A stretch of 64,000 nt of DNA from a virus (lineage: Duplodnaviria > Caudoviricetes). This document shows, one piece after another, positions 1 to 64,000 of this stretch (the first letter of the stretch is position 1; each line of letters starts with the position of its first letter). The notes beneath the pieces were generated by a model. That model saw nothing but the letters and a program-made list of their open reading frames with translations, ran no database searches and was not told the DNA's origin. The stretch lies in the IMG/VR virus record IMGVR_UViG_3300027754_000035. The stretch is one strand, 5' to 3'. Made by a program: the position numbers and the translations under genes.

Positions 1-17
1 CAGCAATTATTATTTGG

Positions 18-46
18 TTGAGATCAAGAACATCGACTAATATTGT
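18..46 (+). promoter_or_regulatory. sigma70-type promoter (TTGAGA-17-TATTGT), ATG 6 nt after -10
   Basis: Read directly from the sequence upstream of the clamp loader ATG at 53. Confidence 0.55.
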
Positions 47-52
47 CAATAT

Positions 53-1012
53 ATGAGTTTTTTTGAAGAAACACCGAAAGTGGCTACCAACGATCACGGA
101 GTTTGGGCGGAAAAGTATCGTCCCGAAACTCTGGATGGATATATTTGTGACGAACGGGTTCGAGCAATCATTTCAGATTTCATCGATAGAAAGGATGTTC
201 CTGGACACTTGTTGTTTCATGGAAGTGCTGGAACTGGTAAGACCACGTTGGCAAAGATCATCACCAGAAATATTCCATGCGACGTAATGTATGTCAACGC
301 ATCCGACAATACTGGTGTTGATTTTGTTCGTGATAAGATCAAGCCGTTTGCAGCCACGATGGGTTTCAATGATTTGAAGATTGTGATTTTGGACGAATCT
401 GATTATATGTCTACAAACTCACAGGCATCACTGCGTAACTTGATGGAGACATACAGTAAGACAACACGATTTATTCTTACTTGTAATTACGTCGATAAGA
501 TCATTGCTCCGTTGTTTAGTAGGACTCAAGTGTTCAAATTGGAACCTCCCACAATGAAGGATGTTGCAATGTATATCGTTAAAATTCTTACCGCTGAGAA
601 TATCGCATATGATATGCCAACGGTGGCAACGGTGGTCAAGGAGTATTATCCAGATATTCGTAAGATCGTCAATGTCGTTCAGCAGAGTACAACCAGCGGA
701 AAGTTGGAACTGGTCAAATTGCAGAGTGCCAATGCTGATGTAAAGAACAAGATGATTTCTATTCTTAAATCTGCGAAGACCAACAAAAAAGCGTTCAACG
801 AGGTTCGACAATTGGTGAATGATGCTGGTATCAAAATGTATGAAGAACTGTATACCGAGTTATACAACAAAACGTCTGAGTATGCTAACGAGCAAGATAT
901 TGCAGTAATTATTGATATCTCGGAGAGTGTATATCAGAATGCTATGGTTGTTGATAAGGAAATTACGTTTATGGCGTGTATTGCCAAATTATTGAAGATC
1001 GTTACAAAGTAA
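53..1012 (+). CDS. Clamp loader small subunit (RFC-S / T4 gp44-like AAA+ ATPase)
   Basis: WAEKYRP motif, Walker A GSAGTGKT, Walker B ILDESD, SRT (SRC-like) motif, C-terminal DKEITFMACI. Confidence 0.93.
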   Translation: MSFFEETPKVATNDHGVWAEKYRPETLDGYICDERVRAIISDFIDRKDVPGHLLFHGSAGTGKTTLAKIITRNIPCDVMYVNASDNTGVDFVRDKIKPFAATMGFNDLKIVILDESDYMSTNSQASLRNLMETYSKTTRFILTCNYVDKIIAPLFSRTQVFKLEPPTMKDVAMYIVKILTAENIAYDMPTVATVVKEYYPDIRKIVNVVQQSTTSGKLELVKLQSANADVKNKMISILKSAKTNKKAFNEVRQLVNDAGIKMYEELYTELYNKTSEYANEQDIAVIIDISESVYQNAMVVDKEITFMACIAKLLKIVTK

Positions 1013-1046
1013 TGTTATAACAAAGTATAGTCAGATCTGGTAATAT

Positions 1047-1862
1047 TTACAAACGATTGTAATTTTGCCAGTATTTGTATATTGATTGTGCGTCACTACT
1101 CACCATGTTTTGATGCTTAATGATGTTGAGCCAAGACTCAAAACAAATAACGTCTGCTGGTGTTCCTAAACAAACATAGTTGTCTGTGGTATAGTGAGTT
1201 ACTTTCAAACCATCGTTGATCATCAAATTATAGGGAAGTGTGACATAGTATTCACCATTCACCGACAACTTTTCAGACATCAAACGTTTGAAATACTTTT
1301 TGAGTAATGCGCCGGATTTGAAATAATAGATACCGTTTGATGCTGGTTCATCATGCTTTACCTCACTAATAGGCTTTTTTTCTTGTATGTGCTTAACAAT
1401 ATCACCATCCACAGACAAGAATGCAAATGATTTGTTGTATAATTTGTGTGGGTGAAAGCCGGCGTGCGTCACCACACAGCCGTCCGAATTAGTGTCTCGG
1501 CAGTATTTCAAAAATGCATCAAAATCCCACTTTTGTGTCAAGTCACAATAACTCACAACTACTTCTTCATCGTCTGGAATTTGATCAAAAATGTGGGAAA
1601 TTGAAAATACTGGACCCAGATTGTTTGGCGGAATGGCCAATACTTTTGATTTCTTGTATTCTCCAATCACACGATCAATGCCGTGAGTAGATACATCGCT
1701 GCTCTTTACTACAAAAATAAAGTCACTATCGGCCACGGTGGGATACACATCCAAAGCATATTCCAATAACCGTTTGCCGTGTATACGAATCAGTGGTTTG
1801 ATTGGATAACCTTGTGAGGTAAATCTTTCACTGTTTCCCGATAGAGTTAAAACAATTTTCAT
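1047..1862 (-). CDS. Sugar-phosphate nucleotidyltransferase-like protein (GT-A/NTP_transferase fold)
   Basis: N-terminal LSGNSERF..GYPIKPLI (GxGxRF..KPL-like), YCD, NGEYYV, LGTP motifs. Confidence 0.75.
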   Translation of the reverse strand: MKIVLTLSGNSERFTSQGYPIKPLIRIHGKRLLEYALDVYPTVADSDFIFVVKSSDVSTHGIDRVIGEYKKSKVLAIPPNNLGPVFSISHIFDQIPDDEEVVVSYCDLTQKWDFDAFLKYCRDTNSDGCVVTHAGFHPHKLYNKSFAFLSVDGDIVKHIQEKKPISEVKHDEPASNGIYYFKSGALLKKYFKRLMSEKLSVNGEYYVTLPYNLMINDGLKVTHYTTDNYVCLGTPADVICFESWLNIIKHQNMVSSDAQSIYKYWQNYNRL

Positions 1863-2301
1863 AAAATTCTATATTATCACTTATTATACCATCAAACTGA
1901 AGAATTTCATTGATGGTGTATTGAGATAGTTCAGGCATCATTAATATGCCACGTCTATAATTAGTGGTGGTATATGGATTTACCATAATAATATTTTTGC
2001 TGGTTGCCGCAAAATCTTCTTTGGCGTGGTAAAATACGTTGAGGGTTTCAAACTGTCGCAGATGAAAAAATGCAGCATCGTTTTTGCAATGAATCCACAG
2101 TCGAGCATAGTTCGATGTTAAGAACTGTGGAACCATTTGCCATTCTGGAACATCATGACCCAGAAACAATTTATCGTTCTGTAGCCACACATCAATTTCA
2201 ACATCGTAGCCTTTATCCAATACAGATTGTATTGTGGTTGGTGAGTTTTCGTAAACTTTGTGGCGACCATTAAGGTTGCCCCGATGACTTATAAACAACA
2301 T
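1828..2301 (-). CDS. PLC-like / glycerophosphodiester phosphodiesterase-like protein
   Basis: ISHRGN, EN, GYDVEIDVW, LGHD, LWIHCKN motifs of the GDPD-like TIM barrel. Confidence 0.7.
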   Translation of the reverse strand: MLFISHRGNLNGRHKVYENSPTTIQSVLDKGYDVEIDVWLQNDKLFLGHDVPEWQMVPQFLTSNYARLWIHCKNDAAFFHLRQFETLNVFYHAKEDFAATSKNIIMVNPYTTTNYRRGILMMPELSQYTINEILQFDGIISDNIEFYENCFNSIGKQ

Positions 2302-2406
2302 ATCAATATATATTTATGTACACAAATTCAAAAACTAATAATTTCAAATAAAATAAATAGCGTTGTTGCGTCTGTGGCTAGTTATGGTAAGATCTATAAA
2401 AGAGCT

Positions 2407-2850
2407 ATGCAAACTGTTAAAACTATATTTATACGACAGCCGTTTTACCTCAAGCCTTTGTCTGCAATTAAACGAGCTATACGCAAACTATCACTGATCA
2501 AAAATACTCCGAAGTTGGAAAGAGTTGGTGACACTTGGTTTGGATTGGAGCAAGCGGTGGATGTACCGTTTAGATGGTCCCACCCGATTGCCAAATTGAA
2601 CATTCAAAATTTGAGTAAATTGACCATAAGAGTCACCGATCCGCTTGGCCGAGATTTACACATTTCCACCAAAGAAGTAATGACAACCGTCAAGTTGAAC
2701 CCTGGTGAAACGTATGATATTGTGTTGAGTGTATGTGATGCTGAGGATGTAGTGCTGCGATGCGACCCATTTAATCCCGACAGTGACACACGTTGTTTGG
2801 GAATGCAATATTTGTTTATTGCCACACAGCAATGTATGGTATTGAATTAA
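2407..2850 (+). CDS. Small beta-sandwich protein with W..E...FRWSHP / DTRxLG motifs (paralog of 4276-4701)
   Basis: Start moved to ATG 2407 because the ORF-track start at 2260 overlaps the divergent gene; motifs shared with 4276-4701. Confidence 0.6.
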   Translation: MQTVKTIFIRQPFYLKPLSAIKRAIRKLSLIKNTPKLERVGDTWFGLEQAVDVPFRWSHPIAKLNIQNLSKLTIRVTDPLGRDLHISTKEVMTTVKLNPGETYDIVLSVCDAEDVVLRCDPFNPDSDTRCLGMQYLFIATQQCMVLN

Positions 2851-2853
2851 CAC

Positions 2854-4272
2854 ATGGAAAAGCACAATCAAAATAAAATAGATTTCTTGAGAGAAAGAAT
2901 TGATTCGTTGGTATTGATATCCAAGGACAAGAATCTATTAGACAACCTAAAATCGGAAGCGGATGTTGAATTTTATTTGATTGATGACATGGATGCGTTG
3001 AATGGTATTGGTATCTACACCGAACTCATCAAAAAGATGGGAAAAACGTTTGTGTTTGTCAATAGTAGTTTTGAGGAAAACAAGTTTCTTAAATTCATTG
3101 TGAACCGCACACTCAATGTTTTTGAAAAAGAAAAGGTGTTCTGTAATATTATTGTATATTCCAAGTACGACTTTCCCCGCAAAGAATCTATCAAAAAGAT
3201 TTCTTTGATTAAATTGTTCAATCGTTCCAATATTGAATTGGATACTATTGATAGTGTGTATTATGTTGGTCAATATGGTACATCCGGTTATGCATCGGCG
3301 TGCAAAGGTTATATTGCTGAATATGTCACCAAAGGTATTCCCATCAGTTGGAATACGTTGAAGTTTGACAGCACTAAGTTAGATGTGACCAATTATGTCA
3401 ATGCATTGGCAGAAAGTGCTATTGGCCGGCCCTTATCAGGCAAGGATCAGATTACATTACATTCTACACCAGACTTGTGGCCTGAGTACATCCGAACTTA
3501 CGAATGCAGCAAATACAAGCGAGTTGTTGGATATTGTGCTTGGGAGAGTAGCAAACTACCAGACAAGTGGGTGGAGTGTATCAATTTGCTACCAGAAGTG
3601 TGGGTTCCCAGTAATTACAACAAAATTGTTTTCAAAAACTGTGGTGTTAAAAGTAAAATTCAAGTAGTGCCCCACGTTTGGTTTGACCAACAGTTGGTGG
3701 CTAAAAACAAGATTACAATCACAGACTGCTTTGGTACAGAACTCAGCAAAACCAAGTATACGTTTTATAGCATTGGCGAATTAACAGCAAGAAAAAGTAT
3801 CGAAGAATTGGTACGAGTATTTGACAAATTTAACGATTCGTATCCAAATACTCAATTGTTGCTCAAAGTACATTACAAGGATTACACCATCCAAAACATC
3901 AATTACATTGTAAACAAACTAAATGTGTTGACAAATAAGCTGGGTAAGAGTATACATTTATTGTTGATGAATTTGAACGAGCGTGAAATGTTGAGCTTAC
4001 ATGGATTCGGTGACTGCTACATCAGCCTTACCAAATCTGAAGGGTTTGGTCTGACCATCTTTGAAGCATTCAAGTTGAACAAGGAGGTTATCGCCACGGG
4101 TTATAGTGGTCATTTGGATTTCTTGGGTAACGATCATTCTGGACTTGTAAAATATAAGCTCGCCGACATCCAAGGCATGGAAACTTTCAGTATCAATTAT
4201 ACCAGTGACCAACAATGGGCTTATCCCGATTTGGATCACGCTTATACACTCATGGAACAAAAAGTAAAATAA
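2854..4272 (+). CDS. Glycosyltransferase, GT4-like (GT-B) with N-terminal extension
   Basis: GTSGYA, AWESSKLP..W, EVWVPS, RKSIEEL, GDCYISLTKSEGFGLTIFEA, WAYPDL; paralog of 49261-50226. Confidence 0.88.
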   Translation: MEKHNQNKIDFLRERIDSLVLISKDKNLLDNLKSEADVEFYLIDDMDALNGIGIYTELIKKMGKTFVFVNSSFEENKFLKFIVNRTLNVFEKEKVFCNIIVYSKYDFPRKESIKKISLIKLFNRSNIELDTIDSVYYVGQYGTSGYASACKGYIAEYVTKGIPISWNTLKFDSTKLDVTNYVNALAESAIGRPLSGKDQITLHSTPDLWPEYIRTYECSKYKRVVGYCAWESSKLPDKWVECINLLPEVWVPSNYNKIVFKNCGVKSKIQVVPHVWFDQQLVAKNKITITDCFGTELSKTKYTFYSIGELTARKSIEELVRVFDKFNDSYPNTQLLLKVHYKDYTIQNINYIVNKLNVLTNKLGKSIHLLLMNLNEREMLSLHGFGDCYISLTKSEGFGLTIFEAFKLNKEVIATGYSGHLDFLGNDHSGLVKYKLADIQGMETFSINYTSDQQWAYPDLDHAYTLMEQKVK

Positions 4273-4275
4273 TTT

Positions 4276-4701
4276 ATGGAAGATGCAATTATAATCAATC
4301 AGTCGTTTTTGAAAAGACTCAAAAACGCTTTTTCAGTGCGAGCATTCAATACATCTGGTACACTAACATTGACTGGTGTGGATTGGTACGATGTTGAAAA
4401 AGATCTCGACGGCAATAAGTTTCGTTGGTCACATCCAAAAACCAGAATTGAATTCGAAAATATTTCGGCACTCCGAATAAAGTTGTTGTGTCCAATTGGG
4501 CGTGAAGTACACATTTTTAATGATAAAATTAACTTCAAACAAAAACTTTCAACAAATAAGCCATATACGTTTGTTATCAACACTATCGGTTCTATGTATT
4601 TGAACATCGAGACCGATCCATACATGCCTGAGAATGATACACGCCAACTAGGACTCTGTTTCACTCAGGTTTGTGAACACCCAAGTCTGTCTTGCCTATA
4701 A
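4276..4701 (+). CDS. Small beta-sandwich protein (paralog of 2407-2850)
   Basis: DWYDVE..FRWSHP and PENDTRQLGL motifs. Confidence 0.6.
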   Translation: MEDAIIINQSFLKRLKNAFSVRAFNTSGTLTLTGVDWYDVEKDLDGNKFRWSHPKTRIEFENISALRIKLLCPIGREVHIFNDKINFKQKLSTNKPYTFVINTIGSMYLNIETDPYMPENDTRQLGLCFTQVCEHPSLSCL

Positions 4702-4702
4702 A

Positions 4703-5740
4703 ATGAAAAAGTTACTATATCTGTCTTGCCATTGTGTTTTGGAATATGATGAACTGCGTCTACTCAACGATCTTGGCTACGATGTTTTTACCAACGACGC
4801 ATATCATCGACCACGCACACCAGTTGTTAATCGTAGACCACCACTAGATATTCCCGATAATGAGGACTATCTCAAGAGGTTCTACGACATGTGTCACGTC
4901 AACAGCATCAACCCCGATGTCAAGCCTGAGCAATACAACAATTTGCTCACGGATGCCATGATTGACGCATTTGATGTTATTATGGTGATGCACTTACCAC
5001 GATTCATCGAACAAAACTGGGAACGTATCAAGCATAAAACGGTGATCTGGAGAACTATTGGGCAATCCACACCCGACGTAGAAGCCACAATCACACGATA
5101 TCGTGATCAGGGTCTCAAGATTGTACGCTATAGTCCCAAAGAACGTGAACTACCAAATTACGCCGGTGAGGATGTTATGATTCGTTTTGGTAAGTATGAG
5201 AGTGATTATTTACCATATGTTGGAGATCAAAACTATGTAATGACATTTGGACAGAATGTTATTGGTAGAAATGATCACTGCCGATATGATTTGATTCGTA
5301 GTGTTGCCAGAGACTATAATTTCAAACTGTTTGGTCCAGGTAACACCGACGCACCAATGAGTTATGGCGAGTTAGATTATACTACTCAACTATTGCAGTT
5401 GAGTAAAAACAAGGCATACTTGTATAGCGGCACATGGCCTGCCTCATACACACTCAATTTTATTGAGGCATGGATGAGTGGAATTCCAGTTGTAGCTTTG
5501 GGTGAAGAACTCACCAGTAAAGTTGGTAAGTTCCCATACGAAGTCAACAGTCTCATCAAGCATGGAGAAAATGGATTTTGTAGCAATAATATCAAAGAAC
5601 TCAAGGAATGTATTCGTGAAGTCATGATTGATAACACTTTGCGCAAACGCATCAGTGAAAATGGTAAAAAAGATGCCAGTGAAATTTTTGGTGCCACAAC
5701 AATTAAAGCGCAATGGAAGTCGTTTCTTGAAACTCTATGA
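4703..5740 (+). CDS. Glycosyltransferase, GT-B (GT4-like)
   Basis: YTLNFIEAWMSGIPVVA, IKHGENGF, R.RISENGKKDA..F C-terminal GT1/GT4 signature; start set at MKKLLYL. Confidence 0.82.
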   Translation: MKKLLYLSCHCVLEYDELRLLNDLGYDVFTNDAYHRPRTPVVNRRPPLDIPDNEDYLKRFYDMCHVNSINPDVKPEQYNNLLTDAMIDAFDVIMVMHLPRFIEQNWERIKHKTVIWRTIGQSTPDVEATITRYRDQGLKIVRYSPKERELPNYAGEDVMIRFGKYESDYLPYVGDQNYVMTFGQNVIGRNDHCRYDLIRSVARDYNFKLFGPGNTDAPMSYGELDYTTQLLQLSKNKAYLYSGTWPASYTLNFIEAWMSGIPVVALGEELTSKVGKFPYEVNSLIKHGENGFCSNNIKELKECIREVMIDNTLRKRISENGKKDASEIFGATTIKAQWKSFLETL

Positions 5741-6894
5741 AAATATTTTGTGATTTTCATCATAGAGATTTGGTCAACTCAATGTGTCACCTATTCGAAA
5801 AACGAATGGGTGGTGAGTTGTTTGTTCCATGGGGACTAGACTATTACAAACAAGGATATTGGGGAGTTGTGGATGCCAACAAGGATGCCGTGGCAGAGCA
5901 ATTTTTAATCAATACGTTTACAGAGACCGACAAACAAACGTTCACAGATCGTGGTGATGGAACTGTTCTGGTAAATACCAATGATGGTAAACTCCCATTC
6001 AAAGGTATAAATTTTGACGCTTTTTGTAAAACTAAGTTTGACATCATTATTGCGACCGTACCGGCTCATATCGAATTGTATATGAAGTTGCAGCGGGATC
6101 ATCAACCACAAGCCAAGTTCATTTTTGAGGCTGGTAATAATTGGGGACACATACCCACCAATGTTCCCAACTTTTTGAACTCCACAACATACACATTTAT
6201 TTCTGGAGAAGATATTCATGGGTGGACCATGCAAAGTTTGTATAAGAAATACCAAAAGAAAGACTTGTACAAAGGTCTACACAAAATCTTTCAGAATCGT
6301 AGAACTGGCAAGAAGTGCAACATGGTGTTTTTTCATCCAGAGTTTGACTTAAATATTTTTAAGAACGATAATAGCATAAAAAACATCAAGAGTATCAGCA
6401 ACTTACGTCATGGATGCAATACATTGGGTGGGTTGTATGAATTGGAACGACGACTTCCAGATTGGACCATCAAAGCATATGGTATCAACAACCGAGATGG
6501 TGAACTACAAACAGATCAGGATATTGCCAGAGTGATGAACGAGTCTGGGTTTATTTATCACGTCAAACCTGTTGGTGACGGTTATGGATACAACACACAC
6601 CAAAGCTTTGCTGTGGGATCAATTGTAATCACCGACAGTAGTCATATGTGTAGTGGTGGCAATCCAGATGAATGGTTTACATCACATCTGTTGTTGGATA
6701 TTGAAAATTATCATACTGCTCCTACATTTGTTGATTGGAGTCGTTACAATTACAATAGTATTGTTGATAGATTGAACTGGTGTGCTGATAACTATCCCAC
6801 TCTGCAACAGAACGCAATGAATAAATTCAAAGAAGTAGTGGATTTTGATGCTGAATACCAGAAGATCCGTGTATTTATTGAAAGACTGATATGA
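5737..6894 (+). CDS. Putative GT-B glycosyltransferase (paralog of 6891-7886)
   Basis: DFHH N-terminus, FFHPEFD, YHVKPVGDGYGYNTHQSFAVG donor-binding-like loop. Confidence 0.6.
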   Translation: MKIFCDFHHRDLVNSMCHLFEKRMGGELFVPWGLDYYKQGYWGVVDANKDAVAEQFLINTFTETDKQTFTDRGDGTVLVNTNDGKLPFKGINFDAFCKTKFDIIIATVPAHIELYMKLQRDHQPQAKFIFEAGNNWGHIPTNVPNFLNSTTYTFISGEDIHGWTMQSLYKKYQKKDLYKGLHKIFQNRRTGKKCNMVFFHPEFDLNIFKNDNSIKNIKSISNLRHGCNTLGGLYELERRLPDWTIKAYGINNRDGELQTDQDIARVMNESGFIYHVKPVGDGYGYNTHQSFAVGSIVITDSSHMCSGGNPDEWFTSHLLLDIENYHTAPTFVDWSRYNYNSIVDRLNWCADNYPTLQQNAMNKFKEVVDFDAEYQKIRVFIERLI

Positions 6895-7886
6895 ATGTTT
6901 TATTAGATTACCACCACCTTTCCTTGCTGCGGTCGCTTTATATACTGTTTAGAGAACGCTTTCAATTCAACGTAGACATACCATCTGGATGGGATTGGTA
7001 TTACGAGGGATCGCTGTACAGTTCATATGCTCCAGAAGTAGGTGCATACACCATATCACCCGAATTTAACAACGCATATTTTCATCGATATTTACCAGAT
7101 CTTAAACCAGGTGCATATGAAAAGTTCAAGGACAATCATTACGACATCGTGGTGTGTACACTGTTGGAAAACTATGTTGCTTGGAAAACGTTGGTACGCC
7201 AATATAACCTCAAAGCCAAAGTAATTTTTCAGATTGGTAACAATATTCCGTTGTGGTGTCAACCAACTCAGTTTGAAAACATAATGAGCAGTTCTTGGCC
7301 TTGTTATGTTAACTATCCATGCAAAAACAAGGTGTTTTATCATCAAGAATTTGACACCAAGTTGTTTAAGCAAAATGTGGACTGTAACAGAAAAAGTGTG
7401 GGTAATCTACAACATTTCATGCAGATGCCTGAGTTGTTTTACGGTTTGGAAAAAAGCATGACGGACTATACATTCCACGCACATGGTGCTGGTAATCGTG
7501 ACGGTTTTATTCCAAATGGCGAACACGAAATGAGTGATTTCATAAAAAATATAGGCTTTTTGTTTCATTGCAAAGTGGTGGACGAAGGTTATGGACATAA
7601 TATCCACAATGCTTTTGCGTGTGGAAAACCAATTATCACCGATAGCAGCCATATGGGTGTTGATTGGAATGGTTGGATCGGCAACACAGCATCATTGCTG
7701 TTTGAAGACGGCAAAACTATTATTGATGTAAATGGCAAAACTATCAAGGAAGTCGAGGGGGCGATCCGAGATATGACTGACAACTATGCGGAAGTCAGTA
7801 ATTATGTACTTAAGAAGTTTCAGACAGTCAGTGACTTTGACGATGAGTTTTTAGCTATTAAGTCGTTTTTATCAAACCTTGTATGA
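6891..7886 (+). CDS. Putative GT-B glycosyltransferase (paralog of 5737-6894)
   Basis: DYHH N-terminus, FYHQEFD, FHCKVVDEGYGHNIHNAFACGKPII. Confidence 0.62.
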   Translation: MNVLLDYHHLSLLRSLYILFRERFQFNVDIPSGWDWYYEGSLYSSYAPEVGAYTISPEFNNAYFHRYLPDLKPGAYEKFKDNHYDIVVCTLLENYVAWKTLVRQYNLKAKVIFQIGNNIPLWCQPTQFENIMSSSWPCYVNYPCKNKVFYHQEFDTKLFKQNVDCNRKSVGNLQHFMQMPELFYGLEKSMTDYTFHAHGAGNRDGFIPNGEHEMSDFIKNIGFLFHCKVVDEGYGHNIHNAFACGKPIITDSSHMGVDWNGWIGNTASLLFEDGKTIIDVNGKTIKEVEGAIRDMTDNYAEVSNYVLKKFQTVSDFDDEFLAIKSFLSNLV

Positions 7887-9016
7887 ACAACCGTGAAATA
7901 TCGCTACTATTGCCTACTACAGGCGAGCCTTTAATTCTGCACTTCTGGCTTCAAAACCTAAAGAAGTATAAACATTTGGTAAACAATGTATTTGTTGCTG
8001 TGGACTGCATGGGTAAACTCAATCCCATGGAGTTTATTTTTGTTGAAAACTATTTGCGTAGACAGCTTAGTAGAATTCCCGATCTACGTGAACACTTCAA
8101 TTATTGTTTGGGTGAGCATGGACGAAACATAGATAGTCTATTCAAAAATTATGAACCCGACATCAAAGAAAATGTGTTGTTGATGGAAGAAGACAATTTT
8201 ATCATCAATCCCCAACTGTTGGAAAAAGAAATCAACAGTTATTTTGATGATAATTACGACGTAATCGGTTGTCCCCGAGGTTCATGCACTCCTTATTTGG
8301 GAGAAATAATTCGTGAGTATGTGTGGACCAGACCCGATTTACATCTGGATACTAAACTACGTCGAGACGAAATTACTTACAATTTTTGGCCCACACTTTT
8401 GTTGACCAAGAAACAACACTTTCTCAACAGTTCCCGCAATTTTGGTTCCAAGACATGGGAGTCTGGATCATTGCTGAAATTGGGTGAATCTGAAACCGTG
8501 CTACGAGAACAATGTAATGGTGACACATTGGTACCATTTTCAATTGAACTATACCAAAAACCCGAGATCAAGAAGGTAAAACTGTTGGACAACGTTTACC
8601 ATTCACGATTGGAAGACAACGAATTTATTCCGCAAATCGTTGACACAAGCATAGACTTTCACGTTGGATCTCTATCGGGTATGTTGGTCAATCGGTTGTG
8701 GAAGCCCTTCACGGGCACATGGGACACGGATTCATATGTACCATATATTCGTAAAATTAAAAATGAACCATATGCTCGTATAGAGATTATGGAAACATAT
8801 CGTAGATTGTTGCTGTTGCAGCAAATGTTGTATACACTTAAAGATCCCAAGGAATTTGAGTTCTTCAACAATTATGAAGCCAATCTGGAACGTATTATCA
8901 ACATCTATGAAACTGAAAATGATATGCCTGCTATATTGGATTCATTTTGTATTGCTGCCTTGAAGGGTGGTATTGATGTTGACAAATATGCGATGGTTTG
9001 CAAAAAAATGTTATGA
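7883..9016 (+). CDS. Putative GT-A glycosyltransferase (unclassified ExD family)
   Basis: Hydrophobic N-terminal strand, VLLMEEDNFI (DxD-like), late His motif FHVGS; operon context. Confidence 0.55.
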   Translation: MNNREISLLLPTTGEPLILHFWLQNLKKYKHLVNNVFVAVDCMGKLNPMEFIFVENYLRRQLSRIPDLREHFNYCLGEHGRNIDSLFKNYEPDIKENVLLMEEDNFIINPQLLEKEINSYFDDNYDVIGCPRGSCTPYLGEIIREYVWTRPDLHLDTKLRRDEITYNFWPTLLLTKKQHFLNSSRNFGSKTWESGSLLKLGESETVLREQCNGDTLVPFSIELYQKPEIKKVKLLDNVYHSRLEDNEFIPQIVDTSIDFHVGSLSGMLVNRLWKPFTGTWDTDSYVPYIRKIKNEPYARIEIMETYRRLLLLQQMLYTLKDPKEFEFFNNYEANLERIINIYETENDMPAILDSFCIAALKGGIDVDKYAMVCKKML

Positions 9017-9909
9017 ATAAAGTTGACGTTGTAATCATATCCATCCCAGAGTTTGATAGTCCATTGATTCGTGATTTTATTCATCGATATCACACACGGT
9101 TCAACAAGATCTATTACGTTTTCAATTACGTTTTTGCAAGTCCATTGACAGCCAAGGAACGCTCGTTTATTGAATTTATTGAGAACGACCTCAAAGATAA
9201 ATGTGAAATATTGCATCAAGCAACTGAAGTACATGGTGTTCACGATTGGCGCAGTTTGTCTATGAGTGCTGTATTGGCCAAGAGCAACGCAGACTATATA
9301 TTTAGTATTGAACCTGATTTTGTTGGTGATTGGGACAAGATCGTGGATAAAATGTTGAATGTTGAGTATTCACTATTCACCAATTATTCTGCCGCAACAA
9401 AAATTAGCACATTTCGATTTTGGCCTAGCTTTTGGGGATGTAAGCGGAGTTTGTTGAATAAGGTTGATTGTAACTTTTCGTCGATGCCCAATGATCGTGT
9501 AAAATCATTGTATAACATCAAATACGACAAAGTTATCAAATATTCTCCGACACTTTCTTTAGCAACAGATTTGTGCGCATCTGGCGGCTACAATTTAACC
9601 AATAAAATAGTTAAAGTAGAAATAGATGTTGAGAATGCATATTACGACCATTTCGATTATGTTAGTACGCAATTGATGGATTTGATTCAAGACGATGGTA
9701 AACAATTGTTATTTTTGAATCGAATGCCGGATGTTTGGTATGAGCATATGAGTGGTATCACATATGACTTCCGAGAAGTATCAAATGGTAAATCAATGCC
9801 TAGAACAAACAACGCTTACAAACGTTTTTACGAATTATGTTTGCTTTGTACTGTCACGTTTTTTAATGAGTGGCGACAGATATCTGAAGTTATTGTCAAC
9901 ACAGTATGA
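9013..9909 (+). CDS. Putative GT-A glycosyltransferase (unclassified ExD family)
   Basis: VDVVIIS, IFSIEPDF, FWPSFWGCKR, YEHMSG; start at ATGA overlap 9013. Confidence 0.5.
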   Translation: MNKVDVVIISIPEFDSPLIRDFIHRYHTRFNKIYYVFNYVFASPLTAKERSFIEFIENDLKDKCEILHQATEVHGVHDWRSLSMSAVLAKSNADYIFSIEPDFVGDWDKIVDKMLNVEYSLFTNYSAATKISTFRFWPSFWGCKRSLLNKVDCNFSSMPNDRVKSLYNIKYDKVIKYSPTLSLATDLCASGGYNLTNKIVKVEIDVENAYYDHFDYVSTQLMDLIQDDGKQLLFLNRMPDVWYEHMSGITYDFREVSNGKSMPRTNNAYKRFYELCLLCTVTFFNEWRQISEVIVNTV

Positions 9910-10907
9910 AAGCCCTCATAGTTCCATTTGTTAAATATAGTTTGTCAGATCATCAAATTGATCGTCTGTTGATGGATTATTTGTTGATCAACGCACATCG
10001 CATACCTGTTGATTGTATTATTTTTTGCGTATCTAAATTTGATATAGCTACACACGACACAGTTATTAATGGAAAACAAATTAGGTTTGTCAATTCTGGT
10101 GATGTGTGGCATCAATCCAATATAGAAGCGGGAATAGCTACATTGCAAAGCGGCGACAAGTTTGTGCTGATGGACAATGATTGTTTAATCTACGACTATT
10201 CTATATTTGATGATATATTCAATGACTTGGATACTCATGATATTGTGTCTAATTTAGACGGCGGTACCAGAATTGTACCTACACATGTCGAATTTAGAGA
10301 TAGTCACTTGGCTGATCTGAGCGATCCTATTAATTTGATGTATCGTATACCTATCATGTATCCCACAGCAGAGCGTGGTGTCAGAACTCGTTTTGCAGCA
10401 ACATTGTTTGGCTGCAACTATGATTTTTATACAAAGCACAATCGTGATGCGCACAATACGGCTGTAGAATCTATGGAAACTTTTTCTAGGAACGTCGCAA
10501 CACTGACACCAAATGTTAGAGTCAAAGAACTATTGGACTTCAGAAATGGTATATGGGTTAGTTCAATGAATAGATTACAAACATATGACGTGTCTGACGA
10601 TTCTAGAACCGATGAATCATTGTTTGGTGCCAGCAAATATTATCACATTAGAAATTTTGGAGAAACGATTAGGGCTGCCGATCCACTCTATACCTTACAA
10701 ACAGCAATTTCGCAGAACATTTCTGAAGGATTAAGATTGATCAGTTGGTTTACAACGATTGCACAAAAAGTTTCCAAATTTCAATCTAATTATTCCATAT
10801 GTATTGACAGCGTTGAATCATTGTTGGAGAAACATAACGTGCCAAATAGGTTATATCAATCACATTTGTCACTGACAGCTAGATATCACCGTACCCATTT
10901 ATTATGA
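9906..10907 (+). CDS. Putative GT-A glycosyltransferase
   Basis: KALIVPF, FVLMDNDCLI (DxD), YYHIRN. Confidence 0.55.
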   Translation: MKALIVPFVKYSLSDHQIDRLLMDYLLINAHRIPVDCIIFCVSKFDIATHDTVINGKQIRFVNSGDVWHQSNIEAGIATLQSGDKFVLMDNDCLIYDYSIFDDIFNDLDTHDIVSNLDGGTRIVPTHVEFRDSHLADLSDPINLMYRIPIMYPTAERGVRTRFAATLFGCNYDFYTKHNRDAHNTAVESMETFSRNVATLTPNVRVKELLDFRNGIWVSSMNRLQTYDVSDDSRTDESLFGASKYYHIRNFGETIRAADPLYTLQTAISQNISEGLRLISWFTTIAQKVSKFQSNYSICIDSVESLLEKHNVPNRLYQSHLSLTARYHRTHLL

Positions 10908-12019
10908 CCAATAGTACAAATGAAAATAGAGCAGTTGGACTTGTTTCAATTGGTAATCCGGTTGCATTGATTGCCAGTCTGGACAAATTCAAAACTGTGT
11001 GTCCAGGCTACAAAATATACGTATACCTCAACATTTCGCAGGAACATATAACTGTTGAGAATTATCAAAAGTTGCTAAACAACTCATACAAAATTATAGC
11101 ACACTATGAACCAAATTTTAGAGAAATTGTTGTGATTGAAAACGCAGCAAAAGTTTGGTTGACACACGGAATGTGTTTGGATATGTTGTATAACTTTGCC
11201 ACAGAAGAAGAATTGGTAATGTTTGAAGAAGACGCATATATATTTAGCAACACTGACTTTGAAGAAAAGTTTCGTAATTTACAAACCAAGGATTTGTTCT
11301 GCGTAGTGGCACCAAAAAATCCAAACAACTACAATGCGCTGTTCAGTAAGTTGAACATTTTTCCCAATACAATCAACATGCCTGGTAAAGAAAGCATTTT
11401 CTTCATCAGAAAATCTTTGTTGAGCAAATATGATTGGGCATCATTTGATTATGTAAAATGGAATTCTGGTGTGATATATACACGACCCGAGGGTACACAA
11501 ATACATTTCCAAGAGGAAATCCATTTTGATACATTTGAATTTTTTAGCTTCAATTGTTGGATGAACAAATCAATCACAGTTGGCACTTATGAAGAACAAA
11601 ACTATGATTATTGGGTGCCTGAGGGTAGGAATGCAACGCATGAATTTTATCAACAAATGACGAACCCAATGAACTATATGCATTATTTCAATGGTGCATT
11701 GTTTCAGTATTTGGACTACCATGGACCCAACAACAGTAAGTTCTATAAAAATATGATGTACACTGCTCCACATTTTGGGCAGTTCATGTATCATATGAGC
11801 ACGTATATTATCCAGATTGGTATTTTGCGTGCGGTCAAAAAGAAATACGTTGAAATTTTGGGCAACGTTGAGTATGATCTAAACAAACGTTCGATCAAGA
11901 ACTCGTTGAGTATGTTGATTAATTACTTTGGGTATTTTAAGATTCGTCACCAATACAAATTGGTAAAATTCATCAAGTTTACCTACAAGTTTACAAATCG
12001 ACATCATGGTATTAAGTAA
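10904..12019 (+). CDS. Putative GT-A glycosyltransferase (close paralog of 13094-14218)
   Basis: LVMFEEDAYIF, PGKESIFFIRK, FDTFEFFS, HYFN shared with 13094-14218. Confidence 0.55.
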   Translation: MTNSTNENRAVGLVSIGNPVALIASLDKFKTVCPGYKIYVYLNISQEHITVENYQKLLNNSYKIIAHYEPNFREIVVIENAAKVWLTHGMCLDMLYNFATEEELVMFEEDAYIFSNTDFEEKFRNLQTKDLFCVVAPKNPNNYNALFSKLNIFPNTINMPGKESIFFIRKSLLSKYDWASFDYVKWNSGVIYTRPEGTQIHFQEEIHFDTFEFFSFNCWMNKSITVGTYEEQNYDYWVPEGRNATHEFYQQMTNPMNYMHYFNGALFQYLDYHGPNNSKFYKNMMYTAPHFGQFMYHMSTYIIQIGILRAVKKKYVEILGNVEYDLNKRSIKNSLSMLINYFGYFKIRHQYKLVKFIKFTYKFTNRHHGIK

Positions 12020-12022
12020 ATT

Positions 12023-12637
12023 ATGACCAAAAATCTAAATATAGAGATGATGCAAATTTTGTCGGACGTTAAGTCGTCATACAAAAATAGTAATTATTGG
12101 GTCAAATTTTACAACTATGTTATGCAGTCCCAACCCGAATTGATTGTGGAAATGGGATTGTTGGACGGATATTCGTTGTTGAGTTTTGCCATGGGGTGTC
12201 GAGACAACAACAAAGGTAAAATTGTTGCTATCGACTTGTTTGAAGATTATCCGTATAATCACGCAAGCTACGCTGGTATACAGAAAAAATTGGAAAGTCA
12301 TAATCTACAACAGTATGTGACTTTACAAAAAAACAACGCAATGTTCTTAGATGCTCAGTTTGAAAACAACAGTATTGATCTGATGCATATTGATATCAGC
12401 AATACGGGTGACAAGTTGGAGTCGTTGTTGAAAACATATCATAGTAAACTCAAGACCAATGGCATCATTTTATTTGAAGGTGGATCTGTTGCCAGAGACA
12501 ATATACCGTGGATGATCAAATATCAATGTCAACCAATAGCTCCAATATTAGAAAAACCAGATTTGTTGAATCTATACACATTCTTTGTGATCAACAACTA
12601 CCCATCATTAACAATTTGTTACAAAAACCATGAATAG
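12023..12637 (+). CDS. Class I SAM-dependent methyltransferase (Methyltransf_24-like)
   Basis: IVEMGLLDGYS, IDLF, IDLMHIDI, LKTNGIILF. Confidence 0.85.
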   Translation: MTKNLNIEMMQILSDVKSSYKNSNYWVKFYNYVMQSQPELIVEMGLLDGYSLLSFAMGCRDNNKGKIVAIDLFEDYPYNHASYAGIQKKLESHNLQQYVTLQKNNAMFLDAQFENNSIDLMHIDISNTGDKLESLLKTYHSKLKTNGIILFEGGSVARDNIPWMIKYQCQPIAPILEKPDLLNLYTFFVINNYPSLTICYKNHE

Positions 12638-13097
12638 TCCAAGATTTTATTTTGATATATACAAGCGTTACGTTAACACTCCAGACATTGCGAATCTGAA
12701 AGTATTGGAAATCAACACCACCGGCACACTATCTTCACAGATGTGGAAGCAGCTGTGTACTTCTATTACTGTTGAAAGCGATTTGTCAAAGGTTGGTGAC
12801 CACGAATTTGATTTTTACCACATCAATCTGACAGATTACAACAACTTGGTTGCCTTGATCAAACAATTGAATCTACAAAAGCGACCACACGGAACGCATT
12901 ACATCTTATTGGGAAATAAAGTTGCTGCGTGGGAGAACATCAAATTGTTGCAACAAGATGAAGACCTACGCAAAGATGGTAGAATGTTTTATACTGCTGC
13001 CGATCTGGGTATGTTACCATATAAAATTAAAAAGCCAGATCAAACTGTGATCCGTGATGTTGTTGAGCCAGAGGCTACCTTGTTAGAATATAGATGA
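12630..13097 (+). CDS. Hypothetical protein, degenerate methyltransferase-like
   Basis: KVLEIN..G.SS..W and FDFYHIN resemble eroded class I MTase motifs. Confidence 0.4.
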   Translation: MNSPRFYFDIYKRYVNTPDIANLKVLEINTTGTLSSQMWKQLCTSITVESDLSKVGDHEFDFYHINLTDYNNLVALIKQLNLQKRPHGTHYILLGNKVAAWENIKLLQQDEDLRKDGRMFYTAADLGMLPYKIKKPDQTVIRDVVEPEATLLEYR

Positions 13098-14218
13098 GTC
13101 TGTTGGTTCCAATTACTACCAAAGCAATAGGATTGACCAGCATTGGAAATCCTATTACGCTTATTGCAGCACTTGATAAACTGGGCAAATTAGCGTGCGG
13201 ATATAAGTTGTATGTTTGTCTGAATGTTCCTCAACAACAAACCACCACCGAGCGTTATGCGGCATTGATAGCCAATAGTCATAAGATACTGCAACACTAC
13301 GAATCACGGTTTGGTGGTATTGTCATTATTGATCCTCAAGATGAATGTTGGGCTTCACATGGATATTGTATCGACCTGATTTTTCATGCTTGTGAGGAAC
13401 AGGCCATTGCTATTTTTGAAGAAGACGCATATATCTTCGACCAAGAAGTATTTAATGATTGGTTTGATAAATTGAATTCATATCATGTTGTTAGCGGTAT
13501 GGATTATTTACACCCCAACAACTTTTGGTTTTTTGATAGTATGTCTAAGTATGGATCAACAACCAATAAGCCAGGTAAAGAGAGCATATTTTTCATTCGC
13601 AAAGATATTATAAACCATCACAACTGGTTTTCGTTTGACTATCTGATACTCAACGAAGGAAGCACAATCAAGGTACCATTCAGAGACGACTCATTTGTGT
13701 TACAAAAATGGATGGGATTTGATACATTTGAATTCTTTTCATGGGGATGTATGTTGAATACCAATATTAAATGGTTGACTTACCAAGAAAAGACGTATAA
13801 TTATTGGTATTATTATGTCAAAGAACAATTTGATGCATTCAAAGAACATTACTCACGACCACAACCATATACACATTATTTCAACAGTGCTATTTTTTAT
13901 CATTTATCGTATCATGGCAAAAGCAACGATGTCAATTATAGAATTACAACGATGCGTGAACCTATGCAAGATACATTTTTGCCACACTTGACCACATTTA
14001 TGGTACAAATGATGTTGTTATTGACGATGCGGAACGTGTATATTCAGTTGTTGGGTAAACAAGAATATCAAATACATAGAAAGTCATTAAAACAAGCTCT
14101 ACGGTATCTTTTACAATACTTTGGTTATGCTAGATGTAAATTTGGGATTAAAATTCTAAGCTACGCCAAGTTCACTTATAGTTACATAAAGACACAGCAT
14201 GGTCCTATTTTGTTATGA
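13094..14218 (+). CDS. Putative GT-A glycosyltransferase (close paralog of 10904-12019)
   Basis: SIGNPI.LIA.LDK, IFEEDAYIF, PGKESIFFIRK, FDTFEFFS. Confidence 0.55.
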   Translation: MSLLVPITTKAIGLTSIGNPITLIAALDKLGKLACGYKLYVCLNVPQQQTTTERYAALIANSHKILQHYESRFGGIVIIDPQDECWASHGYCIDLIFHACEEQAIAIFEEDAYIFDQEVFNDWFDKLNSYHVVSGMDYLHPNNFWFFDSMSKYGSTTNKPGKESIFFIRKDIINHHNWFSFDYLILNEGSTIKVPFRDDSFVLQKWMGFDTFEFFSWGCMLNTNIKWLTYQEKTYNYWYYYVKEQFDAFKEHYSRPQPYTHYFNSAIFYHLSYHGKSNDVNYRITTMREPMQDTFLPHLTTFMVQMMLLLTMRNVYIQLLGKQEYQIHRKSLKQALRYLLQYFGYARCKFGIKILSYAKFTYSYIKTQHGPILL

Positions 14219-15108
14219 ACCCAATCTTCCAATTCAAAGAACTTAGAGTGGAAATGTTGAAGCAATTCGACGGTACCACCAATTATTTTAACTGCGCACA
14301 TCTTAATGGCAAAACCATTTTCCGCAAAGAATACAAGTTGACACCTGATTTTCACGTCAACGATATTGTGGATCAAGATGGAAACACCATTCTTCAAAAT
14401 TATGCCGATGAAGAATATCATTACAATTTTGAAGATGCCCGATGGGTGGATGACAAAACCATTAGTGTTTGTGTCAGCAAGTGGGATGTCAATGATTTAG
14501 CAAAGTTGTGCGGGGTTGTATATAAGAAATACGATTTAGAAACCAAAAAGCTATACCACTTTTTGACGCAACGTAGTCATTTTGAAAAACATTGGCAGTT
14601 CTACAACAATTACATCATTTATCACGTCAACCCATACACAATTTTTGATCAAAATGAACAAGAAGTATTCAGCAAGAAAATCAATTGGAAGCCGTGGATA
14701 GATAAATTTGGAAGTCCAGGTCTTAGTACCAATGTATTTGATGTGTACGGTGAAAAGTTTTTGTTGTACCACAGTTATGTTCATCAAGGACCGTTGTTGA
14801 TGAAATACTTTGTGGGTGTGATGAAATTAAATAATGATATTACACCAGTTGGTTATTGTGCCAATCCGTTGTTGGTGGCAGATCGAGACTACAGCAGCAA
14901 CTACGTATTGAATAATTTGTGGAATTGGAGGGCTACTGCTCATCGTAAAGCTGTTAAGTACGAAGTGTTGTTTCCAATGAGTGTCAGTGTGGATGACAGT
15001 GCCATTCATATTTACGGCGGTCTCAATGATTGTAGCTCGGTTAAAATGAGTATAGACAAAATTGAATTCTTGAATAGAATCAGACAACAACCATTCGTTA
15101 TTTATTGA
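14215..15108 (+). CDS. Five-bladed beta-propeller glycoside hydrolase/phosphorylase-like protein (GH130-like)
   Basis: FEDAR, EKHWQF, VLFPMS, YGGLND match the EDPR/EKNW/VFP/YGxxD blade motifs. Confidence 0.6.
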   Translation: MNPIFQFKELRVEMLKQFDGTTNYFNCAHLNGKTIFRKEYKLTPDFHVNDIVDQDGNTILQNYADEEYHYNFEDARWVDDKTISVCVSKWDVNDLAKLCGVVYKKYDLETKKLYHFLTQRSHFEKHWQFYNNYIIYHVNPYTIFDQNEQEVFSKKINWKPWIDKFGSPGLSTNVFDVYGEKFLLYHSYVHQGPLLMKYFVGVMKLNNDITPVGYCANPLLVADRDYSSNYVLNNLWNWRATAHRKAVKYEVLFPMSVSVDDSAIHIYGGLNDCSSVKMSIDKIEFLNRIRQQPFVIY

Positions 15109-15110
15109 AC

Positions 15111-15707
15111 ATGACAACCGTGGTTGTTGCTCGGTACAATGAAAATATTGCGTGGACGGATTCTCTGCAACACGATGTCGTCATTTACAACAAGGGCGGC
15201 GTGCATCTAAAACAAAACAACATACAGCTTCCTAACTTTGGACGAGAAGCTGACACCATGTTGTATCATATCACTAAACAATACAATTGTTTGAGCGAAC
15301 AAACGGTGTTTCTACAAGGCGATCCATTTGATCACTGTTGGGATGTGTTGAAACTCATAGGTGACAACTTAGATTCGGATCAATTGGTGTGGTTGGGAAG
15401 TAATTGGGGACCTGTGACCAAACGTTTTGATAGTATGCCTGGAGCTTATTTACCTATATTAGATGTGTGTTATGAATTGTTTCCAAATTGCAATTTTGAC
15501 GCAAATACTAATTTTACATTTAGTGCCGGGGCGCAATACATTGTACCCAGACGTTTGATCATCAACAAGAGTCTGAATTGGTGGAATCATTGTTATGACG
15601 TATTCAAACGATATCTCAACCAACATCAATCAATGCAAAAAAGTCCAAGCCCTTGGATCTTTGAACGTATTTGGCCATTGATTTGGAACTACACCACCAA
15701 CGACTGA
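15111..15707 (+). CDS. DUF3431-like protein (GT-associated)
   Basis: VVVARYNENIAW, LPNFGREADT.L.HI..QY, TVFLQGDPFDH, GAQYIVPR..I, PWIFERIW. Confidence 0.8.
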   Translation: MTTVVVARYNENIAWTDSLQHDVVIYNKGGVHLKQNNIQLPNFGREADTMLYHITKQYNCLSEQTVFLQGDPFDHCWDVLKLIGDNLDSDQLVWLGSNWGPVTKRFDSMPGAYLPILDVCYELFPNCNFDANTNFTFSAGAQYIVPRRLIINKSLNWWNHCYDVFKRYLNQHQSMQKSPSPWIFERIWPLIWNYTTND

Positions 15708-15718
15708 TACTTATTGCC

Positions 15719-16465
15719 ATGAGCAGAACCACCATTGTTTCACCAGTTTATTTGGGTCAACCCCATCGTATTGAATACTTCAAGACATACATGAAGTCAT
15801 GTTTGGAACAGCGTAATTTTGAAAACCTAGATTTTGTATTTTTTGTTGAGCCTGACTTTTTGGATTTTGCACCAATTGATAAACTACGTAGCTATCCAAA
15901 TGTACGTATAATGATCAATCCGTTTCGATATGGTCTACTTGTAAATCAATACATGACCATGTTTTATTGCTTTGAACGTTTGCGATTGGAGCATGTCATT
16001 TATACCGAGGATGATTGCATATTGAGCAACGACATTGATGCTGTCACTCAATTTTATATCAATAGTAAGTACTATGACAACAACACCATTCTTACGTACT
16101 TGAACAAAGATAATTTGGTGGAGCCTCCAGTTGATGATAGTGGTAAAAATATTTTGGAAGTGAAACAGAACTATCACCCAATTCATAAAGATATGGTGTA
16201 TTTTGCTACATGGGGATATTTGTGTACCGCCAAGATGTGGCGTGACTGTTTGCGTAAATGGGACCATCAATGGTGTTTTTCACATACCATTTTACCATAT
16301 ATTAAAGATGATTTCAAAACTGTTACACCAAAATTGTCGAGGTTGAACCACATTGGTGTTGACGGTGCATCTTACAATAAAGAAATCTACGACTCACATC
16401 AATTTGTTCGGTATATGCCGCAGAATTTTCAAGGAGCATTACAATATCAATTCGATGAACTATGA
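15719..16465 (+). CDS. GT-A glycosyltransferase (GT2-like)
   Basis: VIYTEDDCILS, FATWGY, SRLNHIGVDG; late motif ATACTTATT at 15707-15715. Confidence 0.65.
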   Translation: MSRTTIVSPVYLGQPHRIEYFKTYMKSCLEQRNFENLDFVFFVEPDFLDFAPIDKLRSYPNVRIMINPFRYGLLVNQYMTMFYCFERLRLEHVIYTEDDCILSNDIDAVTQFYINSKYYDNNTILTYLNKDNLVEPPVDDSGKNILEVKQNYHPIHKDMVYFATWGYLCTAKMWRDCLRKWDHQWCFSHTILPYIKDDFKTVTPKLSRLNHIGVDGASYNKEIYDSHQFVRYMPQNFQGALQYQFDEL

Positions 16466-17552
16466 TTATGTCATTGTAGGATCAGGTTTATTTGGTGCAA
16501 CATTTGCTAATTTAGCTAAAAATGCCAACAAATCTTGTTTGATATTGGAAAAACGCAAGCAGATTGCGGGTAATTGCTATACCGAAAATGTGCATGGTAT
16601 TGATGTACATAACTACGGACCACACATATTTCACACATCCAACGTGGATATTTGGAATTATGTTAATAAATTTGCCAAGTTCAACAACTATGTGAATAGA
16701 CCAAAGGTTCGTTACAAAGACAAGTTGTATTCATTCCCAATCAACTTGTTTACATTGTATCAGTTGTGGGGATGTTCTACACCCGATGATGCTCGCAAAC
16801 GACTGGAAGAAGTACGAGTTAAAATTGAAAACCCAAGCAATCTGGAAGAATGGATATTGAGTCAAGTTGGTGAAGAACTGTATCACACATTTGTCTATGG
16901 GTATACCAAAAAGAAATGGGGCACCGATCCCAAAAATCTACCATCGTTCATTATTAAACGTTTACCAATACGATTGAACTTTGATGATAATTACTACAAC
17001 GACACGTATCAAGGAATTCCAAAGGGTGGTTATACACATATGGTACAAAATATGATTCGTGATATACCAATTGAGATGGATGTGAATTTCAACGATGATA
17101 TTGACTATTGGTGTAAAAAAGGAAAACACGTAATCTATACAGGAGCACTTGACGAATTTTTCTGCTACACTCTGGGCGAATTACAATATCGTAGTCTACG
17201 GTTTGAACAAGAATTACTACCCATTGATGATTTTCAAGGCAATGCTATTGTTAATTTTACCGAAGAAAGTGTGGCACACACAAGAATCGTAGAACACAAA
17301 CACTTTGATACACGCCCATCAACACACACAGTTATCACCCGTGAGTATCCTCAAATGTGGAATCGTGGATTGGAACGATACTATCCAATCAACAATGAAG
17401 TCAATAACACCAAACACGATCATTACAAACTAATGTGTCAATTGGAATACCCCAACATCATATTGGGTGGTCGATTAGCTTACTATAAATACATGGACAT
17501 GCACCAGGTCGTTGGTCAAGCTATGCATAAGTTTGCCAAGTCTGTGGCCTGA
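16455..17552 (+). CDS. glf: UDP-galactopyranose mutase
   Basis: YDYVIVGSGLFGA FAD motif, GGN-like GNCYTE, HNYGPHIFHT, FDDNYYND.YQGIP, ITREYP, YYP, GRLAYYKYMDMHQ. Confidence 0.96.
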   Translation: MNYDYVIVGSGLFGATFANLAKNANKSCLILEKRKQIAGNCYTENVHGIDVHNYGPHIFHTSNVDIWNYVNKFAKFNNYVNRPKVRYKDKLYSFPINLFTLYQLWGCSTPDDARKRLEEVRVKIENPSNLEEWILSQVGEELYHTFVYGYTKKKWGTDPKNLPSFIIKRLPIRLNFDDNYYNDTYQGIPKGGYTHMVQNMIRDIPIEMDVNFNDDIDYWCKKGKHVIYTGALDEFFCYTLGELQYRSLRFEQELLPIDDFQGNAIVNFTEESVAHTRIVEHKHFDTRPSTHTVITREYPQMWNRGLERYYPINNEVNNTKHDHYKLMCQLEYPNIILGGRLAYYKYMDMHQVVGQAMHKFAKSVA

Positions 17553-18193
17553 CGTAGCAGATTCAGTTTTTCTTGTTGATCCACACAACAAATTGCGTGA
17601 AACATCAAAGATTTGTTGTTGACTTGATTGTTGTGTATAAAAGATGTTGTGGTAAATTCCAACGGTAAAACTCCCCAGTTCAAATCGTATGTTGGATCAC
17701 CAAACAGTATTTTGTTGACAACTGTTTGGTCCATTAGTTTGGTTGTTTCAATGACTGACAATACATCTTGAAAAAATTTGCGGGTTTTGTCGCACGATTT
17801 TATAATACAAAATCCAAAGTTGCAATTACCAGGCACACCTTCACCACCTTGCCATGGTACAAGTCCAGCTGGAATTTCTCGTAAGAACAGAATGTCTTTG
17901 TCTCCCAGAATGTTTTTGATGGTTGATATTATTGGTTTGAAGAATACTATGTCGATGTCTGAGTATATGAAATATTCATTGGGTTTGCATCGATCCATTA
18001 TGCGCAATAAATATTTGGGTTTTTCCAACCAAACATCAATACCACCACCATAAAGATCCGACATATTTGGGTTACTTGAAAACTTAGGTTTATTTAATAC
18101 CAAAGAAATCAATTCAAAGTCATCTTTGATGCTTGCAAGAAAATTGTCTCTTAGTGGTATAAACGCATCATCATACATGTAACACAACTTCAT
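17516..18193 (-). CDS. Nucleotide-diphospho-sugar transferase (Nucleotid_trans/GT77-like)
   Basis: FIYSDIDIVFF, CNFGF, DQTVVN, FHA motifs. Confidence 0.7.
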   Translation of the reverse strand: MKLCYMYDDAFIPLRDNFLASIKDDFELISLVLNKPKFSSNPNMSDLYGGGIDVWLEKPKYLLRIMDRCKPNEYFIYSDIDIVFFKPIISTIKNILGDKDILFLREIPAGLVPWQGGEGVPGNCNFGFCIIKSCDKTRKFFQDVLSVIETTKLMDQTVVNKILFGDPTYDLNWGVLPLEFTTTSFIHNNQVNNKSLMFHAICCVDQQEKLNLLRQATDLANLCIA

Positions 18194-19134
18194 ATGCTAC
18201 TAAAGAAATCAACAAGTGCTTTTTTGTTTCTATCCATGATATCTAGATACATCTGTCTACGCTCTTGGTCACGACCCTTGGGTACAAAGTTGTTGAGATA
18301 GTCCGAAAATATTTGTGGTTCAATATAATAACTCTTGCGCAACGGAAAGTGATTACTGATGTTGTCTGAATCGTACCAATATGACATATCCGTCTTTTCC
18401 ACTACGGGTAAAATATGTACTAAATCTGGGTCCAGAATTTCAGTGAATGATGGAATGCCACTACACACAATTTCGGCACCAGTTGACAGTCCTTCAAACA
18501 AATAGTGTCCCCAACTTTCATACATGCTGGGACACAAATGCACGGTGTGGCTGTTCAACATCTTCTTGACCTGACGACTAATCATGTAGGTAGTTATGTA
18601 GTTGATATTGGCCGGCGCAGGATCGAATCTACATGTCAAATCAACCACAGTTATGGGATGTTTTTGCTTTACAACCAATTCTGTGTTTTTCTGAATTGCT
18701 TTACCGTTGAAGTGTAAAAACTTGTCGGTGCGTGCTACGCTTGGGTCGTAATAATCATGGCTCAATAATGGTAAGCATATAACGTCATTTCGATATCTAC
18801 CCAACAAATCTTTGGCAAATTTATTTTTACAAACCACATAATCAAACCCGTTGATGTTTTTCAAGTCATCGTTAGAACACCATTCTTCATTGATAAACCA
18901 CACGTTTTTTTTGAATTTATCCAAGAGATCATACCTAGGATTTTGAATCCATACTCCCACGTCACCATCCGTTGATGATATACCCATTTGGGGATCATTT
19001 GGATTCTGACTCAATGTATCTGTAAATTGAACACTCACATCCTCGGTGACATTGTTATAAATTAAATCTTGCAACAGTATTGCGTCATTGACAATACCAG
19101 CACGATTATTGTAGGTCAGAATTTTGAATTTCAT
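18190..19134 (-). CDS. GT-B glycosyltransferase (GT4-like)
   Basis: FLHFNGKAIQKNT, HLCPSMYESWGHYLFEGLSTGA (ExxG..E motif). Confidence 0.78.
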   Translation of the reverse strand: MKFKILTYNNRAGIVNDAILLQDLIYNNVTEDVSVQFTDTLSQNPNDPQMGISSTDGDVGVWIQNPRYDLLDKFKKNVWFINEEWCSNDDLKNINGFDYVVCKNKFAKDLLGRYRNDVICLPLLSHDYYDPSVARTDKFLHFNGKAIQKNTELVVKQKHPITVVDLTCRFDPAPANINYITTYMISRQVKKMLNSHTVHLCPSMYESWGHYLFEGLSTGAEIVCSGIPSFTEILDPDLVHILPVVEKTDMSYWYDSDNISNHFPLRKSYYIEPQIFSDYLNNFVPKGRDQERRQMYLDIMDRNKKALVDFFSSI

Positions 19135-19172
19135 AACGTCTTGGCGATATACATATATAGAGAAATAGCGTT

Positions 19173-19850
19173 ATGTTAAACCAACTGTGTGAAAAAATAT
19201 TTGTCATCACTACCGTCGATTCAGACAGAGTGGAATATATACAAAACCATCTGGATCAAAGAGGCGTCAAATTTGAATTTTACGTGGCACCATTTTATGG
19301 ACTCATCAATCCACAACACGCTTTACATAGTCCACCGCAGCGTGAATCAAGACCATCCATCAGCTTGACATGTGCTTATTATTCTATATTTGAAATGTGT
19401 AGAATTAATCGCATCAAAACTGTGGCTGTGTTGGAAGACGATTGTTTCTTACTGGAAGATTGGGATACCAAACTACAACGATTCTATAACAAGCTGCCTC
19501 CAGATTGGGATATGTTGAATTTAGGCTATCACCCAATGCATCAACATCACTCTGTGAAAGATATTGTTAATGATTTGGTTGCAAAGCCATTGGATTGGCA
19601 TCACACAGCACATCTAATGGTTGCCAGAAGCACGGCGTATAATCCTTTCAAACACATGGTTAATCATTGGAACTGGCACATTGCCAACGACTACGTATTT
19701 AACGAGTTGTATAAGCGCAAAGAAATCAAAACATACATTCCCACAGAACACATGGCATATCAATTAAGTTACAGAAAATCATTGGATGAGCTTCTACACG
19801 TCAAAAATACCTACGTAAACTTCAAGAGCCATTTATTCAATGAATTCTAA
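19173..19850 (+). CDS. Glycosyltransferase family 25-like
   Basis: KIFVI..DR, SL..AY, VAVLEDDC, LPPDWDMLNLG, TAHLM. Confidence 0.75.
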   Translation: MLNQLCEKIFVITTVDSDRVEYIQNHLDQRGVKFEFYVAPFYGLINPQHALHSPPQRESRPSISLTCAYYSIFEMCRINRIKTVAVLEDDCFLLEDWDTKLQRFYNKLPPDWDMLNLGYHPMHQHHSVKDIVNDLVAKPLDWHHTAHLMVARSTAYNPFKHMVNHWNWHIANDYVFNELYKRKEIKTYIPTEHMAYQLSYRKSLDELLHVKNTYVNFKSHLFNEF

Positions 19851-20475
19851 CATAAAAATGATTGTTGATGTAAATAATATTGGTATTTACAGTTGCGCTC
19901 AGAGTAATATATCCGATGCAGTATTGGAGTGCCAACAAAAGGTTTTCAACAAATTTGGACTCGCTATTCAACAAGATATAGTAACTTTTTCTCATGGTGA
20001 ATATCTCAATTACGTCGTAAATACCACCGATAAAGAGTATGTCATCTTTTTTGATATCGATTGTATACCACTATCTGTCAATTTTTATTCAATAATTAAA
20101 GCAGATATGGAAAATGGCTTTTTAAGCGGAGCAATAGGGTGTGCCAATCATTTAGCACCAAATGAGGTGTATGTACATCCGTGCTTTATGGGATTTAGCA
20201 TGAAATTCTATAATGAATGTGGCCGACCAAACTTGGGTGCATACGGAGATTGTGATGCTGGTCAGAGGTTTACAAAATACTGTGTGCAATTAGGTAAACC
20301 AGTTAAGTATTGGGAAATTACGGATAGTGGTGATACTACATGGGCAATGGCTCCTCGAAACACACGGTTTGGACATCCCACTGTTTTTGAAAACATGATC
20401 TATCACCAATATGAGTCAAGGGTTGAACTGTATCAAGAAATGTTTATCAACAAATGTCATCAACTTCTACAGTGA
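19840..20475 (+). CDS. Putative GT-A glycosyltransferase
   Basis: VIFFDIDCIPL (DxD), HPCF, DAGQ, YHQY. Confidence 0.6.
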   Translation: MNSNIKMIVDVNNIGIYSCAQSNISDAVLECQQKVFNKFGLAIQQDIVTFSHGEYLNYVVNTTDKEYVIFFDIDCIPLSVNFYSIIKADMENGFLSGAIGCANHLAPNEVYVHPCFMGFSMKFYNECGRPNLGAYGDCDAGQRFTKYCVQLGKPVKYWEITDSGDTTWAMAPRNTRFGHPTVFENMIYHQYESRVELYQEMFINKCHQLLQ

Positions 20476-21070
20476 GTCTGACGTTATATCTTATGTGGTT
20501 ATATCTGTAGAACGGCATGTTCCAATCCTCGACGTATACTTTCGAAGCAAATTGATCAAACCATTCTTTTGTAAAAAAACCTATATCTGGCTTTTTGGAT
20601 ACTCGAATCATTTGATTTTGCTCAACACAGTGTGCGTTTGGAACGTCAAAAAAACAAACGTTTTTCTTGGCCAAACTCATAGCTTTTTCTACAAACAATT
20701 GGGTTTTATCTGAGTCAATGTACTGAAGTGCGCTAAAGCATATCACGGTGTCAAACTTTTTCTCAAACTGCATGTCCAAAAAATTTCCACATATGAACTC
20801 AACGTCGTGGTGTTGTTTGGTTGCAAACTCTATTTGTTCTTTTGAAAAATCAACCCCAAGTTTGTTTTGGCAGTTTAATTTACTGACTAACATACCAGTA
20901 CCGCATCCAATATCCAAAACCGAATCCGAGGCTGTGATGTTTGCAAAGTGATTAACATACGGTATTCGTAGATCGTTAAATGCCGTGTCCATAATTTCCC
21001 ATCCGTTTCGTTCAACTTCGGTGACGGTTTCTGGCTTTTGTTTGTTCCAAATATTGTACCAATCAGTCAT
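20447..21070 (-). CDS. Class I SAM-dependent methyltransferase
   Basis: VLDIGCGTG, GVDFS..QI, KFDTVICFSALQY; start set at MTDWY. Confidence 0.88.
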   Translation of the reverse strand: MTDWYNIWNKQKPETVTEVERNGWEIMDTAFNDLRIPYVNHFANITASDSVLDIGCGTGMLVSKLNCQNKLGVDFSKEQIEFATKQHHDVEFICGNFLDMQFEKKFDTVICFSALQYIDSDKTQLFVEKAMSLAKKNVCFFDVPNAHCVEQNQMIRVSKKPDIGFFTKEWFDQFASKVYVEDWNMPFYRYNHIRYNVRLTVEVDDIC

Positions 21071-21077
21071 ATACGAA

Positions 21078-21668
21078 TTATTGTTTGAACTGAAATACTC
21101 CCACCGATTCAACAATTTTTAACAATTGTATATTTGGTCCCACCACCATATCAATTAAATCAGGTCGAAATCCAACATCGTGAAATGCCCAAACACACTC
21201 GGGTTTACTCAACGAAATTATTTTTGGAAGATTGATTCTAATCTCGTTTTCATCATGGGTAGCATCACAAAATATCAATTCATATTGTTTGTCGATGATT
21301 GTGTGAAAGTTTTCGCAATGTAGGTTCACATATTGGAGTAGATTGTAGCGTGATAAGTGCTCGGTTGCTACCTCCAACACATCTTTATTTGTAGCAAATA
21401 CATACTTATTAAGCAACTCATTGTGCTGAACACCACCATGAATTTGGTTGTAAAATTCCACAAATTGTTCTTGGGTTTTGAAGTTGATATCATATGAATC
21501 AAACTCTATGTTTTTGTTGGCAATAGCGTCACATATTACCGATGTGCTTCTACCAAAAAAGAATCCTACTTCCAATATTGACCCAGTTGTTTTATTGGCT
21601 AGATCCCACAAACAATCCGCTTCTACATCTCCAAACCAACCTGGTATTTGTTGATAATATTTATTCAT
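21078..21668 (-). CDS. Class I SAM-dependent methyltransferase (Methyltransf_24-like)
   Basis: IPGWF, ILEVGFFFGRST, LIFCDATH, AFHD. Confidence 0.85.
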   Translation of the reverse strand: MNKYYQQIPGWFGDVEADCLWDLANKTTGSILEVGFFFGRSTSVICDAIANKNIEFDSYDINFKTQEQFVEFYNQIHGGVQHNELLNKYVFATNKDVLEVATEHLSRYNLLQYVNLHCENFHTIIDKQYELIFCDATHDENEIRINLPKIISLSKPECVWAFHDVGFRPDLIDMVVGPNIQLLKIVESVGVFQFKQ

Positions 21669-22246
21669 AATTCAATTTTGAATGTTTTTTTGTAAAACGT
21701 ACACGACTGCCAATCAAACACATACTCACCGATCATGTTATATGGGGGTGTTGATAAATCGACGGGTGTATAATCTCCGTCCAAGATGATACCATTGACT
21801 GATTCGGATATATCGTTTGTAAACAGACACAGTTTTTGGTTGCCGACCACACGCAGCAACTTTTGAACATTTGTTGGAAACAAGTGCTGACACACATCTT
21901 TACACAATACCAAGTCAAACTGCTTGGTTGGAACATATTCCAAAATAGAATTGCACACAAATTCAACATTGTGTTTTCCAAAATTATTTGTGTTTTGATC
22001 AATTACGCTCTGAACTATGTCGATGCCCAAATAATGGTCTATTTTATCAAAATTGAAATGTTGCATCAAATTAAAATCACCGCAACCCAAATCCAATATG
22101 GAGCGCACATTGCGTATTGCACAGAACTCTTGTATAAAGTCTAAATATGGTTTAGAACATTCGATACTGGATCCTGGCCCACTCATAGGTCCATTTCCAC
22201 GTTGCCAAGTTTTGTTTTTGTAAATTTTTTCAAATGCTTCTTTCAT
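21665..22246 (-). CDS. Class I SAM-dependent methyltransferase (paralog of 26068-26655)
   Basis: FEKIY..KTW...SGPGS, ILDLGCGD, YLGIDIV, DLVLCKDV.QHL, DL..PPYN. Confidence 0.88.
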   Translation of the reverse strand: MKEAFEKIYKNKTWQRGNGPMSGPGSSIECSKPYLDFIQEFCAIRNVRSILDLGCGDFNLMQHFNFDKIDHYLGIDIVQSVIDQNTNNFGKHNVEFVCNSILEYVPTKQFDLVLCKDVCQHLFPTNVQKLLRVVGNQKLCLFTNDISESVNGIILDGDYTPVDLSTPPYNMIGEYVFDWQSCTFYKKTFKIEL

Positions 22247-22980
22247 ATATATTTTTTAGCATAATGTGCATATGTGCAGTTCGAATTACGAATCCAATTT
22301 TCATCTATGTGTTGAATATAAGGCCAGGCTACGTGTTCCCACAAATGTAATGCGTAACCGTCGGATCTGTCAACGTGGTGTTCATATATTTTAGGAAGCT
22401 GTGTGTCGTTGCAGTCTGGAATGAAAAATGCAGAACTATCCAATTTTGTGATCAAGTTAGGATGGGTTTGTGACAATAAGTCTGGAACTATCACACTGTG
22501 CTGGTCCCACTGTTGGTGGTTGAATGATCTGTATTCGTTGTACCATATCTTACCAAATTCAGACTCTTTTTCCGATAACATGATGGCATTGCACAATCCA
22601 CGATTGACTTGAGTAGCCATTACAAATTTTTCGGTGAGTAAGTCATCAAATGGTTTTAGACACAAAGTGTCGCAATCCAAATAAATACCACCCAACTCAA
22701 TCAATTTTGTCAATCGTACAATATCGGACTGATGAGCATAGTGTAATATACGATTACCAAATATTTCTGTTGGTGGCTCAACTTTTACTATTTCAACAAG
22801 ATGGCGAATACCTTCCCAGTATACATTATTTTTGGGTTCGTATTTGCAATACATGTACATCTTCTCTGGTTTTAATGTTGCATGTGCCGATCTGATAGCT
22901 ATGTTGTGAATCAAATGAAATGGTTTGCCCCCAAAATCGGGGGTCATTCCAAAAACAAAGTGGACGATTTTTGGTATCAT
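22243..22980 (-). CDS. GT32-like DxD glycosyltransferase
   Basis: MIPKIVHFV, HQSDIVRL..L.E.GGIYLDCD, CNAIM, LHLW. Confidence 0.88.
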   Translation of the reverse strand: MIPKIVHFVFGMTPDFGGKPFHLIHNIAIRSAHATLKPEKMYMYCKYEPKNNVYWEGIRHLVEIVKVEPPTEIFGNRILHYAHQSDIVRLTKLIELGGIYLDCDTLCLKPFDDLLTEKFVMATQVNRGLCNAIMLSEKESEFGKIWYNEYRSFNHQQWDQHSVIVPDLLSQTHPNLITKLDSSAFFIPDCNDTQLPKIYEHHVDRSDGYALHLWEHVAWPYIQHIDENWIRNSNCTYAHYAKKYI

Positions 22981-23987
22981 AAATATTGTGTAATTTCGGT
23001 GCCTAAAATAGATTTAAGTTTGCTGCTACAAATGTTTGTAGTTCTATCAATCAAATGCAATCTGTCATTACTAACAGGATACATTTTGGCAATATACTCG
23101 GGTGCTTCTCTTCCAGCAACAACATAGTCGGCACATTCATCGTCAAGTACTGCGTCTGTTGTTACCAATGGTGCATTTTCAGCCACACGATCCACATACT
23201 TACACGATCTTACCATTTCTAAACGTTGTTCATATGGAATAATTGGTTTTGGTTTGTGGGTAATAGCATCGTCGGAATGTACGCCCACAACAACCTCATC
23301 AAAACGTTCTTTCATACGCTGAAATAAACGCACATGACCAACATGCATTAAATCATACACGCCGGATGTATATGCTACAACTTTGCGTAGAGGTCGGTTT
23401 ACATTACGAGTTACGTGTGACCAAGGAGTGTTAAGTTTTTGGCAATGTATTTCCGCAGTCATTAGATTGTCTCCATAACGATACCTTAAAAACTTTTCAA
23501 CGTGCCGGGGTGCGGGCAATGTTTTGTCGCTCAATCGTATTGTTTCCAATTCATCAATAAAAAAGTTGTGACATTCAAAATCAAAAAACTTCAAGCGGGA
23601 TTTGCAACCGATGGCATCTGCATATACCATATAAATGTCAAATCTAAGTCCCGCATTTGTTGCGTTGTTGACACGATCACGATTTTCAATCATCAATTGG
23701 TATATTTTTGACGGATCACGACCAGTACATACATTTAACCAATATTTTCCAACTTGATTGTATTCTTTTATTACATCGTCTACTTTACCAATTACCCAGT
23801 GTTCTTCCACGAACACACACAGATCTATATCGTAGTCGTGCCCAATAATTGTACCTTCTCTGAAAGCTCCTAGTAGTGTTCCAAAATCTATCCAATTTTT
23901 GACACCATTTTTGGTTAGTGCTGTGGAAATATCATGTAGAACCTCAATTGAGGCGTCCGCAATTTCGGTGGGCGTCTGTATATTCAT
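22977..23987 (-). CDS. licD: LicD-family phosphotransferase fused to a TagD-type cytidylyltransferase
   Basis: N-half WIDFGTLLGAFREG.II.HDYDIDL, DIY, FLRYRYGD; C-half YTSGVYDLMHVGH, VGVHSD, KPII..EQR, SSKLK. Confidence 0.88.
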   Translation of the reverse strand: MNIQTPTEIADASIEVLHDISTALTKNGVKNWIDFGTLLGAFREGTIIGHDYDIDLCVFVEEHWVIGKVDDVIKEYNQVGKYWLNVCTGRDPSKIYQLMIENRDRVNNATNAGLRFDIYMVYADAIGCKSRLKFFDFECHNFFIDELETIRLSDKTLPAPRHVEKFLRYRYGDNLMTAEIHCQKLNTPWSHVTRNVNRPLRKVVAYTSGVYDLMHVGHVRLFQRMKERFDEVVVGVHSDDAITHKPKPIIPYEQRLEMVRSCKYVDRVAENAPLVTTDAVLDDECADYVVAGREAPEYIAKMYPVSNDRLHLIDRTTNICSSKLKSILGTEITQYL

Positions 23988-23989
23988 AA

Positions 23990-24003
23990 CTACTTATAAG
24001 TAG
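23990..24003. promoter_or_regulatory. Perfect 14-bp palindrome CTACTTATAAGTAG giving the late-type motif on both strands
   Basis: Sits in the 27-nt gap between divergent genes starting at 23987 (-) and 24015 (+). Confidence 0.65.
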
Positions 24004-24014
24004 AAAGAAATACT

Positions 24015-24626
24015 GTGCGGATTTCATTACAACATACCAAATGCGTATTATTGACCGTTGAAAAATACCGTCAACGATATTTGGAAGTAATGGAACGTAT
24101 AACGGACAAATTAACAGCTACACCTTTTTATGGATTTGATCTGCCTAGACCACACGGTTTCAATAACTCAATAATCAAGCTTTACAATTCGGTTGTGCCT
24201 CCAGTTTTAATCATTGAGGACGATGTGGACCTAACAGAACATTATATCAATGAATTTGATGTTCCTGATGATGCCGATGCCGTGTATTTGGGTACATCAT
24301 CGTGGGGAGGAAAAAATGGAATAAGTGCGTGGAAAAATATTGAATTAATTCCACATGATGATCTGCTTTTTAGAGTTGATGGTGTTGCAACCACCCACGC
24401 AATATTGTATTTATCTAACCGATATCTCGATCATATTTGCAACATCACTTTCAAACAATATCCTCAAAACACCGACCGATGTCTTGACTATTATATTGCT
24501 CAAGAACACAGTAAGTTTAACATTTATGCGTGTCGTAAACCCATGTTTTACCAAAACGACGGCGGCAATGTTTTTTTAACTAGTTATAGTTTACAACAAG
24601 TTTATCAAGATAAGTATGGCACGTAG
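24015..24626 (+). CDS. Glycosyltransferase family 25-like
   Basis: VLIIEDDV, DADAVYLG, TTHAILY..Y, PMFYQ; GTG start. Confidence 0.65.
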   Translation: MRISLQHTKCVLLTVEKYRQRYLEVMERITDKLTATPFYGFDLPRPHGFNNSIIKLYNSVVPPVLIIEDDVDLTEHYINEFDVPDDADAVYLGTSSWGGKNGISAWKNIELIPHDDLLFRVDGVATTHAILYLSNRYLDHICNITFKQYPQNTDRCLDYYIAQEHSKFNIYACRKPMFYQNDGGNVFLTSYSLQQVYQDKYGT

Positions 24627-25341
24627 AAAATTATTTACATATTGGGAGGGTCCAAAACCTGAGTTCGTAACAATGTGCGAGGAAATTATTGCGCACAGAG
24701 TTCAACACACATTTGATTATATACGCCTCACACCAGAAAATTTGTATGAGTACATACCATATGAAGAATTTCCCCCAAATTATCATCTGATCAAAGTAAT
24801 TGCTCATAAAGCAGACTACTTACGTTGTCTGTTGATGATACACCACGGTGGCATTTGGTTAGATGTAGATCAAATTCTATTGAACGATTTGTCTTGTATC
24901 GGTGAGTTGTTGAACACCCACGATTATGTATCTTATGAATGGGCACCACAATGCCCGTCAATAGGGTTTATAGCTGCCAACCCACAAAACATATTTTTTG
25001 AACAATGGCGAGATAGTATGCGTGAACAACTGTCGGCTGACTACCAATTTCCATGGGTAGGATTAAGTTATGATCTTATGTGGCCGATGTTGCAGCAGCT
25101 ATTACGAGAAGATAAACTTAAATATTATGCATTTCCAGCAACAAGTAGTTTTGCACCACTGAGTCATGAACAGTTAGATTGTTATTTTGAACCCAACAAT
25201 TGCAGCATAAATACTCAAGGATTATACTCAGTAAAATTGTACAATTCTCAATTTCCACAATGGTTCAAAAATGCATCACGACAAGAGATACTACAAAGAG
25301 ATTGTTGGATATCACATCTTTTTAGAGAGAATTTACCATAG
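24616..25341 (+). CDS. Capsular polysaccharide synthesis (Caps_synth/GT32-like) glycosyltransferase
   Basis: LFTYWEG, AHKADYLR..L..HGGIWLDVD, GFIAA. Confidence 0.82.
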   Translation: MARRKLFTYWEGPKPEFVTMCEEIIAHRVQHTFDYIRLTPENLYEYIPYEEFPPNYHLIKVIAHKADYLRCLLMIHHGGIWLDVDQILLNDLSCIGELLNTHDYVSYEWAPQCPSIGFIAANPQNIFFEQWRDSMREQLSADYQFPWVGLSYDLMWPMLQQLLREDKLKYYAFPATSSFAPLSHEQLDCYFEPNNCSINTQGLYSVKLYNSQFPQWFKNASRQEILQRDCWISHLFRENLP

Positions 25342-25359
25342 ATCATCATATTTATATTT

Positions 25360-25860
25360 ATGCCAAACCTTAAAGAATTGGGTGATCTAGGTGATAGAAT
25401 GATGCAAGGACTTCCTTTTGGTCAAGGAGGTGCTGTTAGTGGTACATCAAATCTGGATACATTCAGCAGCCCAGATGTTACCCAAGACCCCAGTAAATTC
25501 GGTACTTTATCCGACAAAAGTAATCTTACAGCCGCTGATACACAGGCTGCGGTTACTCCATTTGGACCTTTTACTGGTCAAAATCCATGGGACTATGTTC
25601 GTGATGTAGAACAAATTAAGTACAAAGTCACTCCAGATGAAGTTATTACTGGTATGGATTACGAAATGAAAAAGTTGGTTTTGAAAGATCGTCAGGTTGC
25701 CAGAACCAATGTGGTCAAAAATCTAAAGAAAGATCCCAAATACTATAGTAAGTTGCATATGTTGGGAGTATTTCCCGACGAAAAAGATGAGGCTTTGATG
25801 GAAGTGATGGTCACGCTCAAAGCACAAAAATACGCAATCCATAGAAGAGAATACTTCTGA
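25360..25860 (+). CDS. Hypothetical protein with a divergent DUF5661-like segment
   Basis: ITGMDYEM....DRQVAR..V.KNLKKDPKYYSKL aligns with the DUF5661-like block in 26698-27990; late motif upstream. Confidence 0.5.
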   Translation: MPNLKELGDLGDRMMQGLPFGQGGAVSGTSNLDTFSSPDVTQDPSKFGTLSDKSNLTAADTQAAVTPFGPFTGQNPWDYVRDVEQIKYKVTPDEVITGMDYEMKKLVLKDRQVARTNVVKNLKKDPKYYSKLHMLGVFPDEKDEALMEVMVTLKAQKYAIHRREYF

Positions 25861-25861
25861 T

Positions 25862-26065
25862 ATGAGTAATAATTTTGCAAATAGTCAAAAGCCACAGTAC
25901 CGTACCCCAAAAAATCTACCAGGTAACTGGGATTATGTGGGTGATGGTAAATTGCACGACCCAACCATAAATAATCCAGCTATGCATGGTCGTAGATGGA
26001 TGATTGACTATGGCTACAATAGTGGCAAAACTTATGACAAGTTTGTACAAGGACTAAAGAAGTAG
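25862..26065 (+). CDS. Small hypothetical protein
   Basis: Fills the gap between co-oriented genes with 1-2 nt spacing. Confidence 0.55.
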   Translation: MSNNFANSQKPQYRTPKNLPGNWDYVGDGKLHDPTINNPAMHGRRWMIDYGYNSGKTYDKFVQGLKK

Positions 26066-26067
26066 TC

Positions 26068-26655
26068 ATGGACTCTGTAAAAAGCATATTTGAAAACATT
26101 TATGTTAATAATGTTTGGGATGGTCCAGAGAGTCGGTCTGGAACTGGATCTAGTTTAGACCAAACACAAAATCTTCGTAGTTGGCTACCAAAAATAATTG
26201 ACCGATATCAAATTACATCAATACTCGATGTTCCGTGTGGTGATTATTGGTGGATGCCACATGTTGACCTAAAAGGTGTACGATATGAAGGATGGGATAT
26301 TGTGGATGATATTATTGCCCACAATTCTCAAAAATATAAGAATGTTACGTTTCGAGTAAACAACATCATTGAGACTGTGCCATATGGTTTCGATTTGATA
26401 TTGTGTCGTGATCTTCTCAGCCATTTGTGTTTCAATGATGCGCTGTGTGCATTGAACAATTTCAAAAACAGTGGTGCAAAATATTTGATGGCAAATACAT
26501 ATGGGACATCGGATGTTAACATTGATATTGTCACTGGCAAGTGGTTACCAATTAATTTGCTAAAGTCTCCATACAATCTACCCCCGTATTTGGATTGCAT
26601 TGCTGACTGTGCAAATGGTATAAGCGATAAACAGATAGCAATATGGAAGTTGTGA
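26068..26655 (+). CDS. Class I SAM-dependent methyltransferase (paralog of 21665-22246)
   Basis: FENIY.NNVW..ESRSGTGS, ILDVPCGD, YEGWDIV, DLILCRD.L.HL, INL.KSPYN. Confidence 0.9.
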   Translation: MDSVKSIFENIYVNNVWDGPESRSGTGSSLDQTQNLRSWLPKIIDRYQITSILDVPCGDYWWMPHVDLKGVRYEGWDIVDDIIAHNSQKYKNVTFRVNNIIETVPYGFDLILCRDLLSHLCFNDALCALNNFKNSGAKYLMANTYGTSDVNIDIVTGKWLPINLLKSPYNLPPYLDCIADCANGISDKQIAIWKL

Positions 26656-26697
26656 AAGAAATTCACTCGTAATCAAAATATTGCAATATTTATCTAT

Positions 26698-27990
26698 ATG
26701 ATCAACAATCTTACCAAAAATATTAAGTTGTCGGGTGGTGTTGGTGACAACACACCAACTGAACAGGTTGATCCAAATCAATTGAGTATTGGTATTCAAA
26801 TCGAAATGGAACATACCAACGATGTCGCTATTGCGCAAGAAATAGCCATGGACCATTTGACCGAAGACCCCGAATACTATACCAAGTTGGTGAAGGCTGG
26901 TTTGGCAAAAGAATTTCAACCATCAACAAATAGTGGTTTTGGTGATCCAGATCAAAGCTTCAATGATGCTGCTCGTCTTGGCAAGTCTGTAACCGCAGGC
27001 CCTGGTAACAACATTGTTGGAACCATTGGCGGTACGCCAGATGGACACACAGATGGTCGCAACAGCGAACCGTTGGTCAATAAAACTATTGACATTGAAT
27101 TGGAATCCAAGAAATCTAAGAAGAAATCTGTGCCGAACAACTCCAAATTGTGGAGTAGAGCAAAGGCATTAGCCAAAGCCAAGTTTGATGTATATCCATC
27201 AGCTTATGCAAATGCTTGGGTATCCAAGTGGTACGAACAACAAGGTGGTGACTGGCATATGAGTGAAATTGATGATAGACTCAACAGAAATCCTATACAA
27301 GTTTTCGACGGTCCTGATCCCGCTGAAGTCAGTCCTGAAGGATCTGGTACTTTTGGTAGTGGATATGATTTTGTCGGATATGCAGAAAACAAGACTAATT
27401 CTATGAAACAACAAAAACTCAAGGAAATTATCAGACGCCTTGCCCTACAATATTTGAGGGAGCAAGAAGAAGTTGGTGCCACCGCTGCACCAGAAACCGA
27501 AACCCCAGATGTAGCCGCACCAGAGGCACCAGAGGCACCAGAGGCAAGTTCCGGTGAATCTGTCACTTTGACATTGGATCGTGACACTGCACAAAAATTA
27601 CATGATTTGTTGATGCAACAATTGCAATCTGGCGAAAGCACACCACCAGTGGATGATGCCGACAGCGAAGTTGAAACTGGCGGAAGTCAGACGGTTCAAA
27701 CTCCAGGCTCGGGTGCTCCATTTGGTAGCGATGAGGGTTCAGATGAAACCGCAATCGGTGAAATCACACATGAAGAATCCAAGGATATCGATGAAGCCAA
27801 GAAGAAATGGATTCAAAAGGCAATTCATAAGAGCAAAGAAGGTGCATTGCACAAGCAATTGGATGTACCACAAGGAGAAAAGATTCCAGTAGCCAAACTC
27901 GCAGCAGCAGCAAAAAAGGGTGGCAAGTTGGGTCAACGTGCTAGATTGGCACAAACCTTGAGCAAGCTGAAAAAGAAGAAGAATAAATAA
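26698..27990 (+). CDS. Composite acidic/basic protein: DUF5661-like N-terminus plus small phage modules; putative head-internal protein
   Basis: GIQIEMEHT.D...A.EIAMDHL.EDPEYYTKL; AKAKFDVYPSAYANAW; KQQKLKEIIR; KKWIQKAI...GALHKQL..RARLAQTL; late motif upstream. Confidence 0.6.
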   Translation: MINNLTKNIKLSGGVGDNTPTEQVDPNQLSIGIQIEMEHTNDVAIAQEIAMDHLTEDPEYYTKLVKAGLAKEFQPSTNSGFGDPDQSFNDAARLGKSVTAGPGNNIVGTIGGTPDGHTDGRNSEPLVNKTIDIELESKKSKKKSVPNNSKLWSRAKALAKAKFDVYPSAYANAWVSKWYEQQGGDWHMSEIDDRLNRNPIQVFDGPDPAEVSPEGSGTFGSGYDFVGYAENKTNSMKQQKLKEIIRRLALQYLREQEEVGATAAPETETPDVAAPEAPEAPEASSGESVTLTLDRDTAQKLHDLLMQQLQSGESTPPVDDADSEVETGGSQTVQTPGSGAPFGSDEGSDETAIGEITHEESKDIDEAKKKWIQKAIHKSKEGALHKQLDVPQGEKIPVAKLAAAAKKGGKLGQRARLAQTLSKLKKKKNK

Positions 27991-28029
27991 TCCAGTATCT
28001 TGACCGCCGCATATCCGATCAAAATAGGG

Positions 28030-28064
28030 ATCTCCGAGCAGATGTTGATCATCTGCTCGGAGAT
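28030..28064. terminator. Perfect 15-bp inverted repeat with 5-nt loop (terminator or other structured element)
   Basis: ATCTCCGAGCAGATG-TTGAT-CATCTGCTCGGAGAT in the intergenic gap; weak U-tract. Confidence 0.45.
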
Positions 28065-28099
28065 TTAACTTAAAAACATTTTATTTGAGTCTCAAAAAT

Positions 28100-29098
28100 A
28101 TGAACGAAATAAGCACAATGCCTGGGTATGCTAAATGGTATGACATGGCGAATAAAATAATTCCAAAGCTGCAAAAAATTAAAGCTGTTGGTAAAGCTAA
28201 AACCGCCGCAAAAGATATTGTAACGCAGAGTGCAGTCACCAATATTCTGGTTGCGATTGGTAAAACTGCACCAAAAATTTCTAAACAGTTGGAAGATTTG
28301 TTGAAGTATACGTTCACTCACCAAGATTTAACTAAGTTACACCAAAACGGTCGCATAGACCTCCAGATTTGGAGAGATCCATCCTACGACGGTGTTCTCA
28401 ATAACAAAGAAGTTGAGGAGGCACTAGCTATGAGCGAAGGCTGGAAGGATTGGGTAGCTGCTGGTGCAATTGGTTTGGGAGCATTGGCTGGTAACGACGT
28501 TCAAGCTTCCAAGCTTAAACCCACAGCACCAATTGCGCATTCCACTGTAAAAAGTAGTGATGTATCGTTGTTGAATCACAAAACCAGCGACTATGTTGGT
28601 CACTGGGAAGGTAAGAAACACTCGGTATACAAAGATAGTAACAATTTGGATACGATTGGTATTGGCCATTATATGAACAATACTGCTCAAGATCGTCAAT
28701 TATTTACCACACTGTTTGGTGATAAAGTAAACTACGACGATCTGTTGAGTGGCAAACAAAAACTCAGCGACGAGCAGATTGATAAATTGTTTAATGTTGA
28801 TGTAAAAATCAAAGAGAAATTGGCCAGCAAGAAAATTAACAATTTTGGTAGTCTACCAACCAATGTTAAAAATGCTATTATCAATGCTTTTTACAGAGGT
28901 GATATTGGACCCAAAACAATTGGGTTTATGAATGCTGGTAAATGGGGATCTGCCGCAAAAGAATATTTGAATCACCCCAATGCAAAAAGTGGCCCTGACC
29001 AAATTCAACGCAGAATGCGTACCAATGCTTTGGCACTTGCTCAATTTGCACAAAATCAAAAAGAGTATATAACGCAGAGTGATTACGTAATCGGATAA
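28100..29098 (+). CDS. Phage lysozyme (GH24-like) with long N-terminal extension
   Basis: HWEG....YKDS..LDTIGIGH (E-x8-D-x5-T triad), NAFYRGD, AAKEYL; internal hydrophobic GWKDWVAAGAIGLGALAG. Confidence 0.78.
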   Translation: MNEISTMPGYAKWYDMANKIIPKLQKIKAVGKAKTAAKDIVTQSAVTNILVAIGKTAPKISKQLEDLLKYTFTHQDLTKLHQNGRIDLQIWRDPSYDGVLNNKEVEEALAMSEGWKDWVAAGAIGLGALAGNDVQASKLKPTAPIAHSTVKSSDVSLLNHKTSDYVGHWEGKKHSVYKDSNNLDTIGIGHYMNNTAQDRQLFTTLFGDKVNYDDLLSGKQKLSDEQIDKLFNVDVKIKEKLASKKINNFGSLPTNVKNAIINAFYRGDIGPKTIGFMNAGKWGSAAKEYLNHPNAKSGPDQIQRRMRTNALALAQFAQNQKEYITQSDYVIG

Positions 29099-29100
29099 AT

Positions 29101-29469
29101 ATGAACGATTGGTCCACAATTGATTTGGGTCATCTTCAAACAATGACTCAAATGTCGGCACTACAATCTGGTGCTGGTATACGCCACCAAGCTGCACAAA
29201 TCGACACAGATGGGTTTGATCCCTACGAAGTCATGCTGCGGCGTAAAAAACGTCAAGAAGACCCACAAGCGTTCCAAGAACCGGTGGTACAACAACATCA
29301 TACCCAAGACATTGTTGCGCTTGAAGAGTTTTGCCAACAACATGGCATTCTTGGATTTAACTGTGGCACCATGAGTCCCCGAGCAGCATTACAATTTTTG
29401 AAATCAAAAATGGGTATACGAGAAGAACCCAAAGTTACAAACCTAAATAAAAGTGTATTATATGGATAA
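29101..29469 (+). CDS. Hypothetical protein
   Basis: Tightly packed ORF with plausible composition. Confidence 0.6.
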   Translation: MNDWSTIDLGHLQTMTQMSALQSGAGIRHQAAQIDTDGFDPYEVMLRRKKRQEDPQAFQEPVVQQHHTQDIVALEEFCQQHGILGFNCGTMSPRAALQFLKSKMGIREEPKVTNLNKSVLYG

Positions 29470-30130
29470 TTCAATTGATGCGTTGGCCTGTGAACATAAT
29501 TTCATCACCGATAAAACGGTGCATGGTCACAACTACAACAAAACATATTGTCGTTATTTTGATCAATTGCGCAATAATCCTGTTAAGCTACTAGAGATTG
29601 GAGTATCAGCGGGTCACTCAGTGCAAGTATGGACAAAATATTTTGCCAATGGAACTGTTGTTGGATTTGATCAAGATATTCGCATCAATCAATATGGTGC
29701 AACTGACAGACTTACTTTGATTCAAGGTGATCAACAAGACTCTGAATTATTGACAAAAATTAGCAACGAACATGGCCCATTTGATATTATCATTGACGAT
29801 GGTAGTCATATTGATGCTATTACAAAAAAGTCTTTTGACACACTATTTCCGTTGTTGGCACCCGGCGGTCTTTATATTGTAGAAGATCTACACACGTCGT
29901 ATCAACCAATTGTGCATGGTATACCAAATAGTTGTGTGTTTATTGATCACGTTAAAGAATTGATTGATTGTGTAAACTCACACGGTTGTTGTAGTTCTGG
30001 TGATATGTTGCGATGCACACACACCAATCCAGAGTCTCAGTATTGTTCACACGACAAAATGCAAAAAATGGACAAACTCATAGAATTTGTCCATGCTTAC
30101 AAGAATCTTGTGTTTATTAAAAAGTATTGA
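29462..30130 (+). CDS. Class I SAM-dependent methyltransferase (sugar O-methyltransferase-like)
   Basis: TDK..HGHNY...Y, LLEIGV..G.S..W, GDQ, FDIIIDDGSH, GGLYIVEDLHTSY. Confidence 0.9.
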   Translation: MDNSIDALACEHNFITDKTVHGHNYNKTYCRYFDQLRNNPVKLLEIGVSAGHSVQVWTKYFANGTVVGFDQDIRINQYGATDRLTLIQGDQQDSELLTKISNEHGPFDIIIDDGSHIDAITKKSFDTLFPLLAPGGLYIVEDLHTSYQPIVHGIPNSCVFIDHVKELIDCVNSHGCCSSGDMLRCTHTNPESQYCSHDKMQKMDKLIEFVHAYKNLVFIKKY

Positions 30131-30131
30131 T

Positions 30132-30407
30132 TTATGCTGGATCAATAATGGTGATCTTGTTGCGACGCAACTCACTGGGCAACAATTCTTGTAGTGGTTC
30201 TAAACAATTAACACAGTATGGAACATTGATGGGTACCAATCCATCTTTGTCGGTGCCAGCCAAAATTTTGCTGACTTTTCTAAACATAACACCGTTTTGA
30301 AACACTGAGTTTTTACACTCCGGGCATTCAACAGAAGTTGTGTCCTTGATGCCAAAGTTTTGCTTGGTGGGTGGCATATTCATGCCTTCGATTTTGTTGT
30401 TAAACAT
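30132..30407 (-). CDS. Zinc-ribbon hypothetical protein
   Basis: CPEC...CVNC. Confidence 0.65.
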   Translation of the reverse strand: MFNNKIEGMNMPPTKQNFGIKDTTSVECPECKNSVFQNGVMFRKVSKILAGTDKDGLVPINVPYCVNCLEPLQELLPSELRRNKITIIDPA

Positions 30408-30410
30408 AAT

Positions 30411-30812
30411 TTATTTTATTACTTTTCTTTTTTTGTAATCTTCCAATGCTGCATTAAGTGCCTCTGTGGCCAAAACTGAACAATGAATTTTTACTGGGGG
30501 GAGGCCGCCCAACGCAGTAACAATATCATCATTGTTAAAATTTTTCTGAAGTTCTTCTATAGTTCTGCCTTTTATTAGTTCTGTAGCCATAGATGAAGCA
30601 GCAATTGCACTACCACAACCAAAAGTTTTGAAGCGGGCGTCAGTAATTGTTCCGGTACTTTCATCAATCTTAAGACTGATTTTCATGATATCACCACAGG
30701 CTGCGGCACCTACTTCACCAACTGCATCAGCATCTTTCACATCACCCATATTACGTGGGTTAATAAAATGATCCATTACCGTTTCGTTGTATAGTGTATA
30801 GCTTTCGATCAT
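30411..30812 (-). CDS. iscU: Fe-S cluster scaffold IscU/NifU-N
   Basis: Y.E.VMDHF.NPRN.G, ACGDIM, FKTFGCGSAIA, LPPVKIHCSVLA. Confidence 0.96.
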   Translation of the reverse strand: MIESYTLYNETVMDHFINPRNMGDVKDADAVGEVGAAACGDIMKISLKIDESTGTITDARFKTFGCGSAIAASSMATELIKGRTIEELQKNFNNDDIVTALGGLPPVKIHCSVLATEALNAALEDYKKRKVIK

Positions 30813-30822
30813 ATACCTATAA

Positions 30823-31926
30823 TTATACGGTCAAACCCAATAAACTCAAGTCATTTCTAATCATCTTTTCTACCAACTGATTAAATGATGTCTTTGGTGA
30901 CCATTGTAATTCTTGTCTGGCCAAGTTACTATTTCCCAACAATAGATCCACTTCGGCCGGGCGATAGAACTTGGGATTGATCCGTATCAATACACTCGAC
31001 GCAGCATCATACTTGTCAACGTCGGTCGGTGTGATACTAAACTCTTCTGATGTTCCATTACCATGCCAACAACCTTCAATACCCGCATACTTGAACGCAA
31101 GTTCCACAAACTCCTTGATGGTGTGAGTTTCATTACTACTCAACACATATTCTTGAAGCTTCATATTGCTGTCAATGTCAACACGATACTTTTCTTGATT
31201 CAACATACGCCAAATACCATCAACGAAGTCTTCGGCATCACTCCAATCACGTTTGGCATATACGTTGCCAAGTTCAATTGCCTCAAATGTCTTGCCATTG
31301 ACCAAAGCCTGCTTGATACGAGCAATACCCTTGGTGATCTTACGAGTAACAAACTCTTCACCACGACGAGTTCCTTCATGATTAAACAACAGACCTTGCA
31401 CGGCATACATATTGTAACTCTCTCTGTATACCTTTACCAACTGGCGAGCAGCACTCTTGCTTGCACCATAGGGACTGCGTGGTCGTGCTGGATGATTTTC
31501 ATCTTGTGGTGTATAAGCAACATTACCATATTCTTCAGACGAGCCAGCGTTATAGAACCTACATGTTGGATTATGTTGACGAATAGCTTCTAGGATATGA
31601 ATGATACCAGTTGTATTGCATTCCCAAGTCTGGGCTGGAAAGTCCCAACTTGATCCAACAAATGTTTGTGCAGCTAGGTTGATAAAATAGTCAGGCTTGA
31701 TTTGTTCAATTGTTTTTGAGATACTATGCGCATCACTCAGATCAAAATTAATCAACTTGAAACGACTTTCATTTTCAAGATGGCGTAGATTTTCATGATT
31801 CTTAATACTTAAGCGTCTGGCTCCGCCAAAGATAGTGTAATCGGTGTTTTTAAGCAAGTAGTCAACCATGTGGCTACCATCTTGACCGGTTACACCGGTA
31901 ACAAATACGGTCTTTTTGTTATTCAT
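30823..31926 (-). CDS. gmd: GDP-mannose 4,6-dehydratase
   Basis: VTGVTGQDGS, NLAAQTFV..SW, RFYNAGSSEEYG, PRSPYGASK, FNHEG.RRGEEFVTRKIT, KRDW, FYRPAEVDLLLG. Confidence 0.96.
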   Translation of the reverse strand: MNNKKTVFVTGVTGQDGSHMVDYLLKNTDYTIFGGARRLSIKNHENLRHLENESRFKLINFDLSDAHSISKTIEQIKPDYFINLAAQTFVGSSWDFPAQTWECNTTGIIHILEAIRQHNPTCRFYNAGSSEEYGNVAYTPQDENHPARPRSPYGASKSAARQLVKVYRESYNMYAVQGLLFNHEGTRRGEEFVTRKITKGIARIKQALVNGKTFEAIELGNVYAKRDWSDAEDFVDGIWRMLNQEKYRVDIDSNMKLQEYVLSSNETHTIKEFVELAFKYAGIEGCWHGNGTSEEFSITPTDVDKYDAASSVLIRINPKFYRPAEVDLLLGNSNLARQELQWSPKTSFNQLVEKMIRNDLSLLGLTV

Positions 31927-31973
31927 AAATTGCTTTGAATCTGAAATGTTGTATATTTCCATAAATTAGTGTG

Positions 31974-32495
31974 TTATATATCGTCTTCGTCTTCGTCTTC
32001 GTCTTCGTCTTCGTCTTCGTCTTCGTCTTCGTCGTCTTCATCATCATTTACATAGTCTTGATTAGTAAGAGATGTTAATTTATATTTTTTGATGAACGAC
32101 TTTACATCTATGTCGGTGATATTATTCTCCATCAATAATATCTGAATCAGTATCAAAGTCAATTCTTTATTTAGCTTTTCTTTTCGAATTATTTTATCGA
32201 ATACCATGGCTATACCCACGAGCATTTGCTTGGTTTTTATTGGTATGTTTTTGAATTTATCTGGTTGTGCGTGTGGCTTATTGGTAACCAGACCTGGGAT
32301 GACTGAGACATGAATAGAGTTGCGCATTTGCAACACAACCATCTGCCGCAATTTTTCTTCCATTTCAGTTTGATCTTTACATGTCTTTTTAAGCTCTTTA
32401 CGCAATTTGCGAATGTCGGTTTGTTTGACACGTTTGGCGATATTAAATGCGGTTAACACTCCATGCTTTGCCAATAGATGTTGAAATATTTCCAT
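31974..32495 (-). CDS. Hypothetical protein with poly-Asp/Glu C-terminal tail
   Basis: Basic body followed by (DE)n tail; start set at MEIFQH. Confidence 0.6.
   Translation of the reverse strand: MEIFQHLLAKHGVLTAFNIAKRVKQTDIRKLRKELKKTCKDQTEMEEKLRQMVVLQMRNSIHVSVIPGLVTNKPHAQPDKFKNIPIKTKQMLVGIAMVFDKIIRKEKLNKELTLILIQILLMENNITDIDVKSFIKKYKLTSLTNQDYVNDDEDDEDEDEDEDEDEDEDEDDI
31981..32028 (-). repeat. Hexanucleotide microsatellite (TCGTCT)x8 encoding an Asp-Glu run
   Basis: Eight perfect copies counted in the sequence. Confidence 0.9.
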
Positions 32496-32496
32496 A

Positions 32497-33258
32497 CTAA
32501 AACCTTTGTTGCAATATTTTTTTGCTGCCTTGCATTGTATCTGGATCAAAAAACTTTGGCCCTCGACTGATGTATCCTTTACCCACTGTGAATGTACAGT
32601 TGAAACACAACAGTCTCATATTTTCCAATTTATGGTTTTTATTATTACCATCTTCAAAATTAAGCAATAGTGGTAGTTTACCATCTGTTATTCTGCGTTC
32701 ACTGTATCCACACTGTTCACATTCTGGTTTTTTGGTGCCGGATCGAATCAGTTTGTCCTTGAGGCGATGAACCGGAAATTCTGGGTACATACCTTGGATG
32801 ATATCATTGAGTGGATATCTGCCTTTTTGTGGATCAATTGGTCCTCGACCTTTTTCAAGATCGGATTTCTTCATGATAGGCCAACCAGGTGTTCTATGGA
32901 CACCATATAGCTTGGCGTATTTTTTGAAAGTGGGATAGCAGACACCCAATCTTTTGGCTGCTTTGCGAGCACTGGTACATTTGTCCAATGCTTCTTGTAC
33001 TTCATGTTGCATCAAGGGCTTGTTTTTTGACCCATGATTTTCACGTTTTGGGTATAATGTATCGCTGAACTCTTTATCTAGGTGTGGTATTTCCACACCA
33101 CGCTCACGCAACATCTTGTATTGTTCCAACTCCTTGTTAACTTCACTACCAATATCACTGAGACTATACAGCTTTTCTACTTTGGCTTTCAACTCATCCA
33201 ACTCTGCCAATTTTTTGGTGATTTCTGCGATATTAAATTTTTCAATATTGTTGTCCAT
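32497..33258 (-). CDS. HTH plus degenerate HNH-like zinc-finger protein
   Basis: ARKAAKRLGVCYPTFKKYAKLYG (HTH); CEQCG...LLLNFEDGN..N..LENMRLLCFNC lacks the catalytic His. Confidence 0.65.
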   Translation of the reverse strand: MDNNIEKFNIAEITKKLAELDELKAKVEKLYSLSDIGSEVNKELEQYKMLRERGVEIPHLDKEFSDTLYPKRENHGSKNKPLMQHEVQEALDKCTSARKAAKRLGVCYPTFKKYAKLYGVHRTPGWPIMKKSDLEKGRGPIDPQKGRYPLNDIIQGMYPEFPVHRLKDKLIRSGTKKPECEQCGYSERRITDGKLPLLLNFEDGNNKNHKLENMRLLCFNCTFTVGKGYISRGPKFFDPDTMQGSKKILQQRF

Positions 33259-33261
33259 AAA

Positions 33262-33615
33262 TTATCGTTTCAGAGAAGCGGACATGGGTTCCGAGGCAAG
33301 ATCTATTTCAACATTTTTCATAAATGTTGATCGCAAATAATTGGCACGTTGTTGCATTCCAGCATTGAGCAATATCTTATAGGTGTTGATATAACGTTCT
33401 TTACTTGTAGGTTTATCCATATGTTTACACATCATGGCGGGATTCACCAACATATCTTCATAAGCAGCCATTTGTTTTACTCTAATTTCAATAGCTCTTG
33501 TACACGCTTCAATGTACCCATCGTCAAAAATATCGTTTTCAACTTGAACAACTGAATACCAGTCTCCGGTCAATACTTTATAGGTATCGATGTTAGGGTT
33601 TTTCTTTTCGGGCAT
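33262..33615 (-). CDS. Hypothetical protein
   Basis: Packed ORF in a minus-strand run. Confidence 0.6.
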   Translation of the reverse strand: MPEKKNPNIDTYKVLTGDWYSVVQVENDIFDDGYIEACTRAIEIRVKQMAAYEDMLVNPAMMCKHMDKPTSKERYINTYKILLNAGMQQRANYLRSTFMKNVEIDLASEPMSASLKR

Positions 33616-35221
33616 AAATTAAGTCTCCGTCGTTTAATAGATCTAGATTTTCTAATTTCTGATTTACACTTTTGCATACTTCTTCTTCCACTGTATTCGC
33701 CACGAACACAATTTTTTGTATACTTTTCGTTTTTGCACTGTCACGCCAAACACGGCCTGTAGATTGACGCATCAACACCGCTGAGTACGATGGACATATT
33801 AACGCCAACCTTGGATATTTACCATTCAAATCGTGCAATGACAATCCAGCACCACCAGCTTGAATATTTACCAAAATTACCCGTTCTTTGTCCGCTTGAA
33901 AATCATCAACGTTTTGTTGTCTTGCTTTGGCATACTTAGCTTCACCATTAACAACACACTTTGTATTCAATCTTTCTGATAGTGCAGTAATAGTTTCTGT
34001 GAAATTACAAAATACCACTATGCTCATACCGTTTTCAATACCTTCTTCAATCATTTCGATGAGCAATGGTACTTTGAACATTTCTACCTTTTGGCGAGCA
34101 CGTAGAATTGCCACCATTTCGTTTTGCTTTTTGTCTTTACTCAATGTTTTTTCAATCTTGAGTAATTCCAATCGCATTTCATCGTAGGCAGCATTAATTT
34201 TGTCTTGATCCGCTTTGTCCACAGCATAGCATTCGGCATCGATTTGGCTTTCTGGGAAATTTGGGATTGTGTCACGACTCAGACGCACACCACGATTGAT
34301 GAAAATATCTTCGTGTAGTTTCTTGAGTGCTTTTTTGTCGCCGGTAAATTCCATACCAAAACGACCTTTAATAACACCGTGCTCATATGCCCAATCATAA
34401 TATTGCTTGTTGGAGGAGAATAGTTTTATGCCTTGACCAACGGTTCGCAACTCCAAAGGATTGGTTGCCATAGTGGCAGAGCAAAACAACATCTTGTAGC
34501 CCGCTTTAAGCGCAGCCATACACATCTCACTATTTTTTGTTTTAGCGTTCTTTAACTTTTGAGCTTCATCCCATACAATCAGAGTGTTCTTGGGTATCTT
34601 CCAAACGAATTCTTTTCTACGAGTGTCTCTGCGCTTAACATAACTTGCAATCAAACTATCGGTTTTACCAATACGAAGACTTTCATAATTTACGATATCA
34701 ATGCACTTTCCCCACATCTTGAAATGATTCTTGATAACACGCTTCCAACTTTCTTTGACTGCTTTGGGACAAACCACCAAAATATCCATATCAAGCTCAC
34801 GGGCAACACCACATGCCGTGTATGTCTTGCCCACACCCACGTCACTACCATCGACGCCTGCTCCCCATTTTTTAATTGATGCACAAAGCTTTGAAACCGC
34901 AGTTACTTGCCAAGGGCGTAATCCATCTGTACACTGCACTGTATATTCTGGTAGTGGTTCTGTTTTGGATGATTTTTTACCACCAGCCGTGGTTTTTGCG
35001 CTAAACTCCTCGGCTGTGTTTTTTGTTTCAATCAATACCCAATCTTCGGCTCGTTTTGTAACAACAAAGCCTTTTTCTTTCATTGGAAATTTGTTGACTT
35101 TCCACCACGAAAAGAAATGTGGTCGGTATTGAATTGGTATGACCCACTCACGCACGTAATAGACGTTACCATCAGCTTCGTACTTGATTGGATCTGACCA
35201 CTTGATGTCCAAGTTGATCAT
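33593..35221 (-). CDS. Superfamily 2 helicase (SNF2/DEAH-like)
   Basis: LRPWQ, SDVGVGKT, VVCPK, WDEAQ, SAT, AGGAGLSLHD, QSTGRVWR. Confidence 0.9.
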   Translation of the reverse strand: MINLDIKWSDPIKYEADGNVYYVREWVIPIQYRPHFFSWWKVNKFPMKEKGFVVTKRAEDWVLIETKNTAEEFSAKTTAGGKKSSKTEPLPEYTVQCTDGLRPWQVTAVSKLCASIKKWGAGVDGSDVGVGKTYTACGVARELDMDILVVCPKAVKESWKRVIKNHFKMWGKCIDIVNYESLRIGKTDSLIASYVKRRDTRRKEFVWKIPKNTLIVWDEAQKLKNAKTKNSEMCMAALKAGYKMLFCSATMATNPLELRTVGQGIKLFSSNKQYYDWAYEHGVIKGRFGMEFTGDKKALKKLHEDIFINRGVRLSRDTIPNFPESQIDAECYAVDKADQDKINAAYDEMRLELLKIEKTLSKDKKQNEMVAILRARQKVEMFKVPLLIEMIEEGIENGMSIVVFCNFTETITALSERLNTKCVVNGEAKYAKARQQNVDDFQADKERVILVNIQAGGAGLSLHDLNGKYPRLALICPSYSAVLMRQSTGRVWRDSAKTKSIQKIVFVANTVEEEVCKSVNQKLENLDLLNDGDLIYARKEKP

Positions 35222-35229
35222 ACAACAGC

Positions 35230-35532
35230 TTAATCACCCATCACATCACGATACTTGGTATTACGTGCGTGTTCATGCACGTTGCAACGCTTGAATCTGC
35301 CATCTTTACCAACAAGGCCAAGCTCCACCTTTTCAGCCATCAGTTCGGTGAAATAGGCACCATTCGTATCATCATAGCCATGGCCCAGACTCACCATTTC
35401 CAACATAAAGTTGGTGCGGTTTTGGCCAGTTAGTTTCTTACACAATGTTTCCAGATAAGCCACCACTTCGGGTACGGTTTCTCTGTATACTATGGTATTG
35501 GTTGTAGTATCTTTGATGTAGTAACGATTCAT
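35230..35532 (-). CDS. Hypothetical protein
   Basis: Start set at MNRYYIKD; late motif CTATTTATA upstream. Confidence 0.6.
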   Translation of the reverse strand: MNRYYIKDTTTNTIVYRETVPEVVAYLETLCKKLTGQNRTNFMLEMVSLGHGYDDTNGAYFTELMAEKVELGLVGKDGRFKRCNVHEHARNTKYRDVMGD

Positions 35533-35611
35533 AATTGATCTATGTTTACCATATAAATAGGCAATACACAAGTACAATTATATTTATATTTGCAGGCTTG
35601 ATGACCGATCC

Positions 35612-35974
35612 TTAGTCTGTTTCAAGTGGAACTGATGAATCCATGTCTCGTTCGGTCTGACTACGAATCGTATCAAAGTACTGAACCAACTTATTAACTA
35701 GATTATCTGCCATGGGTTCAATCCAATCTTGTGATTTGTATTCGGTGGTGCTTAAACCAGCATGAATTGGTCGAATATTACCTTTTTCAAATTCTTGTGT
35801 CAGAAACCCAATTAGATCTTGTCGCAACGCAGATGCATGATCGATTTGAAAAATTTCACACAAAGACTTTTTGTTTTTGTTGCGCAGCCACTTAACAATA
35901 GCATCACGAACTCCGGGTGAAGTTGCTTCAAATTGGGTTCGTAGTTGTTGCTCGTAGCGTAGATACACGTCCAT
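35612..35974 (-). CDS. Hypothetical protein
   Basis: Start set at MDVYLRY; late motif ATATTTATT 6 nt upstream. Confidence 0.55.
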   Translation of the reverse strand: MDVYLRYEQQLRTQFEATSPGVRDAIVKWLRNKNKKSLCEIFQIDHASALRQDLIGFLTQEFEKGNIRPIHAGLSTTEYKSQDWIEPMADNLVNKLVQYFDTIRSQTERDMDSSVPLETD

Positions 35975-36063
35975 ATCAACAATAAATATCATAATAGTTT
36001 GTTATCCACATTTAATTTCTCCAATTGTTGTTGTTGGTAATATTTATATACATAACGTGAAGT

Positions 36064-36750
36064 ATGCCTAAGAAATACGATATAGTAATTCCGCAACGTG
36101 ATCCACAAAATACCAAATTTGTGGAGCGTATTATTTCTGGGTCCAATTTGTTTTTGGCTACAGATCCGCAAGGTAAATTGATTGGTACCGATAATTTACC
36201 ACCATTCAACATATCTGGAAGTAGTATCAGTGCATCAGCACTGTTTGTTCAGGGTAAAACAGATCTACGAGGACCGTTGGTAGCAACCAGTGGATCGTTT
36301 ACCAATATAGTTTTTAATCCAGGCGCACCAGCACCAATCAACAGCAATTCGTATGGTATGCCTGGCGAATTAAGAACCGACAATAATTTTTTGTATCTGT
36401 TTTTGAACAATAAATGGAGACGTGCGCCGTTCAATTTGGATTTTTATGATACACCAAGTGTAACTCCAAGTGTAACTCCAAGTGTAACAGTTACACCAAC
36501 TAGAACTGCAACACCAAGTGTAACACCAACTAGAACTGCAACACCAAGTGTAACTGCAACACCAACTAGAACTGCAACACCAAGTGTAACTGCAACACCT
36601 AGCTTGACTGCAACACCAAGTGTAACACCAACTAGAACTGCAACTCCAAGTGTAACTGCAACTCCGAGCTTAACTGCAACTCCGAGCTTAACTGCAACTC
36701 CGAGCTTAACAGCTACTCCAAGTGTAACACCAAGCACATCTACTCCGTAA
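36064..36750 (+). CDS. Putative virion fibre/decoration protein with C-terminal Thr/Pro/Ser mucin-like tail
   Basis: G.PGELRTDNNFLYL...NKWRR motif typical of fibre modules; [14 protein letters not shown] repeats; late motif upstream. Confidence 0.65.
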   Translation: MPKKYDIVIPQRDPQNTKFVERIISGSNLFLATDPQGKLIGTDNLPPFNISGSSISASALFVQGKTDLRGPLVATSGSFTNIVFNPGAPAPINSNSYGMPGELRTDNNFLYLFLNNKWRRAPFNLDFYDTPSVTPSVTPSVTVTPTRTATPSVTPTRTATPSVTATPTRTATPSVTATPSLTATPSVTPTRTATPSVTATPSLTATPSLTATPSLTATPSVTPSTSTP

Positions 36751-36768
36751 CACAAACAACAATTTATT

Positions 36769-37050
36769 ATGGATGAATTTTTAGGCGCAATCAAAATCTT
36801 TGCTGGTAATTATGCTCCAGTTGGATATATGTTCTGTGAAGGTCAATCATTAAGTATTGGGAGCTACCAACGACTGTATTCAATTTTAGGACCAACATAT
36901 GGTGGAGATGGCAAGACCACTTTTCAACTTCCTGATCTAAGAACCAGCACCTACAGCAAAAATGAGCTACCGTCGGTGACCAACAACACACCCACCGTGG
37001 CCATGAGATACATTATCTGTGTTGATGGTGTGTCTCCAGAGCGACCATAA
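36769..37050 (+). CDS. Phage tail-collar domain protein (short MdpB-like)
   Basis: FLGAIKIFAGNYAP.GYMFCEGQ.LSI..Y..LYSILG.TYGGDG.TTF.LPDLR, YIICVDG. Confidence 0.9.
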   Translation: MDEFLGAIKIFAGNYAPVGYMFCEGQSLSIGSYQRLYSILGPTYGGDGKTTFQLPDLRTSTYSKNELPSVTNNTPTVAMRYIICVDGVSPERP

Positions 37051-37080
37051 AAAAGGGTGATGGTTTTTATTCCATCACCC
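37050..37080 (-). terminator. Rho-independent terminator
   Basis: GGGTGATGG/CCATCACCC stem with A-run on the left (U-tract on the minus strand), between convergent genes. Confidence 0.75.
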
Positions 37081-37101
37081 CATCTGCATTTTGGATTTGT
37101 G

Positions 37102-37272
37102 TTATTTTTTTGTCAATAGAAATTGTACCACAAGATTGTTGAAGAACTTTTCTACTGCTTGTTTTTTAACCACACGTCTGCGAGTTTCTCTCAAATAAAA
37201 CTGGACTAGATCCACCGTTAGTTCAATTTCTTGACCGTCTATTTGAATTGTTTGTGGAGAGCGCAATACCAT
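37102..37272 (-). CDS. Small hypothetical protein
   Basis: Start set at MVLRSPQ after an AT-rich upstream element. Confidence 0.5.
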   Translation of the reverse strand: MVLRSPQTIQIDGQEIELTVDLVQFYLRETRRRVVKKQAVEKFFNNLVVQFLLTKK

Positions 37273-37316
37273 ATATTTATATATAATAGTACACACACAC
37301 AAACATTTCAAAATCC

Positions 37317-37964
37317 TTATGATTTGATTAAAAAGTGATTCCAGTCAAAGTGACGAGCCTCACGAATGGTAGCATATAGAGGAATTGGTGATGGAGCAAC
37401 TGGATTACGTAGCAGCTTCAAACCAACTTCACTGTTGAGTTTATTACCCTTTTTGCTGTTGACATCCTTGCTACACAGCACAAGATTTTCCCAACTGTCG
37501 TGGCCACCCTTGCTGCTAGGTATGATGTGGTCAATTGTGGCACTCTGTCGCTCAATCTTACGACCTGTGTATTGACACGTACCATTGTCACGGCGATAGA
37601 TTGCATCCTTGCTAGGCTTGCCATTAAAACGCTTAACAGGCATCTTATTGAAGTTTGTAGCAATGATCACAGTTGGAGCACGCATCGTGAATCGAGCACT
37701 GTGAACCACAGGATCCCAACTACGAATCGGCAACGTCAACCACTCACTCCACGTCACAGGATTCATGCTCTTTGCTTCGGACGTAATTGGATCACCGTTA
37801 TCATCGACTTCGTAATCAATGTCCAAGACCAAGCTGGTAGGCTTATCGTGGGAATCACCACTACAAAGATCAACGATGGCGTCTTTCACAGTCTTGAAAC
37901 CCACAGGCTGCCAATTGGCATTGAGGTTCAAGCAAATAGTCTTGTTGATGATACTGTTTTCCAT
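37317..37964 (-). CDS. HNH endonuclease (McrA-like, zinc ligands degenerate)
   Basis: LNANWQP, PTVI, RD...CQYTG, TIDHIIP.SKGG.DSWENLV, N.KKGN. Confidence 0.9.
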   Translation of the reverse strand: MENSIINKTICLNLNANWQPVGFKTVKDAIVDLCSGDSHDKPTSLVLDIDYEVDDNGDPITSEAKSMNPVTWSEWLTLPIRSWDPVVHSARFTMRAPTVIIATNFNKMPVKRFNGKPSKDAIYRRDNGTCQYTGRKIERQSATIDHIIPSSKGGHDSWENLVLCSKDVNSKKGNKLNSEVGLKLLRNPVAPSPIPLYATIREARHFDWNHFLIKS

Positions 37965-37974
37965 AACTTCCTCT

Positions 37975-38002
37975 AGTATAGACTCTTTTTATACAATGTC
38001 AA
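37975..38002 (-). promoter_or_regulatory. sigma70-type promoter (TTGACA-16-TATACT)
   Basis: 10 nt upstream of ATG 37964. Confidence 0.65.
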
Positions 38003-38309
38003 GAGGGAATTTTTCTTCCACCAGTGACTCGTCCAATCGGGTTTTTGCTATGTTTAGATCCACTCTAAACCATTCGTTTTTGATTTCCAATGCAAAATAA
38101 CGCATATTTTTACGAATTTGTTGTTCTGCTTCGTAACAATTCGGGTGAAAAATGTAATATTCCATCTTGAAATTGCGATGGGGGCTACCTGTTTGGTATG
38201 TACGCAAACGACTGGAAATATCAGTAGTAACCCCGATTTTGTAGTAATCGGGGTAGTTGCTGTTGCTGATTATGTAAATAAACCCTTCTTTGGACCGTTG
38301 CTTACCCAT
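37989..38309 (-). CDS. GIY-YIG superfamily T5orf172/MUG113-like protein
   Basis: GFIYII, YYKIGVT.D..SRL..YQTGSP, AEQ.I, NEWF. Confidence 0.88.
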   Translation of the reverse strand: MGKQRSKEGFIYIISNSNYPDYYKIGVTTDISSRLRTYQTGSPHRNFKMEYYIFHPNCYEAEQQIRKNMRYFALEIKNEWFRVDLNIAKTRLDESLVEEKFPLDIV

Positions 38310-38352
38310 AGTAATAAGTAGTCAACCAACCAGCACGAAGGCTTTTGTCGAA

Positions 38353-38967
38353 TTATATTATTTCATCAACTAAACCGTATTTGACACACTCATTGGCATT
38401 CAAATAAATGTCATGCTTCAAAATTTCTTCAAGATCGGCTTTACTGAATTTGGTGTGTTCCAAATAAATCTGGGTCACTTTTTCAGCCAACATATCAAGA
38501 TTTTTGGCTTCATCTTTGAGATTTTCATGTGTACCACCACACCAACTGCGCAATTGATGTACCAACATTACACCACTCTTACCAATATATCGTTTGCTAC
38601 CACACACGCTGATCAATGTAGCGGCACTGGCAGCAATACCTTCTACATAGGTGTGAATAGGCACTTTGCTGCTGGTGATACGATCCACTGTTGTAAATGC
38701 GCTGAATATTTCGCCGCCGTCGCTATTGATGAATAGTTTGATGTGTGGTGGTTTTGACATACCCAATTGAATTTGGGTGATCAACATTTGTTTTTCCAGA
38801 TCGGATATTGCCTTGTTCAAAGAAAAAACACTTCCAAGTGAGACATCACTGTAGAAGTATATTTCGTTGCCATGAACTTGACTTTGCCCTCGACTGGGCT
38901 TGGTTATGATAATTTCTTCATCATCAATATCCGTCAACTGTGGTCTTGGGTTTTTGTATAGATGCAT
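38353..38967 (-). CDS. clpP: ClpP-like serine protease (S14)
   Basis: I.LFINS.GG, GIAASAAT (Ser), MLVHQ (His), DIYL.A.E..KYGLVDEI. Confidence 0.88.
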   Translation of the reverse strand: MHLYKNPRPQLTDIDDEEIIITKPSRGQSQVHGNEIYFYSDVSLGSVFSLNKAISDLEKQMLITQIQLGMSKPPHIKLFINSDGGEIFSAFTTVDRITSSKVPIHTYVEGIAASAATLISVCGSKRYIGKSGVMLVHQLRSWCGGTHENLKDEAKNLDMLAEKVTQIYLEHTKFSKADLEEILKHDIYLNANECVKYGLVDEII

Positions 38968-38984
38968 AACTTACACTATACATA

Positions 38985-39485
38985 TCATTTTTTTGGCGGT
39001 GAATCAAAGTTAAATTCCGTTTGATTGCTCAAAATTTGTTGCAATTCTGTGTCATCTACAACATAAAAGTCTTGTCCGTTTGCTAAACTTTTATGGTGTG
39101 TTTTAATCCATCCCTTTTTATTGTAACCCACATTCTCAGTTTGACCTGTAGTTTCACAAATGAATCCACTTATATATTCCACAAATGAGATCACGGCTTG
39201 TGTGTGTTGATTACCACCATCAACATAAAATCTAAGTGTGCCAAACTTTTCTTTGACTTGTACCACCTTGATTTGCTTGACAGGCAGATATTGCTCGGGA
39301 TATTTTTCAGCCGATTTATTTTGTTGATCGATGTAAGATTGAAGATATCTGCTCAACCACAGAATTGGTCTAAACCAACCATCTTGACATTCAAACCCAA
39401 ATAACTCGAACGGATTATCTCGACCACACTCAGTATACAGTTTCGGAAATTTACTTTTTAGGTACGTTTGTAGTTCCGGCGTCAT
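38985..39485 (-). CDS. Conserved phage hypothetical protein
   Basis: GFEC.DGW, QVKEKFGTLRFY, ICETTG motifs. Confidence 0.7.
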   Translation of the reverse strand: MTPELQTYLKSKFPKLYTECGRDNPFELFGFECQDGWFRPILWLSRYLQSYIDQQNKSAEKYPEQYLPVKQIKVVQVKEKFGTLRFYVDGGNQHTQAVISFVEYISGFICETTGQTENVGYNKKGWIKTHHKSLANGQDFYVVDDTELQQILSNQTEFNFDSPPKK

Positions 39486-39711
39486 TGTAGGTAATATTGA
39501 AATTGTGGTGTGGAACTTGTGGTAGCTCTGAGTACGTGTAACTTCGATCAGATAATACGTAACTTACTGTGCAAATTTTATGAATATCTTGCACAAATTT
39601 TGCATAATCAATCGGATGTTCTGGTCGAAGATTATGCTTCTCAAAGATGCGTTGAACATCTTCGGTTTTGAAATAGTATTGTGGATTATCAAATGGTTGT
39701 ATATTTGTCAT
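39451..39711 (-). CDS. Hypothetical protein
   Basis: Directly downstream of a sigma70-type promoter. Confidence 0.55.
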   Translation of the reverse strand: MTNIQPFDNPQYYFKTEDVQRIFEKHNLRPEHPIDYAKFVQDIHKICTVSYVLSDRSYTYSELPQVPHHNFNITYNDAGTTNVPKK

Positions 39712-39720
39712 ATATACAAC

Positions 39721-39748
39721 ATATTAACACATCACTCTGCTTTGTCAA
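39721..39748 (-). promoter_or_regulatory. sigma70-type promoter (TTGACA-16-TAATAT)
   Basis: 9 nt upstream of ATG 39711. Confidence 0.55.
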
Positions 39749-40118
39749 GTGGAAATTGTAATGAGTAAATCATCAAGTCGGGGTTTGCATACCCAAACTT
39801 TTTTACTAATTGGCCAGCGACAGAATTGGCTTCGTCTTCAACTTGTCCACCAACATCTGGATGTTGAACATTGAGTTGTTGGCGTTGATTTTGTAAATGA
39901 TGCACCATTTCGTGTGCAATGCTACGCAACACATCTGCCAATCCACGACCATTGGTATAAACCTTCATATCGCCACTCGTTTTGTCATAGTAAGCATATG
40001 TCTTGAGGTCACCATCTCGTACACTGGTGAGCTTTACTTTGAATGGAGCATTGATATCAAGTTGGTCGTGTATGAACTTGAGGAACTTGACTACGGCGTA
40101 TTTGAGGTTTTTCTCCAT
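39732..40118 (-). CDS. Zincin-like metallopeptidase (HExxH)
   Basis: LRSIAHEMVHHLQ...EDEAN; start at ATG 40118 with ATATTTATA upstream. Confidence 0.7.
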   Translation of the reverse strand: MEKNLKYAVVKFLKFIHDQLDINAPFKVKLTSVRDGDLKTYAYYDKTSGDMKVYTNGRGLADVLRSIAHEMVHHLQNQRQQLNVQHPDVGGQVEDEANSVAGQLVKKFGYANPDLMIYSLQFPLDKAE

Positions 40119-40155
40119 GGTTATAAATATCAACTACGATTGTGAATTGATGGTA

Positions 40156-40911
40156 TTATTGCCCAAATACTCGTTTCCAGAATCCCTGTTTCTTTTGAGA
40201 TTTGGTCGTTATCACAACATTTTCTTTTTTTGGTTCTTCTGACTTTACTTCGTCAATGCTACCATCGTAAGAACTCACCGTGATCAAATAATGAGATTTA
40301 TTGGCTTCGCCCATGTTGTTTGGAAACTTGTAGCCCAATTTTTCCAAGTCTTGACGTTTCACCAATGCCAATTTACCGTTTTCTTGCTTCAATTGTGTGA
40401 TGGTGGTTTCGTATTCTTTCAACTTGATATACAGAGTGTCACGTTCTTGTGTTAGACTCTTGATCTTTCCCACCATATCATCCAACTGAGCGTTATTTGC
40501 GTGGTCTTCAGCGTCATGTAGTTTTTGATTGAGTGTGTTGATGTCGCCAGTCAGTTTTACCACCGTGTTGCGCAGAACCTTGGCATCTGCTTCCAATGCT
40601 GTTTTTTCATTGAGTAGCTGCGTGATCTTGGTATCTTTGTCGGTGCTGTCTTTTTGCAATACTGTTACCATCGAATTAAGTGATTGTAAACTGTTTTGCA
40701 CTTCAGAAAATTTGGTATCATAACTTTTTACCAAATTGGATAATCCACCCACTTCATTATTGAGAGAATTGATACGGTTTGTAAGACTGTGATTTTGAAT
40801 CACTTGTTGATTGTAGAGATTGGTCTGAGTTTTGTATTTATCGTAGTAAACACCCGAACCCATCAGAAGGGTCAGCATCAGAACGCCTGTGATTGCAACA
40901 GTTTTTGTCAT
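40156..40911 (-). CDS. Membrane-anchored coiled-coil protein
   Basis: N-terminal hydrophobic helix VAITGVLMLTLLMGSGVYY, long heptad region, C-terminal KKQGFWKRVFG. Confidence 0.65.
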   Translation of the reverse strand: MTKTVAITGVLMLTLLMGSGVYYDKYKTQTNLYNQQVIQNHSLTNRINSLNNEVGGLSNLVKSYDTKFSEVQNSLQSLNSMVTVLQKDSTDKDTKITQLLNEKTALEADAKVLRNTVVKLTGDINTLNQKLHDAEDHANNAQLDDMVGKIKSLTQERDTLYIKLKEYETTITQLKQENGKLALVKRQDLEKLGYKFPNNMGEANKSHYLITVSSYDGSIDEVKSEEPKKENVVITTKSQKKQGFWKRVFGQ

Positions 40912-40912
40912 A

Positions 40913-41287
40913 TTATTCTAGAGTTAGAAGGTACTTGAGTTTGTTTAGTTGTCCCAACATTTCATCACGGATGTTAAGCAAATCGGTATCATTCTCAACA
41001 TTGAGTTCTTTTGGTAAAGCCACTGTCAAATATTCTACGTATTTATCGCAGAATTCCGTTGGAGAACTTTGACCTTCGTAATTAACCAATCTAATGGTAA
41101 ATCCGTCCTTGCTCTTGATTCTACCATACTTTCCCATAAACACCTCAACAAAAGAATCGATTAGATCTGAGAATTCTCCGTATGCTTTATCCAACGCTTT
41201 GTGTTGGGCAAAACTACCTTTACCACGGGTTTGCCAATGGTAAATTTTGATTTGGTTTAGTATGGTCAACAGATTGGTTACTATCAT
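40913..41287 (-). CDS. Ferritin/Dps-like four-helix protein (DUF5856-like)
   Basis: KIYHWQT...AQHKALD..Y...DLID.FVE..MGKYGR, LLNIRDEML..NKLKYLLTL. Confidence 0.75.
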   Translation of the reverse strand: MIVTNLLTILNQIKIYHWQTRGKGSFAQHKALDKAYGEFSDLIDSFVEVFMGKYGRIKSKDGFTIRLVNYEGQSSPTEFCDKYVEYLTVALPKELNVENDTDLLNIRDEMLGQLNKLKYLLTLE

Positions 41288-41357
41288 ATACCCAATAAAT
41301 AGTAGCCGACTGATTAAAATAATCCAAAACAATCACTATGGGCTATGTATATTTGTT

Positions 41358-42158
41358 ATGTTGTTTACTAATAAGCCCAAGATGGAGGCCGTGATTCCGT
41401 GGCCCAATGAAAATGTGTTATCAGATGATATTAAGGCAAAAACTATTATTTTGGTACCGGTTGGTTCCCATATTGAACCAGCGTGTGATGAAGCGTTGCG
41501 ACAGTTGGAAAAAGACGGTATTAAAGTGTATCGTAAGTATGGATTTAGCGCAATTGATCAGGGTCGGTGTGTGATGGCACAACAAGCCATTGATGAAGAC
41601 TACGAACATTTGTTTTGGATTGATAGCGACGTTGCTTTTTATCCAGGCGACGTTTATCGCACCATCAACAGAAACTGCGCTCTTAAAGGACAATATCCGT
41701 TTCAGACAGCAGCATACACAGTCAAGGGATGGCCTGCGTTAACAACCAAGTTTCATTCCGATTTTGATAAAGTATTTTTTGGTCGTCACGGTGCTTTGTA
41801 TGAAGTAGAATATGCAGCGACTGGATTCATGTATACACATCTATCGGTGTATGAGGATATCAAACGAAAATTCAACATGAAACCAGTAAAAATTTGGGGT
41901 GGTCAATATACCGTACATCCTTGGTTTCTACCCATGATTATTGGTGAAGATTACGTTGGTGAAGATTTTGCGTTCTGTCATAGAGCAAAACAAGCTGGGC
42001 ATACTATTTTATGCGATACCACAATTCGATTGGCACATATTGGCAAATATAGCTATAGTTTTGACTTTTTGACCAGACCCGGCAAATTGCCAAGCGACGA
42101 ACCAACATCTCTGGTTTATTATAATGATGGAAGTGGCAAACCCGCTGATAGTTATTAA
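41358..42158 (+). CDS. GT-A glycosyltransferase
   Basis: AIDQGR, LFWIDSDV, ATGFM, GEDFAFC.RA..AG, DTTIRLAHIG. Confidence 0.82.
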   Translation: MLFTNKPKMEAVIPWPNENVLSDDIKAKTIILVPVGSHIEPACDEALRQLEKDGIKVYRKYGFSAIDQGRCVMAQQAIDEDYEHLFWIDSDVAFYPGDVYRTINRNCALKGQYPFQTAAYTVKGWPALTTKFHSDFDKVFFGRHGALYEVEYAATGFMYTHLSVYEDIKRKFNMKPVKIWGGQYTVHPWFLPMIIGEDYVGEDFAFCHRAKQAGHTILCDTTIRLAHIGKYSYSFDFLTRPGKLPSDEPTSLVYYNDGSGKPADSY

Positions 42159-42160
42159 GG

Positions 42161-42643
42161 ATGGCACTTGAACACTACATAGTTGAAGGGTCAAATTGGA
42201 AATGTAAGGTTTCTTTAGAGAAGTCTAAAGACGTAGACGCTGAATATCAGCTTATTGAGGCAGCAACCAGATGTGTAGAACATCTATTCACAAATACAAG
42301 TCGAGAAGATTCTGTGGATATGCTTGAACTCAAAGATTCCAATGGTGTTGACTTTTTCTCAATGATGGATGGACCTGTAGACGATGTTCCTGATCCCGCA
42401 TTTGGGTTGTTGATAAAGATCTACAAAACCAAGGACACCAACAAAGTTGACAACCACTATGTTATTCGCACAAAAGTATTGATGGAGAATGCCAGTGCAT
42501 ATGACGCAATCCCTCTGTCATTTGAACTTGAAAAGGAAATCAAAAAAAGTAATCCCCGTATGTACAAAACCATAAACTTTTTGATGAAAAACAAAGTGGT
42601 TCTTAAATTTGGGGAAATCAAGAAGATAGAAGAAGATCTTTGA
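42161..42643 (+). CDS. Hypothetical protein
   Basis: Packed ORF 2 nt after the GT gene. Confidence 0.55.
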   Translation: MALEHYIVEGSNWKCKVSLEKSKDVDAEYQLIEAATRCVEHLFTNTSREDSVDMLELKDSNGVDFFSMMDGPVDDVPDPAFGLLIKIYKTKDTNKVDNHYVIRTKVLMENASAYDAIPLSFELEKEIKKSNPRMYKTINFLMKNKVVLKFGEIKKIEEDL

Positions 42644-43130
42644 TGTAGTTTTGAGCATCTTTGTGATGTATCCAACCTTTGATCTTGACTGGATTTGGCT
42701 TTCTGTTGACTTTCTTGTACAGTCTAAAGAAATCGCCACACACCGTTAAAAACATGGGATCTAGATCATCAATATCATTGTAGTTATTTGGATTGTACAA
42801 AGGTACACCCAATATCTTATAGTCTTTTTTACCATGATCGTAAGTCATCAACGCACCTACGATTTTTACTTCCACCAACGATAATGGAACCAATGGTACG
42901 GTGTTGTATATCAATATATCCACAGGATCGCCGTCATCAGCAAGAGTGTTGGGTAAAAATCCATAGCTTGCAGGATATTGCAATGAACTGATTAAGCAAC
43001 GATCCAATTTGACCAAACCACTTTCAGCATCATATTCATACTTGGTGTTGGTATCTTTTGGAATCTCAACAACCGCTTTGGCTATTTCTGGAAATTTTTT
43101 ATGTTGAGGTAGATGTAACAAATTTGGCAT
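42618..43130 (-). CDS. ppa: Family I inorganic pyrophosphatase
   Basis: VEIPK..KYEYD, LDR, YP..YGF.P.TLADDGDPVD, DYKILGV, FF..YK. Confidence 0.94.
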   Translation of the reverse strand: MPNLLHLPQHKKFPEIAKAVVEIPKDTNTKYEYDAESGLVKLDRCLISSLQYPASYGFLPNTLADDGDPVDILIYNTVPLVPLSLVEVKIVGALMTYDHGKKDYKILGVPLYNPNNYNDIDDLDPMFLTVCGDFFRLYKKVNRKPNPVKIKGWIHHKDAQNYIKDLLLSS

Positions 43131-43136
43131 ATTATT

Positions 43137-43325
43137 CTAAAACACAATTTCTACCTTGCACGACTTTTTGCTGTAAAAGCCTTCATCGATGATATATTTT
43201 ACAACCAAATCACATTGGGGTCTGAAATCTTCCAGCGACATATCAGTGGGTTTCCAAATCCTGACGGTTTTTGCGTCTTTGATTAGGAAGCGAATGCCAC
43301 GTATTGTTCCGCTAAAATTCTGCAT
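43137..43325 (-). CDS. Small hypothetical protein
   Basis: Start set at MQNFSG; late motif CTATTTATT upstream. Confidence 0.5.
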   Translation of the reverse strand: MQNFSGTIRGIRFLIKDAKTVRIWKPTDMSLEDFRPQCDLVVKYIIDEGFYSKKSCKVEIVF

Positions 43326-43381
43326 ATACTTGTCAATAAATAGTACCACACGTTTGACAAAGATCAAATCTAAACTTGTTC

Positions 43382-43409
43382 TTGACAATTTTTTACGATG
43401 TGTTATATT
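43382..43409 (+). promoter_or_regulatory. sigma70-type promoter (TTGACA-16-TATATT, extended -10 TG)
   Basis: ATG 43417 lies 7 nt after the -10 box. Confidence 0.7.
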
Positions 43410-43416
43410 TGATGAT

Positions 43417-44088
43417 ATGACAGCATATCAATTGTGTTTTGATTTTCGTTTGCCAGAGCAGCAAAAACAAGAAAACTTTACAACCCAACCCAGCGTATTG
43501 GCGACGCCTAGTGATGACACGGATTATACATGGTATCAAGTTAGTAAATTGTGGGACACAGTATTGGATAAAATTCCCTACGGTTGGCGAATACACTCCA
43601 AATTTTGTGATGCTCGTATGAACATCAAAGCAACATATCAGCGTTTGAGATATGGTGTTTGTGATCGTGACTGTTGGAGTCTACCAAACACATTCAGTGA
43701 GTATATACTGCGACATCTAAAGCATTTCAAAAAAATGAATCGTTATGGTGTTCCCTCACGATTGTGTGGTGATATGGATAACATCCAAGGATTGATGGAC
43801 AGAGACTATACCGAACTTGGTAGCAAACGCTGGGAACAAATACTAGACGAAATTATTTGGGCGTTTGAGTATATGTGTGACGAGGATAAATTTAATCCGA
43901 TGCCCGATGAATTGTTGTGTTCAAATCGTAAACCAGGTCAAGATATTTGTAATTGGATTGGTCGGGAAAAATCAGATCGGGAGAAAATGTTGTGGAATGA
44001 TTATTTCAGCAAGTCTGAAGAATTAAACAAACGCAAACAAAAAGGATTGTTGTTATTTGCCGAATATTACGATGATTTGTGGGACTGA
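43417..44088 (+). CDS. Conserved phage hypothetical protein
   Basis: RWEQILDEIIWAFE...KGLLLFAEYYDDLWD; start moved to the ATG after the promoter. Confidence 0.7.
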   Translation: MTAYQLCFDFRLPEQQKQENFTTQPSVLATPSDDTDYTWYQVSKLWDTVLDKIPYGWRIHSKFCDARMNIKATYQRLRYGVCDRDCWSLPNTFSEYILRHLKHFKKMNRYGVPSRLCGDMDNIQGLMDRDYTELGSKRWEQILDEIIWAFEYMCDEDKFNPMPDELLCSNRKPGQDICNWIGREKSDREKMLWNDYFSKSEELNKRKQKGLLLFAEYYDDLWD

Positions 44089-44122
44089 ATAATATCATTA
44101 ATTTACATCTAGCAACTAACAT

Positions 44123-44155
44123 AAAAAAACTCTGATGAACAGTCAGAGTTTTTTT
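44123..44155. terminator. Bidirectional rho-independent terminator
   Basis: AAAAAAACTCTGA-TGAACAG-TCAGAGTTTTTTT. Confidence 0.85.
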
Positions 44156-44190
44156 GTTTATGATATAATCGTTGATATTTATATCATCGT

Positions 44191-44838
44191 ATGGACTTAA
44201 CTAATTCTGTCGAGTATGTTGAAAAATTAAGTAGAATGGGGCATTCTAACTGGCAAAATACATATGATTATTTTCAAATCATTATTGCTGCATCGGCAGC
44301 AATCGGGATCGTATACAAGATCTCAGAATTTGTTATCAAGAAGATCAAGAAAGAATACGATAACTTGACCAAGGTTCATACCATGATTGAAACCATATAT
44401 TCAGAGATTACACCCAATCATGGTAGCAGCATCAAAGATAAAGTATTGGCAATAGAGTCTAAGTTGGAAGAAAATACTAAGATGACCAAACAGATTAGTC
44501 ATCGCCAACGTTGGATCTTGGATAATAGGGAGGAACCAATTTTTGAATCAGATCCGCTTGGTAATTGTACATGGGTCAATGATAAATATTGTAGATTAAG
44601 TGGTCACGACATCGGTTTCTTTTTGGGTAATGGTTGGCGCAACATTGTTCACGAAGATGATCGTGAACGAATTGTGAGCGAGTGGAACAGTGCTATAACT
44701 GATAAACGTGATTCACATATATCATTTAGATTGGTTACCCGAGACGGAAAAGTGTACAATGTACATTCAATAGCAATCCGTAATGCTGAATCTGGTTATA
44801 TTGGTAATATTGATATTGAACAAAATAATACACCTTGA
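44191..44838 (+). CDS. Single-TM protein with holin-like TPNHGSSIKD motif fused to a PAS domain
   Basis: TM FQIIIAASAAIGIVY; PNHGSSIKD; PAS: IFESD..GNCTWVN..Y..LSG......GNGW..IVHEDDRERI..EW. Confidence 0.75.
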   Translation: MDLTNSVEYVEKLSRMGHSNWQNTYDYFQIIIAASAAIGIVYKISEFVIKKIKKEYDNLTKVHTMIETIYSEITPNHGSSIKDKVLAIESKLEENTKMTKQISHRQRWILDNREEPIFESDPLGNCTWVNDKYCRLSGHDIGFFLGNGWRNIVHEDDRERIVSEWNSAITDKRDSHISFRLVTRDGKVYNVHSIAIRNAESGYIGNIDIEQNNTP

Positions 44839-44862
44839 CAGTCTGAGATTGTGTGTTATAGT
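44835..44862 (+). promoter_or_regulatory. sigma70-type promoter (TTGACA-16-TATAGT, extended -10)
   Basis: Upstream of ATG 44871. Confidence 0.65.
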
Positions 44863-44870
44863 ATTTATGG

Positions 44871-45365
44871 ATGACCAAATACGAAGAACACATTTCCGAC
44901 CTTTGCGATCTACATAAAATAAAGGTACAACATAGTAAGAGTAAGCCCATGGCTAATTTGTTGAATAAAAGTGTGTATATAAATAAAGATATTCGATCCA
45001 TTAAAACTTATTTTTCCGCATTGCATGAGATTGGTCATGTTCTCAACGAATCACATTTGATATTTCAAAATGTTAATCGACTTTTGTGGAATCAAAACCG
45101 TGGTAAAAATTGTGTTTTTGTTAGCAAATACCGAATGCAAACTGAGACTGATGCATGGAAACGTGCGTTTGATCTTGCACAGTGGACCAATTTTGTTGCC
45201 GATAAAGAAACTGTTGTGTCATTACTAACATACGTTTATGGTTACAACGAATCACACAGAATTCCATACAAGGGCATTGACAATAAAATGATAGCATCGG
45301 TTATGCGAGGCGGCAGCAACGATATTGACACAGTTTTATCACTCAAACACACATTATTTTCATGA
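44871..45365 (+). CDS. Hypothetical protein with HExxH motif
   Basis: SALHEIGH...ETDAW. Confidence 0.6.
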   Translation: MTKYEEHISDLCDLHKIKVQHSKSKPMANLLNKSVYINKDIRSIKTYFSALHEIGHVLNESHLIFQNVNRLLWNQNRGKNCVFVSKYRMQTETDAWKRAFDLAQWTNFVADKETVVSLLTYVYGYNESHRIPYKGIDNKMIASVMRGGSNDIDTVLSLKHTLFS

Positions 45366-45883
45366 ATTTCGACACCTATATTCCACCAGACTGGAACGAG
45401 TGGTTTTTACAAGGAGTTTATTGGGTAGCAAGCAAAAGCAAAGATCCCAAGACGAAAATTGGTGCAATCATCGTAAAAGACAAACGCATCATTTCCACTG
45501 GATATAATGGTATGCCGATAGGTGTAGACGATGGCATGGCGTGGCGACACGAACGTCCAGAAAAATACAAATGGTACGAACACGGCGAGCGTAATGCCAT
45601 TTACAGTGCCGCAAAATATGGTATTAGCACCGAAAACGCAACTTTATACACCAACGCCATGCCATGTGCAGATTGTGCCAGGGGTGTAATTCAGTCGGGT
45701 ATAAAACATGTGTATATTCACAAGCAGTTTACTGACCTAACACACTCCATTGTGCGTGATCAATGGAAAGGACATCATATTGCTACAACATCTATGCTCA
45801 ATGAGGCTGGGGTGGAATTTTTCGAAGTAGATGCAACTTTGGGATGCAAAGCATACTTTGATGGTAAAGTCTTTGATATATAA
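45362..45883 (+). CDS. dCMP deaminase
   Basis: SKDP.TKIGA.IV, STGYNG.P, HGERNAI, LYT..PCADCA..IQSGI. Confidence 0.93.
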   Translation: MNFDTYIPPDWNEWFLQGVYWVASKSKDPKTKIGAIIVKDKRIISTGYNGMPIGVDDGMAWRHERPEKYKWYEHGERNAIYSAAKYGISTENATLYTNAMPCADCARGVIQSGIKHVYIHKQFTDLTHSIVRDQWKGHHIATTSMLNEAGVEFFEVDATLGCKAYFDGKVFDI

Positions 45884-45888
45884 CACAT

Positions 45889-46155
45889 ATGGATTACAAA
45901 CCAAAGTTACATTTTACGTGGTCGTGCATTCAACTAAATTTTGAAAAATCATGGTACAACTATTTCAGCGTTAACCTATTTGTTCCTTATTTTGAAGCAG
46001 GTAAGTTTATAGAGTTGGGAGATTCAGAAAAAACTACTAATTATTCGTTTAATGCTCCAACAACAGTTTCATTTGTTTCAACACACGCATATTGGGGTAT
46101 CAAAACACAGCTATTGGGTTTTGGTATAGGATTTTTGCGACAAAACGGTTATTAA
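45889..46155 (+). CDS. Hypothetical protein
   Basis: Packed ORF. Confidence 0.5.
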   Translation: MDYKPKLHFTWSCIQLNFEKSWYNYFSVNLFVPYFEAGKFIELGDSEKTTNYSFNAPTTVSFVSTHAYWGIKTQLLGFGIGFLRQNGY

Positions 46156-46529
46156 TAGTGATTTCGCACAGCATCAAAAAATTTGGTGTTGATGTTACCG
46201 GTTCGGTACACCGTGATTTCTTTGTCTTTTAAGTGCATGTATTTCTTTGCACGATTATACAGCGTTGTACCTATACCAAGCCGTCGATACGATTTCTTGA
46301 CATACACCATGAACTGCCATTTGGCTTTTTTATCAAGTTTGATGATTGCCCATGCCACCACGACACCTCTCTCTTTTGCTAAAAATACACAATTACGTGG
46401 TGGTTTATCTGGGTGACAACATTCCACATACACATTGTAAATGGCACCACTACTCACCAGTTTTGCGCACGATTTTTCCTCTGCTAGTAGCAGATCCTTT
46501 GCTAATTTGGAATAAATCCTAATTGGCAC
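46152..46529 (-). CDS. GNAT-family acetyltransferase
   Basis: VYVKKSYRRLGIGTTL acetyl-CoA-binding motif A. Confidence 0.78.
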   Translation of the reverse strand: MPIRIYSKLAKDLLLAEEKSCAKLVSSGAIYNVYVECCHPDKPPRNCVFLAKERGVVVAWAIIKLDKKAKWQFMVYVKKSYRRLGIGTTLYNRAKKYMHLKDKEITVYRTGNINTKFFDAVRNHY

Positions 46530-46532
46530 ATA

Positions 46533-47486
46533 TTATAAATATGATCTAATAGTTGCATCCAAAGCATCATTCCACGGAGTTAACTTAAATGTTGGAAACT
46601 CTAATTCAAAGTCTTTGGTGTCAATAGCATATCGTAAATCGTGACCTTTACGATCTTCAACATATTGAAACCAATTTTCGTTTACCTTTGTATTGGTAAT
46701 ATTTTCGTATGTCGATTTGAGACAATGAATCAAATCATAATTGGTTAGTTCCATATTACCACCAATCAAGTATTGTTTTCCAGATGTACCTTCCAGCAAT
46801 ACTTTTATCAATGCATTAACATGATCTTTTACGTAAATCCAATCTCTTATGTTCTGACCTGTACCATACAAAGGTATTGGTTGATTATTCTTGAGACGTT
46901 GTATACACAACGGTATCATTTTTTCGGGAAACTGTCTTGGTCCAAAATTGTTGCTGCAATTGGTTATCACAGCTGGTAGTTTGTGAGTTTGCACATAACT
47001 ACGCACCAACAAGTCACTGGCAGCTTTACTTGCTGCATATGGACTGTTGGGTCTATATGGACTATCCACACTGAATGCCAGTTCTTTGTCGTTCAACGTA
47101 CCATATACTTCGTCGGTCGAAACGTGTACAAATTTTCTGATGAGTTGCCGTGCGGATTTTATTGCCTCCAGAAGTTTGTGAGTGCCAACAATATTTGTAT
47201 AAATGAACGGTGCTGAATCGTTTATACTGTTATCAACGTGACTTTCAGCAGCAAAGTGAACAATGTGATTGATAGAGTATGAATCAATAATTTTTTCTAA
47301 TCGATCTTTACTGATATCCAGTTGCCAATGAATATAGCGAGGATCTTTTTCAAAACTTAAATTTCGATTGGCTGCATATGTCATGGAATCGATATTGACC
47401 ACGGTTTCAACATCGTTGCGTTTCAAAATTTCTTCTATGAAATGTGAACCTATAAATCCACAACCACCTGTTACTAGTAATCTCAT
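46533..47486 (-). CDS. rfbB: dTDP-glucose 4,6-dehydratase
   Basis: LVTGGCGFIGS, HFAAESHVDNSI, HVSTDEVYG, PNSPYAASKA, NCSNNFGP.QFPEK, RDWIYVKDH, DRKGHDLRY. Confidence 0.96.
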   Translation of the reverse strand: MRLLVTGGCGFIGSHFIEEILKRNDVETVVNIDSMTYAANRNLSFEKDPRYIHWQLDISKDRLEKIIDSYSINHIVHFAAESHVDNSINDSAPFIYTNIVGTHKLLEAIKSARQLIRKFVHVSTDEVYGTLNDKELAFSVDSPYRPNSPYAASKAASDLLVRSYVQTHKLPAVITNCSNNFGPRQFPEKMIPLCIQRLKNNQPIPLYGTGQNIRDWIYVKDHVNALIKVLLEGTSGKQYLIGGNMELTNYDLIHCLKSTYENITNTKVNENWFQYVEDRKGHDLRYAIDTKDFELEFPTFKLTPWNDALDATIRSYL

Positions 47487-48352
47487 GTGGTTGTCCAATT
47501 CGTTAAACATTGATCTATAGCTTCATTTACACTTCGCATTTTGATGCCCGTGGCTAGTAGTTTGCTGTTGTCCATCACACAATTGCTGCGTGGGGTTTTG
47601 GCAAAGTGCTGATACAGTTCGGCCTCGTCAATCAATTCAAATTTGTGATCTTTGGCAATGGTCTGTTGCAACTTCTTGACCAATGCGTCGGTGGTGATGT
47701 AGCCAGTGTTGGTCACGTTATAGATACCATATGGAACTTTCTTGTTGATGGTAGCAATACATGCCGATACAAACTCTTGTTTGTTTGAAATGCTATTTTC
47801 TGCTTGCAACAACTTCGGATATCGCAACATCTTGCTGATATAGTTTCGTGGACCATCGTTGTGGTCAAATGGAATTCTCAATCGCCAAATATAGCTCTTT
47901 TCCCACTTAGCCACAATTTTTTCCGCCATTGCTTTGGTGCCACTATAGAAACTACAATTGTTTTGTGTCCAACTAAAGTTTGGTACATCTTCTTCTGTGA
48001 ATCCACTACCATCTGGTTTTTTACCAGCGTAAATACAACCACTGCTAACATGCCCCAATGGAATATCATTGAGGATGCACCAATCAGTCAATATTGTGGG
48101 CCATACAATGTTGCCGTGTACAGCGGATTCTTTATCGAGTTCACAAGCATCCACATTGGGTTTGCCCGTGTATCCCGCCACGTTGATTGCTGCGTCAATA
48201 ATTGGATAGCCTACACTTTCATACCACTTTTCCAAGTCAGCAAATGTGGTTTTGTGTGTATCAGGCCAGAAGAAGGCAAGAGTGCCAGCGTCTTTTAGTT
48301 GTTGTGCGAATTCGCTACCGATATAGCCGTTTGCACCGAATAATATAATCAT
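47483..48352 (-). CDS. NRS/ER-type dTDP/UDP-4-keto-6-deoxyglucose epimerase-reductase (RmlD-like SDR)
   Basis: GANGYIG, AGYTGKPNVDACE, HVSSGCIY, SFYSGTKA, RLRIPF, PRSNCVMD..KL. Confidence 0.85.
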   Translation of the reverse strand: MIILFGANGYIGSEFAQQLKDAGTLAFFWPDTHKTTFADLEKWYESVGYPIIDAAINVAGYTGKPNVDACELDKESAVHGNIVWPTILTDWCILNDIPLGHVSSGCIYAGKKPDGSGFTEEDVPNFSWTQNNCSFYSGTKAMAEKIVAKWEKSYIWRLRIPFDHNDGPRNYISKMLRYPKLLQAENSISNKQEFVSACIATINKKVPYGIYNVTNTGYITTDALVKKLQQTIAKDHKFELIDEAELYQHFAKTPRSNCVMDNSKLLATGIKMRSVNEAIDQCLTNWTTT

Positions 48353-49194
48353 AGTATTAAATTTTGTAGATACGTTTTGTACTCACTTTTTGGTAAACTT
48401 TCAATTCTTTTTTGCAGCAGTTCATTGCTCATGAATCCTTTTCTGAGGCATTCTTCTTCAATACACCCCACTTTTATGCCTTGCCTTTCTTGCACAGTTT
48501 GAATATATGCACCACTCTGATACAATGTTTCTGGCGTTCCAGCATCTAGCCAAGCAGTTCCTCTTGGAAACTTGATGACATTGAGTTTCTTTTGTTGTAG
48601 GTATACGTTGTTGAGGTCTGTTATTTCCAGTTCTCCACGGGTGGATGGTTTGAGTTGACTTGCGTATTTCACGACATTGTTGTCATAAAAATAAAGACCC
48701 GGCACAGCATATTTGCTTTTGGGCATTGATGGTTTTTCTTGGATGCTGATTGCGCACCCATCGGCATCAAACTCCACAACTCCGTATGCACTGGGGTCGT
48801 TGACGTGGTAAGCGAAAATAACAGCACCATCCAGTACAGGTTTCATGTTGGCCATACCATGAAAGATGTTGTCGCCCAGAATCAACCCTACACTGTCATT
48901 TGCAATAAAGTCTTGAGCGATTAAAAATGCTTCGGCGATACCTCTGGGTTTGTATTGTATTTCGTATTTTATACTCAACCCAAACGCACTACCATCACCA
49001 AACAACTTTTCATATTTACCAATATCTTCTGGTGTACTGATGATACAAATCTCTCTGATACCGCACGTAATCAATGTGCTCAGAGGATAGTAAATCATTG
49101 GCTTATCGTACACAGGCAACAACTGTTTGTTGACGGTTTGTGTCAGTGGATATAAACGTGATCCTGTGCCGCCTGATAGAATGATTCCTTTCAT
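48349..49194 (-). CDS. rfbA: Glucose-1-phosphate thymidylyltransferase
   Basis: MKGIILSGGTGSRLYPLT..VNKQLLPVYDKPMIYYPL, LGDNIF, VPGLYFY, RGELEITD, AWLDAGT. Confidence 0.97.
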   Translation of the reverse strand: MKGIILSGGTGSRLYPLTQTVNKQLLPVYDKPMIYYPLSTLITCGIREICIISTPEDIGKYEKLFGDGSAFGLSIKYEIQYKPRGIAEAFLIAQDFIANDSVGLILGDNIFHGMANMKPVLDGAVIFAYHVNDPSAYGVVEFDADGCAISIQEKPSMPKSKYAVPGLYFYDNNVVKYASQLKPSTRGELEITDLNNVYLQQKKLNVIKFPRGTAWLDAGTPETLYQSGAYIQTVQERQGIKVGCIEEECLRKGFMSNELLQKRIESLPKSEYKTYLQNLIL

Positions 49195-49260
49195 AACTCT
49201 TTACTAATACATATCGGTTTATTATTACCGTTAGATTATTATAATTAGCTATATAAACGT

Positions 49261-50226
49261 GTGAATATTGAATATATAGCACAGTATGGTACCAGTGGAT
49301 ATGCCACAGCGGCCAAAGGCAACATACTGTATTTGTCTAATCATGGACACAACGTGTGTTTTGCTCCGCTCAAGTTTGACGATTCCAATATTGATCAGAA
49401 TTGTGAAGTGGATAAACTGGTTTGTGGTAAAATGAAACCTCTGAATAGTTATGATACCCAAATTTATCATACACTACCCAATCTCTGGCCGTTGATAAAA
49501 AGTAAAGTTAAAAAAGACTACTACACCAAACAAATCGGATATTGTACTTGGGAAACTAAAAAACTACCTATGGGTTGGGCTGCTGAAATCAACAAGATGG
49601 ATGAGTTGTGGGTACCCAGCACATTCAATCAAACATCATTTGTTGATTGTGGTGTGAACATACCAATACAGGTATTTCCTCACATATTTTTTGATCAAAA
49701 ATTGAAGACTCGAAGTGATGTTGTGTTGTATGATTATCGCAACAGAATAATACCCAATAACGTATACACATTCTATTGTGTGGCTGAGTTGGTTGATAGA
49801 AAAGGTGTGATTGATTTGTTGGAAACATACACACATTTCAATACCAAATACAGCCGGTGTCAATTGTTGCTCAAACTACATCACAAAAATTATTCATCGG
49901 AAAATATTAAGTTGGTACAAGACACCATATCCAAATATGGTGATAGTGTGTACTTAATCAGTAAAAATGTGACTAACCAAGAACTATTGGACATTCATAG
50001 CTTGGGTGATTGTTATATCAGCTTACATAGAGGCGAAGGATTTGGACTGAGCTTATACGATGCTGCGAACTATGGCAAAAAAATAATTGCTACCAACTAT
50101 GGTGGACCAGTTGATTATTTGAATGAGACTCACCACACAATTCCATATGTTATTTCAGGTGATTGGGCCTATCCAGATCTAGGAAAAGTAGCAGAGTCCA
50201 TGGAAATTTTATTTTGGTGTAATTGA
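49261..50226 (+). CDS. Glycosyltransferase, GT4-like (paralog of 2854-4272)
   Basis: QYGTSGYA, TWETKKLP..W, ELWVPS, RKG..DL, GDCYISLHRGEGFGL, WAYPDL. Confidence 0.88.
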   Translation: MNIEYIAQYGTSGYATAAKGNILYLSNHGHNVCFAPLKFDDSNIDQNCEVDKLVCGKMKPLNSYDTQIYHTLPNLWPLIKSKVKKDYYTKQIGYCTWETKKLPMGWAAEINKMDELWVPSTFNQTSFVDCGVNIPIQVFPHIFFDQKLKTRSDVVLYDYRNRIIPNNVYTFYCVAELVDRKGVIDLLETYTHFNTKYSRCQLLLKLHHKNYSSENIKLVQDTISKYGDSVYLISKNVTNQELLDIHSLGDCYISLHRGEGFGLSLYDAANYGKKIIATNYGGPVDYLNETHHTIPYVISGDWAYPDLGKVAESMEILFWCN

Positions 50227-50235
50227 AAAGATTGC

Positions 50236-50263
50236 TTGACAACTGCGCCAGTGAGGCTATGAT
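50236..50263 (+). promoter_or_regulatory. sigma70-type promoter (TTGACA-16-TATGAT)
   Basis: ATG 50270 lies 6 nt after the -10 box. Confidence 0.7.
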
Positions 50264-50269
50264 GTTAAT

Positions 50270-50485
50270 ATGAACGAAACTGTTGATACAATTGATGCCA
50301 CAAACATCAGTGAGTTTGAGAGAAACAAACCAGTAGTTACAATGAAGAAACTCAACGATCTATTGGTTAGAATTGACGAAGAAAGAATCAAAACCGAGAT
50401 TCTTTACAAGGACAGAGTTAGAAGCCTTGACGAGATCAAGAATTTACTGTATAGTGTGAAAGATAGCTTCAAGAAAGGCGAATAA
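50270..50485 (+). CDS. Small coiled-coil hypothetical protein
   Basis: First gene after the promoter. Confidence 0.6.
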   Translation: MNETVDTIDATNISEFERNKPVVTMKKLNDLLVRIDEERIKTEILYKDRVRSLDEIKNLLYSVKDSFKKGE

Positions 50486-50487
50486 AA

Positions 50488-50730
50488 ATGAAAAACAAGA
50501 ACAAACTAGATAACGCAACAATTATCACTCGCAAGCATCCAGTTCTAAATTTTGGCCAAAACGGCGTAATACTTGGATTCAATGAATTCAGCGATGAAGT
50601 AGTATTCAAGGCTCATGGCGACTCCAAAAAGTACAATTTGCATTATAAGCAAATCTGGCCCTACACCCAGGCTTACAATTACGAAGATCGCAACAAAGCA
50701 CTAGATTTTTTAGTTAAAAACAACCTATGA
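50488..50730 (+). CDS. Hypothetical protein
   Basis: Packed ORF. Confidence 0.55.
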   Translation: MKNKNKLDNATIITRKHPVLNFGQNGVILGFNEFSDEVVFKAHGDSKKYNLHYKQIWPYTQAYNYEDRNKALDFLVKNNL

Positions 50731-51233
50731 ATAACAATACCATCACCAGATCCGCCATTCATTTGTACGCACACGCACTGCGACAAAACCGAGCCACAAT
50801 TATAGATGAATATACCCACCTTCTCGAAACTGAGTTGGGTAGAATGTTTCCTGCTCTTAAAGAAAAGAGTGAGGATGGAGTCCAAGATTGGGCATGTGAT
50901 ATACTCAATTGTGATTCCAAACAAGAAGTTGATGCCACACTGGATCGCATCAACGATATATTGACGCAACAAGCCAAAAATGGATGGGTGTGTGCGTTTT
51001 GTGGCAAAAATACATACGACATGGACTCAGATTATCTTTTTGGTACAAATCACATTAATTGCGCTTTGGAAGAAGATATCAAGAACAGAGCACATTCAGA
51101 TCCTGATTATGTTCTTGATCCTCGCCGCAGAAAACTCTGTGAATTGGAAAAACAAATCGCAGAGTTGCAGAATACTCTGAATAATATCAAAGCCGAACAT
51201 CACGAACCATATCATCACGAACCAACAAATTAA
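50727..51233 (+). CDS. Hypothetical protein with CxxC...HxxC zinc finger
   Basis: WVCAFCGK...HINC; ATGA overlap. Confidence 0.6.
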   Translation: MNNNTITRSAIHLYAHALRQNRATIIDEYTHLLETELGRMFPALKEKSEDGVQDWACDILNCDSKQEVDATLDRINDILTQQAKNGWVCAFCGKNTYDMDSDYLFGTNHINCALEEDIKNRAHSDPDYVLDPRRRKLCELEKQIAELQNTLNNIKAEHHEPYHHEPTN

Positions 51234-51598
51234 TGTTGCACATGCTCGGCAAACACAAACCGTTTCGTGCTGCATTACATAAGCGTAATGATCCCAAATC
51301 TAGGAAAGTCGTCAAAGAATATCTCAAAAAAACGATGTATTATTGTTATATTCTAAAATGTAGTGATAATACGCTATATTGCGGCTATACTAACAATATA
51401 GAAAAGCGTGTTTGTGTACATAATTCTGGTAAAGGTGCCAAATATACACAAAAAAGATTGCCGGTTCAATTGGTATATAATGAAGAATTTTTGACCAAAT
51501 CTGACGCAATGAAGCGGGAATATCAGATTAAACAACTGACCCGAGAACAAAAGATACAGTTGATAAAAAATGGACACAATACCAAATCTACCAATTAA
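51233..51598 (+). CDS. GIY-YIG nuclease (UPF0213-like); true start may be ATG 51335
   Basis: YCYILKCSD.TLYCGYTNN.EKR...HNSGKGAKYT..RLPV.LVY.E...SDA.KREYQIKQL. Confidence 0.9.
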   Translation: MLHMLGKHKPFRAALHKRNDPKSRKVVKEYLKKTMYYCYILKCSDNTLYCGYTNNIEKRVCVHNSGKGAKYTQKRLPVQLVYNEEFLTKSDAMKREYQIKQLTREQKIQLIKNGHNTKSTN

Positions 51599-51827
51599 AC
51601 GTTGGGTATTCGGACTACACACAGTTGGATTAACCACCGGCTCCGAATGGCTATATTTTTGTAGTGTTCATAGTTTTGACACACGCAATGAAGCTGTACA
51701 CTATTTACAAAATAATCGTGACTGGTGCGATCCAGATGCACACCCACACAGTGGTATATGTGAACTCAGCGACGAAGAATTGATATTTTACAACGATTAC
51801 TACACATCTTATGAACCTACTAGATAA
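51570..51827 (+). CDS. Hypothetical protein
   Basis: Packed ORF. Confidence 0.5.
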   Translation: MDTIPNLPIKRWVFGLHTVGLTTGSEWLYFCSVHSFDTRNEAVHYLQNNRDWCDPDAHPHSGICELSDEELIFYNDYYTSYEPTR

Positions 51828-51896
51828 AATTAAAGACAACTTTGTGAGTGCAGATATTACTGAGTTTTTTTCTAACTAACTACTTATGTATATAAT

Positions 51897-52175
51897 ATGA
51901 GTGGCAACAAACCCGACAAAAAAGTAACGGAACAATCAGAGCTTATTGCAACCCGCATACCCCCTGGAGATAGATGGACTCTCAAAAGTGATAGTCGCAA
52001 GATTATTCACAATAGTCTCACCGAGGTGTTGGAAGCATTCTATACAGAAACTCACTTCAAAGGCGACTATAGATTGTCGCCCGTGGGTAGTAAATTATAC
52101 ACTATTAAGTCGGTAGAAGAAGAAATTGTACCTGAGCCTCTCAAGACATTCAATATTTATGGTGATCCTGTATAG
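51897..52175 (+). CDS. Hypothetical protein
   Basis: Late motif CTACTTATG upstream. Confidence 0.65.
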   Translation: MSGNKPDKKVTEQSELIATRIPPGDRWTLKSDSRKIIHNSLTEVLEAFYTETHFKGDYRLSPVGSKLYTIKSVEEEIVPEPLKTFNIYGDPV

Positions 52176-52193
52176 TGCCCTCTATTTATAGGC

Positions 52194-54641
52194 ATGGCCG
52201 ACGTAGATTATAACGATTTACTAATTAAAGACAACTTTGTTGATTGGATGGATATCATTTCTAAAAATGATCCAGATCCTATTATTAGACAATCAGCAAA
52301 AGAGGTGGGATGGGCAGTAAATGGTAATTCACAAGTTAGTCCAAAACCATCATACAAATCGTTGTATGCGAAATATTCGTTTATAGTAGTTCCCATTAAA
52401 ACAGAAAATGGCCTAAAATCACAACTTTATTCTTATAACGGCCCGACCCGACAAAAATTCATTGGCATAATTTATGCCCCCGGCGTAGTATATGATTCCA
52501 ATTGCTGTGGACCATTACCAACACCCAGTGTAACCCCAACACCCAGTGTCACACCCACACCAAGTGTAACTCTGACCCCAACATCCAGTGTTACTCCTAC
52601 TGTTACACCAAGTTTGACACCAACAGCCAGTGTTACACCAAGCTCGACAGCCACACCAAGCTTGACACCAACGGCCAGTGTTACACCCACAGTAACCAGA
52701 ACCGTAACACCCAGCGTAACAGCTACTCCAAGTGTGACGGCAACACCCAGCGTAACAAAAACACCAAGTGTAACGCCAACAGTCACAAATACCGCAACAC
52801 CAACTGGAACAGCAACGCCCAGTGTAACTAAAACTCCAAGTGTGACGGCAACTCCTAGTCATACTGTGACGCCAACACATACCGCTACAGCAACTCAAAC
52901 TCCTAGTGTAACTCCAACCAAAACAATTACACCTAGTACCACAACAACTCCAAGCGTCACGCCTAGTCGCACAACTACACCAAGTTTAACACCAACACCA
53001 TCAATTACAAGATCGACTAGTGTAACACCAACTAAAACAGTAACACCAACCAGAACAACAACAGCTACTCCAAGCATCACAGCTACTCCAAGCATCACAG
53101 CTACACCAAGCGCAACTGGTAGTGGTACTCCAGGTTCCAGTGTGACACCAACACCAAGCATCACAGCTACTCCAAGCATCACAGCTACACCAAGCGCAAC
53201 TGGTAGTGGTACTCCAGGTTCCAGTGTGACACCAACACCAAGCATCACAGCTACACCTAGTGAAACACCAACACCAAGCATCACAGCTACTCCAAGCATC
53301 ACAGCTACACCAAGCGCAACTGGTAGTGGTACTCCAGGTTCCAGTGTGACACCAACACCAAGCATCACAGCTACACCTAGTGAAACACCAACACCAAGCA
53401 TCACAGCTACTCCAAGCATCACAGCTACACCAAGCGCAACTGGTAGTGGTACTCCAGGTTCCAGTGTGACACCAACACCAAGCATCACAGCTACACCTAG
53501 TGAAACACCAACACCAAGCATCACAGCTACTCCAAGCATCACAGCTACGCCAAGCGCAACTGGTAGTGGTACTCCAGGTTCCAGTGTGACACCAACACCA
53601 AGCATCACAGCTACACCTAGTGAAACACCAACACCAAGCATCACAGCTACTCCAAGCATCACAGCTACACCTAGTGAAACACCAACACCAAGCATCACAG
53701 CTACTCCTAGTGAAACACCAACACCAAGCATCACAGCTACACCTAGTGTGACAGCAACTAGAACAGCTACACCTAGTGAAACACCAACACCAAGCATCAC
53801 AGCTACTCCAAGCATCACAGCTACTCCAAGCATCACAGCTACACCAAGCATCACAGCTACTCCAAGCATCACAGCTACTCCAAGCATCACAGCTACACCA
53901 AGCATCACAGCTACACCAAGCATCACAGCTACACCTAGTGTGACAGCTACACCTAGTGTGACAGCAACTAGAACAGCGACGCCAAGCGCAACTGGTAGTG
54001 GTACTCCGGGTTCCAGTGTGACACCAACTAGAACAGCGACGCCAAGCGCAACTGGTAGTGGTACTCCGGGTTCCAGTGTGACACCAACTAGAACAACAAC
54101 ACCTAGCTTGACAGCTACACCCAGTGTAACTGCAACTCCAAGCTTGACACCGAGCAGTTCGGATACAACAACCGGATTATTTTATGTTGTTATTGCTGAT
54201 TTGCCTAGCACACAGAGTTTTTGTGTGACTCAACCTTCATGTGTAGACTTCCCAGACTGCACACCATGCTCCGATGCTGACCCTGTGCCTTATTGCCCAG
54301 GTAACATAACATACGCTTCGACTGTCAATGTTTATGGATCGTTGCCGGGGGCATATATGAATCTTGATCATGTTATTGATACATCAGCATCTTGTGGTAG
54401 TACAGCTACCAACACAGTAATGATTAAATTCAACAATAATTTCTTAACGGCGGCATCTGGTGACACTAACATAGCTTATCAATGCCATCGTACATTCCCA
54501 ACTTACAATATAAACGGTTGTTGTGATATTGGGGCGGACGATGTATACAAGACTTACGATGGTTTAAGTAGTCAAATCCAAAATGCTCAGACCTTTGGGC
54601 CTGGAACTGGAACGGTGGGCGACCCATATATCATCAATTAA
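52194..54641 (+). CDS. Mucin-like virion protein: shared N-terminal anchor, Thr/Pro/Ser stalk, Cys-rich tip
   Basis: N-terminal ~95 aa homologous to 54674; ~550 aa of TPSxTAT repeats; C-terminal domain with 9 Cys; late motif 3 nt before ATG. Confidence 0.75.
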   Translation: MADVDYNDLLIKDNFVDWMDIISKNDPDPIIRQSAKEVGWAVNGNSQVSPKPSYKSLYAKYSFIVVPIKTENGLKSQLYSYNGPTRQKFIGIIYAPGVVYDSNCCGPLPTPSVTPTPSVTPTPSVTLTPTSSVTPTVTPSLTPTASVTPSSTATPSLTPTASVTPTVTRTVTPSVTATPSVTATPSVTKTPSVTPTVTNTATPTGTATPSVTKTPSVTATPSHTVTPTHTATATQTPSVTPTKTITPSTTTTPSVTPSRTTTPSLTPTPSITRSTSVTPTKTVTPTRTTTATPSITATPSITATPSATGSGTPGSSVTPTPSITATPSITATPSATGSGTPGSSVTPTPSITATPSETPTPSITATPSITATPSATGSGTPGSSVTPTPSITATPSETPTPSITATPSITATPSATGSGTPGSSVTPTPSITATPSETPTPSITATPSITATPSATGSGTPGSSVTPTPSITATPSETPTPSITATPSITATPSETPTPSITATPSETPTPSITATPSVTATRTATPSETPTPSITATPSITATPSITATPSITATPSITATPSITATPSITATPSITATPSVTATPSVTATRTATPSATGSGTPGSSVTPTRTATPSATGSGTPGSSVTPTRTTTPSLTATPSVTATPSLTPSSSDTTTGLFYVVIADLPSTQSFCVTQPSCVDFPDCTPCSDADPVPYCPGNITYASTVNVYGSLPGAYMNLDHVIDTSASCGSTATNTVMIKFNNNFLTAASGDTNIAYQCHRTFPTYNINGCCDIGADDVYKTYDGLSSQIQNAQTFGPGTGTVGDPYIIN
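53154..53633 (+). repeat. Four tandem 120-bp in-frame repeats (40-aa unit)
   Basis: Sequence lines recur every 120 nt; one mismatch seen in copy 4. Confidence 0.9.
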
Positions 54642-54673
54642 TAAACAACTGATACCAAATACTATTTATTGAT

Positions 54674-57600
54674 ATGGCTAAAATGGATTATAACAGTCTT
54701 TTGAACAAGCAAAACTTTGTTGCTTGGATGTTGAGTATTGCGAGTGATGATCCAAATCCAACAATTAGACAGGCAGCCAAAGAAATTGGGTACGAAGCAA
54801 ATGGCAACAGTATTATTGGTCCAAAGCCTTATTACAATGCTTTGTATCTGAAATACAAATTCAAAGTTGCGCCAATTCAAACCGATAATGGTATACAAAC
54901 ACAACTGTTTGAATTGGTCGGAATAAATTATAGATCGGTAGGTATTATACGTACACCCACCATTATAAAGACTTTTGTTGCACCAGCACCTACACCATCA
55001 AGTTCGACTCCAGATCCTTCAGTAACACCGACAACCTCGCTAGATGTGTCAGCTACTCCAAGCGTCACAGTCACTCCAAGCGTCACAGTCACTCCAAGCA
55101 CTACAGCTACTCCAAACGCAACTGGCAGTGGTACTCCAGGTTCCAGTGTGACACCAACACCAAGCATCACAGCTACTCCAAGCATTACAGCCACACCAAG
55201 CTCGACAGCCACACCAAGCATCACAGCTACACCTAGCTTAACAGCAACTCCAAGCTTAACAGCAACACCTAGTGAAACTGCTACACCAAGCTTGACTGCA
55301 ACTCCAAGTGAAACAGCAACTCCAAGCTTGACAGCAACACCAAGTGAAACAGCAACAGCAAGCTTGACTGCAACTCCTAGCTTGACTGCAACTCCTAGCT
55401 TGACTGCAACTCCAAGCTTAACAGCAACTCCAAGCTTGACTGCAACTCCAAGCTTGACTGCAACACCAAGCTTGACTGCTACACCTAGTGAAACAGCAAC
55501 TCCAAGTGAAACAACAACAGCAAGCTTGACTGCTACACCAAGTGAAACAGTAACTCCAAGCTTGACTGCAACACCAAGCTTGACTGCTACACCTAGTGTG
55601 ACTGCTACACCTAGTGTGACTGCAACTCCAAGCTTGACTGCTACACCAAGCTTAACAGCAACTCCAAGTGAAACAGCAACTCCAAGCTTGACTGCTACTC
55701 CAAGTGAAACAGCAACTCCAAGCTTGACAGCAACTCCAAGCTTGACTGCTACACCAAGCTCGACAGTCACTCCAAGCTTGACACCAACTCCAAGCATTAC
55801 AGCTACACCAAGCATCACAGCCACACCAAGCATCACAGCTACACCAAGCACTACAGTCACACCAAGCTCGACAGCGACGCCAAGCTCGACAGTCACTCCA
55901 AGTCCAACTGTAACAGCAGTACCAGATTGGGGTCCAGTGTTCTTTGGTGGAGCGGCTTATGGCACAAACAGTACATCATTTGTTAAATCCTCCGGCACCG
56001 AAGGCTGGAACAGCAAAGTTTATTCCACTGTAGGTTACATAGACGGAGTGTCGGTTACGGCGCAATGTAATACTACTACTAATGCAGACGTGATGTTTGG
56101 TCTTAGTGTTGATCCAGCATCAACAGCACACGTTGATAATGAATATGTAAATCTTGATTATGCGTGGTGCTTCCTTGGCGGCACGTTGCAAATTTTTGAA
56201 AGCGGTGAGAATGCGTACAGCTACGGTGCTTATACCGCCAGCACAGTTCTTAACATTACTTATGATGGTACAAATGTAAAATACTACAAAGATGGTACAT
56301 TAGCTAGAACTGTGCAACGTGACGATCTACGTTTAACACCACTGTATTTCAGCACTGCTTTCCACTATATCAATACAAGCATTGCATTAACAAATGTGGC
56401 GTTTGTTTCAGCACCCGGTGTGACACCAACACCAACACCCAGCGTCACCGCAACAGCAACAGCAACACCAACACCAAGTTTAACAGCAACTCCAACAGTT
56501 ACTCCAACAATCTCAGTTACACCAAGTGTGACACCAAGCTTAACAGCAACACCAAGTGTAACAGCAACAATCTCAGTCACACCAAGCTTAACAGCAACCC
56601 CAAGTGTAACAGCAACAACCTCAGTTACACCAAGCTCAACAGCAACACCAAGCTCAACACCAGACCCAAGCTTAACAGCAACACCTAGTGTGACAGCAAC
56701 ACCTAGTGTGACTGCTACACCTAGTGTGACTATTACTCCAAGCTCGACAGTCACTCCAAGCTTGACACCAACAGTATCAGTTACTCCAAGCTTGACACCA
56801 ACAGCATCAGTTACTCCAAGCTTAACAGCAACAGCATCAGTTACTCCAAGCTTAACAGCAACACCAAGCTCAACACCAGAACCAAGCTTAACAGCAACAC
56901 CAAGCTTGACAGCTACGCCGAGCTTGACACCAAGTCCAACTGTGACAGCGGTACCAGATTGGGGTCCAGTGTTCTTTGGTGGAGCGGCTTATGGCACAAA
57001 CAGTACATCGTTTACTAAAACCAGCGGAACGAATGGTTGGAACAGCAAAGTTTATTCAACGTTGGCTTACACAGGTGGAGCGTCGGTTACGGCGCAAACG
57101 AATACCACTGCTGGTATCTCGATGTTTGGTCTTAGTGTTGATCCAGCATCAACAGCACATGTCAACAGTGAATATGCTAATATTGATTATGGATGGTACC
57201 TCGAGCCCGCCGGCGGCGATGGTCTGTACATTTGGGAAAGCGGTGTGTACGTGGGTAGCTTCGGTGCTTATACAGTCAACACAATTCTTAATGTTATTTA
57301 TGATGGTGCTAATGTAAGATATTACAAAGACGGTGTATTAGCTAGAACTGTGCAACGTGACGATCTAAGGTCAACACCACTGTATTTCATTGCTACTTCC
57401 TATTATGTGGACGCAACCAGAGCAATAACAGATGTGACGTTTGTTTCAGCACCAAGTGTGACACCAACACCAACACCCAGCGTCACCGCAACAGCAACAG
57501 CAACACCAACACCAAGCGTCACAGCCACACCAAGCGTCACAGCCACACCAAGCTTGACACCAACTCCAAGCACTACAGCCACACCAAGCACTACAGTCAC

Positions 57601-59338
57601 ACCGAGCGTCACAGCCACACCAAGCACTACAGTCACACCAAGCGTCACAGCCACACCAAGCTTGACACCAACCCCAAGTCCAACTGTGACAGCGGTACCA
57701 AGTTGGGGACCAGTGTTCTTTGGTGGGGCCGCTTATGGTGCAAATAGTACATCATTTACTAAATCCTCCGGCACCGAAGGCTGGAACAGCAAAGTTTATT
57801 CCACTGTGGCTTACACAGGTGGAGTATCAATCACAGCACAAGCTACTGGAACCTATACTACGTTTATGTTTGGTCTTAGTGTTGATCCAGCATCAACAGC
57901 ACACGTTGATGAATATGCTAATATTGATTATGCTTGGTTCTTGCCCGGAAGCAGTGGTTACAGCGCACGAATTTATGAAAGCGGCATCGACGTTGGCGTT
58001 GACTTCGGCATTTATACATCCAGTACAGTTTTTAATGTTACGTATGATGGTGCTAATGTAAGATATTACAAAGATGGTGTATTAGCTAGAACTGTGCTAC
58101 GTGACGATCTAAGGTCAACACCACTGTATTTCATATTCACGCCTTATCATATCAATACAAGCATTGCATTAACAGATGTGGCATTTGTTTCAGTACCAAG
58201 TGTGACACCAACACCAACAGTTACACCTAGTGTGACTGCAACTCCAAGCTTGACACCAACAGTTACTCCAAGCTCAACAGCAACTCCAAGCTTGACACCA
58301 ACAGCATCAGTCACACCAAGCTTGACGGCCACACCAAGCTTAACAGCAACTCCAAGTGAAACAGCAACTCCAAGCTTGACTGCTACTCCAAGTGAAACAG
58401 CAACTCCAAGTGAAACAGCAACAGCAAGCTTGACTGCTACACCTAGCTTGACTGCAACACCAACAGTATCAGTTACTCCAAGCTTGACACCAACAGCATC
58501 AGTTACACCTAGTGTGACACCAACAAAGACAGTTACACCTAGCTTGACACCAACACCTCCAGCACCAAGTGTGACACCAACAAAGACAGTTACACCTAGC
58601 TTGACACCAACAAAGACTGCAACTCCAACAGTTACACCAACCCCAAGTCCAACTGTGACAGCGGTACCAAGTTGGGGACCAGTGTTCTTTGGTGGTGCTG
58701 CTTATGGTACAAACAGCACATCGTTTGCTAAACCCAGCGGCACCCAGGGCAGCAACAGCAAAGTTTATTCCACGGTGGCTTACACAGGCGGAGCATCAAC
58801 CACAGCACAACTTGCTGGCGTACTCGGCGCGGCCTTTGGTCTTAGTGTCAATCCAGCATCAACAGCACACGTTAACCTTGAATATGCTAATATGGATTAT
58901 GGTTGGTACTGCAACGGCACCTACGCGGGCGGGATGTTGATGATGGAAAGTGGCAACAACCAAGGTGGCGTTACTTGGACAGCCGGCGCTGTTTTTAACA
59001 TTACTTATGATGGTGCCAACGTAAGATACTACAAAGACGGTGTATTACAAAGAACTGTGCTACGTACCGATCTACGCTCAACACCATTGTATTTCATGTG
59101 TACTTCATATGGAGTTGACGCAACCAATTTACAAACGGATGTGGCATTTGTATCGATACCAAGTGTGACACCAACTCCAACAGTTACTCCAAGCATCACG
59201 GCAACACCTAGTGTGACACCAACAAAGACAGCCACACCTAGTGTGACACCAACAAAGACAGCTACTCCAAGCTTGACACCAACAGTCACTCCAAGCTTGA
59301 CACCAACACCAAGTGTGACGCCAACACCAGGTATTTGA
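54674..59338 (+). CDS. Mucin-like adhesin: N-terminal anchor plus four ConA/SPRY-like beta-sandwich domains separated by Thr/Pro/Ser stalks
   Basis: Four ~165-aa repeats (WGPVFFGG...GWNSKVYS...FGLS...DYxW...[11 protein letters not shown]...LYF) at about 55919, 56951, 57695 and 58664. Confidence 0.78.
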
Positions 59339-59440
59339 TGTTGGGTGATGTGGTGACAACAGATTCTGCGGCAATTCAAACTGTGACCAACAACAATTCA
59401 GTACAACATAAAGTTGAAAAACCGTTCTAATCGTTATAAA

Positions 59441-59725
59441 ATGAAACAACCACGCAAAGTTATATTGCCAAAACTTAAACTTGATCGATGTCCAGATTGC
59501 AAAGTAAAGGCCGGTCAGCAACATAAATTGAATTGTGACATTGAACGGTGTTCGTGTTGTGGTAGCCAATATATTACATGTGGTTGTAAAGATCATGATG
59601 GTGCATTTGCACGTTGGACTGGTTTTTGGCCTGGATATCTTGAGAGTAAAGAGTTGAATTTGGATCTCATTAGTTTCTACACTATGGAGCTACACAAAAT
59701 TGTATTTGTAAAACCCACCAAATAA
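59441..59725 (+). CDS. Cys-rich zinc-binding hypothetical protein
   Basis: CPDC.V..GQ.H..NCDIERC..CG.Q...CGC, RWTG.WPG. Confidence 0.7.
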   Translation: MKQPRKVILPKLKLDRCPDCKVKAGQQHKLNCDIERCSCCGSQYITCGCKDHDGAFARWTGFWPGYLESKELNLDLISFYTMELHKIVFVKPTK

Positions 59726-59736
59726 ACAATATAAAC

Positions 59737-59768
59737 AAAAAAGCCATCGGAACTGTCCGATGGCTTTT
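59737..59768. terminator. Bidirectional rho-independent terminator
   Basis: AAAAGCCATCGGA-ACTG-TCCGATGGCTTTT between convergent genes. Confidence 0.88.
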
Positions 59769-59794
59769 GAATTTGGTGGGTTTGATAATTTATA

Positions 59795-60004
59795 TCACTT
59801 GAAAGGCACAGCCCACTTTTTTGAGTCTACGTTTGACTCTGCTACCTTAGCAATAAAGTTGTCAACCTTTTGTTGACGAGCTTGAGCCTTTTGCTCAACA
59901 GCTTGTTGTGCTGCCTGAACTTGTGCATTACTCATACCCGGATTGTTGGATACGATACCACCGATTGGTTTAAGACTTACGATTCCACCTGCTACGATTG
60001 CCAT
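59795..60004 (-). CDS. Small Ala/Gln-rich protein with strong RBS
   Basis: AAAGGAAA Shine-Dalgarno upstream; GGIVS twice; followed by terminator. Confidence 0.65.
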   Translation of the reverse strand: MAIVAGGIVSLKPIGGIVSNNPGMSNAQVQAAQQAVEQKAQARQQKVDNFIAKVAESNVDSKKWAVPFK

Positions 60005-60069
60005 AATATTTCCTTTGGTTAGTGTTTCTATGTATAACTATCACACAAAGTTTGTAACAATTGTAATTT

Positions 60070-61008
60070 TCATATAAATTCAAAGTTTCGAATCATATGT
60101 GGATTGTAGCGTGGATAATAGTCCGAAACAATTTTCTTGAATGGTTCAAACAAGTTATAATTGTTGATATCAATTTCTTGGTTCATTGCGTCGATATATC
60201 TTATAAACATGTCGTGTGGATCATTATGTAATGTTAGATTCCGCAAATGACCATAGTATCGTGTGCTCATACCACGCAAATGTGCATATTTTACATTTGC
60301 ATGATTGATCACGTAAGTTTTGTTGCTATAAAGATGTGACTGCATTAAAACCCGCTGGTATTGATCATAAACTCTGGTGGTATCAGCTGAAAATACATCT
60401 TTATGGTTATCAACTATACAGTATGGTTGCGATGTTGCATTGGCATACTCACCATTGTTACAGTTTGCGCCAAAATGAATCTGTGGTTTTTCAATTTCTA
60501 AAAAATGAATATCAGGTAGACTCAACAAGTAGTCTTTGCGCCATACCATGAACGATATATCACCACAATCTCGGTGAAATGCGCCATTACTGATAAAATC
60601 GAAATCTTCGTTGAATACACTCTGAATTTTGTCCCACTCAAAAGTTATGTAATCGGTTTCGATTCGTGCCACATAATCCACTTCACAACGATCAACCACG
60701 TATTCAAATGGATACCCATACCCATGCTTGTATGTTCCATCTGTTTGATTGCCTGACCACTTGGTTGTTAATGGTGCGTGATCATTATGAATTGATACCA
60801 CGTTGGCATACCCACGCAAGTCATCACGCAACCATTCACCAAAATCACGGCTATCAGATTCACTGATTCCCAAAGCATGTGGATACGGCGAAACGACCAC
60901 ATCAATTTGATGCATACATTTGCTCAATTTTTCCTTGATCAGCTTTCTGGCTAAAGGAAAATCACAATAATCAATCCACGGAATGCAACAGTGTATACGT
61001 TTGGTCAT
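60070..61008 (-). CDS. Putative GT-A glycosyltransferase (distant paralog of 9013-9909)
   Basis: IHCCIPW, VARIETDY..WDKI, FMVWRKD, YAHLRG. Confidence 0.5.
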   Translation of the reverse strand: MTKRIHCCIPWIDYCDFPLARKLIKEKLSKCMHQIDVVVSPYPHALGISESDSRDFGEWLRDDLRGYANVVSIHNDHAPLTTKWSGNQTDGTYKHGYGYPFEYVVDRCEVDYVARIETDYITFEWDKIQSVFNEDFDFISNGAFHRDCGDISFMVWRKDYLLSLPDIHFLEIEKPQIHFGANCNNGEYANATSQPYCIVDNHKDVFSADTTRVYDQYQRVLMQSHLYSNKTYVINHANVKYAHLRGMSTRYYGHLRNLTLHNDPHDMFIRYIDAMNQEIDINNYNLFEPFKKIVSDYYPRYNPHMIRNFEFI

Positions 61009-61020
61009 CCCAAATACATA

Positions 61021-61239
61021 TTACCCACACGTTTGCAAATCGTTTTCGTTTTTGTCAAAAAAAGTAAACTCGCTGCTAAACATGGAGTATAATTTATCGG
61101 TAAAATACCCATATTTCAAATATTCTTCCAACTTATAGTAGCGTGTTTCATCGTCGCACATACACCGCATACCTATAAATCCATTTTTGATGGTTGTGGG
61201 CGTGTCACAATGTTGACAATGTATTTGAATGTTTTTCAT
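61021..61239 (-). CDS. Small hypothetical protein (CxxC)
   Basis: HCQHC...CMC. Confidence 0.5.
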   Translation of the reverse strand: MKNIQIHCQHCDTPTTIKNGFIGMRCMCDDETRYYKLEEYLKYGYFTDKLYSMFSSEFTFFDKNENDLQTCG

Positions 61240-61265
61240 GCATATTAAAATATCATAGGTTTGTC

Positions 61266-61304
61266 AAAAAACAAGGGCCGTCACAGTATTGTAACAGCCC
61301 TTTT
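61266..61304 (-). terminator. Rho-independent terminator
   Basis: Minus-strand GGGCTGTTACA-ATAC-TGTGACGGCCC followed by TTGTTTTTT, after the phosphoesterase gene. Confidence 0.7.
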
Positions 61305-61324
61305 CACAATTGTAATATTTGGAC

Positions 61325-62071
61325 TTACATATCGCCAATCCACTTGACAGAAACCATGTGATCATTGTTGCTGTCGTGAATAACGTAGTAATTGCAATGG
61401 CTTACATCCAAACACAGATTTTGGCTATAATCATTGCTCAAGGAAGATCCACTGTTGATCCAACGAGGTTTTGTCTGAGGAGTATGACCAAAAATTTGGT
61501 TAACACCTGTAACCGGCTTAAACTCGGTGGCATCACACCAATTAATGCCACCACGCAATTCATCGCCACCACGGCTTCTTCCAGCACGTAGAATAGGCAA
61601 AGCTGCCTTGGCATCAAATGCGTGTTGCAATGCTTCGGTGCAAGTATTTTTCAACCAAGACTTGAACTCGGTATCTTTGCCATATTTATCATAGAAATAG
61701 GGATGTACACCAGCATGACTACACAACCAACTACCAACCCAAGTGTAAAGAGGCAACTTTCGCCAGTCAGATTCACTCAACACGGCATTAATAGCATAAT
61801 CTTTTGAGGATTCATAACCACTGCATTTGTAGCTTCTATGGTTGAAAGCATAGTTGGTATCATGATTTCCCATGATATGGATACGATTCTTTTGCTCAAG
61901 ACTAGCAGCAAGCCACTGTGCGGTATCTTTGGCAATGCGCCAATCATCGCCGAAGTCGTCAAAGTAATCGCCTAGAAAAACAATTTGATCGGCAGATTCA
62001 TGCTTGATGATTTTTTCTGCTTTGTCCCATTTGTTATGAATATCCGCAAGGATGAGAGTTCTAACGTTCAT
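61325..62071 (-). CDS. Calcineurin-like metallophosphoesterase
   Basis: ADIHN, FLGDYFD, MGNHD, SHAG, QIFGHT. Confidence 0.92.
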   Translation of the reverse strand: MNVRTLILADIHNKWDKAEKIIKHESADQIVFLGDYFDDFGDDWRIAKDTAQWLAASLEQKNRIHIMGNHDTNYAFNHRSYKCSGYESSKDYAINAVLSESDWRKLPLYTWVGSWLCSHAGVHPYFYDKYGKDTEFKSWLKNTCTEALQHAFDAKAALPILRAGRSRGGDELRGGINWCDATEFKPVTGVNQIFGHTPQTKPRWINSGSSLSNDYSQNLCLDVSHCNYYVIHDSNNDHMVSVKWIGDM

Positions 62072-62077
62072 TCACCT

Positions 62078-62106
62078 AATATACCATGGCAGTGGAAAAA
62101 AGTCAA
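62078..62106 (-). promoter_or_regulatory. sigma70-type promoter (TTGACT-17-TATATT)
   Basis: ATG 62071 lies 6 nt after the -10 box. Confidence 0.7.
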
Positions 62107-62336
62107 CCTTTTTTGATTTTCTTTTTTAGATTACTCCAAGATTGTGTTTCAATTTCTTGTTGTTTCTTGAGATTCTCTTGAAAAGTACCATCTGGATTAC
62201 CACAAAAATCGTCGATGGTTTGTAGTCGCAACTTTTTGGATCTGATGCCCCAATTTATGTCATCAAAATTGGAGTTATAAACTTTTTTATTGACTGGCCT
62301 GGGTTTGCTCCCCTTGCCGTTCTGATGATTGCTCAT
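62103..62336 (-). CDS. Small conserved phage protein
   Basis: GKGSKPRPV.K..Y..NFD.I.W motif. Confidence 0.6.
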   Translation of the reverse strand: MSNHQNGKGSKPRPVNKKVYNSNFDDINWGIRSKKLRLQTIDDFCGNPDGTFQENLKKQQEIETQSWSNLKKKIKKG

Positions 62337-62685
62337 AAATTTTTTGATATCCTTGCTCAATGATTGGGAAAAACTGCTCTTGATGATATAAATCTTGGGC
62401 AATCAGTGTTGCGCTTCTGATAAAGTGGGCATTTTCACACGGTTGTAGCCAAAATCCACCATTTTCATCTTTTTCATAATTGACAAAAATAACATGTAGC
62501 AGTTTTTCCTCCAACGAATCATACAACTCTTTGACGGGGCTGTCAACATAAACTGTGTCTGCCTCACTCCACGCTCCATCGACACGGGGACAAATACACA
62601 ATTTGTATTCTTCATTGATAAGCACTTTGAATACAAAGGCGTTTGGTTTTGGTTTGTCAGTATTATTGATAATTGTTTGGCTCAT
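62287..62685 (-). CDS. Hypothetical protein
   Basis: Packed ORF with ATG start. Confidence 0.55.
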   Translation of the reverse strand: MSQTIINNTDKPKPNAFVFKVLINEEYKLCICPRVDGAWSEADTVYVDSPVKELYDSLEEKLLHVIFVNYEKDENGGFWLQPCENAHFIRSATLIAQDLYHQEQFFPIIEQGYQKIYEQSSERQGEQTQASQ

Positions 62686-62688
62686 AAT

Positions 62689-62877
62689 TTAACAGCAGTG
62701 ACCCTGCTTTTTTATTTCTGGTTGTGGACATCTGACACCTATACCGGGTTTAACCTTATATAGTTCCAGATATAGTTCTTGTGTAAGTTTGTCGATTGTT
62801 TTTACCACCTTTGGTACACCAATACTGGTATCAATCTCGTGTATTTTGCTTAAATAATTTTTAATGATATTATTCAT
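62689..62877 (-). CDS. Small hypothetical protein
   Basis: Start set at MNNIIKNY, overlapping the upstream stop. Confidence 0.45.
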   Translation of the reverse strand: MNNIIKNYLSKIHEIDTSIGVPKVVKTIDKLTQELYLELYKVKPGIGVRCPQPEIKKQGHCC

Positions 62878-64000
62878 CGTCCCAGATTTTGATTTTGCTC
62901 CAACTACTATCTTTGAAGAAAAGATCGGGATCGCCAAAGTGGTCCATTGCTGCCTGCACAACATTACCGTTACCCCAATAATTACCAGTAATGAATCCAT
63001 CTGGCTTTATTTTTGGCAACCAAGTCGCCAACAATCTCCAGTTGTGTTGGTAACTCCGATGTTCATTTATGTAGATCAGATCAATACTGTTGTTTTCAAA
63101 TTGATCAGCAGCTTCCAATGCATCCACATCATCAATCACTTTGACGAACGGATATGGTTCAGTACGTAGTTTGAAATTGTTACGCACATCTTCCAACGCA
63201 ATATTCTTGGGCCAGCTATCATCAATAGCATCAAATTGATCTATCACAAACAGTTCTTCGGGTTGTAGATACTTGGCAATCAATGATGTGGCTTCGCCTT
63301 GATAACAATTGATTTCAACAATACGTTTTACTTTGAAATCACGTTCGTCTTGATTCTTCTTGATGTAATTCAAAAAGTCAATAAAGCCAGTCAAATAGAC
63401 TTTCGCGGGATTGTCCAAACCACTCAAAAACTTGATGTCGTTGTCGGTACCAAAAAATTGTTCTTGCACACCAATACCCAAACGACTGTTTTGAATCATG
63501 CGCAACTTGTTTTTGGCGTTGGCAAGCTTTTTCTTACTGATACGCTTTGCCCAACTATGGTCCTCGAAATGGGCATCTATGTTGCTAACAGTGTCAGTAA
63601 TTGTTTTGACAACCACATCACTACCCCATTCACCACCCGCAATGATTCCACCATCACGCAACTTTGGAAGATACAGATCCAACAACTGTCGTAGTTTGCT
63701 TGCGGAATTGTTGCTGCCCAGATAAATAAAATCAAAACTACCATCATCAAACAAATGTACGGCGTCAATGATATCAACATCGTGAAGATTGACACATGGA
63801 AAATGTTTGGCTCTCAAAAAGAAGTTGTGTTTTACATCGTCCCACTTATGCAAGAAAATTGATTCATCGTTATTTTGAACGTCGAGTGGCTTACGACTTT
63901 CAAAAGACTCAACAGCATGAATGCTATTGGGATTTAGTTTGTGTGCAAATATTGTGGTCAATTCACCTTGGAAACAGTTGAGTTCCAATGCATTTTTTAC
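62870..64000 (-). CDS. Tandem duplicated Methyltransf_24-like protein, 5' partial (frame open to the window edge), motifs degenerate
   Basis: Two copies of E(L/I)NC(F/Y)QGE...F.DxSxD(F/L)IY(L/I)...LPK(L/I)..G.I.G..WG...D.SW. Confidence 0.75.
   Translation of the reverse strand, partial: VKNALELNCFQGELTTIFAHKLNPNSIHAVESFESRKPLDVQNNDESIFLHKWDDVKHNFFLRAKHFPCVNLHDVDIIDAVHLFDDGSFDFIYLGSNNSASKLRQLLDLYLPKLRDGGIIAGGEWGSDVVVKTITDTVSNIDAHFEDHSWAKRISKKKLANAKNKLRMIQNSRLGIGVQEQFFGTDNDIKFLSGLDNPAKVYLTGFIDFLNYIKKNQDERDFKVKRIVEINCYQGEATSLIAKYLQPEELFVIDQFDAIDDSWPKNIALEDVRNNFKLRTEPYPFVKVIDDVDALEAADQFENNSIDLIYINEHRSYQHNWRLLATWLPKIKPDGFITGNYWGNGNVVQAAMDHFGDPDLFFKDSSWSKIKIWDDE

What the first reader, a model, noticed from the sequence alone, without database searches (positions are those of the whole stretch)
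1047..61008. Candidate complete phage-encoded virion glycosylation (glycan-shield) system: donors, transferases, decorators and mucin-like acceptors
Seen in the sequence: about 20 GT-like ORFs; sugar-donor enzymes (RmlA/RmlB/NRS-ER for NDP-rhamnose, Gmd, Glf, a CDP-forming cytidylyltransferase, PPase); six methyltransferases, a GNAT and LicD; and three proteins with long Thr/Pro/Ser stalks (36064, 52194, 54674). The same late-type motif precedes the stalk genes and several glyco units (15719, 19134, 23987/24015, 41358, 49194), whereas the clamp loader has a sigma70-type promoter. Established: virion glycosylation by virus-encoded GTs is known in chloroviruses, Mimivirus and some mycobacteriophages, and S/T/P-rich tracts are typical O-glycan acceptors. 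Inference: this phage builds a complex methylated, phospho-substituted O-glycan coat on mucin-like fibres, on a scale more typical of giant eukaryotic viruses.
Basis: partly seen in the sequence, partly recalled or inferred. Interest (0 to 1): 0.9.

Follow-up and report, generated by a model that had tools for sequence, protein, structure and literature searches.

The report
Phage glycan island with mucin-like fibres
An uncultured giant freshwater bacteriophage carries about twenty sugar-adding enzymes, its own sugar-donor pathways and three fibre proteins with long Thr/Pro/Ser stalks, so it probably sugar-coats its own fibres as giant viruses of algae and amoebae do, but no sugar has been shown on them.

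Summary
The gene content is real. The window comes from an uncultured freshwater jumbo phage seen in lake metagenomes of at least 12 studies. It encodes these donor enzymes: RmlA, a dTDP-glucose 4,6-dehydratase, a plant/Mimivirus-type NRS/ER, Gmd, Glf, two nucleotidyltransferases and a pyrophosphatase. It also encodes a LicD-cytidylyltransferase fusion, a GNAT and seven methyltransferase genes.

There are 21 candidate glycosyltransferases. Seven pass Pfam cut-offs, nine more have weaker support (one of them a GT-A fold model), and five rest on a DxD-like motif only.

Three proteins without signal peptides carry 104, 568 and 873 residues of TPSxTA stalk. One of them bears four ConA-like lectin domains of a family found in phage tail proteins.

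No glyco gene has a membrane segment, and no flippase, polymerase, transporter or priming transferase was found.

A TA[TC][TG]TAT box is about 17-fold enriched just upstream of start codons. It precedes the stalk genes and several glyco units, but in different variants, and its timing is untested.

Virion-fibre O-glycosylation is the best reading (about 0.5). Host-surface remodelling is the main rival. No initiating polypeptide transferase was identified here.

The scan has flagged similar candidate systems on other DNA, in at least 16 other genomes.

The parts
1047..2301 (-). IspD/MobA-like nucleotidyltransferase (1047-1862) and a small upstream ORF of unknown function (1828-2301)
   Evidence: PF12804 1.7e-8; phrog_34507 of unknown function
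2854..7886 (+). Block of GT-B candidates: 2854-4272 (GT4), 4673-5740, 5737-6894 and 6891-7886, plus the small ORF 4276-4701
   Evidence: PF00534 at 3.9e-9 (passes the cut-off), 5e-5 and 1.7e-3 (both below it). 5737 is a paralogue of 6891. 2854 is a paralogue of 49261 at 37% identity.
7883..15707 (+). Block of GT-A candidates (7883, 8998, 9906, 10904, 13094, 15105 DUF3431), a Methyltransf_24 gene (12023-12637), and unknown ORFs (12630, 14215)
   Evidence: 7883 and 10904 resemble GT2 clusters by language-model features, scores 0.96-0.97. 13094 is 38% identical to 10904. PF13578 and PF11913 hits. 8998 and 9906 rest on a DxD-like motif only; Pfam, PHROGs and NCBIfam gave nothing for them.
15719..17552 (+). 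GT-A candidate (15719-16465, motif only) and UDP-galactopyranose mutase Glf (16353-17552)
   Evidence: PF03275 2.6e-70; EDD motif; TACTTAT box 4 nt before the ATG
17516..19134 (-). Nucleotide-diphospho-sugar transferase (17516-18193) and a weak GT-B candidate (18190-19134)
   Evidence: PF03407 4e-11; PF00534 1.3e-3, below the cut-off; TATGTAT box upstream of 19134
19173..20475 (+). GT25 (19173-19850) and a DxD-bearing GT-A candidate (19840-20475)
   Evidence: PF01755 1.2e-5; FFDIDC motif
20447..23987 (-). Three SAM methyltransferases (20447, 21078, 21665), a GT32-type transferase (22243-22980), and a LicD plus cytidylyltransferase fusion (22977-23987)
   Evidence: PF13649, PF13578, PF04488, PF01467 3.8e-21 and PF04991 7e-5; TACTTAT box upstream of 23987
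24015..25341 (+). EDD-motif ORF (24015-24626, phrog_24091) and a GT32/Caps_synth transferase (24616-25341)
26068..26655 (+). Weak methyltransferase, a paralogue of 21665
   Evidence: Pfam hits below the cut-off; 34% identity to 21665
29453..30130 (+). Methyltransf_24 methyltransferase
   Evidence: PF13578 4.1e-8
30823..31962 (-). GDP-mannose 4,6-dehydratase (Gmd)
   Evidence: PF16363 9.4e-104
36064..37050 (+). Stalk protein 1: a 124-aa N-terminal domain plus a 104-aa C-terminal TPSxTA tail (36064-36750). It is followed in the same frame, after TAA and 6 codons, by a tail Collar-domain ORF (36769-37050).
   Evidence: PF07484 6e-24; the stop codon is identical in a second sample; TATTTAT box upstream
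41358..42158 (+). GT-A candidate with a DSD motif
   Evidence: phrog_1574 6e-20 and a weak glycosyltransferase hit, phrog_34859; TATGTAT box
42618..43130 (-). Inorganic pyrophosphatase
   Evidence: PF00719 3.4e-44
46152..49194 (-). Rhamnose operon: RmlA (48349-49194), NRS/ER-type 3,5-epimerase/4-reductase (47483-48352), dTDP-glucose 4,6-dehydratase (46533-47510) and GNAT (46152-46529)
   Evidence: TATGTAT box plus TTCACA-16-TATAAT upstream. RNA-library contigs from two studies cover RmlA.
49261..50226 (+). GT4 glycosyltransferase, transcribed divergently from the rhamnose operon and 2 kb upstream of the fibre genes
   Evidence: PF00534 6.2e-8. Best PDB sequence hit is chlorovirus B736L, weak at E 0.001. 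The gene is conserved next to the fibres in strain L011.
52194..54641 (+). Fibre protein 2: about 100-aa N-terminal domain, 568-aa TPSxTA stalk, Cys-rich C-terminal domain
   Evidence: TATTTAT box 4 nt before the ATG
54674..59338 (+). Fibre protein 3: a paralogous N-terminal domain (50% identity) and five TPSxTA tracts (873 aa) separating four ConA-like lectin domains
   Evidence: Domain model pLDDT 92. SPRY, L-type lectin and galectin folds match. 1279 homologues, found with phage tail domains. TM 0.80 to a Cellulophaga phage structural protein.
60070..61008 (-). Divergent GT-A fold protein with a conserved E-T-D motif
   Evidence: Model pLDDT 81. All top PDB and Swiss-Prot fold hits are GT-A transferases. 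TATGTAT box. Homologues in distant relatives are not next to stalk genes.
62870..63988 (-). Protein with two Methyltransf_24 domains, outside the given span
   Evidence: PF13578 1.2e-16, two matched stretches

Best explanation
The window is a glycan island of an uncultured freshwater jumbo phage with T4-type replication genes.

Shown at family level: the phage makes its own activated sugars.
- NDP-L-rhamnose, through RmlA, a 4,6-dehydratase and a bifunctional NRS/ER-type epimerase-reductase. This replaces RmlC plus RmlD.
- A GDP-6-deoxyhexose, through Gmd.
- UDP-galactofuranose, through Glf.
- CDP-activated alcohol phosphates, through two nucleotidyltransferases.
- A pyrophosphatase that would pull these reactions forward.

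Shown at family or fold level: it also encodes 16 to 21 soluble GT-A and GT-B transferases, seven SAM methyltransferase genes (several of the sugar O-methyltransferase type, Methyltransf_24), a GNAT and a LicD phosphotransferase.

Inferred: these enzymes work in the host cytoplasm on the Ser/Thr-rich TPSxTA stalks of three non-secreted fibre proteins, before or during virion assembly. The result would be mucin-like, extended, protease-resistant fibres carrying methylated and phospho-substituted O-glycans. One fibre displays four lectin-like binding domains on such stalks.

The fibres have a conserved N-terminal anchor of about 100 residues. Stalk length and distal domains are swapped between strains, as expected of exposed virion appendages.
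For: - Gene families.
- Graded support for the GTs.
- No membrane segment in any glyco gene, and no Wzx, Wzy, ABC transporter, ligase or priming phosphoglycosyl transferase hit (Pfam).
- The stalk proteins have no N-terminal hydrophobic signal. If they are glycosylated, this must happen in the cytoplasm, where virions assemble.
- Virion character of the fibres. The lectin-like domain family co-occurs with Phage-tail_3, the PB4 spike and collagen repeats. It matches a phage 'structural protein' at TM 0.80. A tail Collar ORF lies directly after stalk gene 1.
- Among the 150 best homologous proteins, only 2 have dense T/P/S tracts. The stalks are therefore a speciality of this GT-rich phage.
- Relatives L011 and L012 keep the anchor and a TPS stalk next to Rml genes, while the distal domains change.
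- A TA[TC][TG]TAT box, about 17-fold enriched before start codons, precedes the three fibre genes and nine glyco genes.
- Precedents from established knowledge: mycobacteriophage virion glycosylation (Freeman et al. 2023, cited in PMC12619734), and chlorovirus and Mimivirus glycan machineries that include GMD, NRS/ER-type rhamnose synthesis and sugar methylation.
Against: - No glycan has been observed.
- No member of a known polypeptide-initiating family (GT41, GT27, GT60, GtfA/GtfB) was recognised in the window. An earlier unchecked note places a GT60-like gene elsewhere in the genome, which I could not read.
- The main GT block (2.8-25 kb) lies 11 kb or more from the nearest stalk gene.
- Fibres use TATTTAT, while glyco units mostly use TATGTAT or TACTTAT. 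The Rml operon also has a sigma70-like promoter. Co-expression is therefore not established.
- Homologues of the 60070 GT-A in distant relatives are not next to stalk proteins.
- Relative L012 keeps a TPS fibre although RmlB and GT 49261 are missing from that locus.
- Pro/Thr linkers can act as plain extended spacers without sugars.
- Many of the families are named after LPS, capsule or teichoic acid synthesis.
Confidence: 0.5

Rival explanations
1. Host-surface remodelling. The island rewires host LPS, capsule or teichoic-like glycans during infection, using the host's own lipid carrier, flippase and export systems. Possible purposes are blocking superinfection, changing grazer or phage recognition, or altering aggregation. 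On this reading the TPS stalks are plain, unglycosylated spacers.
For: - Several families are typical of surface polysaccharide pathways: GT25 'LPS biosynthesis', Caps_synth, LicD, Rml, Gmd and Glf.
- Large T4-like cyanophages carry up to 13 GTs and 22 such genes, and the authors read them as cell-wall/LPS modification (PMC12801897).
- Huge-phage GTs are counted as envelope-associated in a 2026 preprint.
- The Rml operon has a sigma70-like promoter.
- The main GT block is not adjacent to the fibre genes.
Against: - No priming transferase, flippase, polymerase, transporter or ligase was found, and no membrane segment occurs in any glyco gene.
- This reading does not explain why the phage has three very long Ser/Thr-rich fibre proteins, which are rare among homologous fibres.
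- The cyanophage interpretation is itself untested.
Confidence: 0.28
2. Glycosylation of other virion proteins or a mixed target set. The enzymes decorate the capsid, tail or other proteins, as chlorovirus enzymes decorate the major capsid protein or mycobacteriophage enzymes decorate capsid and tail-tube C-termini. Alternatively they split between virion and host targets. The TPS stalks would be only one acceptor, or none.
For: - Twenty-one candidate GTs are more than one glycan type needs.
- The island extends beyond the window: a GT4 and a TylF-type methyltransferase lie upstream, and a double methyltransferase lies downstream.
- The 36064 product has its stalk as a C-terminal tail, like the mycobacteriophage acceptor sites.
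Against: No capsid or tail-tube gene lies in this window, so nothing could be tested here. No acceptor motif is known.
Confidence: 0.15
3. DNA hypermodification. Some or all of the transferases put sugars on modified bases of the phage DNA to escape restriction.
For: Phage GTs classically glucosylate DNA, and diverse DNA glycans are known (Pyle et al. 2024, cited in PMC12619734). A dCMP deaminase lies in the window at 45362-45883.
Against: - No pyrimidine hydroxymethylase was found in the window.
- Known DNA systems use one to a few GTs. They do not use about 20 GTs plus rhamnose, galactofuranose and deoxyhexose donors, sugar methyltransferases and LicD.
- This reading does not explain the stalks.
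Confidence: 0.05

Closest known systems
Giant-virus autonomous glycosylation (chlorovirus PBCV-1 capsid glycans; Mimivirus fibril glycans)
   Same: The virus encodes its own nucleotide-sugar synthesis, including GMD and an NRS/ER-type rhamnose synthase. The best PDB hits are Arabidopsis NRS/ER and Mimivirus L780. It also has many soluble GTs, sugar-type methyltransferases and fibre-like presumed acceptors. The best PDB sequence hit of GT 49261 is chlorovirus B736L, though weak.
   Different: The host is a bacterium and the virus a tailed phage. The presumed acceptors are TPSxTA repeat stalks, not a capsid protein or Mimivirus fibril proteins. Nothing has been shown biochemically.
Mycobacteriophage virion glycosylation (Che8, Corndog, Myrna; Freeman et al. 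2023)
   Same: Phage-encoded GTs are presumed to glycosylate virion proteins in the cytoplasm. The 36064 product carries its Ser/Thr-rich tract as a C-terminal extension.
   Different: Those phages have 2-4 GTs and use host sugar donors, and their acceptors are short C-terminal tails of capsid and tail-tube subunits. Here there are about 20 GT candidates, full donor pathways and stalks of 100-870 residues on fibres.
Cell-wall/LPS gene islands of large T4-like cyanophages (P-SSM2, S-SCSM1, S-SCSM2R)
   Same: A T4-type aquatic phage with a cluster of GTs (13 in S-SCSM2R), NDP-sugar enzymes and a cytidylyltransferase (PMC12801897).
   Different: This island is larger, adds methyltransferases, LicD and Glf, and is paired with mucin-like fibre proteins. 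No sequence-level relationship was found: there is no nucleotide match and no tblastn match for 10904.
Serine-rich repeat adhesin glycosylation of Gram-positive cocci (GtfA/GtfB plus extending GTs)
   Same: Cytoplasmic, stepwise O-glycosylation of very long Ser/Thr repeat stalks that hold out a binding domain, carried out by a dedicated set of soluble GTs.
   Different: No GtfA/GtfB pair was recognised and there is no accessory Sec export. The repeat here is TPSxTA rather than SAS[A/E/V].
Alpha-dystroglycan matriglycan priming (ISPD, FKTN/FKRP)
   Same: An IspD-like cytidylyltransferase plus a LicD-family phosphotransferase would add an alcohol phosphate from a CDP donor to an O-glycan on a mucin-like domain. 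This is an analogy from established knowledge.
   Different: The match is at family level only. Neither the substrate nor the acceptor was tested.

Membership tests
Virus-encoded autonomous glycosylation system (giant-virus type) | Virus-encoded nucleotide-sugar synthesis enzymes | tested here: met
   RmlA, 4,6-dehydratase, NRS/ER, Gmd and Glf
Virus-encoded autonomous glycosylation system (giant-virus type) | Multiple virus-encoded soluble glycosyltransferases | tested here: met
   7 pass Pfam cut-offs, 9 more have weaker or fold support, and none has a membrane segment
Virus-encoded autonomous glycosylation system (giant-virus type) | Glycans attached to virion structural proteins | not testable with these tools
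   Needs glycoproteomics of particles or of co-expressed proteins
Mycobacteriophage-type virion glycosylation | GT genes adjacent to the structural genes whose products carry Ser/Thr-rich acceptor tails | tested here: inconclusive
   GT 49261 and GT-A 60070 flank the fibre genes, but the main GT block is 11 kb or more away. Homologues of 60070 in distant relatives lack stalk neighbours.
Mucin-type or other known polypeptide O-GT initiation (GT27, GT41, GT60, GtfA/B) | Presence of a recognisable initiating polypeptide transferase | tested here: not met
   No such Pfam family was found among the 69 ORFs scanned. Five motif-only ORFs were not folded. The rest of the genome was not available.
Bacterial O-antigen/capsule cluster (Wzx/Wzy or ABC type) | Priming phosphoglycosyl transferase, flippase/polymerase or ABC transporter | tested here: not met
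   No Pfam hit and no hydrophobic segment in any glyco gene
Phage DNA glycosylation system | Hydroxymethyl-pyrimidine synthesis gene together with DNA GTs | tested here: inconclusive
   Only a dCMP deaminase lies in the window. The whole genome is not held.
T4-type late promoter (TATAAATA, gp55) | TATAAATA on the coding strand at -10 of late genes | tested here: not met
   The enriched box is TA[TC][TG]TAT on the coding strand, usually 4-5 nt before the ATG. It resembles the reverse complement of the T4 box. Its timing is untested.
ConA-like lectin/SPRY fold (fibre domains) | Two-sheet beta-sandwich that matches SPRY, L-type lectin and galectin structures | tested here: met
   Model pLDDT 92; Foldseek probability 1.0 and TM 0.6-0.65 to SPRY and Emp46/47. 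Ligand binding was not tested.

The most novel reading that the evidence does not exclude
A tailed bacteriophage runs a giant-virus-scale, host-independent glycosylation pathway: its own rhamnose, 6-deoxyhexose, galactofuranose and CDP-alcohol donors, about 20 transferases, methylation and phospho-substitution. With it the phage would build a mucin-like glycocalyx on hypervariable virion fibres. That would be the largest protein-glycosylation system known in any phage and a bacterial-virus counterpart of Mimivirus fibrils.
Probability: 0.4. Interest if true: 0.85.

Novelty: new variant of a known kind. Interest (0 to 1): 0.62.

Why it matters
Virion glycosylation in phages is so far documented only for a few actinobacteriophages with two to four transferases. 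Complex autonomous glycan machineries are regarded as a hallmark of giant eukaryotic viruses.

If this widespread lake phage really coats mucin-like fibres with self-made methylated glycans, three things follow. Phage particles could carry a glycocalyx that shapes adsorption, protease and grazing resistance, and antigenicity. The many 'LPS' or 'cell-wall' gene islands of aquatic phages would need re-reading. The island would also offer a compact set of soluble O-glycosylation enzymes and acceptor repeats for glyco-engineering.

The hypothesis can be tested by co-expressing a stalk fragment with the phage enzymes.

Tried and rejected
- Nucleotide search of 50 kb of the window (1-25000 and 26000-50000) against 50,697 phage records gave no match. 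No whole genome is held for the window.
- The nearest phage record by clamp loader, LR756508.1 (45% identity), has no lectin-domain homologue and only 2 GT1 hits. It is too distant for a co-occurrence test.
- The fibre N-terminal domain found nothing in IMG/VR, nothing among 5.8 billion proteins and nothing by atlas features. Only 4 metagenome loci of the same lineage matched. The lectin domain found nothing in IMG/VR by pattern search.
- The two homologous proteins with T/P/S tracts (P0091, P0099) lie in contexts that say nothing about GTs.
- Sequence searches for the orphan ORFs were empty: PDB, PHROGs and NCBIfam.
- tblastn of the 36064 N-terminal domain found nothing, and the 26698 product gave only short local matches.
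- The hits of GT 2854 in Streptomyces phages lie among nucleotide-metabolism genes and were not informative.
- The 'moraphage' paper (PMC12619734) and the huge-phage envelope preprint describe other lineages or general trends. The Freeman 2023 paper is not held.
- RNA-library contigs cover only a few patches. Stretches without cover, and the absence of start-site data, allow no conclusion.
- No complex-prediction job was sent, because no specific enzyme-acceptor pair could be nominated.

Full report
SOURCE AND SETTING

The window has no nucleotide match among 50,697 deposited phage genomes, and no whole genome is held for it. Its clamp loader (53-1012, AAA plus the Gp44 lid domain) is most similar to a 484-kb uncultured phage (45% identity). 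After that come jumbo phages such as RsoM2USA and PA5oct, and T4-like cyanophages and pelagiphages.

Identical copies of this protein lie on contigs from several freshwater lake metagenomes. There the window's left edge is preceded by a family-B DNA polymerase, a TylF-type methyltransferase and another GT4. Word matching finds the 44-52 kb stretch in lake metagenomes of 12 studies.

A tail Collar domain, a lysozyme-domain protein, a ClpP-like protease and homing-type nucleases fit a large tailed phage. G+C is 36-41%, except 44-47% in the fibre genes.

CHECK OF THE OBSERVATION: ENZYMES

Pfam confirms the donor enzymes:
- RmlA (48349-49194, 3e-60) and a 4,6-dehydratase (46533-47510). PDB hits for the dehydratase are all dTDP-glucose 4,6-dehydratases, down to 4e-76.
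- Gmd (1e-103), Glf (3e-70) and pyrophosphatase (3e-44).
- An IspD/MobA-like nucleotidyltransferase (1047-1862), and a protein that fuses LicD to a cytidylyltransferase domain (22977-23987).

The 47483-48352 product hits Pfam's RmlD substrate-binding family. In the PDB, however, it matches only Arabidopsis NRS/ER (1e-28) and the Mimivirus UDP-L-rhamnose synthase (2e-14). No bacterial RmlD matches. That explains why no RmlC is present. This enzyme type has thousands of close homologues in aquatic metagenomes, so it is not rare.

Decorating enzymes are also confirmed. There is a GNAT at 46152. Six methyltransferases lie in the span, three of them Methyltransf_24, the family that includes sugar O-methyltransferases. 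A seventh gene with two such domains lies at 62870-63988.

CHECK OF THE OBSERVATION: GLYCOSYLTRANSFERASE COUNT

I count 21 candidates with graded support.
- Seven pass Pfam cut-offs: 2854, 49261, 15105 (DUF3431), 17516, 19173, 22243 and 24616.
- Three hit GT1 below the cut-off: 4673, 6891 and 18190.
- 5737 is a paralogue of 6891.
- 7883 and 10904 (with its 38% paralogue 13094) resemble GT2 clusters by language-model features at 0.96-0.97.
- 41358 has a weak glycosyltransferase PHROG hit.
- 60070, modelled on 13 homologues (pLDDT 81), gives only GT-A transferases as fold matches. These include RmlT, TarP, TarS, collagen galactosyltransferase, LH3 and SunS in the PDB, and dolichol-phosphate mannosyltransferase subunit 1 in AlphaFold DB Swiss-Prot.
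- Five more (8998, 9906, 15719, 19840, 24015) show only an N-terminal hydrophobic strand and a DxD-like motif. They have no glycosyltransferase hit in Pfam, PHROGs or NCBIfam; 24015 matches only phrog_24091, of unknown function.

So 'about 20 GT-like ORFs' is reasonable as a count of candidates, not of proven enzymes.

CHECK OF THE OBSERVATION: STALK PROTEINS

- The 36064 product has a 124-aa N-terminal domain and a 104-aa C-terminal TPSxTA tail.
- The 52194 product has a 568-aa stalk between an N-terminal domain of about 100 aa and a Cys-rich C-terminal domain.
- The 54674 product has five tracts, 873 aa in all, that separate four globular repeats of about 170 aa.

The DNA shows 18-nt periodicity, with higher-order 120-nt units at 99% identity. 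The three proteins together offer about 750 Ser/Thr inside the tracts. No other protein of the window has such a tract.

WHAT THE FIBRES ARE

The globular repeat has 1279 homologues (E <= 0.001) among 1.84 billion representative proteins, often in multi-copy giants. In ten homologues sampled, it occurs with Phage-tail_3, Rcc01698_C, the T5 pb4 spike domain and collagen repeats.

A model built on 41 sequences (pLDDT 92) is a ConA-like beta-sandwich, closest to SPRY/B30.2 domains, the L-type lectins Emp46/47 and galectin. Its best viral match is a Cellulophaga phage 'structural protein' (TM 0.80, rmsd 1.8 A), followed by minor tail proteins. The 54674 product is therefore very probably a virion adhesin fibre.

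Stalk gene 36064 is followed by a tail Collar-domain ORF in the same frame, after TAA and six codons. The stop codon is identical in a second sample.

The N-terminal domains of the 52194 and 54674 products are 50% identical. Homologues exist only in four metagenome loci of the same lineage.
- In a close strain (L011) both genes are present, with quite different stalk lengths. The second gene has no lectin domains at all.
- In a more distant relative (L012) a cupredoxin-like domain sits between TPS tracts.

A conserved anchor, a variable stalk and swappable distal domains are the pattern of exposed virion appendages.

Among the 150 best lectin-domain homologues, only two have dense T/P/S tracts and many use collagen repeats instead. 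The stalks are thus a particular feature of this phage lineage.

WHERE THE GLYCANS GO

No glyco gene has a predicted membrane segment, and no priming transferase, flippase, polymerase, ABC transporter or ligase was found (Pfam calls). The fibres have no signal peptide.

The enzymes must therefore act in the cytoplasm. Their acceptors could be soluble (proteins or DNA) or host lipid-linked intermediates. Cytoplasmic stepwise O-glycosylation of very long Ser/Thr repeats by dedicated soluble GTs is known for the serine-rich repeat adhesins of Gram-positive cocci. Virion glycosylation by phage GTs is known in mycobacteriophages. Self-sufficient glycan machineries with GMD, NRS/ER-type rhamnose synthesis and methylated sugars are known in chloroviruses and Mimivirus (established knowledge). 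The combination seen here fits that model.

There are real gaps, however.
- No known polypeptide-initiating family was recognised in the window.
- The main GT block (2.8-25 kb) is 11 kb or more from the nearest stalk gene.
- Homologues of the fibre-adjacent GT-A 60070 in distant relatives sit beside a metallophosphoesterase and methyltransferase genes, not beside stalk proteins.
- Relative L012 keeps a TPS fibre while RmlB and GT 49261 are missing from that locus.

The literature reads comparable islands in large T4-like cyanophages (13 GTs and 22 genes in S-SCSM2R) as host cell-wall or DNA modification, without tests (PMC12801897).

THE PROMOTER ARGUMENT

An unbiased count shows TATTTAT, TACTTAT and TATGTAT as the three most enriched 7-mers in the 30 nt before start codons (p 8e-9 to 1e-7). 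Nineteen of 82 genes carry TA[TC][TG]TAT there, against about one expected.

The box usually ends only 4-5 nt before the ATG. If it is a -10-like element, the transcripts would be nearly leaderless. It resembles the reverse complement of the T4 late box, not the box itself.

It precedes all three stalk genes and the glyco genes at 6891, 15719, 19134, 23987, 24015, 41358, 46529, 49194 and 61008.

The variants differ, though. The fibres and four non-glyco genes (three of unknown function) use TATTTAT, and seven of the nine glyco genes use TATGTAT or TACTTAT. The Rml operon also has TTCACA-16-TATAAT. The best sigma70-like promoters precede small non-glyco genes (37317, 39451, 44871, 50488, 61325).

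Timing is untested. Unchecked notes from neighbouring windows say that TATTTAT marks structural genes. RNA-library contigs from two studies cover RmlA and a few other genes, which is only a weak hint of transcription.

VERDICT

The window holds the biggest glycan gene set I could find described for a tailed phage, paired with mucin-like fibre proteins.

- O-glycosylation of virion fibres is the best-supported mechanism (about 0.5).
- Host-surface remodelling is second (about 0.28).
- A wider or mixed set of virion targets follows (about 0.15).
- DNA modification is last (about 0.05).

I class it as a new variant of a known kind, virus-encoded virion glycosylation, and not as categorically new. 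Follow-up agents of this scan have reported similar pairings of GTs with Thr/Pro stalks in at least 16 other genomes. These are unchecked leads and I did not use them as evidence.

Noticed in passing
window 52194-59338; L011:3010-6298; L012:5427-6989: The fibre cassette is hypervariable between lake samples. A close strain has 529-aa and 547-aa versions, and the second lacks all four lectin domains. A more distant relative carries a cupredoxin-like domain between TPS tracts.
   Followed up: partly
window 36748-36771; L015:1-120: The TPS-tailed ORF 36064-36750 and the tail Collar ORF 36769-37050 are in the same frame, split by TAA plus six codons. The sequence is identical in a second sample. 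They could be two genes or a read-through fusion.
   Followed up: partly
window, 19 gene starts (e.g. 25349, 26687, 52183, 54663): The TA[TC][TG]TAT box mostly ends 4-5 nt before the ATG. This implies near-leaderless transcripts if it is a promoter. It resembles the reverse complement of the T4 late box TATAAATA.
   Followed up: partly
window 55900-59200: The four lectin-like repeats of the 54674 product are 61-72% identical to each other, with a conserved framework. Earlier notes of the scan report hypervariable loops and mosaic gene conversion, which I did not analyse.
   Followed up: no
window 30411-30812: A full-length NifU/IscU-type iron-sulphur scaffold gene (PF01592, 8e-49) sits next to Gmd. 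It is an unusual auxiliary gene for a phage.
   Followed up: no
window 44191-44838: A protein with one predicted membrane segment and a PAS domain, preceded by a terminator-like hairpin and a TATTTAT box. It may be a phage-encoded sensor.
   Followed up: no
window 37317-38309 and 51233-51598: Homing-type nuclease genes (HNH, T5orf172/MUG113, GIY-YIG) are interspersed between the fibre and glyco units.
   Followed up: no
L006:10038-10742 against window 6891-7886: In one lake sample the GT-B candidate 6891 is called as a shortened 234-aa gene, against 331 aa here. This suggests microdiversity or decay within the island.
   Followed up: no
window 48189-49193, 38255-38491, 40478-40746: Short contigs from two metatranscriptome studies match RmlA, the ClpP-like gene and a coiled-coil membrane protein at 97-100% identity. 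DNA carry-over cannot be excluded.
   Followed up: partly
window 31963-32030: A run of GACGAA repeats lies directly upstream of Gmd. It encodes an acidic Asp/Glu tail at the end of ORF 31974-32549.
   Followed up: no

Follow-up and report, generated by a model that had tools for sequence, protein, structure and literature searches.

Among the proteins displayed on phage particles are Ig-like capsid decorations such as T4 Hoc, arrays of monomer-like adhesins that a large myovirus exposes on its surface and can do without. Hoc attaches to the capsid via its C-terminal domain and has no stalk rich in proline, threonine and serine (PTS); Ig-like capsid decorations were reportedly described by Fraser et al. 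in 2006, and the adherence-to-mucus model is said to be that of Barr et al. in 2013. Virus-encoded glycosylation is a property of Mimivirus fibrils and of the chlorovirus capsid, and bacterial secreted glycoside hydrolases have extended, often O-glycosylated PT linkers between their CBM and catalytic domains. Virus-encoded glycans on the capsid and tail tube of mycobacteriophages have also been reported (Freeman et al. 2023, PMC10527164, as presented in PMC12619734). In the receptor-binding proteins (RBPs) of Klebsiella phages (PMC8262889) and the O-antigen tailspikes of E. coli phages (PMC10408124), a conserved N-terminal anchor is combined with an exchangeable C-terminal specificity module. 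The two genes described here, A and B, extend this anchor/variable-tip design. Like modular RBPs, they show cassette replacement between strains and relatives, breakpoints where the modules meet, and neighbouring paralogues with a common anchor. Unlike them, they have an anchor of a different, unmatched fold and family, a low-complexity Pro/Thr/Ser stalk of 300–550 residues where RBPs have a trimeric shaft (beta-helix or coiled coil) and, in gene B, four lectin-like domains in series; their attachment to the tail is putative.

Genes A and B are two neighbouring ORFs on the plus strand of the window (the whole 64-kb stretch of DNA that was analysed), and the ORF listing places them at exactly the coordinates of the sequence-only reading. 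Gene A (P0001; 52194–54641) encodes 815 aa, made up of an N-domain (52194–52493; aa 1–100), a PTS stalk (52506–54158; aa ~105–655) and a Cys-rich tip (54159–54638; aa 656–815, 10 Cys). Gene B (P0002; 54674–59338) encodes 1554 aa, in which an N-domain (54674–54973; aa 1–100) is followed by stalk segment 1 (54977–55906; aa 102–411), lectin-like domain G1 (55907–56419; aa 412–582), segment 2 (56420–56938; aa 583–755), G2 (56939–57457; aa 756–928), segment 3 (57458–57682; aa 929–1003), G3 (57683–58201; aa 1004–1176), segment 4 (58202–58651; aa 1177–1326), G4 (58652–59164; aa 1327–1497) and a C-terminal PTS tail (59165–59335; aa 1498–1554). The sequence-only reading had described two genes with a shared domain of ~95 aa and unrelated tips. 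The shared domain was borne out, as was the anchor-stalk-tip layout of gene A, but ‘tip’ is the wrong word for gene B: its four globular domains of ~170 aa, separated by stalk segments and followed by a stalk tail, make it a ‘beads on a string’ protein. Antisense ORFs over the repeats (e.g. 52895–53926, minus strand) were dismissed as by-products of the repeats, the plus frame being unbroken from the N-domains to the heads. Upstream of neither gene was the T4 late promoter TATAAATA found in sense orientation; the upstream DNA of both has a common CTATTTAT motif (52182–52189 and 54662–54669, plus strand), set 4 nt ahead of each ATG start codon.

Over their first ~100 residues the two proteins are 47% identical by BLASTP (E 9e-37) and 51% identical in a MAFFT alignment, and a profile HMM matched both N-domains (E 9.5e-35 for that of gene A). 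No other gene in the window carries the domain. The sequence-only reading had called for a search for further genes of this kind, and an exhaustive profile search of 1.84 billion protein representatives returned 30 matches at E<=1e-3, which begin at residues 1–14 with the exception of the weakest, probably spurious one. The AlphaFold2 (AF2) model of the domain (pLDDT 85.8) has four helices packed against a three-stranded sheet. Structure searches (Foldseek against PDB and BFVD, VIA-align wide, and ESM Atlas) gave no convincing match for this fold and, among known capsid- or tail-binding domains, none that resembles it. Prediction of a three-copy complex scored 0.00, a result weighed neither for nor against self-association. 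With four family members as queries, the domain was absent from 50,697 GenBank phage records; sequence queries and patterns found no match for it in IMG/VR, where an exact 42-mer from gene B was likewise absent, and word-index protein searches returned nothing for the N-domain or for tip A. Nor did a megablast search with 12 kb or a tblastn search with the SNF2 helicase reveal a relative among cultured phages. By profile and model, the N-domain is thus a genuine, foldable, N-terminal and rare family, and one previously undescribed.

Across the family, as across the two paralogues, a conserved N-terminal module precedes unrelated C-terminal parts. The cargo consists of Big_13 Ig arrays in P0008 and P0012, LRRs in P0028 and P0030, and a Metallophos enzyme (phosphoesterase) in P0021, while in P0005, P0014, P0015 and P0018 the N-domain is followed by PTS and various heads. 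Ig arrays, LRRs, enzymes and PTS-borne heads are module types usual on phage appendages. A serine protease assignment for the cargo of P0010, made by eye from a GDSGSP motif, was unconfirmed by Pfam and PDB sequence searches. On the N-domain tree A and B are sister paralogues (92/84 support) and the cargo types are scattered, with 3 changes in 3 rows for CysTip, 3 changes for Ig and 2 for LRR. The tandem Ig-like domains of some family members recall Hoc; genes A and B, however, have no Ig domains, their conserved module is N-terminal, and no similarity in sequence or fold was found between Hoc and the N-domain.

In most family members a PTS or PT-rich stretch comes straight after the N-domain, and the window is rich in glycosyltransferases. 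Both observations would fit a leader-like role, in which the N-domain serves not as a structural anchor but as the handle by which phage glycosyltransferases or a chaperone recognise the protein. Against such a role, the Ig-array members (P0007, P0008 and P0012) have no PTS stretch whatever and the LRR and phosphoesterase members just a short Pro-rich linker, and the third PTS protein encoded in the window (36064–36750) has no N-domain. We regard a handle of this kind as very unlikely.

Stalk sequence takes up 555 aa of gene A and, summed over all segments, about 765 aa of gene B, with 63–83% Pro+Thr+Ser per 30-residue window (34% Thr, 19% Pro and 17% Ser in stalk A). Built of tandem units of 18 to 240 nt, the stalks form in both genes a long PTS tandem-repeat region of the mucin type. 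An array in stalk A (53145–53671), in which a 120-nt unit occurs 4.4 times at 99% identity, has the appearance of a recent expansion. From composition and gene neighbourhood, the Ser/Thr residues of the stalks may carry dense O-glycans. The nucleotide-sugar and glycosyltransferase genes around A and B (46533–50226) provide a context for possible glycosylation of the stalks; they encode a 4,6-dehydratase-type protein, an RmlD-like reductase and a sugar-1-P nucleotidyltransferase on the minus strand, and a GT1-type glycosyltransferase on the plus strand. As in other viruses that encode their own glycans, nucleotide-sugar and glycosyltransferase genes thus adjoin candidate surface proteins, but here the putative acceptor is a mucin-like repeat stalk, where elsewhere it is the C-terminus of a capsid protein or a fibril protein of a giant virus. 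The stalks also resemble the PT linkers of glycoside hydrolases in that they separate lectin-like or CBM-type beta-sandwich domains. They are many times longer, and belong to phage-encoded proteins with an N-terminal docking-type domain and no signal peptide, in contrast to the Sec/Tat-secreted hydrolases.

A near-identical DNA block claimed for both stalks is present: 65 nt at 53115–53179 and 55121–55185 differ by one mismatch, where none was expected in 100 shuffles, and the longest exact run is 59 nt. The block lies within a common patch (53112–53195 in gene A; 55118–55201 in gene B, both on the plus strand) of 28 identical residues, at which 25 of 28 codons are identical and stalk codon usage predicts 15; the sole gene B copy of an 11-residue repeat unit sits in this patch. 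The N-domains, by comparison, are 62% identical in DNA and use the same codon at 22 of 47 identical residues. Judged by these codon counts, the patch is younger than the duplication that gave rise to the two N-domains.

Comparison with a syntenic contig of a close strain, L008, shows where variation is concentrated. The flanks are 90–92% identical to the window in DNA, and both N-domains are retained, at 89% aa identity for gene A and 96% for gene B (93–100% in DNA over 54667–54966, mostly 98–100%). DNA identity of 92–100% within the N-domains drops to a repeat background of 55–70% within ~30 nt and resumes only at the start of the next gene (~54660 and ~59430), so that in both genes stalk and head differ from the opening codons of the stalk right to the end of the gene. 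Between these close genomes, mosaic breakpoints therefore fall at the border of anchor and cargo, the 3' ones in intergenic DNA or in the next gene. Tip A of the window and its L008 counterpart can hardly be aligned, and lectin domains are missing from the L008 gene B. Assembly could account for part of this absence, since L008 was put together from short metagenomic reads and the DNA is highly repetitive; such an origin is less likely for the sharp breakpoints, which lie at the unique edges of the N-domains. The claim made from the window, exchangeable cargo behind a constant N-terminal module, is thus supported both between these strains and family-wide, and the pairing of anchor and tip is not fixed, the opposite of the outcome that would speak against the sequence-only reading. 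Its further proposal that the repeats serve as recombination joints fared less evenly: the young patch and the 5' breakpoints at the start of the repeats agree with it, but the 3' breakpoints lie outside the repeats.

The same contrast could in principle arise with no exchange at all, if stalk and head evolved very fast in place by slippage, unequal crossing-over and diversifying selection under a constrained N-domain, the common patch being a relic of tandem duplication. Faint similarity at both edges of the two gene A tips (FY..QP.C...P.CT.C and GCC...GTV..PY.I), the recent amplification within stalk A and the singleness of the patch would all be compatible with this. Nevertheless, the contrast between flanks and N-domains that differ by 0–10% in DNA and heads that are essentially unalignable, with the four domains of gene B missing in the other strain, is too sharp for clock-like divergence. 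Moreover, a CysTip head 38% identical to tip A rides in P0015 on an N-domain of the other major clade, and the patch is younger than the duplication of which it would be a relic. Evolution in place is accordingly a reading to which we assign a small probability.

The four G domains of gene B are ~170 aa each and mutually 63–72% identical. An AF2 model (pLDDT 85.7, 14 strands) matched the legume-lectin domain 7elv (Foldseek, E 3.1e-6, TM 0.61), with further fold matches to CBM66 (4b1m) and to the L-type lectins Emp46p and VIP36, at 7–15% sequence identity to the matched structures. On the model, the domains have the concanavalin-A-like two-sheet jelly-roll fold; they are lectin-like, and sugar binding is predicted. 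No Pfam family matched them, nor did any Pfam or PHROG family match tip A, for which all ESM Atlas rows had TM <0.5. Two G domains matched phrog_19691, ‘virion structural protein’ (E 7.3e-17 and 4.3e-13), over profile positions ~137–270 of 623, which indicates a common domain and not full-length membership. A G domain is also 35% identical to part of a gene of Cellulophaga phage phiST that is annotated as a virion structural protein and stands among other structural genes. Elsewhere, 2–3 tandem copies of G-like domains occur near the C-terminus of (distal tail) proteins of 1400–1600 aa, whose genes follow one of tape-measure size in a structural module of siphovirus type.

These lectin-domain relatives in virion and tail proteins point to display on the virion. 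Together with the common N-domain, the differing heads and the close strain that keeps the N-domains with other stalks and heads, they make exchangeable virion-surface adhesins the most likely identity of A and B. The principal alternative is that the proteins are released at lysis, or bound to cells or debris, and serve as glue, lectins or soluble decoy glycoproteins, in which case the N-domain would bind a host partner or a non-structural phage partner. Several observations lean that way: A and B sit in an accessory sugar-metabolism neighbourhood, outside any structural gene block; the structure searches linked the N-domain to no known virion-binding fold; and in P0033, a relative of gene B, a lectin-stalk-lectin ORF was called without an N-domain on its contig. 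However, wherever a relative of the lectin domain has annotation or context, it is a virion or tail protein; a constant N-terminus with a variable C-terminus and strain-level cassette turnover is the hallmark of host-recognition proteins that are anchored to particles; and inspection of both N termini found neither a signal peptide nor a membrane segment for export. We therefore hold a non-virion role to be unlikely, and consider it on balance probable that A and B are modular, virion-displayed adhesins in which a constant anchor, predicted to dock to the virion, carries a swappable cassette of putatively glycosylated stalk and head.

As virion-displayed adhesins, the two proteins would each be plugged by the N-domain into one fixed site on the virion, in the capsid or the tail. 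The Pro/Thr/Ser segments would act as extended, flexible spacers, which the sugar enzymes of the phage itself probably O-glycosylate and which hold the heads far from the particle; binding would fall to the four concanavalin-A-type domains in gene B and to the small Cys-rich head in gene A. Within the population, stalk-plus-head cassettes would be swapped or remodelled between a plug and flanking genes that stay constant. Such exchange may proceed by homologous recombination, with the conserved N-domain and the first stalk repeats as the 5' region of homology and the next conserved gene as the 3' one, and slippage or unequal crossing-over within the repeats could change stalk length. A broader version, in which the N-domain is the universal plug for one fixed socket in an uncultured aquatic phage group and presents any module, binding or enzymatic, on a sugar-coated, mucin-like tether, possibly >100 nm long and swappable between strains, is offered tentatively, and we think it rather doubtful. 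If true, it would give such phages a variable lectin ‘glycocalyx’ through which they first meet hosts or particles.

Should the N-domain dock to the virion, it would represent a small anchor of a new kind, ~95 residues long and naturally tolerant of Ig arrays, LRRs, lectins and enzymes, a breadth of cargo that is wanted for phage display and for phage retargeting in laboratory strains. If the stalks are glycosylated and displayed as proposed, they would, as far as the literature was searched, be the first bacteriophage appendage on a mucin-like stalk beside the phage's own sugar-making genes, and would widen the known range of virus-encoded protein glycosylation past giant viruses and mycobacteriophages.

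Strain-level turnover of the cassettes makes the A/B locus a likely hot spot of host or particle recognition in an abundant, uncultured lake phage. The junction of tip A and N-domain B was seen in contigs from independent freshwater studies, X5 and X4, the latter with 7 differences over 1087 nt, and a third 3' allele in contigs from independent lakes (X4, X5 and X6), absence being counted only where one contig joins across, as parts of the window lack contig cover in runs X5 and X6. In all, the phage or its near relatives are present in 12 studies.

Genes A (52194–54641, + strand, 815 aa) and B (54674–59338, + strand, 1554 aa) lie head to tail, and the first ∼100 residues of their products form a common N-terminal domain (N-domain) with 47% identity by BLASTP (E 9e-37) and 51% by MAFFT; a six-frame HMM scan of the window found no third copy. 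Downstream of the N-domain, proline, threonine and serine together account for 63–83% of residues in both proteins. In gene A, the N-domain (residues 1–100) is followed by a Pro/Thr/Ser-rich (PTS) stalk (∼105–655) and a 160-residue head with ten cysteines (tip A). The sequence-only reading had assigned a single tip to gene B as well, which was not borne out: the protein has four globular domains (G domains) of ∼170 residues (412–582, 756–928, 1004–1176 and 1327–1497; 63–72% mutual identity), interspersed with stalk segments (310, 173, 75 and 150 residues long), and it ends in a stalk tail of 57 residues. The pattern across the two genes is real and non-random.

The stalk DNA of both genes is built of tandem units of 18 to 240 nt. 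Within gene A, a 120-nt unit is repeated 4.4 times at 99% identity (53145–53671), an array that indicates very recent repeat expansion, and stalk length is probably polymorphic. Mucin-like chains span ∼0.25 nm per residue, and the two stalks, if extended, could exceed 100 nm. A Cys-Cys pair lies right between N-domain and stalk in gene A (52497–52502, aa 104–105), in its counterpart gene A' from a close strain and in the family members P0005 and P0014, with one or two cysteines at the equivalent position in P0020, P0025 and P0026; it could be a cross-linking site. A third PTS protein of the window (36064–36750, + strand, 228 aa) has a 128-residue globular N-terminal part unlike the N-domain, then a Pro/Thr/Ser tail whose 100 residues extend as far as the stop codon.

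The N-domain family was collected by searching a profile built from both N-domains against 1.84 billion representative proteins, of which only 30 matched at E≤1e-3. The match begins at residues 1–14 in all but the weakest, probably spurious, one. No Pfam or PHROG family fitted the domain, and searches of 50,697 GenBank phage records with four different family members found no copy. In family members, a Pro-rich or PTS linker follows the N-domain and leads into unrelated modules: tandem Big_13 Ig-like domains (P0007, P0008 and P0012), leucine-rich repeats (P0028 and P0030), a calcineurin-like phosphoesterase (P0021), PTS stalks that carry a variety of unrelated heads (P0005, P0014 and P0018) or, in P0015, a PTS stalk whose head shares 38% identity with tip A. 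When 31 N-domains were placed on a maximum-likelihood tree, these cargo classes were scattered, and for Cys-rich heads, Ig arrays and leucine-rich repeats alike the number of changes needed equalled the number of rows in the class. P0015 falls in the main clade opposite to gene A despite its A-type head. With an alignment of only ∼100 columns, the deeper branches are modestly supported. A and B come out as sister genes (support 92/84), which indicates local tandem duplication followed by a change of cargo. P0008, P0015 and P0023 carry unrelated cargo but a similar short C-terminal tail (..ID.LIstL), which genes A and B lack.

A metagenome scan yielded the syntenic locus of a close strain on a 7990-nt contig (L008). 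Its flanking genes share 90–92% DNA identity with the window; N-domain A is 89% identical in amino acids, and N-domain B 96%, with 98–100% DNA identity across most of its length. Past each N-domain (from ∼52,490 and ∼54,970) identity drops to 55–70%, the repeat background, and high identity resumes at the start of the next gene (∼54,660 and ∼59,430). In gene A' (529 aa) the stalk is shorter and different, and the head can be aligned to tip A at its two edges only, and gene B' (547 aa) comprises N-domain and stalk, with no lectin domain found in this short-read assembly of repetitive DNA. Close relatives thus carry different cargo on the same anchors, since the N-domains are kept while stalks and heads differ; fixed anchor–tip pairings, named beforehand as the result that would count against exchange, were not seen. 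Because the assembly is from short reads, the internal structure of the L008 stalks, and possibly the absence of the lectin domain, may be misassembled; the breakpoints, at unique N-domain edges and unique heads, are less exposed to this risk.

Near-identical DNA in the two stalks had also been noted from the sequence, and a 65-nt block does occur once in each gene with one mismatch (longest exact run, 59 nt; 0 expected by chance). The surrounding patch extends over ∼110 nt at ∼92% identity, against a stalk background of 65–74%. Of its 28 identical residues, 25 use the same codon where stalk codon usage predicts 15, and the chance of all codons being identical is 10^-8.1. The N-domains, with 62% DNA identity, share a codon at 22 of 47 identical residues, so the patch is younger than the duplication of the two genes and points to gene conversion or recombination between stalks. 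The proposal that repeats act as recombination joints fared unevenly: the young patch and the inter-strain 5' breakpoints, at the very start of the repeats, agree with it, whereas the 3' breakpoints fall in unique sequence between genes or within the following gene. From these positions, the exchanged cassette is bounded by the N-domain plus first repeats and by the next conserved sequence.

Contigs from independent metagenome runs extend this variation. Those of X4 and X5, from other studies, span the tip A/N-domain B junction as in the window, with 7 and 18 differences, and cover portions of the G domains. X4, X5 and X6 also hold contigs in which 20 other letters stand between a stalk sequence and the downstream gene (at 59433), a 3' arrangement seen in neither the window nor L008, so the circulating alleles of the locus number at least three. 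X6 covers both flanks, the left one up to 51810 and the right one from 59433 on, at ∼230× depth, but in the region 51802–55112 nothing at ≥88% likeness lies over gene A, counted as a gap and not an absence; gene A may be very different or missing in that strain.

The confident G domain model (pLDDT 85.7, 14 strands) matches a concanavalin-A-type fold, its hits being the legume-lectin domain 7elv (E 3e-6, TM 0.61), CBM66 and the L-type lectins Emp46p and VIP36. In sequence, the domain hits a portion of phrog_19691 "virion structural protein" (E 7e-17) and shares 35% identity with a section of a 555-aa Cellulophaga phage phiST gene of the same annotation, which adjoins four more structural genes. 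Furthermore, two or three tandem copies occur near the C terminus of 1400–1600-aa proteins. One of these belongs to a siphovirus-type module in which capsid, connector, tail-completion and tape-measure-sized genes precede it and lysis genes follow, the place where a distal tail or host-specificity protein is encoded. P0034 (contig L007, 10001–14803), P0035 and P0036 are such large distal tail proteins of siphovirus-type contigs; their two to three lectin-like domains stand in tandem without PTS linkers, and no part of them matched a Pfam family. P0033, a gene B relative (66% identical) on a 6443-nt ENA contig, is called as a 440-aa lectin-stalk-lectin ORF that starts within the stalk, lacks the N-domain and is preceded by a gene on the opposite strand; P0033 represents either an anchorless version or an assembly error. 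No family or fold could be assigned to tip A.

On balance, we favor the view that genes A and B encode a pair of modular adhesins displayed on the virion, with a new anchor-type domain at the N terminus, spacers of mucin-like character and heads that can be exchanged. Phage receptor-binding proteins with a conserved N-terminal anchor and a swappable C-terminal specificity module are well known (PMC8262889, PMC10408124), and genes A and B resemble them in both respects; what is new is the anchor family, the great length of the PTS stalk and the arrangement of lectin domains in series, so the locus represents a known design principle with new features. No account of mucin-like stalk proteins on bacteriophage virions turned up in literature searches. 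Directly upstream lie a 4,6-dehydratase-type gene, an RmlD-like reductase, a sugar-1-phosphate nucleotidyltransferase and a GT1-type transferase, with a GDP-mannose dehydratase, UDP-galactopyranose mutase and further transferases farther upstream; these neighbors are circumstantial evidence for stalk glycosylation. Mycobacteriophages offer a precedent, in that phage enzymes glycosylate their virions (Freeman et al. 2023, as cited in PMC12619734).

The locus has 44–46% G+C against 36–41% in the rest of the window, whose ORFs are tightly packed, many overlapping, with PHROG matches to an endolysin, an SNF2-type helicase and glycosyltransferases, and no tRNA genes. No close relative was found among GenBank phages; the window DNA or a near-identical relative occurred in freshwater metagenomes from 12 studies. 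L008 (1660–2148, versus 51233–51598 in the window) has an additional 162-aa ORF directly before a GIY-YIG gene, whereas the window has the first ∼30 codons of that ORF joined to the GIY-YIG ORF. This insertion/deletion polymorphism adjoins a gene of homing-endonuclease type and lies 600 nt upstream of the variable locus. Lastly, CTATTTAT stands 4 nt upstream of the ATG of gene A (52182–52189) and gene B (54662–54669), and a looser TATTTAT precedes many other start codons by 3–15 nt (15099, 25349, 26687, 36041, 44176 and 44862), including upstream of the third PTS protein. The motif may be a promoter or translation-start signal of the phage, and its orientation is opposite to that of the T4 late promoter TATAAATA.

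Follow-up and report, generated by a model that had tools for sequence, protein, structure and literature searches.

In a 64,000-nucleotide stretch of DNA from a virus of the Caudoviricetes (IMG/VR record IMGVR_UViG_3300027754_000035; hereafter the window), one gene encodes a protein, P0001, whose four lectin-like heads combine conserved frameworks with hypervariable loops, the variable codons ending in C more often than the codon usage of the other genes predicts. We give a probability of about 0.6 to the reading that P0001 is a fibre or adhesin with gene-converted frameworks and old, shuffled loop alleles, without rewriting by a DGR, and that the excess of C-ending codons is a compositional legacy. 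This reading draws on what was observed of the architecture, the modelled fold, codon statistics, mosaicism and rates of divergence, and on the lack of DGR parts in the window. Receptor-binding modules with a fixed scaffold and hypervariable loops set phage host range and are natural templates for binder engineering, and we have not found the present arrangement, four apparently SPRY-like heads on mucin-like stalks in one phage protein, described before. Judging by the genes of the window, the same phage also encodes a glycosylation system.

The four heads (D1 to D4, about 168 amino acids each; Table 1) share 62-72% amino-acid identity and a mean DNA column identity of 84%. The first-pass annotation had reported four domains with conserved frameworks and hypervariable loops, and location of the repeats bore this out, variation being concentrated in four loops, L1, L2 (after the DYxW motif), L3 and L4, besides a semi-variable patch that spans residues 23-33. 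From D1 to D4, L2 measures 10, 13, 13 and 13 codons and L3 measures 9, 9, 10 and 8; lengths of up to 19 codons occur in relatives. Linker codons have C at position 2 in 67% of cases and A at position 3 in 52%. The TATTTAT motif, a putative late-promoter box, also precedes the upstream paralogue P0002 (about 52184-52190, read directly). An orthologue of the anchor domain (83% identity) was found on a metagenome contig, L002, and in this relative the terminal head of the upstream gene is lectin-like instead. The anchor domain itself had no match in Pfam, PHROG or Atlas, and the Cys-rich head of P0002 matched no known family in the Pfam and PHROG searches. P0001 probably serves a large freshwater phage as a fibre or adhesin that is expressed late and associated with the virion.

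Table 1. Positions of the gene, its domains and loops, and neighbouring features in the window
Feature	Position	Strand	Remarks
ORF P0001, 1554 aa	54674-59338	+	Anchor domain, Thr/Pro/Ser stalks, four heads with predicted SPRY/ConA-like fold
N-terminal domain, ~105 aa, presumed virion anchor	54674-54988	+	Also in the upstream paralogue (49% identity)
First Thr/Pro/Ser stalk (TATPSL-type)	54989-55915	+	
Other Thr/Pro/Ser stalks	56417-56947, 57455-57691, 58199-58660, 59162-59335	+	
Domain D1	55916-56416	+	Near-identical copy on contig L004
Domain D2	56948-57454	+	Copy used for the structure model; orthologue-like copy L008_839
Domain D3	57692-58198	+	Orthologue-like copies L006_295, L007_271
Domain D4	58661-59161	+	Most divergent copy; framework C3 highest
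L1 loops, D1-D4	56066-56095, 57098-57124, 57842-57868, 58811-58834	+	
D1 L2-L3 block	56168-56242	+	Beta7-beta8 hairpin, beta9 and start of beta9-beta10 loop (model); C-ending codons 11/25
D2 L2-L3 block	57197-57280	+	C-ending codons 13/28
D3 L2-L3 block	57938-58024	+	C-ending codons 14/29
D4 L2-L3 block	58907-58987	+	C-ending codons 13/27
L4 variable stretches, D1-D4	about 56351-56380, 57389-57418, 58133-58162, 59096-59125	+	
Upstream paralogue P0002, 815 aa	52194-54641	+	Shared anchor domain, TPS stalk, Cys-rich C-terminal head
TATTTAT motif, putative late-promoter box	54663-54669	+	ATG 4 nt downstream

An AF2 model of D2 built from a 124-sequence alignment (pLDDT 95) replaced an earlier four-sequence model (pLDDT 65), and the Foldseek check for a ConA/SPRY fold proposed by the first-pass annotation was run on it. 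The predicted structure is a two-sheet SPRY/ConA-like beta-sandwich, in agreement with the initial description of the domains as lectin-like; its best matches in the PDB (TM 0.6-0.67, E 1e-6 to 1e-5) are TRIM PRY-SPRY (B30.2) domains, Emp46/47, the archaeal legume-lectin domain 7elv and CBM66, and the phage SPRY clusters of Atlas reach TM 0.70-0.73 to the modelled head. A Pfam-A hmmscan of D1 and D2 at E <= 1 matched no lectin or SPRY family (PF00622, PF13385). Both domains matched phrog_19691, a ‘virion structural protein’ (D1 E 1.3e-16, D2 E 1.2e-19; profile positions 129-265 of 623), Cellulophaga phage structural proteins share 35% identity with the domain, and the structural protein of phi13:1 has a TM of 0.86 to the modelled head. 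No Pfam model covers the large family that includes the heads. It numbers 1975 cluster representatives, its proteins often contain numerous copies, and it is also found in Phage-tail_3/Rcc01698_C, PB4_spike and SprB-type giant proteins. We infer that most loops lie at one end of the modelled sandwich: by strand parity, read from the DSSP string of the model rather than from coordinates, L0, L1, the tip of L2, residues 109-111 and L4 share the same end.

The likeliest ligands of the heads are glycans or other molecules of the host surface. According to a survey of jumbo phages, their tail fibres can carry SPRY and Laminin-G3 lectin domains of the ConA fold (PMC7824862), and such virion lectins (PF00622, PF13385) resemble the heads in their beta-sandwich and their association with tail fibres or virions; here, however, there is no Pfam match, four copies stand on long Thr/Pro/Ser stalks, and the variable codons carry the C-ending bias. 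The Cellulophaga proteins of phiST and phi13:1 (phrog_19691) are true sequence homologues annotated as virion structural, but they have a single domain in about 556-626 amino acids and lack TPS stalks, and the corresponding loops of phiST are free of a C3 excess (1/26).

In the T-even gp38 adhesin and in mosaic tail-fibre genes, short conserved motifs (glycine-rich in gp38) flank hypervariable segments that recombination swaps among related phages, and that determine host range. The fold of gp38 is unrelated, however, and the modules described here are tandem paralogues within one protein; we know of no report of codon bias in gp38. In the PRY-SPRY domain of TRIM5alpha (structure 2lm3, one of the PDB matches), recognition falls to variable loops that lie together at one end of the sandwich and evolve under positive selection. 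The modelled heads share its fold family and probably this arrangement of loops; by contrast, TRIM5alpha, an antiviral protein of eukaryotes, has one such domain, and its variation arises by ordinary substitution between species.

The codon bias reported by the first-pass annotation, 51 of 109 codons of the L2-L3 blocks ending in C, was reproduced exactly on recounting; its figure of 3-4 of 30 for the adjacent YDG..LYF framework holds for D1 to D3 (4, 4 and 3) but not for D4 (8/30). With amino acids controlled, by taking the expectation from the codon usage of 49 other ORFs of the window, L2 and L3 together hold 43 C-ending codons where 19.6 are expected (z 6.2), and the NNC enrichment is thus real when set against the other genes. 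Single domains give z values of 1.9-3.7, at C3 fractions reached by 0.3-3% of 26-codon windows in other genes, and a conservative test by alignment column, confined to the window's four copies, gives C3 of 0.33 against 0.19 (Mann-Whitney p 0.012). Since ordinary genes also hold single 20-codon windows of similar z, the weight of the result lies in its recurrence over independently diverged loops. Seven of the 25 top C3 windows of the whole stretch fall in D1-D4, which make up about 3.5% of its codons; in the window copies, neither L1 nor L4 has an excess when taken by itself. G-ending codons also exceed the window expectation (1.35-fold in hypervariable columns), but about equally so in conserved columns, and this excess is therefore independent of variability. 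The change linked to variability is a rise of C and a fall of A, mainly A-to-C at third positions: Spearman rho with variability is 0.38 for C3 and 0.06 for G3, and codons that differ in amino acid have C3 of 0.33 versus 0.17 with G3 unchanged.

The comparison was extended to 18 close copies, the four of the window and 14 from ten freshwater metagenome contigs. In all 18, C3 is higher in hypervariable columns (0.27-0.48) than in conserved ones (0.08-0.19), and each of about ten independent L2 classes carries the excess, many copies having loop classes in common. In the equivalent columns of 50 distant homologues the excess is absent (0.188 vs 0.183, p 0.84) and therefore lineage-specific; likewise, codons differing in amino acid show no effect in 193 pairs of other lineages (0.136 vs 0.148). 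These flat values rule out a structural or co-translational cause tied to the fold. A weak C3 excess (7/26, p 0.007) was seen in L001 only.

Among the paralogues D1-D4, framework four-fold sites differ by 0.12-0.31, and the loops differ by 0.50-0.66 at codon positions 1 and 2 and by 0.37-0.55 at position 3, whereas between orthologues positions 1 and 2 of the loops diverge by 0.04-0.36, about as much as framework four-fold synonymous sites (0.04-0.28). The nearest neighbour of a copy switches from block to block. D2 and its orthologue differ by patch-wise replacement within L2, and L2 and L3 of D3 recur unchanged in a contig from another sample with a differing framework. In runs X2 and X4, from two other samples, the D2-D4 loops were covered with 0 differences, in assembled contigs that hide rare variants; runs X5 and X8 held diverged variants, and these variant strains, also seen as assembled contigs, differ by all base types. 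No weight was given to gaps in contig coverage or to the numerous joints that repeats produced in the stalks.

Loop divergence between paralogues far above the synonymous divergence of the frameworks, combined with block-wise switching of neighbours, fits homogenisation of frameworks round old loops. On the reading that we prefer, gene conversion among the tandem copies and with related phages would keep the frameworks alike, resident AT-ending sequence overwriting them, and the loops would be alleles that diverged long ago and have since been kept and shuffled under diversifying selection. Our best guess for the C3 excess is a compositional legacy, the loops having had a different, deeper or foreign, GC3-richer history. 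Framework GC3 correlates with loop GC3 across the copies (rho 0.61, p 0.009), which is consistent with a compositional history at the level of the copy and could also simply mirror differing genome GC of the source phages; none of the 18 close copies has a GC3-rich, donor-like framework. Import of loops by whole segments sits awkwardly with the conserved codons between L2 and L3 (ATT TAT GAA AGC GGT; GGT GCT TAT), which keep resident A/T endings, and from a GC-rich donor one would expect a rise in G3 too, yet the variability-linked shift is specific to C. If the bias does record history, loops and frameworks of one domain can differ in ancestry, which matters for the dating of phage adhesins and for selection tests on them.

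Selection at the level of codons is a possible but unlikely alternative, whether for decoding accuracy by GNN-anticodon tRNAs or because Y-ending codons are safer, changes at position 1 or 2 giving neither stops nor K, E or Q. The excess is present in most codon families and strongest in Tyr, Phe, Asp, Ser-AGY and Gly, with Pro and Arg-CGN also strong and Asn, Thr, Ala and Val weak; the scarcity of K, E, Q, M and W in the loops points the same way, and family-specific codon preferences of the other genes suggest that translational selection operates in this genome. Ser-TCN shifts to C as well, however, and UNN tRNAs would not explain such a shift there or in Pro and Arg-CGN; T-ending codons do not rise with variability, the other lineages of the domain lack the effect, and conserved, structurally critical codons have no preference for C.

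We consider it improbable that a lineage-specific mechanism of a new kind, distinct from classical DGRs and from known cassette systems, renews short loop patches with C-rich, A-poor third positions and leaves the codon bias as its footprint, a finding that would open a new route to targeted protein diversification. The shift is both lineage-specific and C-specific, it acts on the scale of codons with adjacent conserved codons untouched, 57 of the 125 differing loop codons carry multi-nucleotide differences, and the patch replacement in L2 of D2 would suit such a process. Candidate machinery was not identified, however, and orthologous loops do not diverge faster than synonymous sites. Two suggestive inverted repeats tie the L2 loops of D1 and D4 to nearby framework, but a quasi-palindrome (template-switch) origin of the loops was rejected, matches to the reverse complement being at chance level over 79 loop segments (mean 9.3 nt against 9.0 nt forward and 8.8 nt shuffled), as was a lineage-wide A-to-C mutation bias, the rare synonymous framework variants being mostly transitions with one A>C. 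The excess is, moreover, moderate, with C3 at about 0.33-0.47 and roughly 20-35% extra C-ending codons, and far from near-fixed NNC.

The first-pass annotation had offered three origins for the loops: a DGR acting in trans or in the past, NNC codons being the footprint of mutagenesis of AAC-rich templates, import from a GC-rich donor, or an undescribed loop-targeted diversifier. Its lectin-like fold, hypervariable loops and NNC excess stood up, as did its own objections, whereas a DGR acting now found no support: searches of the window showed none of its parts, and between orthologues the loops evolve at about the synonymous rate. P0001 does resemble DGR targets such as Mtd of Bordetella phage BPP-1: in all likelihood it too is a phage protein that binds a ligand, and it combines a conserved scaffold with hypervariable surface residues, C-ending codons in excess and few K, E, Q, M or W. 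The variable codons are C-rich and A-depleted, and NNY codons could specify the residues of 93% of the distinct hypervariable codons (K/E/Q/M/W 26/359). Yet the K/E/Q/M/W codons that do occur count against this origin, and searches of the 64 kb agreed with the earlier statement that RT, Avd and TR are absent from the window. Queries with BPP-1 Brt and Avd against all six frames and the 307 ORFs (tblastn, phmmer --max) reached no better than E 0.7, and blastn of each domain at word size 7 found no TR-like extra copy outside D1-D4 (best E 0.026, 24 nt); all ten metagenome matches were genuine domain copies. These searches covered the 64-kb window, from 54.7 kb upstream of the gene to 4.7 kb downstream; in phage DGRs, the distance between target and RT is almost always below 50 kb (PMC5758913).

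The loops themselves argue against template-driven writing as well. As the first-pass annotation had noted, they are of unequal length (L2 10-13 codons, L3 8-10) and do not reduce to one A-only template, so that a single template could not serve all, and the three L2 loops of equal length would need one that is almost all A. Third positions vary inside alignment columns, differences are spread evenly over codon positions (67/61/68), and loops of orthologues do not diverge at the rate of a hypermutation system. According to published surveys, the variable regions of DGRs systematically adopt C-type-lectin folds (PMC8144416), unlike the SPRY/ConA-like fold predicted here. RVT_1 was unmatched in four other phage records with the domain family, a weak proxy, since these records have no homologue of the window's SNF2 helicase and are therefore not close relatives. 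A DGR in trans or recently active is, in our judgement, very unlikely to have written these codons.

That the bias is a statistical accident inflated by the shared ancestry of the copies seems hardly credible: comparable single windows in ordinary genes, the modest p of the window-only column test and loop classes held in common by many copies allow for it, but the excess in every independent L2 class, the concentration of top C3 windows in the heads and the flat negative control of distant homologues speak against it.

As a further candidate source of the loops, frame-shifted linker DNA found no support, loop-to-linker similarity not being significant.

The P0001 protein consists of an N-terminal domain of ~105 aa, long TATPSL-type Thr/Pro/Ser repeats, four head domains of ~168 aa (D1 to D4) and a short TPS tail. 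The N-terminal domains of P0001 and its upstream paralogue P0002 are 49% identical, and in each gene a TATTTAT motif lies a few bases 5' of the ATG. The Cys-rich C-terminal domain of P0002 (~175 aa, residues ~640-815) has no match in Pfam or PHROG. The related metagenome contig L002 encodes, upstream of its P0001 orthologue, a protein that terminates in a lectin-like head and not in the Cys-rich one, indicating that heads are exchangeable modules. Mainly because of Thr, Pro and Ser codons, GC content reaches ~46% in P0001 and P0002, with a C-rich coding strand, versus ~37-40% in the rest of the AT-rich window; linkers have C at codon position 2 in 67% of codons and A at position 3 in 52%. The stretch occurs in freshwater metagenomes of many studies, and its gene neighbours encode glycosyltransferases, rhamnose and GDP-mannose pathway enzymes, a GIY-YIG endonuclease, a lysozyme and an SNF2 helicase. 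In positions 1-50226, genes for glycosyltransferases and nucleotide-sugar enzymes are numerous (Gmd, Glf, RmlA, RmlB-like, epimerase-reductase) and lie beside proteins with mucin-like Thr/Pro/Ser stalks, a proximity which suggests that these stalks may be glycosylated.

Features of the stalk-and-head genes and variable segments of the head domain
Feature	Position	Strand	Description
P0001 ORF	54674-59338	+	1554 aa
D1	55916-56416	+	head domain of P0001
D2	56948-57454	+	head domain of P0001
D3	57692-58198	+	head domain of P0001
D4	58661-59161	+	head domain of P0001
P0002	52194-54641	+	paralogue upstream of P0001; common N-terminal domain, TPS stalk, different Cys-rich head
GIY-YIG endonuclease gene	51233-51598	+	Pfam E 2e-20; ~600 bp upstream of both stalk-and-head genes
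Variable segment	residues 23-33		beta3-beta4 loop
Variable segment L1			beta5-beta6 loop
Variable segments L2, L3			beta7-beta8 hairpin and beta9
Variable segment	residues 109-111		
Variable segment L4			beta13-beta14 loop

The four heads share 62-72% amino-acid identity pairwise and 84% mean DNA column identity, with their differences clustered in few segments. Searching 1.84 billion protein representatives with a profile of the head domain retrieved 1975 relatives (representatives at 50% identity), often giant multi-copy proteins; the family comprises phage tail proteins and giant surface proteins of Bacteroidota, Myxococcota and others, some with Phage-tail_3/Rcc01698_C, PB4_spike or SprB modules. 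No Pfam model covers it, a Pfam search with the head domain matched nothing, and PHROGs assigned it to phrog_19691, virion structural protein. Fourteen further close copies lie on ten short freshwater metagenome contigs and are likewise carried on TPS stalks.

The AlphaFold model of D2, built from a 124-sequence alignment, is a confident two-sheet beta-sandwich (pLDDT 95.3, pTM 0.91). A Foldseek comparison placed B30.2/PRY-SPRY, Emp46/47, an archaeal legume-lectin domain and CBM66 among its closest matches (TM 0.6-0.67), bearing out the lectin-like nature ascribed to the heads by the first-pass annotation; the phi13:1 structural protein (a Cellulophaga phage; TM 0.86) and phage SPRY clusters in the Atlas matched as well. 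ConA-fold SPRY and Laminin-G3 domains on jumbo-phage tail fibres are already known (PMC7824862). In P0001, a type of binding module familiar from phages occurs in a new arrangement. Since sandwich loops alternate between two ends, residues 25-33, L1, the tip of L2, residues 109-111 and L4 should, judging by strand parity in the model, lie at one common end.

The 51 C-ending codons among 109 initially counted in the four L2-L3 blocks were recovered exactly, while the 3-4 of 30 given for the YDG..LYF framework held in D1-D3 (4, 4 and 3) and not in D4 (8). With the codon usage of 49 other window ORFs as expectation and amino-acid composition controlled, L2 and L3 contain 43 C-ending codons versus 19.6 expected (z 6.2), every domain contributing (z 1.9-3.7). 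A column-level test on the four window copies only, conservative in taking alignment columns as units, gave a fraction of third-position C (C3) of 0.33 in variable versus 0.19 in invariant columns (p 0.012). Single windows of similar strength also exist in ordinary genes, and the result thus rests on recurrence. In each of the 18 copies, hypervariable columns have a C3 of 0.27-0.48 and conserved columns one of 0.08-0.19; the amino-acid-controlled observed/expected ratios in hypervariable columns are 1.75x for C (z 7.9), 1.35x for G (z 3.0), 0.52x for A (z -6.2) and 0.78x for T (z -3.7). The C excess is present in most codon families and weak in Asn, Thr, Ala and Val. As G3 is raised about as much in conserved as in hypervariable columns (Spearman rho with variability 0.06, versus 0.38 for C3), the shift linked to variability amounts to more C and less A. 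Within the window's lineage (144 pairs), C3 is 0.327 at amino-acid-differing versus 0.172 at identical positions and A3 0.189 versus 0.301, with G3 unchanged. By contrast, in 50 remote homologues of the domain, taken from IMG/VR phages at 35-47% identity, the equivalent columns have no C3 excess (0.188 versus 0.183, p 0.84), and C3 does not rise at differing positions either (0.136 versus 0.148 at identical ones, 193 pairs). The preference for C-ending codons is therefore genuine, of moderate size, largely C-specific and particular to the window's lineage, which confirms and extends the original observation.

Among the paralogues D1-D4, divergence at framework 4-fold sites is only 0.12-0.31, versus 0.50-0.66 at loop positions 1+2 and 0.37-0.55 at loop third positions; the history of the loops, silent sites included, therefore goes back much further than that of the surrounding frameworks. 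The nearest neighbour switches from block to block among head copies: D3, for example, is nearest to D1 in the residue 23-33 patch and to D2 in the fw4 block, while a local patch separates L2 of D2 from its orthologue. We favour a pattern of concerted evolution of the scaffold, in which old loop alleles would escape homogenisation and be reshuffled under diversifying selection. This pattern would be the counterpart, in a phage adhesin, of the hypervariable segments of T-even gp38 and of the variable loops of SPRY domains. In T4-like phages, Seg-type homing endonucleases promote local gene conversion between co-infecting genomes; the GIY-YIG endonuclease could contribute to the mosaicism of the heads.

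As for the cause of the C excess, our best guess is that the loops carry a different compositional history from the frameworks, as suggested by their codon usage, which resembles that of a ~50% GC genome, and by the correlation of framework and loop GC3 across copies (rho 0.61). Against it, the 18 close copies include no candidate donor whose framework is C3-rich, conserved codons embedded between loops keep A/T endings, and G3 stays flat with rising variability; codon-level selection is an unlikely source of the preference, and an unknown patch-renewing mechanism somewhat less likely still. Templating from nearby inverted repeats and an A-to-C mutation bias were tested and rejected, as was a fold-linked or generic fast-evolution effect, given that distant homologues show no C3 excess. 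The leftover codon anomaly is modest but reproducible.

The first-pass annotation had raised a diversity-generating retroelement (DGR) with reservations of its own, and it is the reservations that stand. Throughout the window, which extends 54.7 kb upstream of the P0001 gene and 4.7 kb downstream of it, BPP-1 Brt and Avd queries (tblastn, phmmer) found nothing (best E 0.7), and no extra copy of any head segment offered a template. In D1-D4, L2 spans 10, 13, 13 and 13 codons and L3 9, 9, 10 and 8, L2 reaching 19 in relatives; the three equal-length L2 loops have almost no base in common when aligned, so that any template shared by them would have to consist almost wholly of adenine. Within loop alignment columns, third positions are variable, differences between orthologue-like pairs are even over the three codon positions (67/61/68), more distant variants show substitutions of all kinds, and E, Q, K, M and W codons are present but rare (26/359). 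Most telling is the rate comparison: in orthologue-like copies from different phages, divergence at loop positions 1+2 (0.04-0.36) is close to that at framework 4-fold synonymous sites (0.04-0.28). L2 and L3 of D3 are identical in contig L006 despite several framework differences, and contigs from two other samples have zero differences across the D2-D4 loops. In published surveys, DGR variable regions systematically adopt C-type-lectin folds (PMC8144416), which the heads do not, phage targets nearly always lie <=50 kb from the RT (PMC5758913), and a search of 224 jumbo phages for target domains of the FGE-sulfatase type (formylglycine-generating enzyme sulfatase) found none (PMC7824862). Together, these data make an active classical DGR at the heads very unlikely, and diversification by a remote (elsewhere in the genome) or extinct one improbable.

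Three minor observations concern individual copies. A 469-bp contig from another sample (run X4) joins 56889-57120 to 56092-56328, fusing the first half of D2 to the second half of D1 across conserved framework; it represents a genuine recombinant head or else a chimera assembled through >31 nt of identical sequence. Related copies on L009 (825-1380) and L010 (1033-1590) have much longer L1 and L2 (~17 and 19 codons), with hypervariable GC3 of 0.68 (very GC3-rich) and 0.60, respectively; these long loops look like one insert caught at two stages of compositional change. Finally, off-frame ORFs of 113, 113 and 83 aa (56976-57317, 57720-58061 and 58689-58940, +) overlap D2, D3 and D4 over their first two-thirds, and are most likely a by-product, because third-position C eliminates off-frame stop codons.
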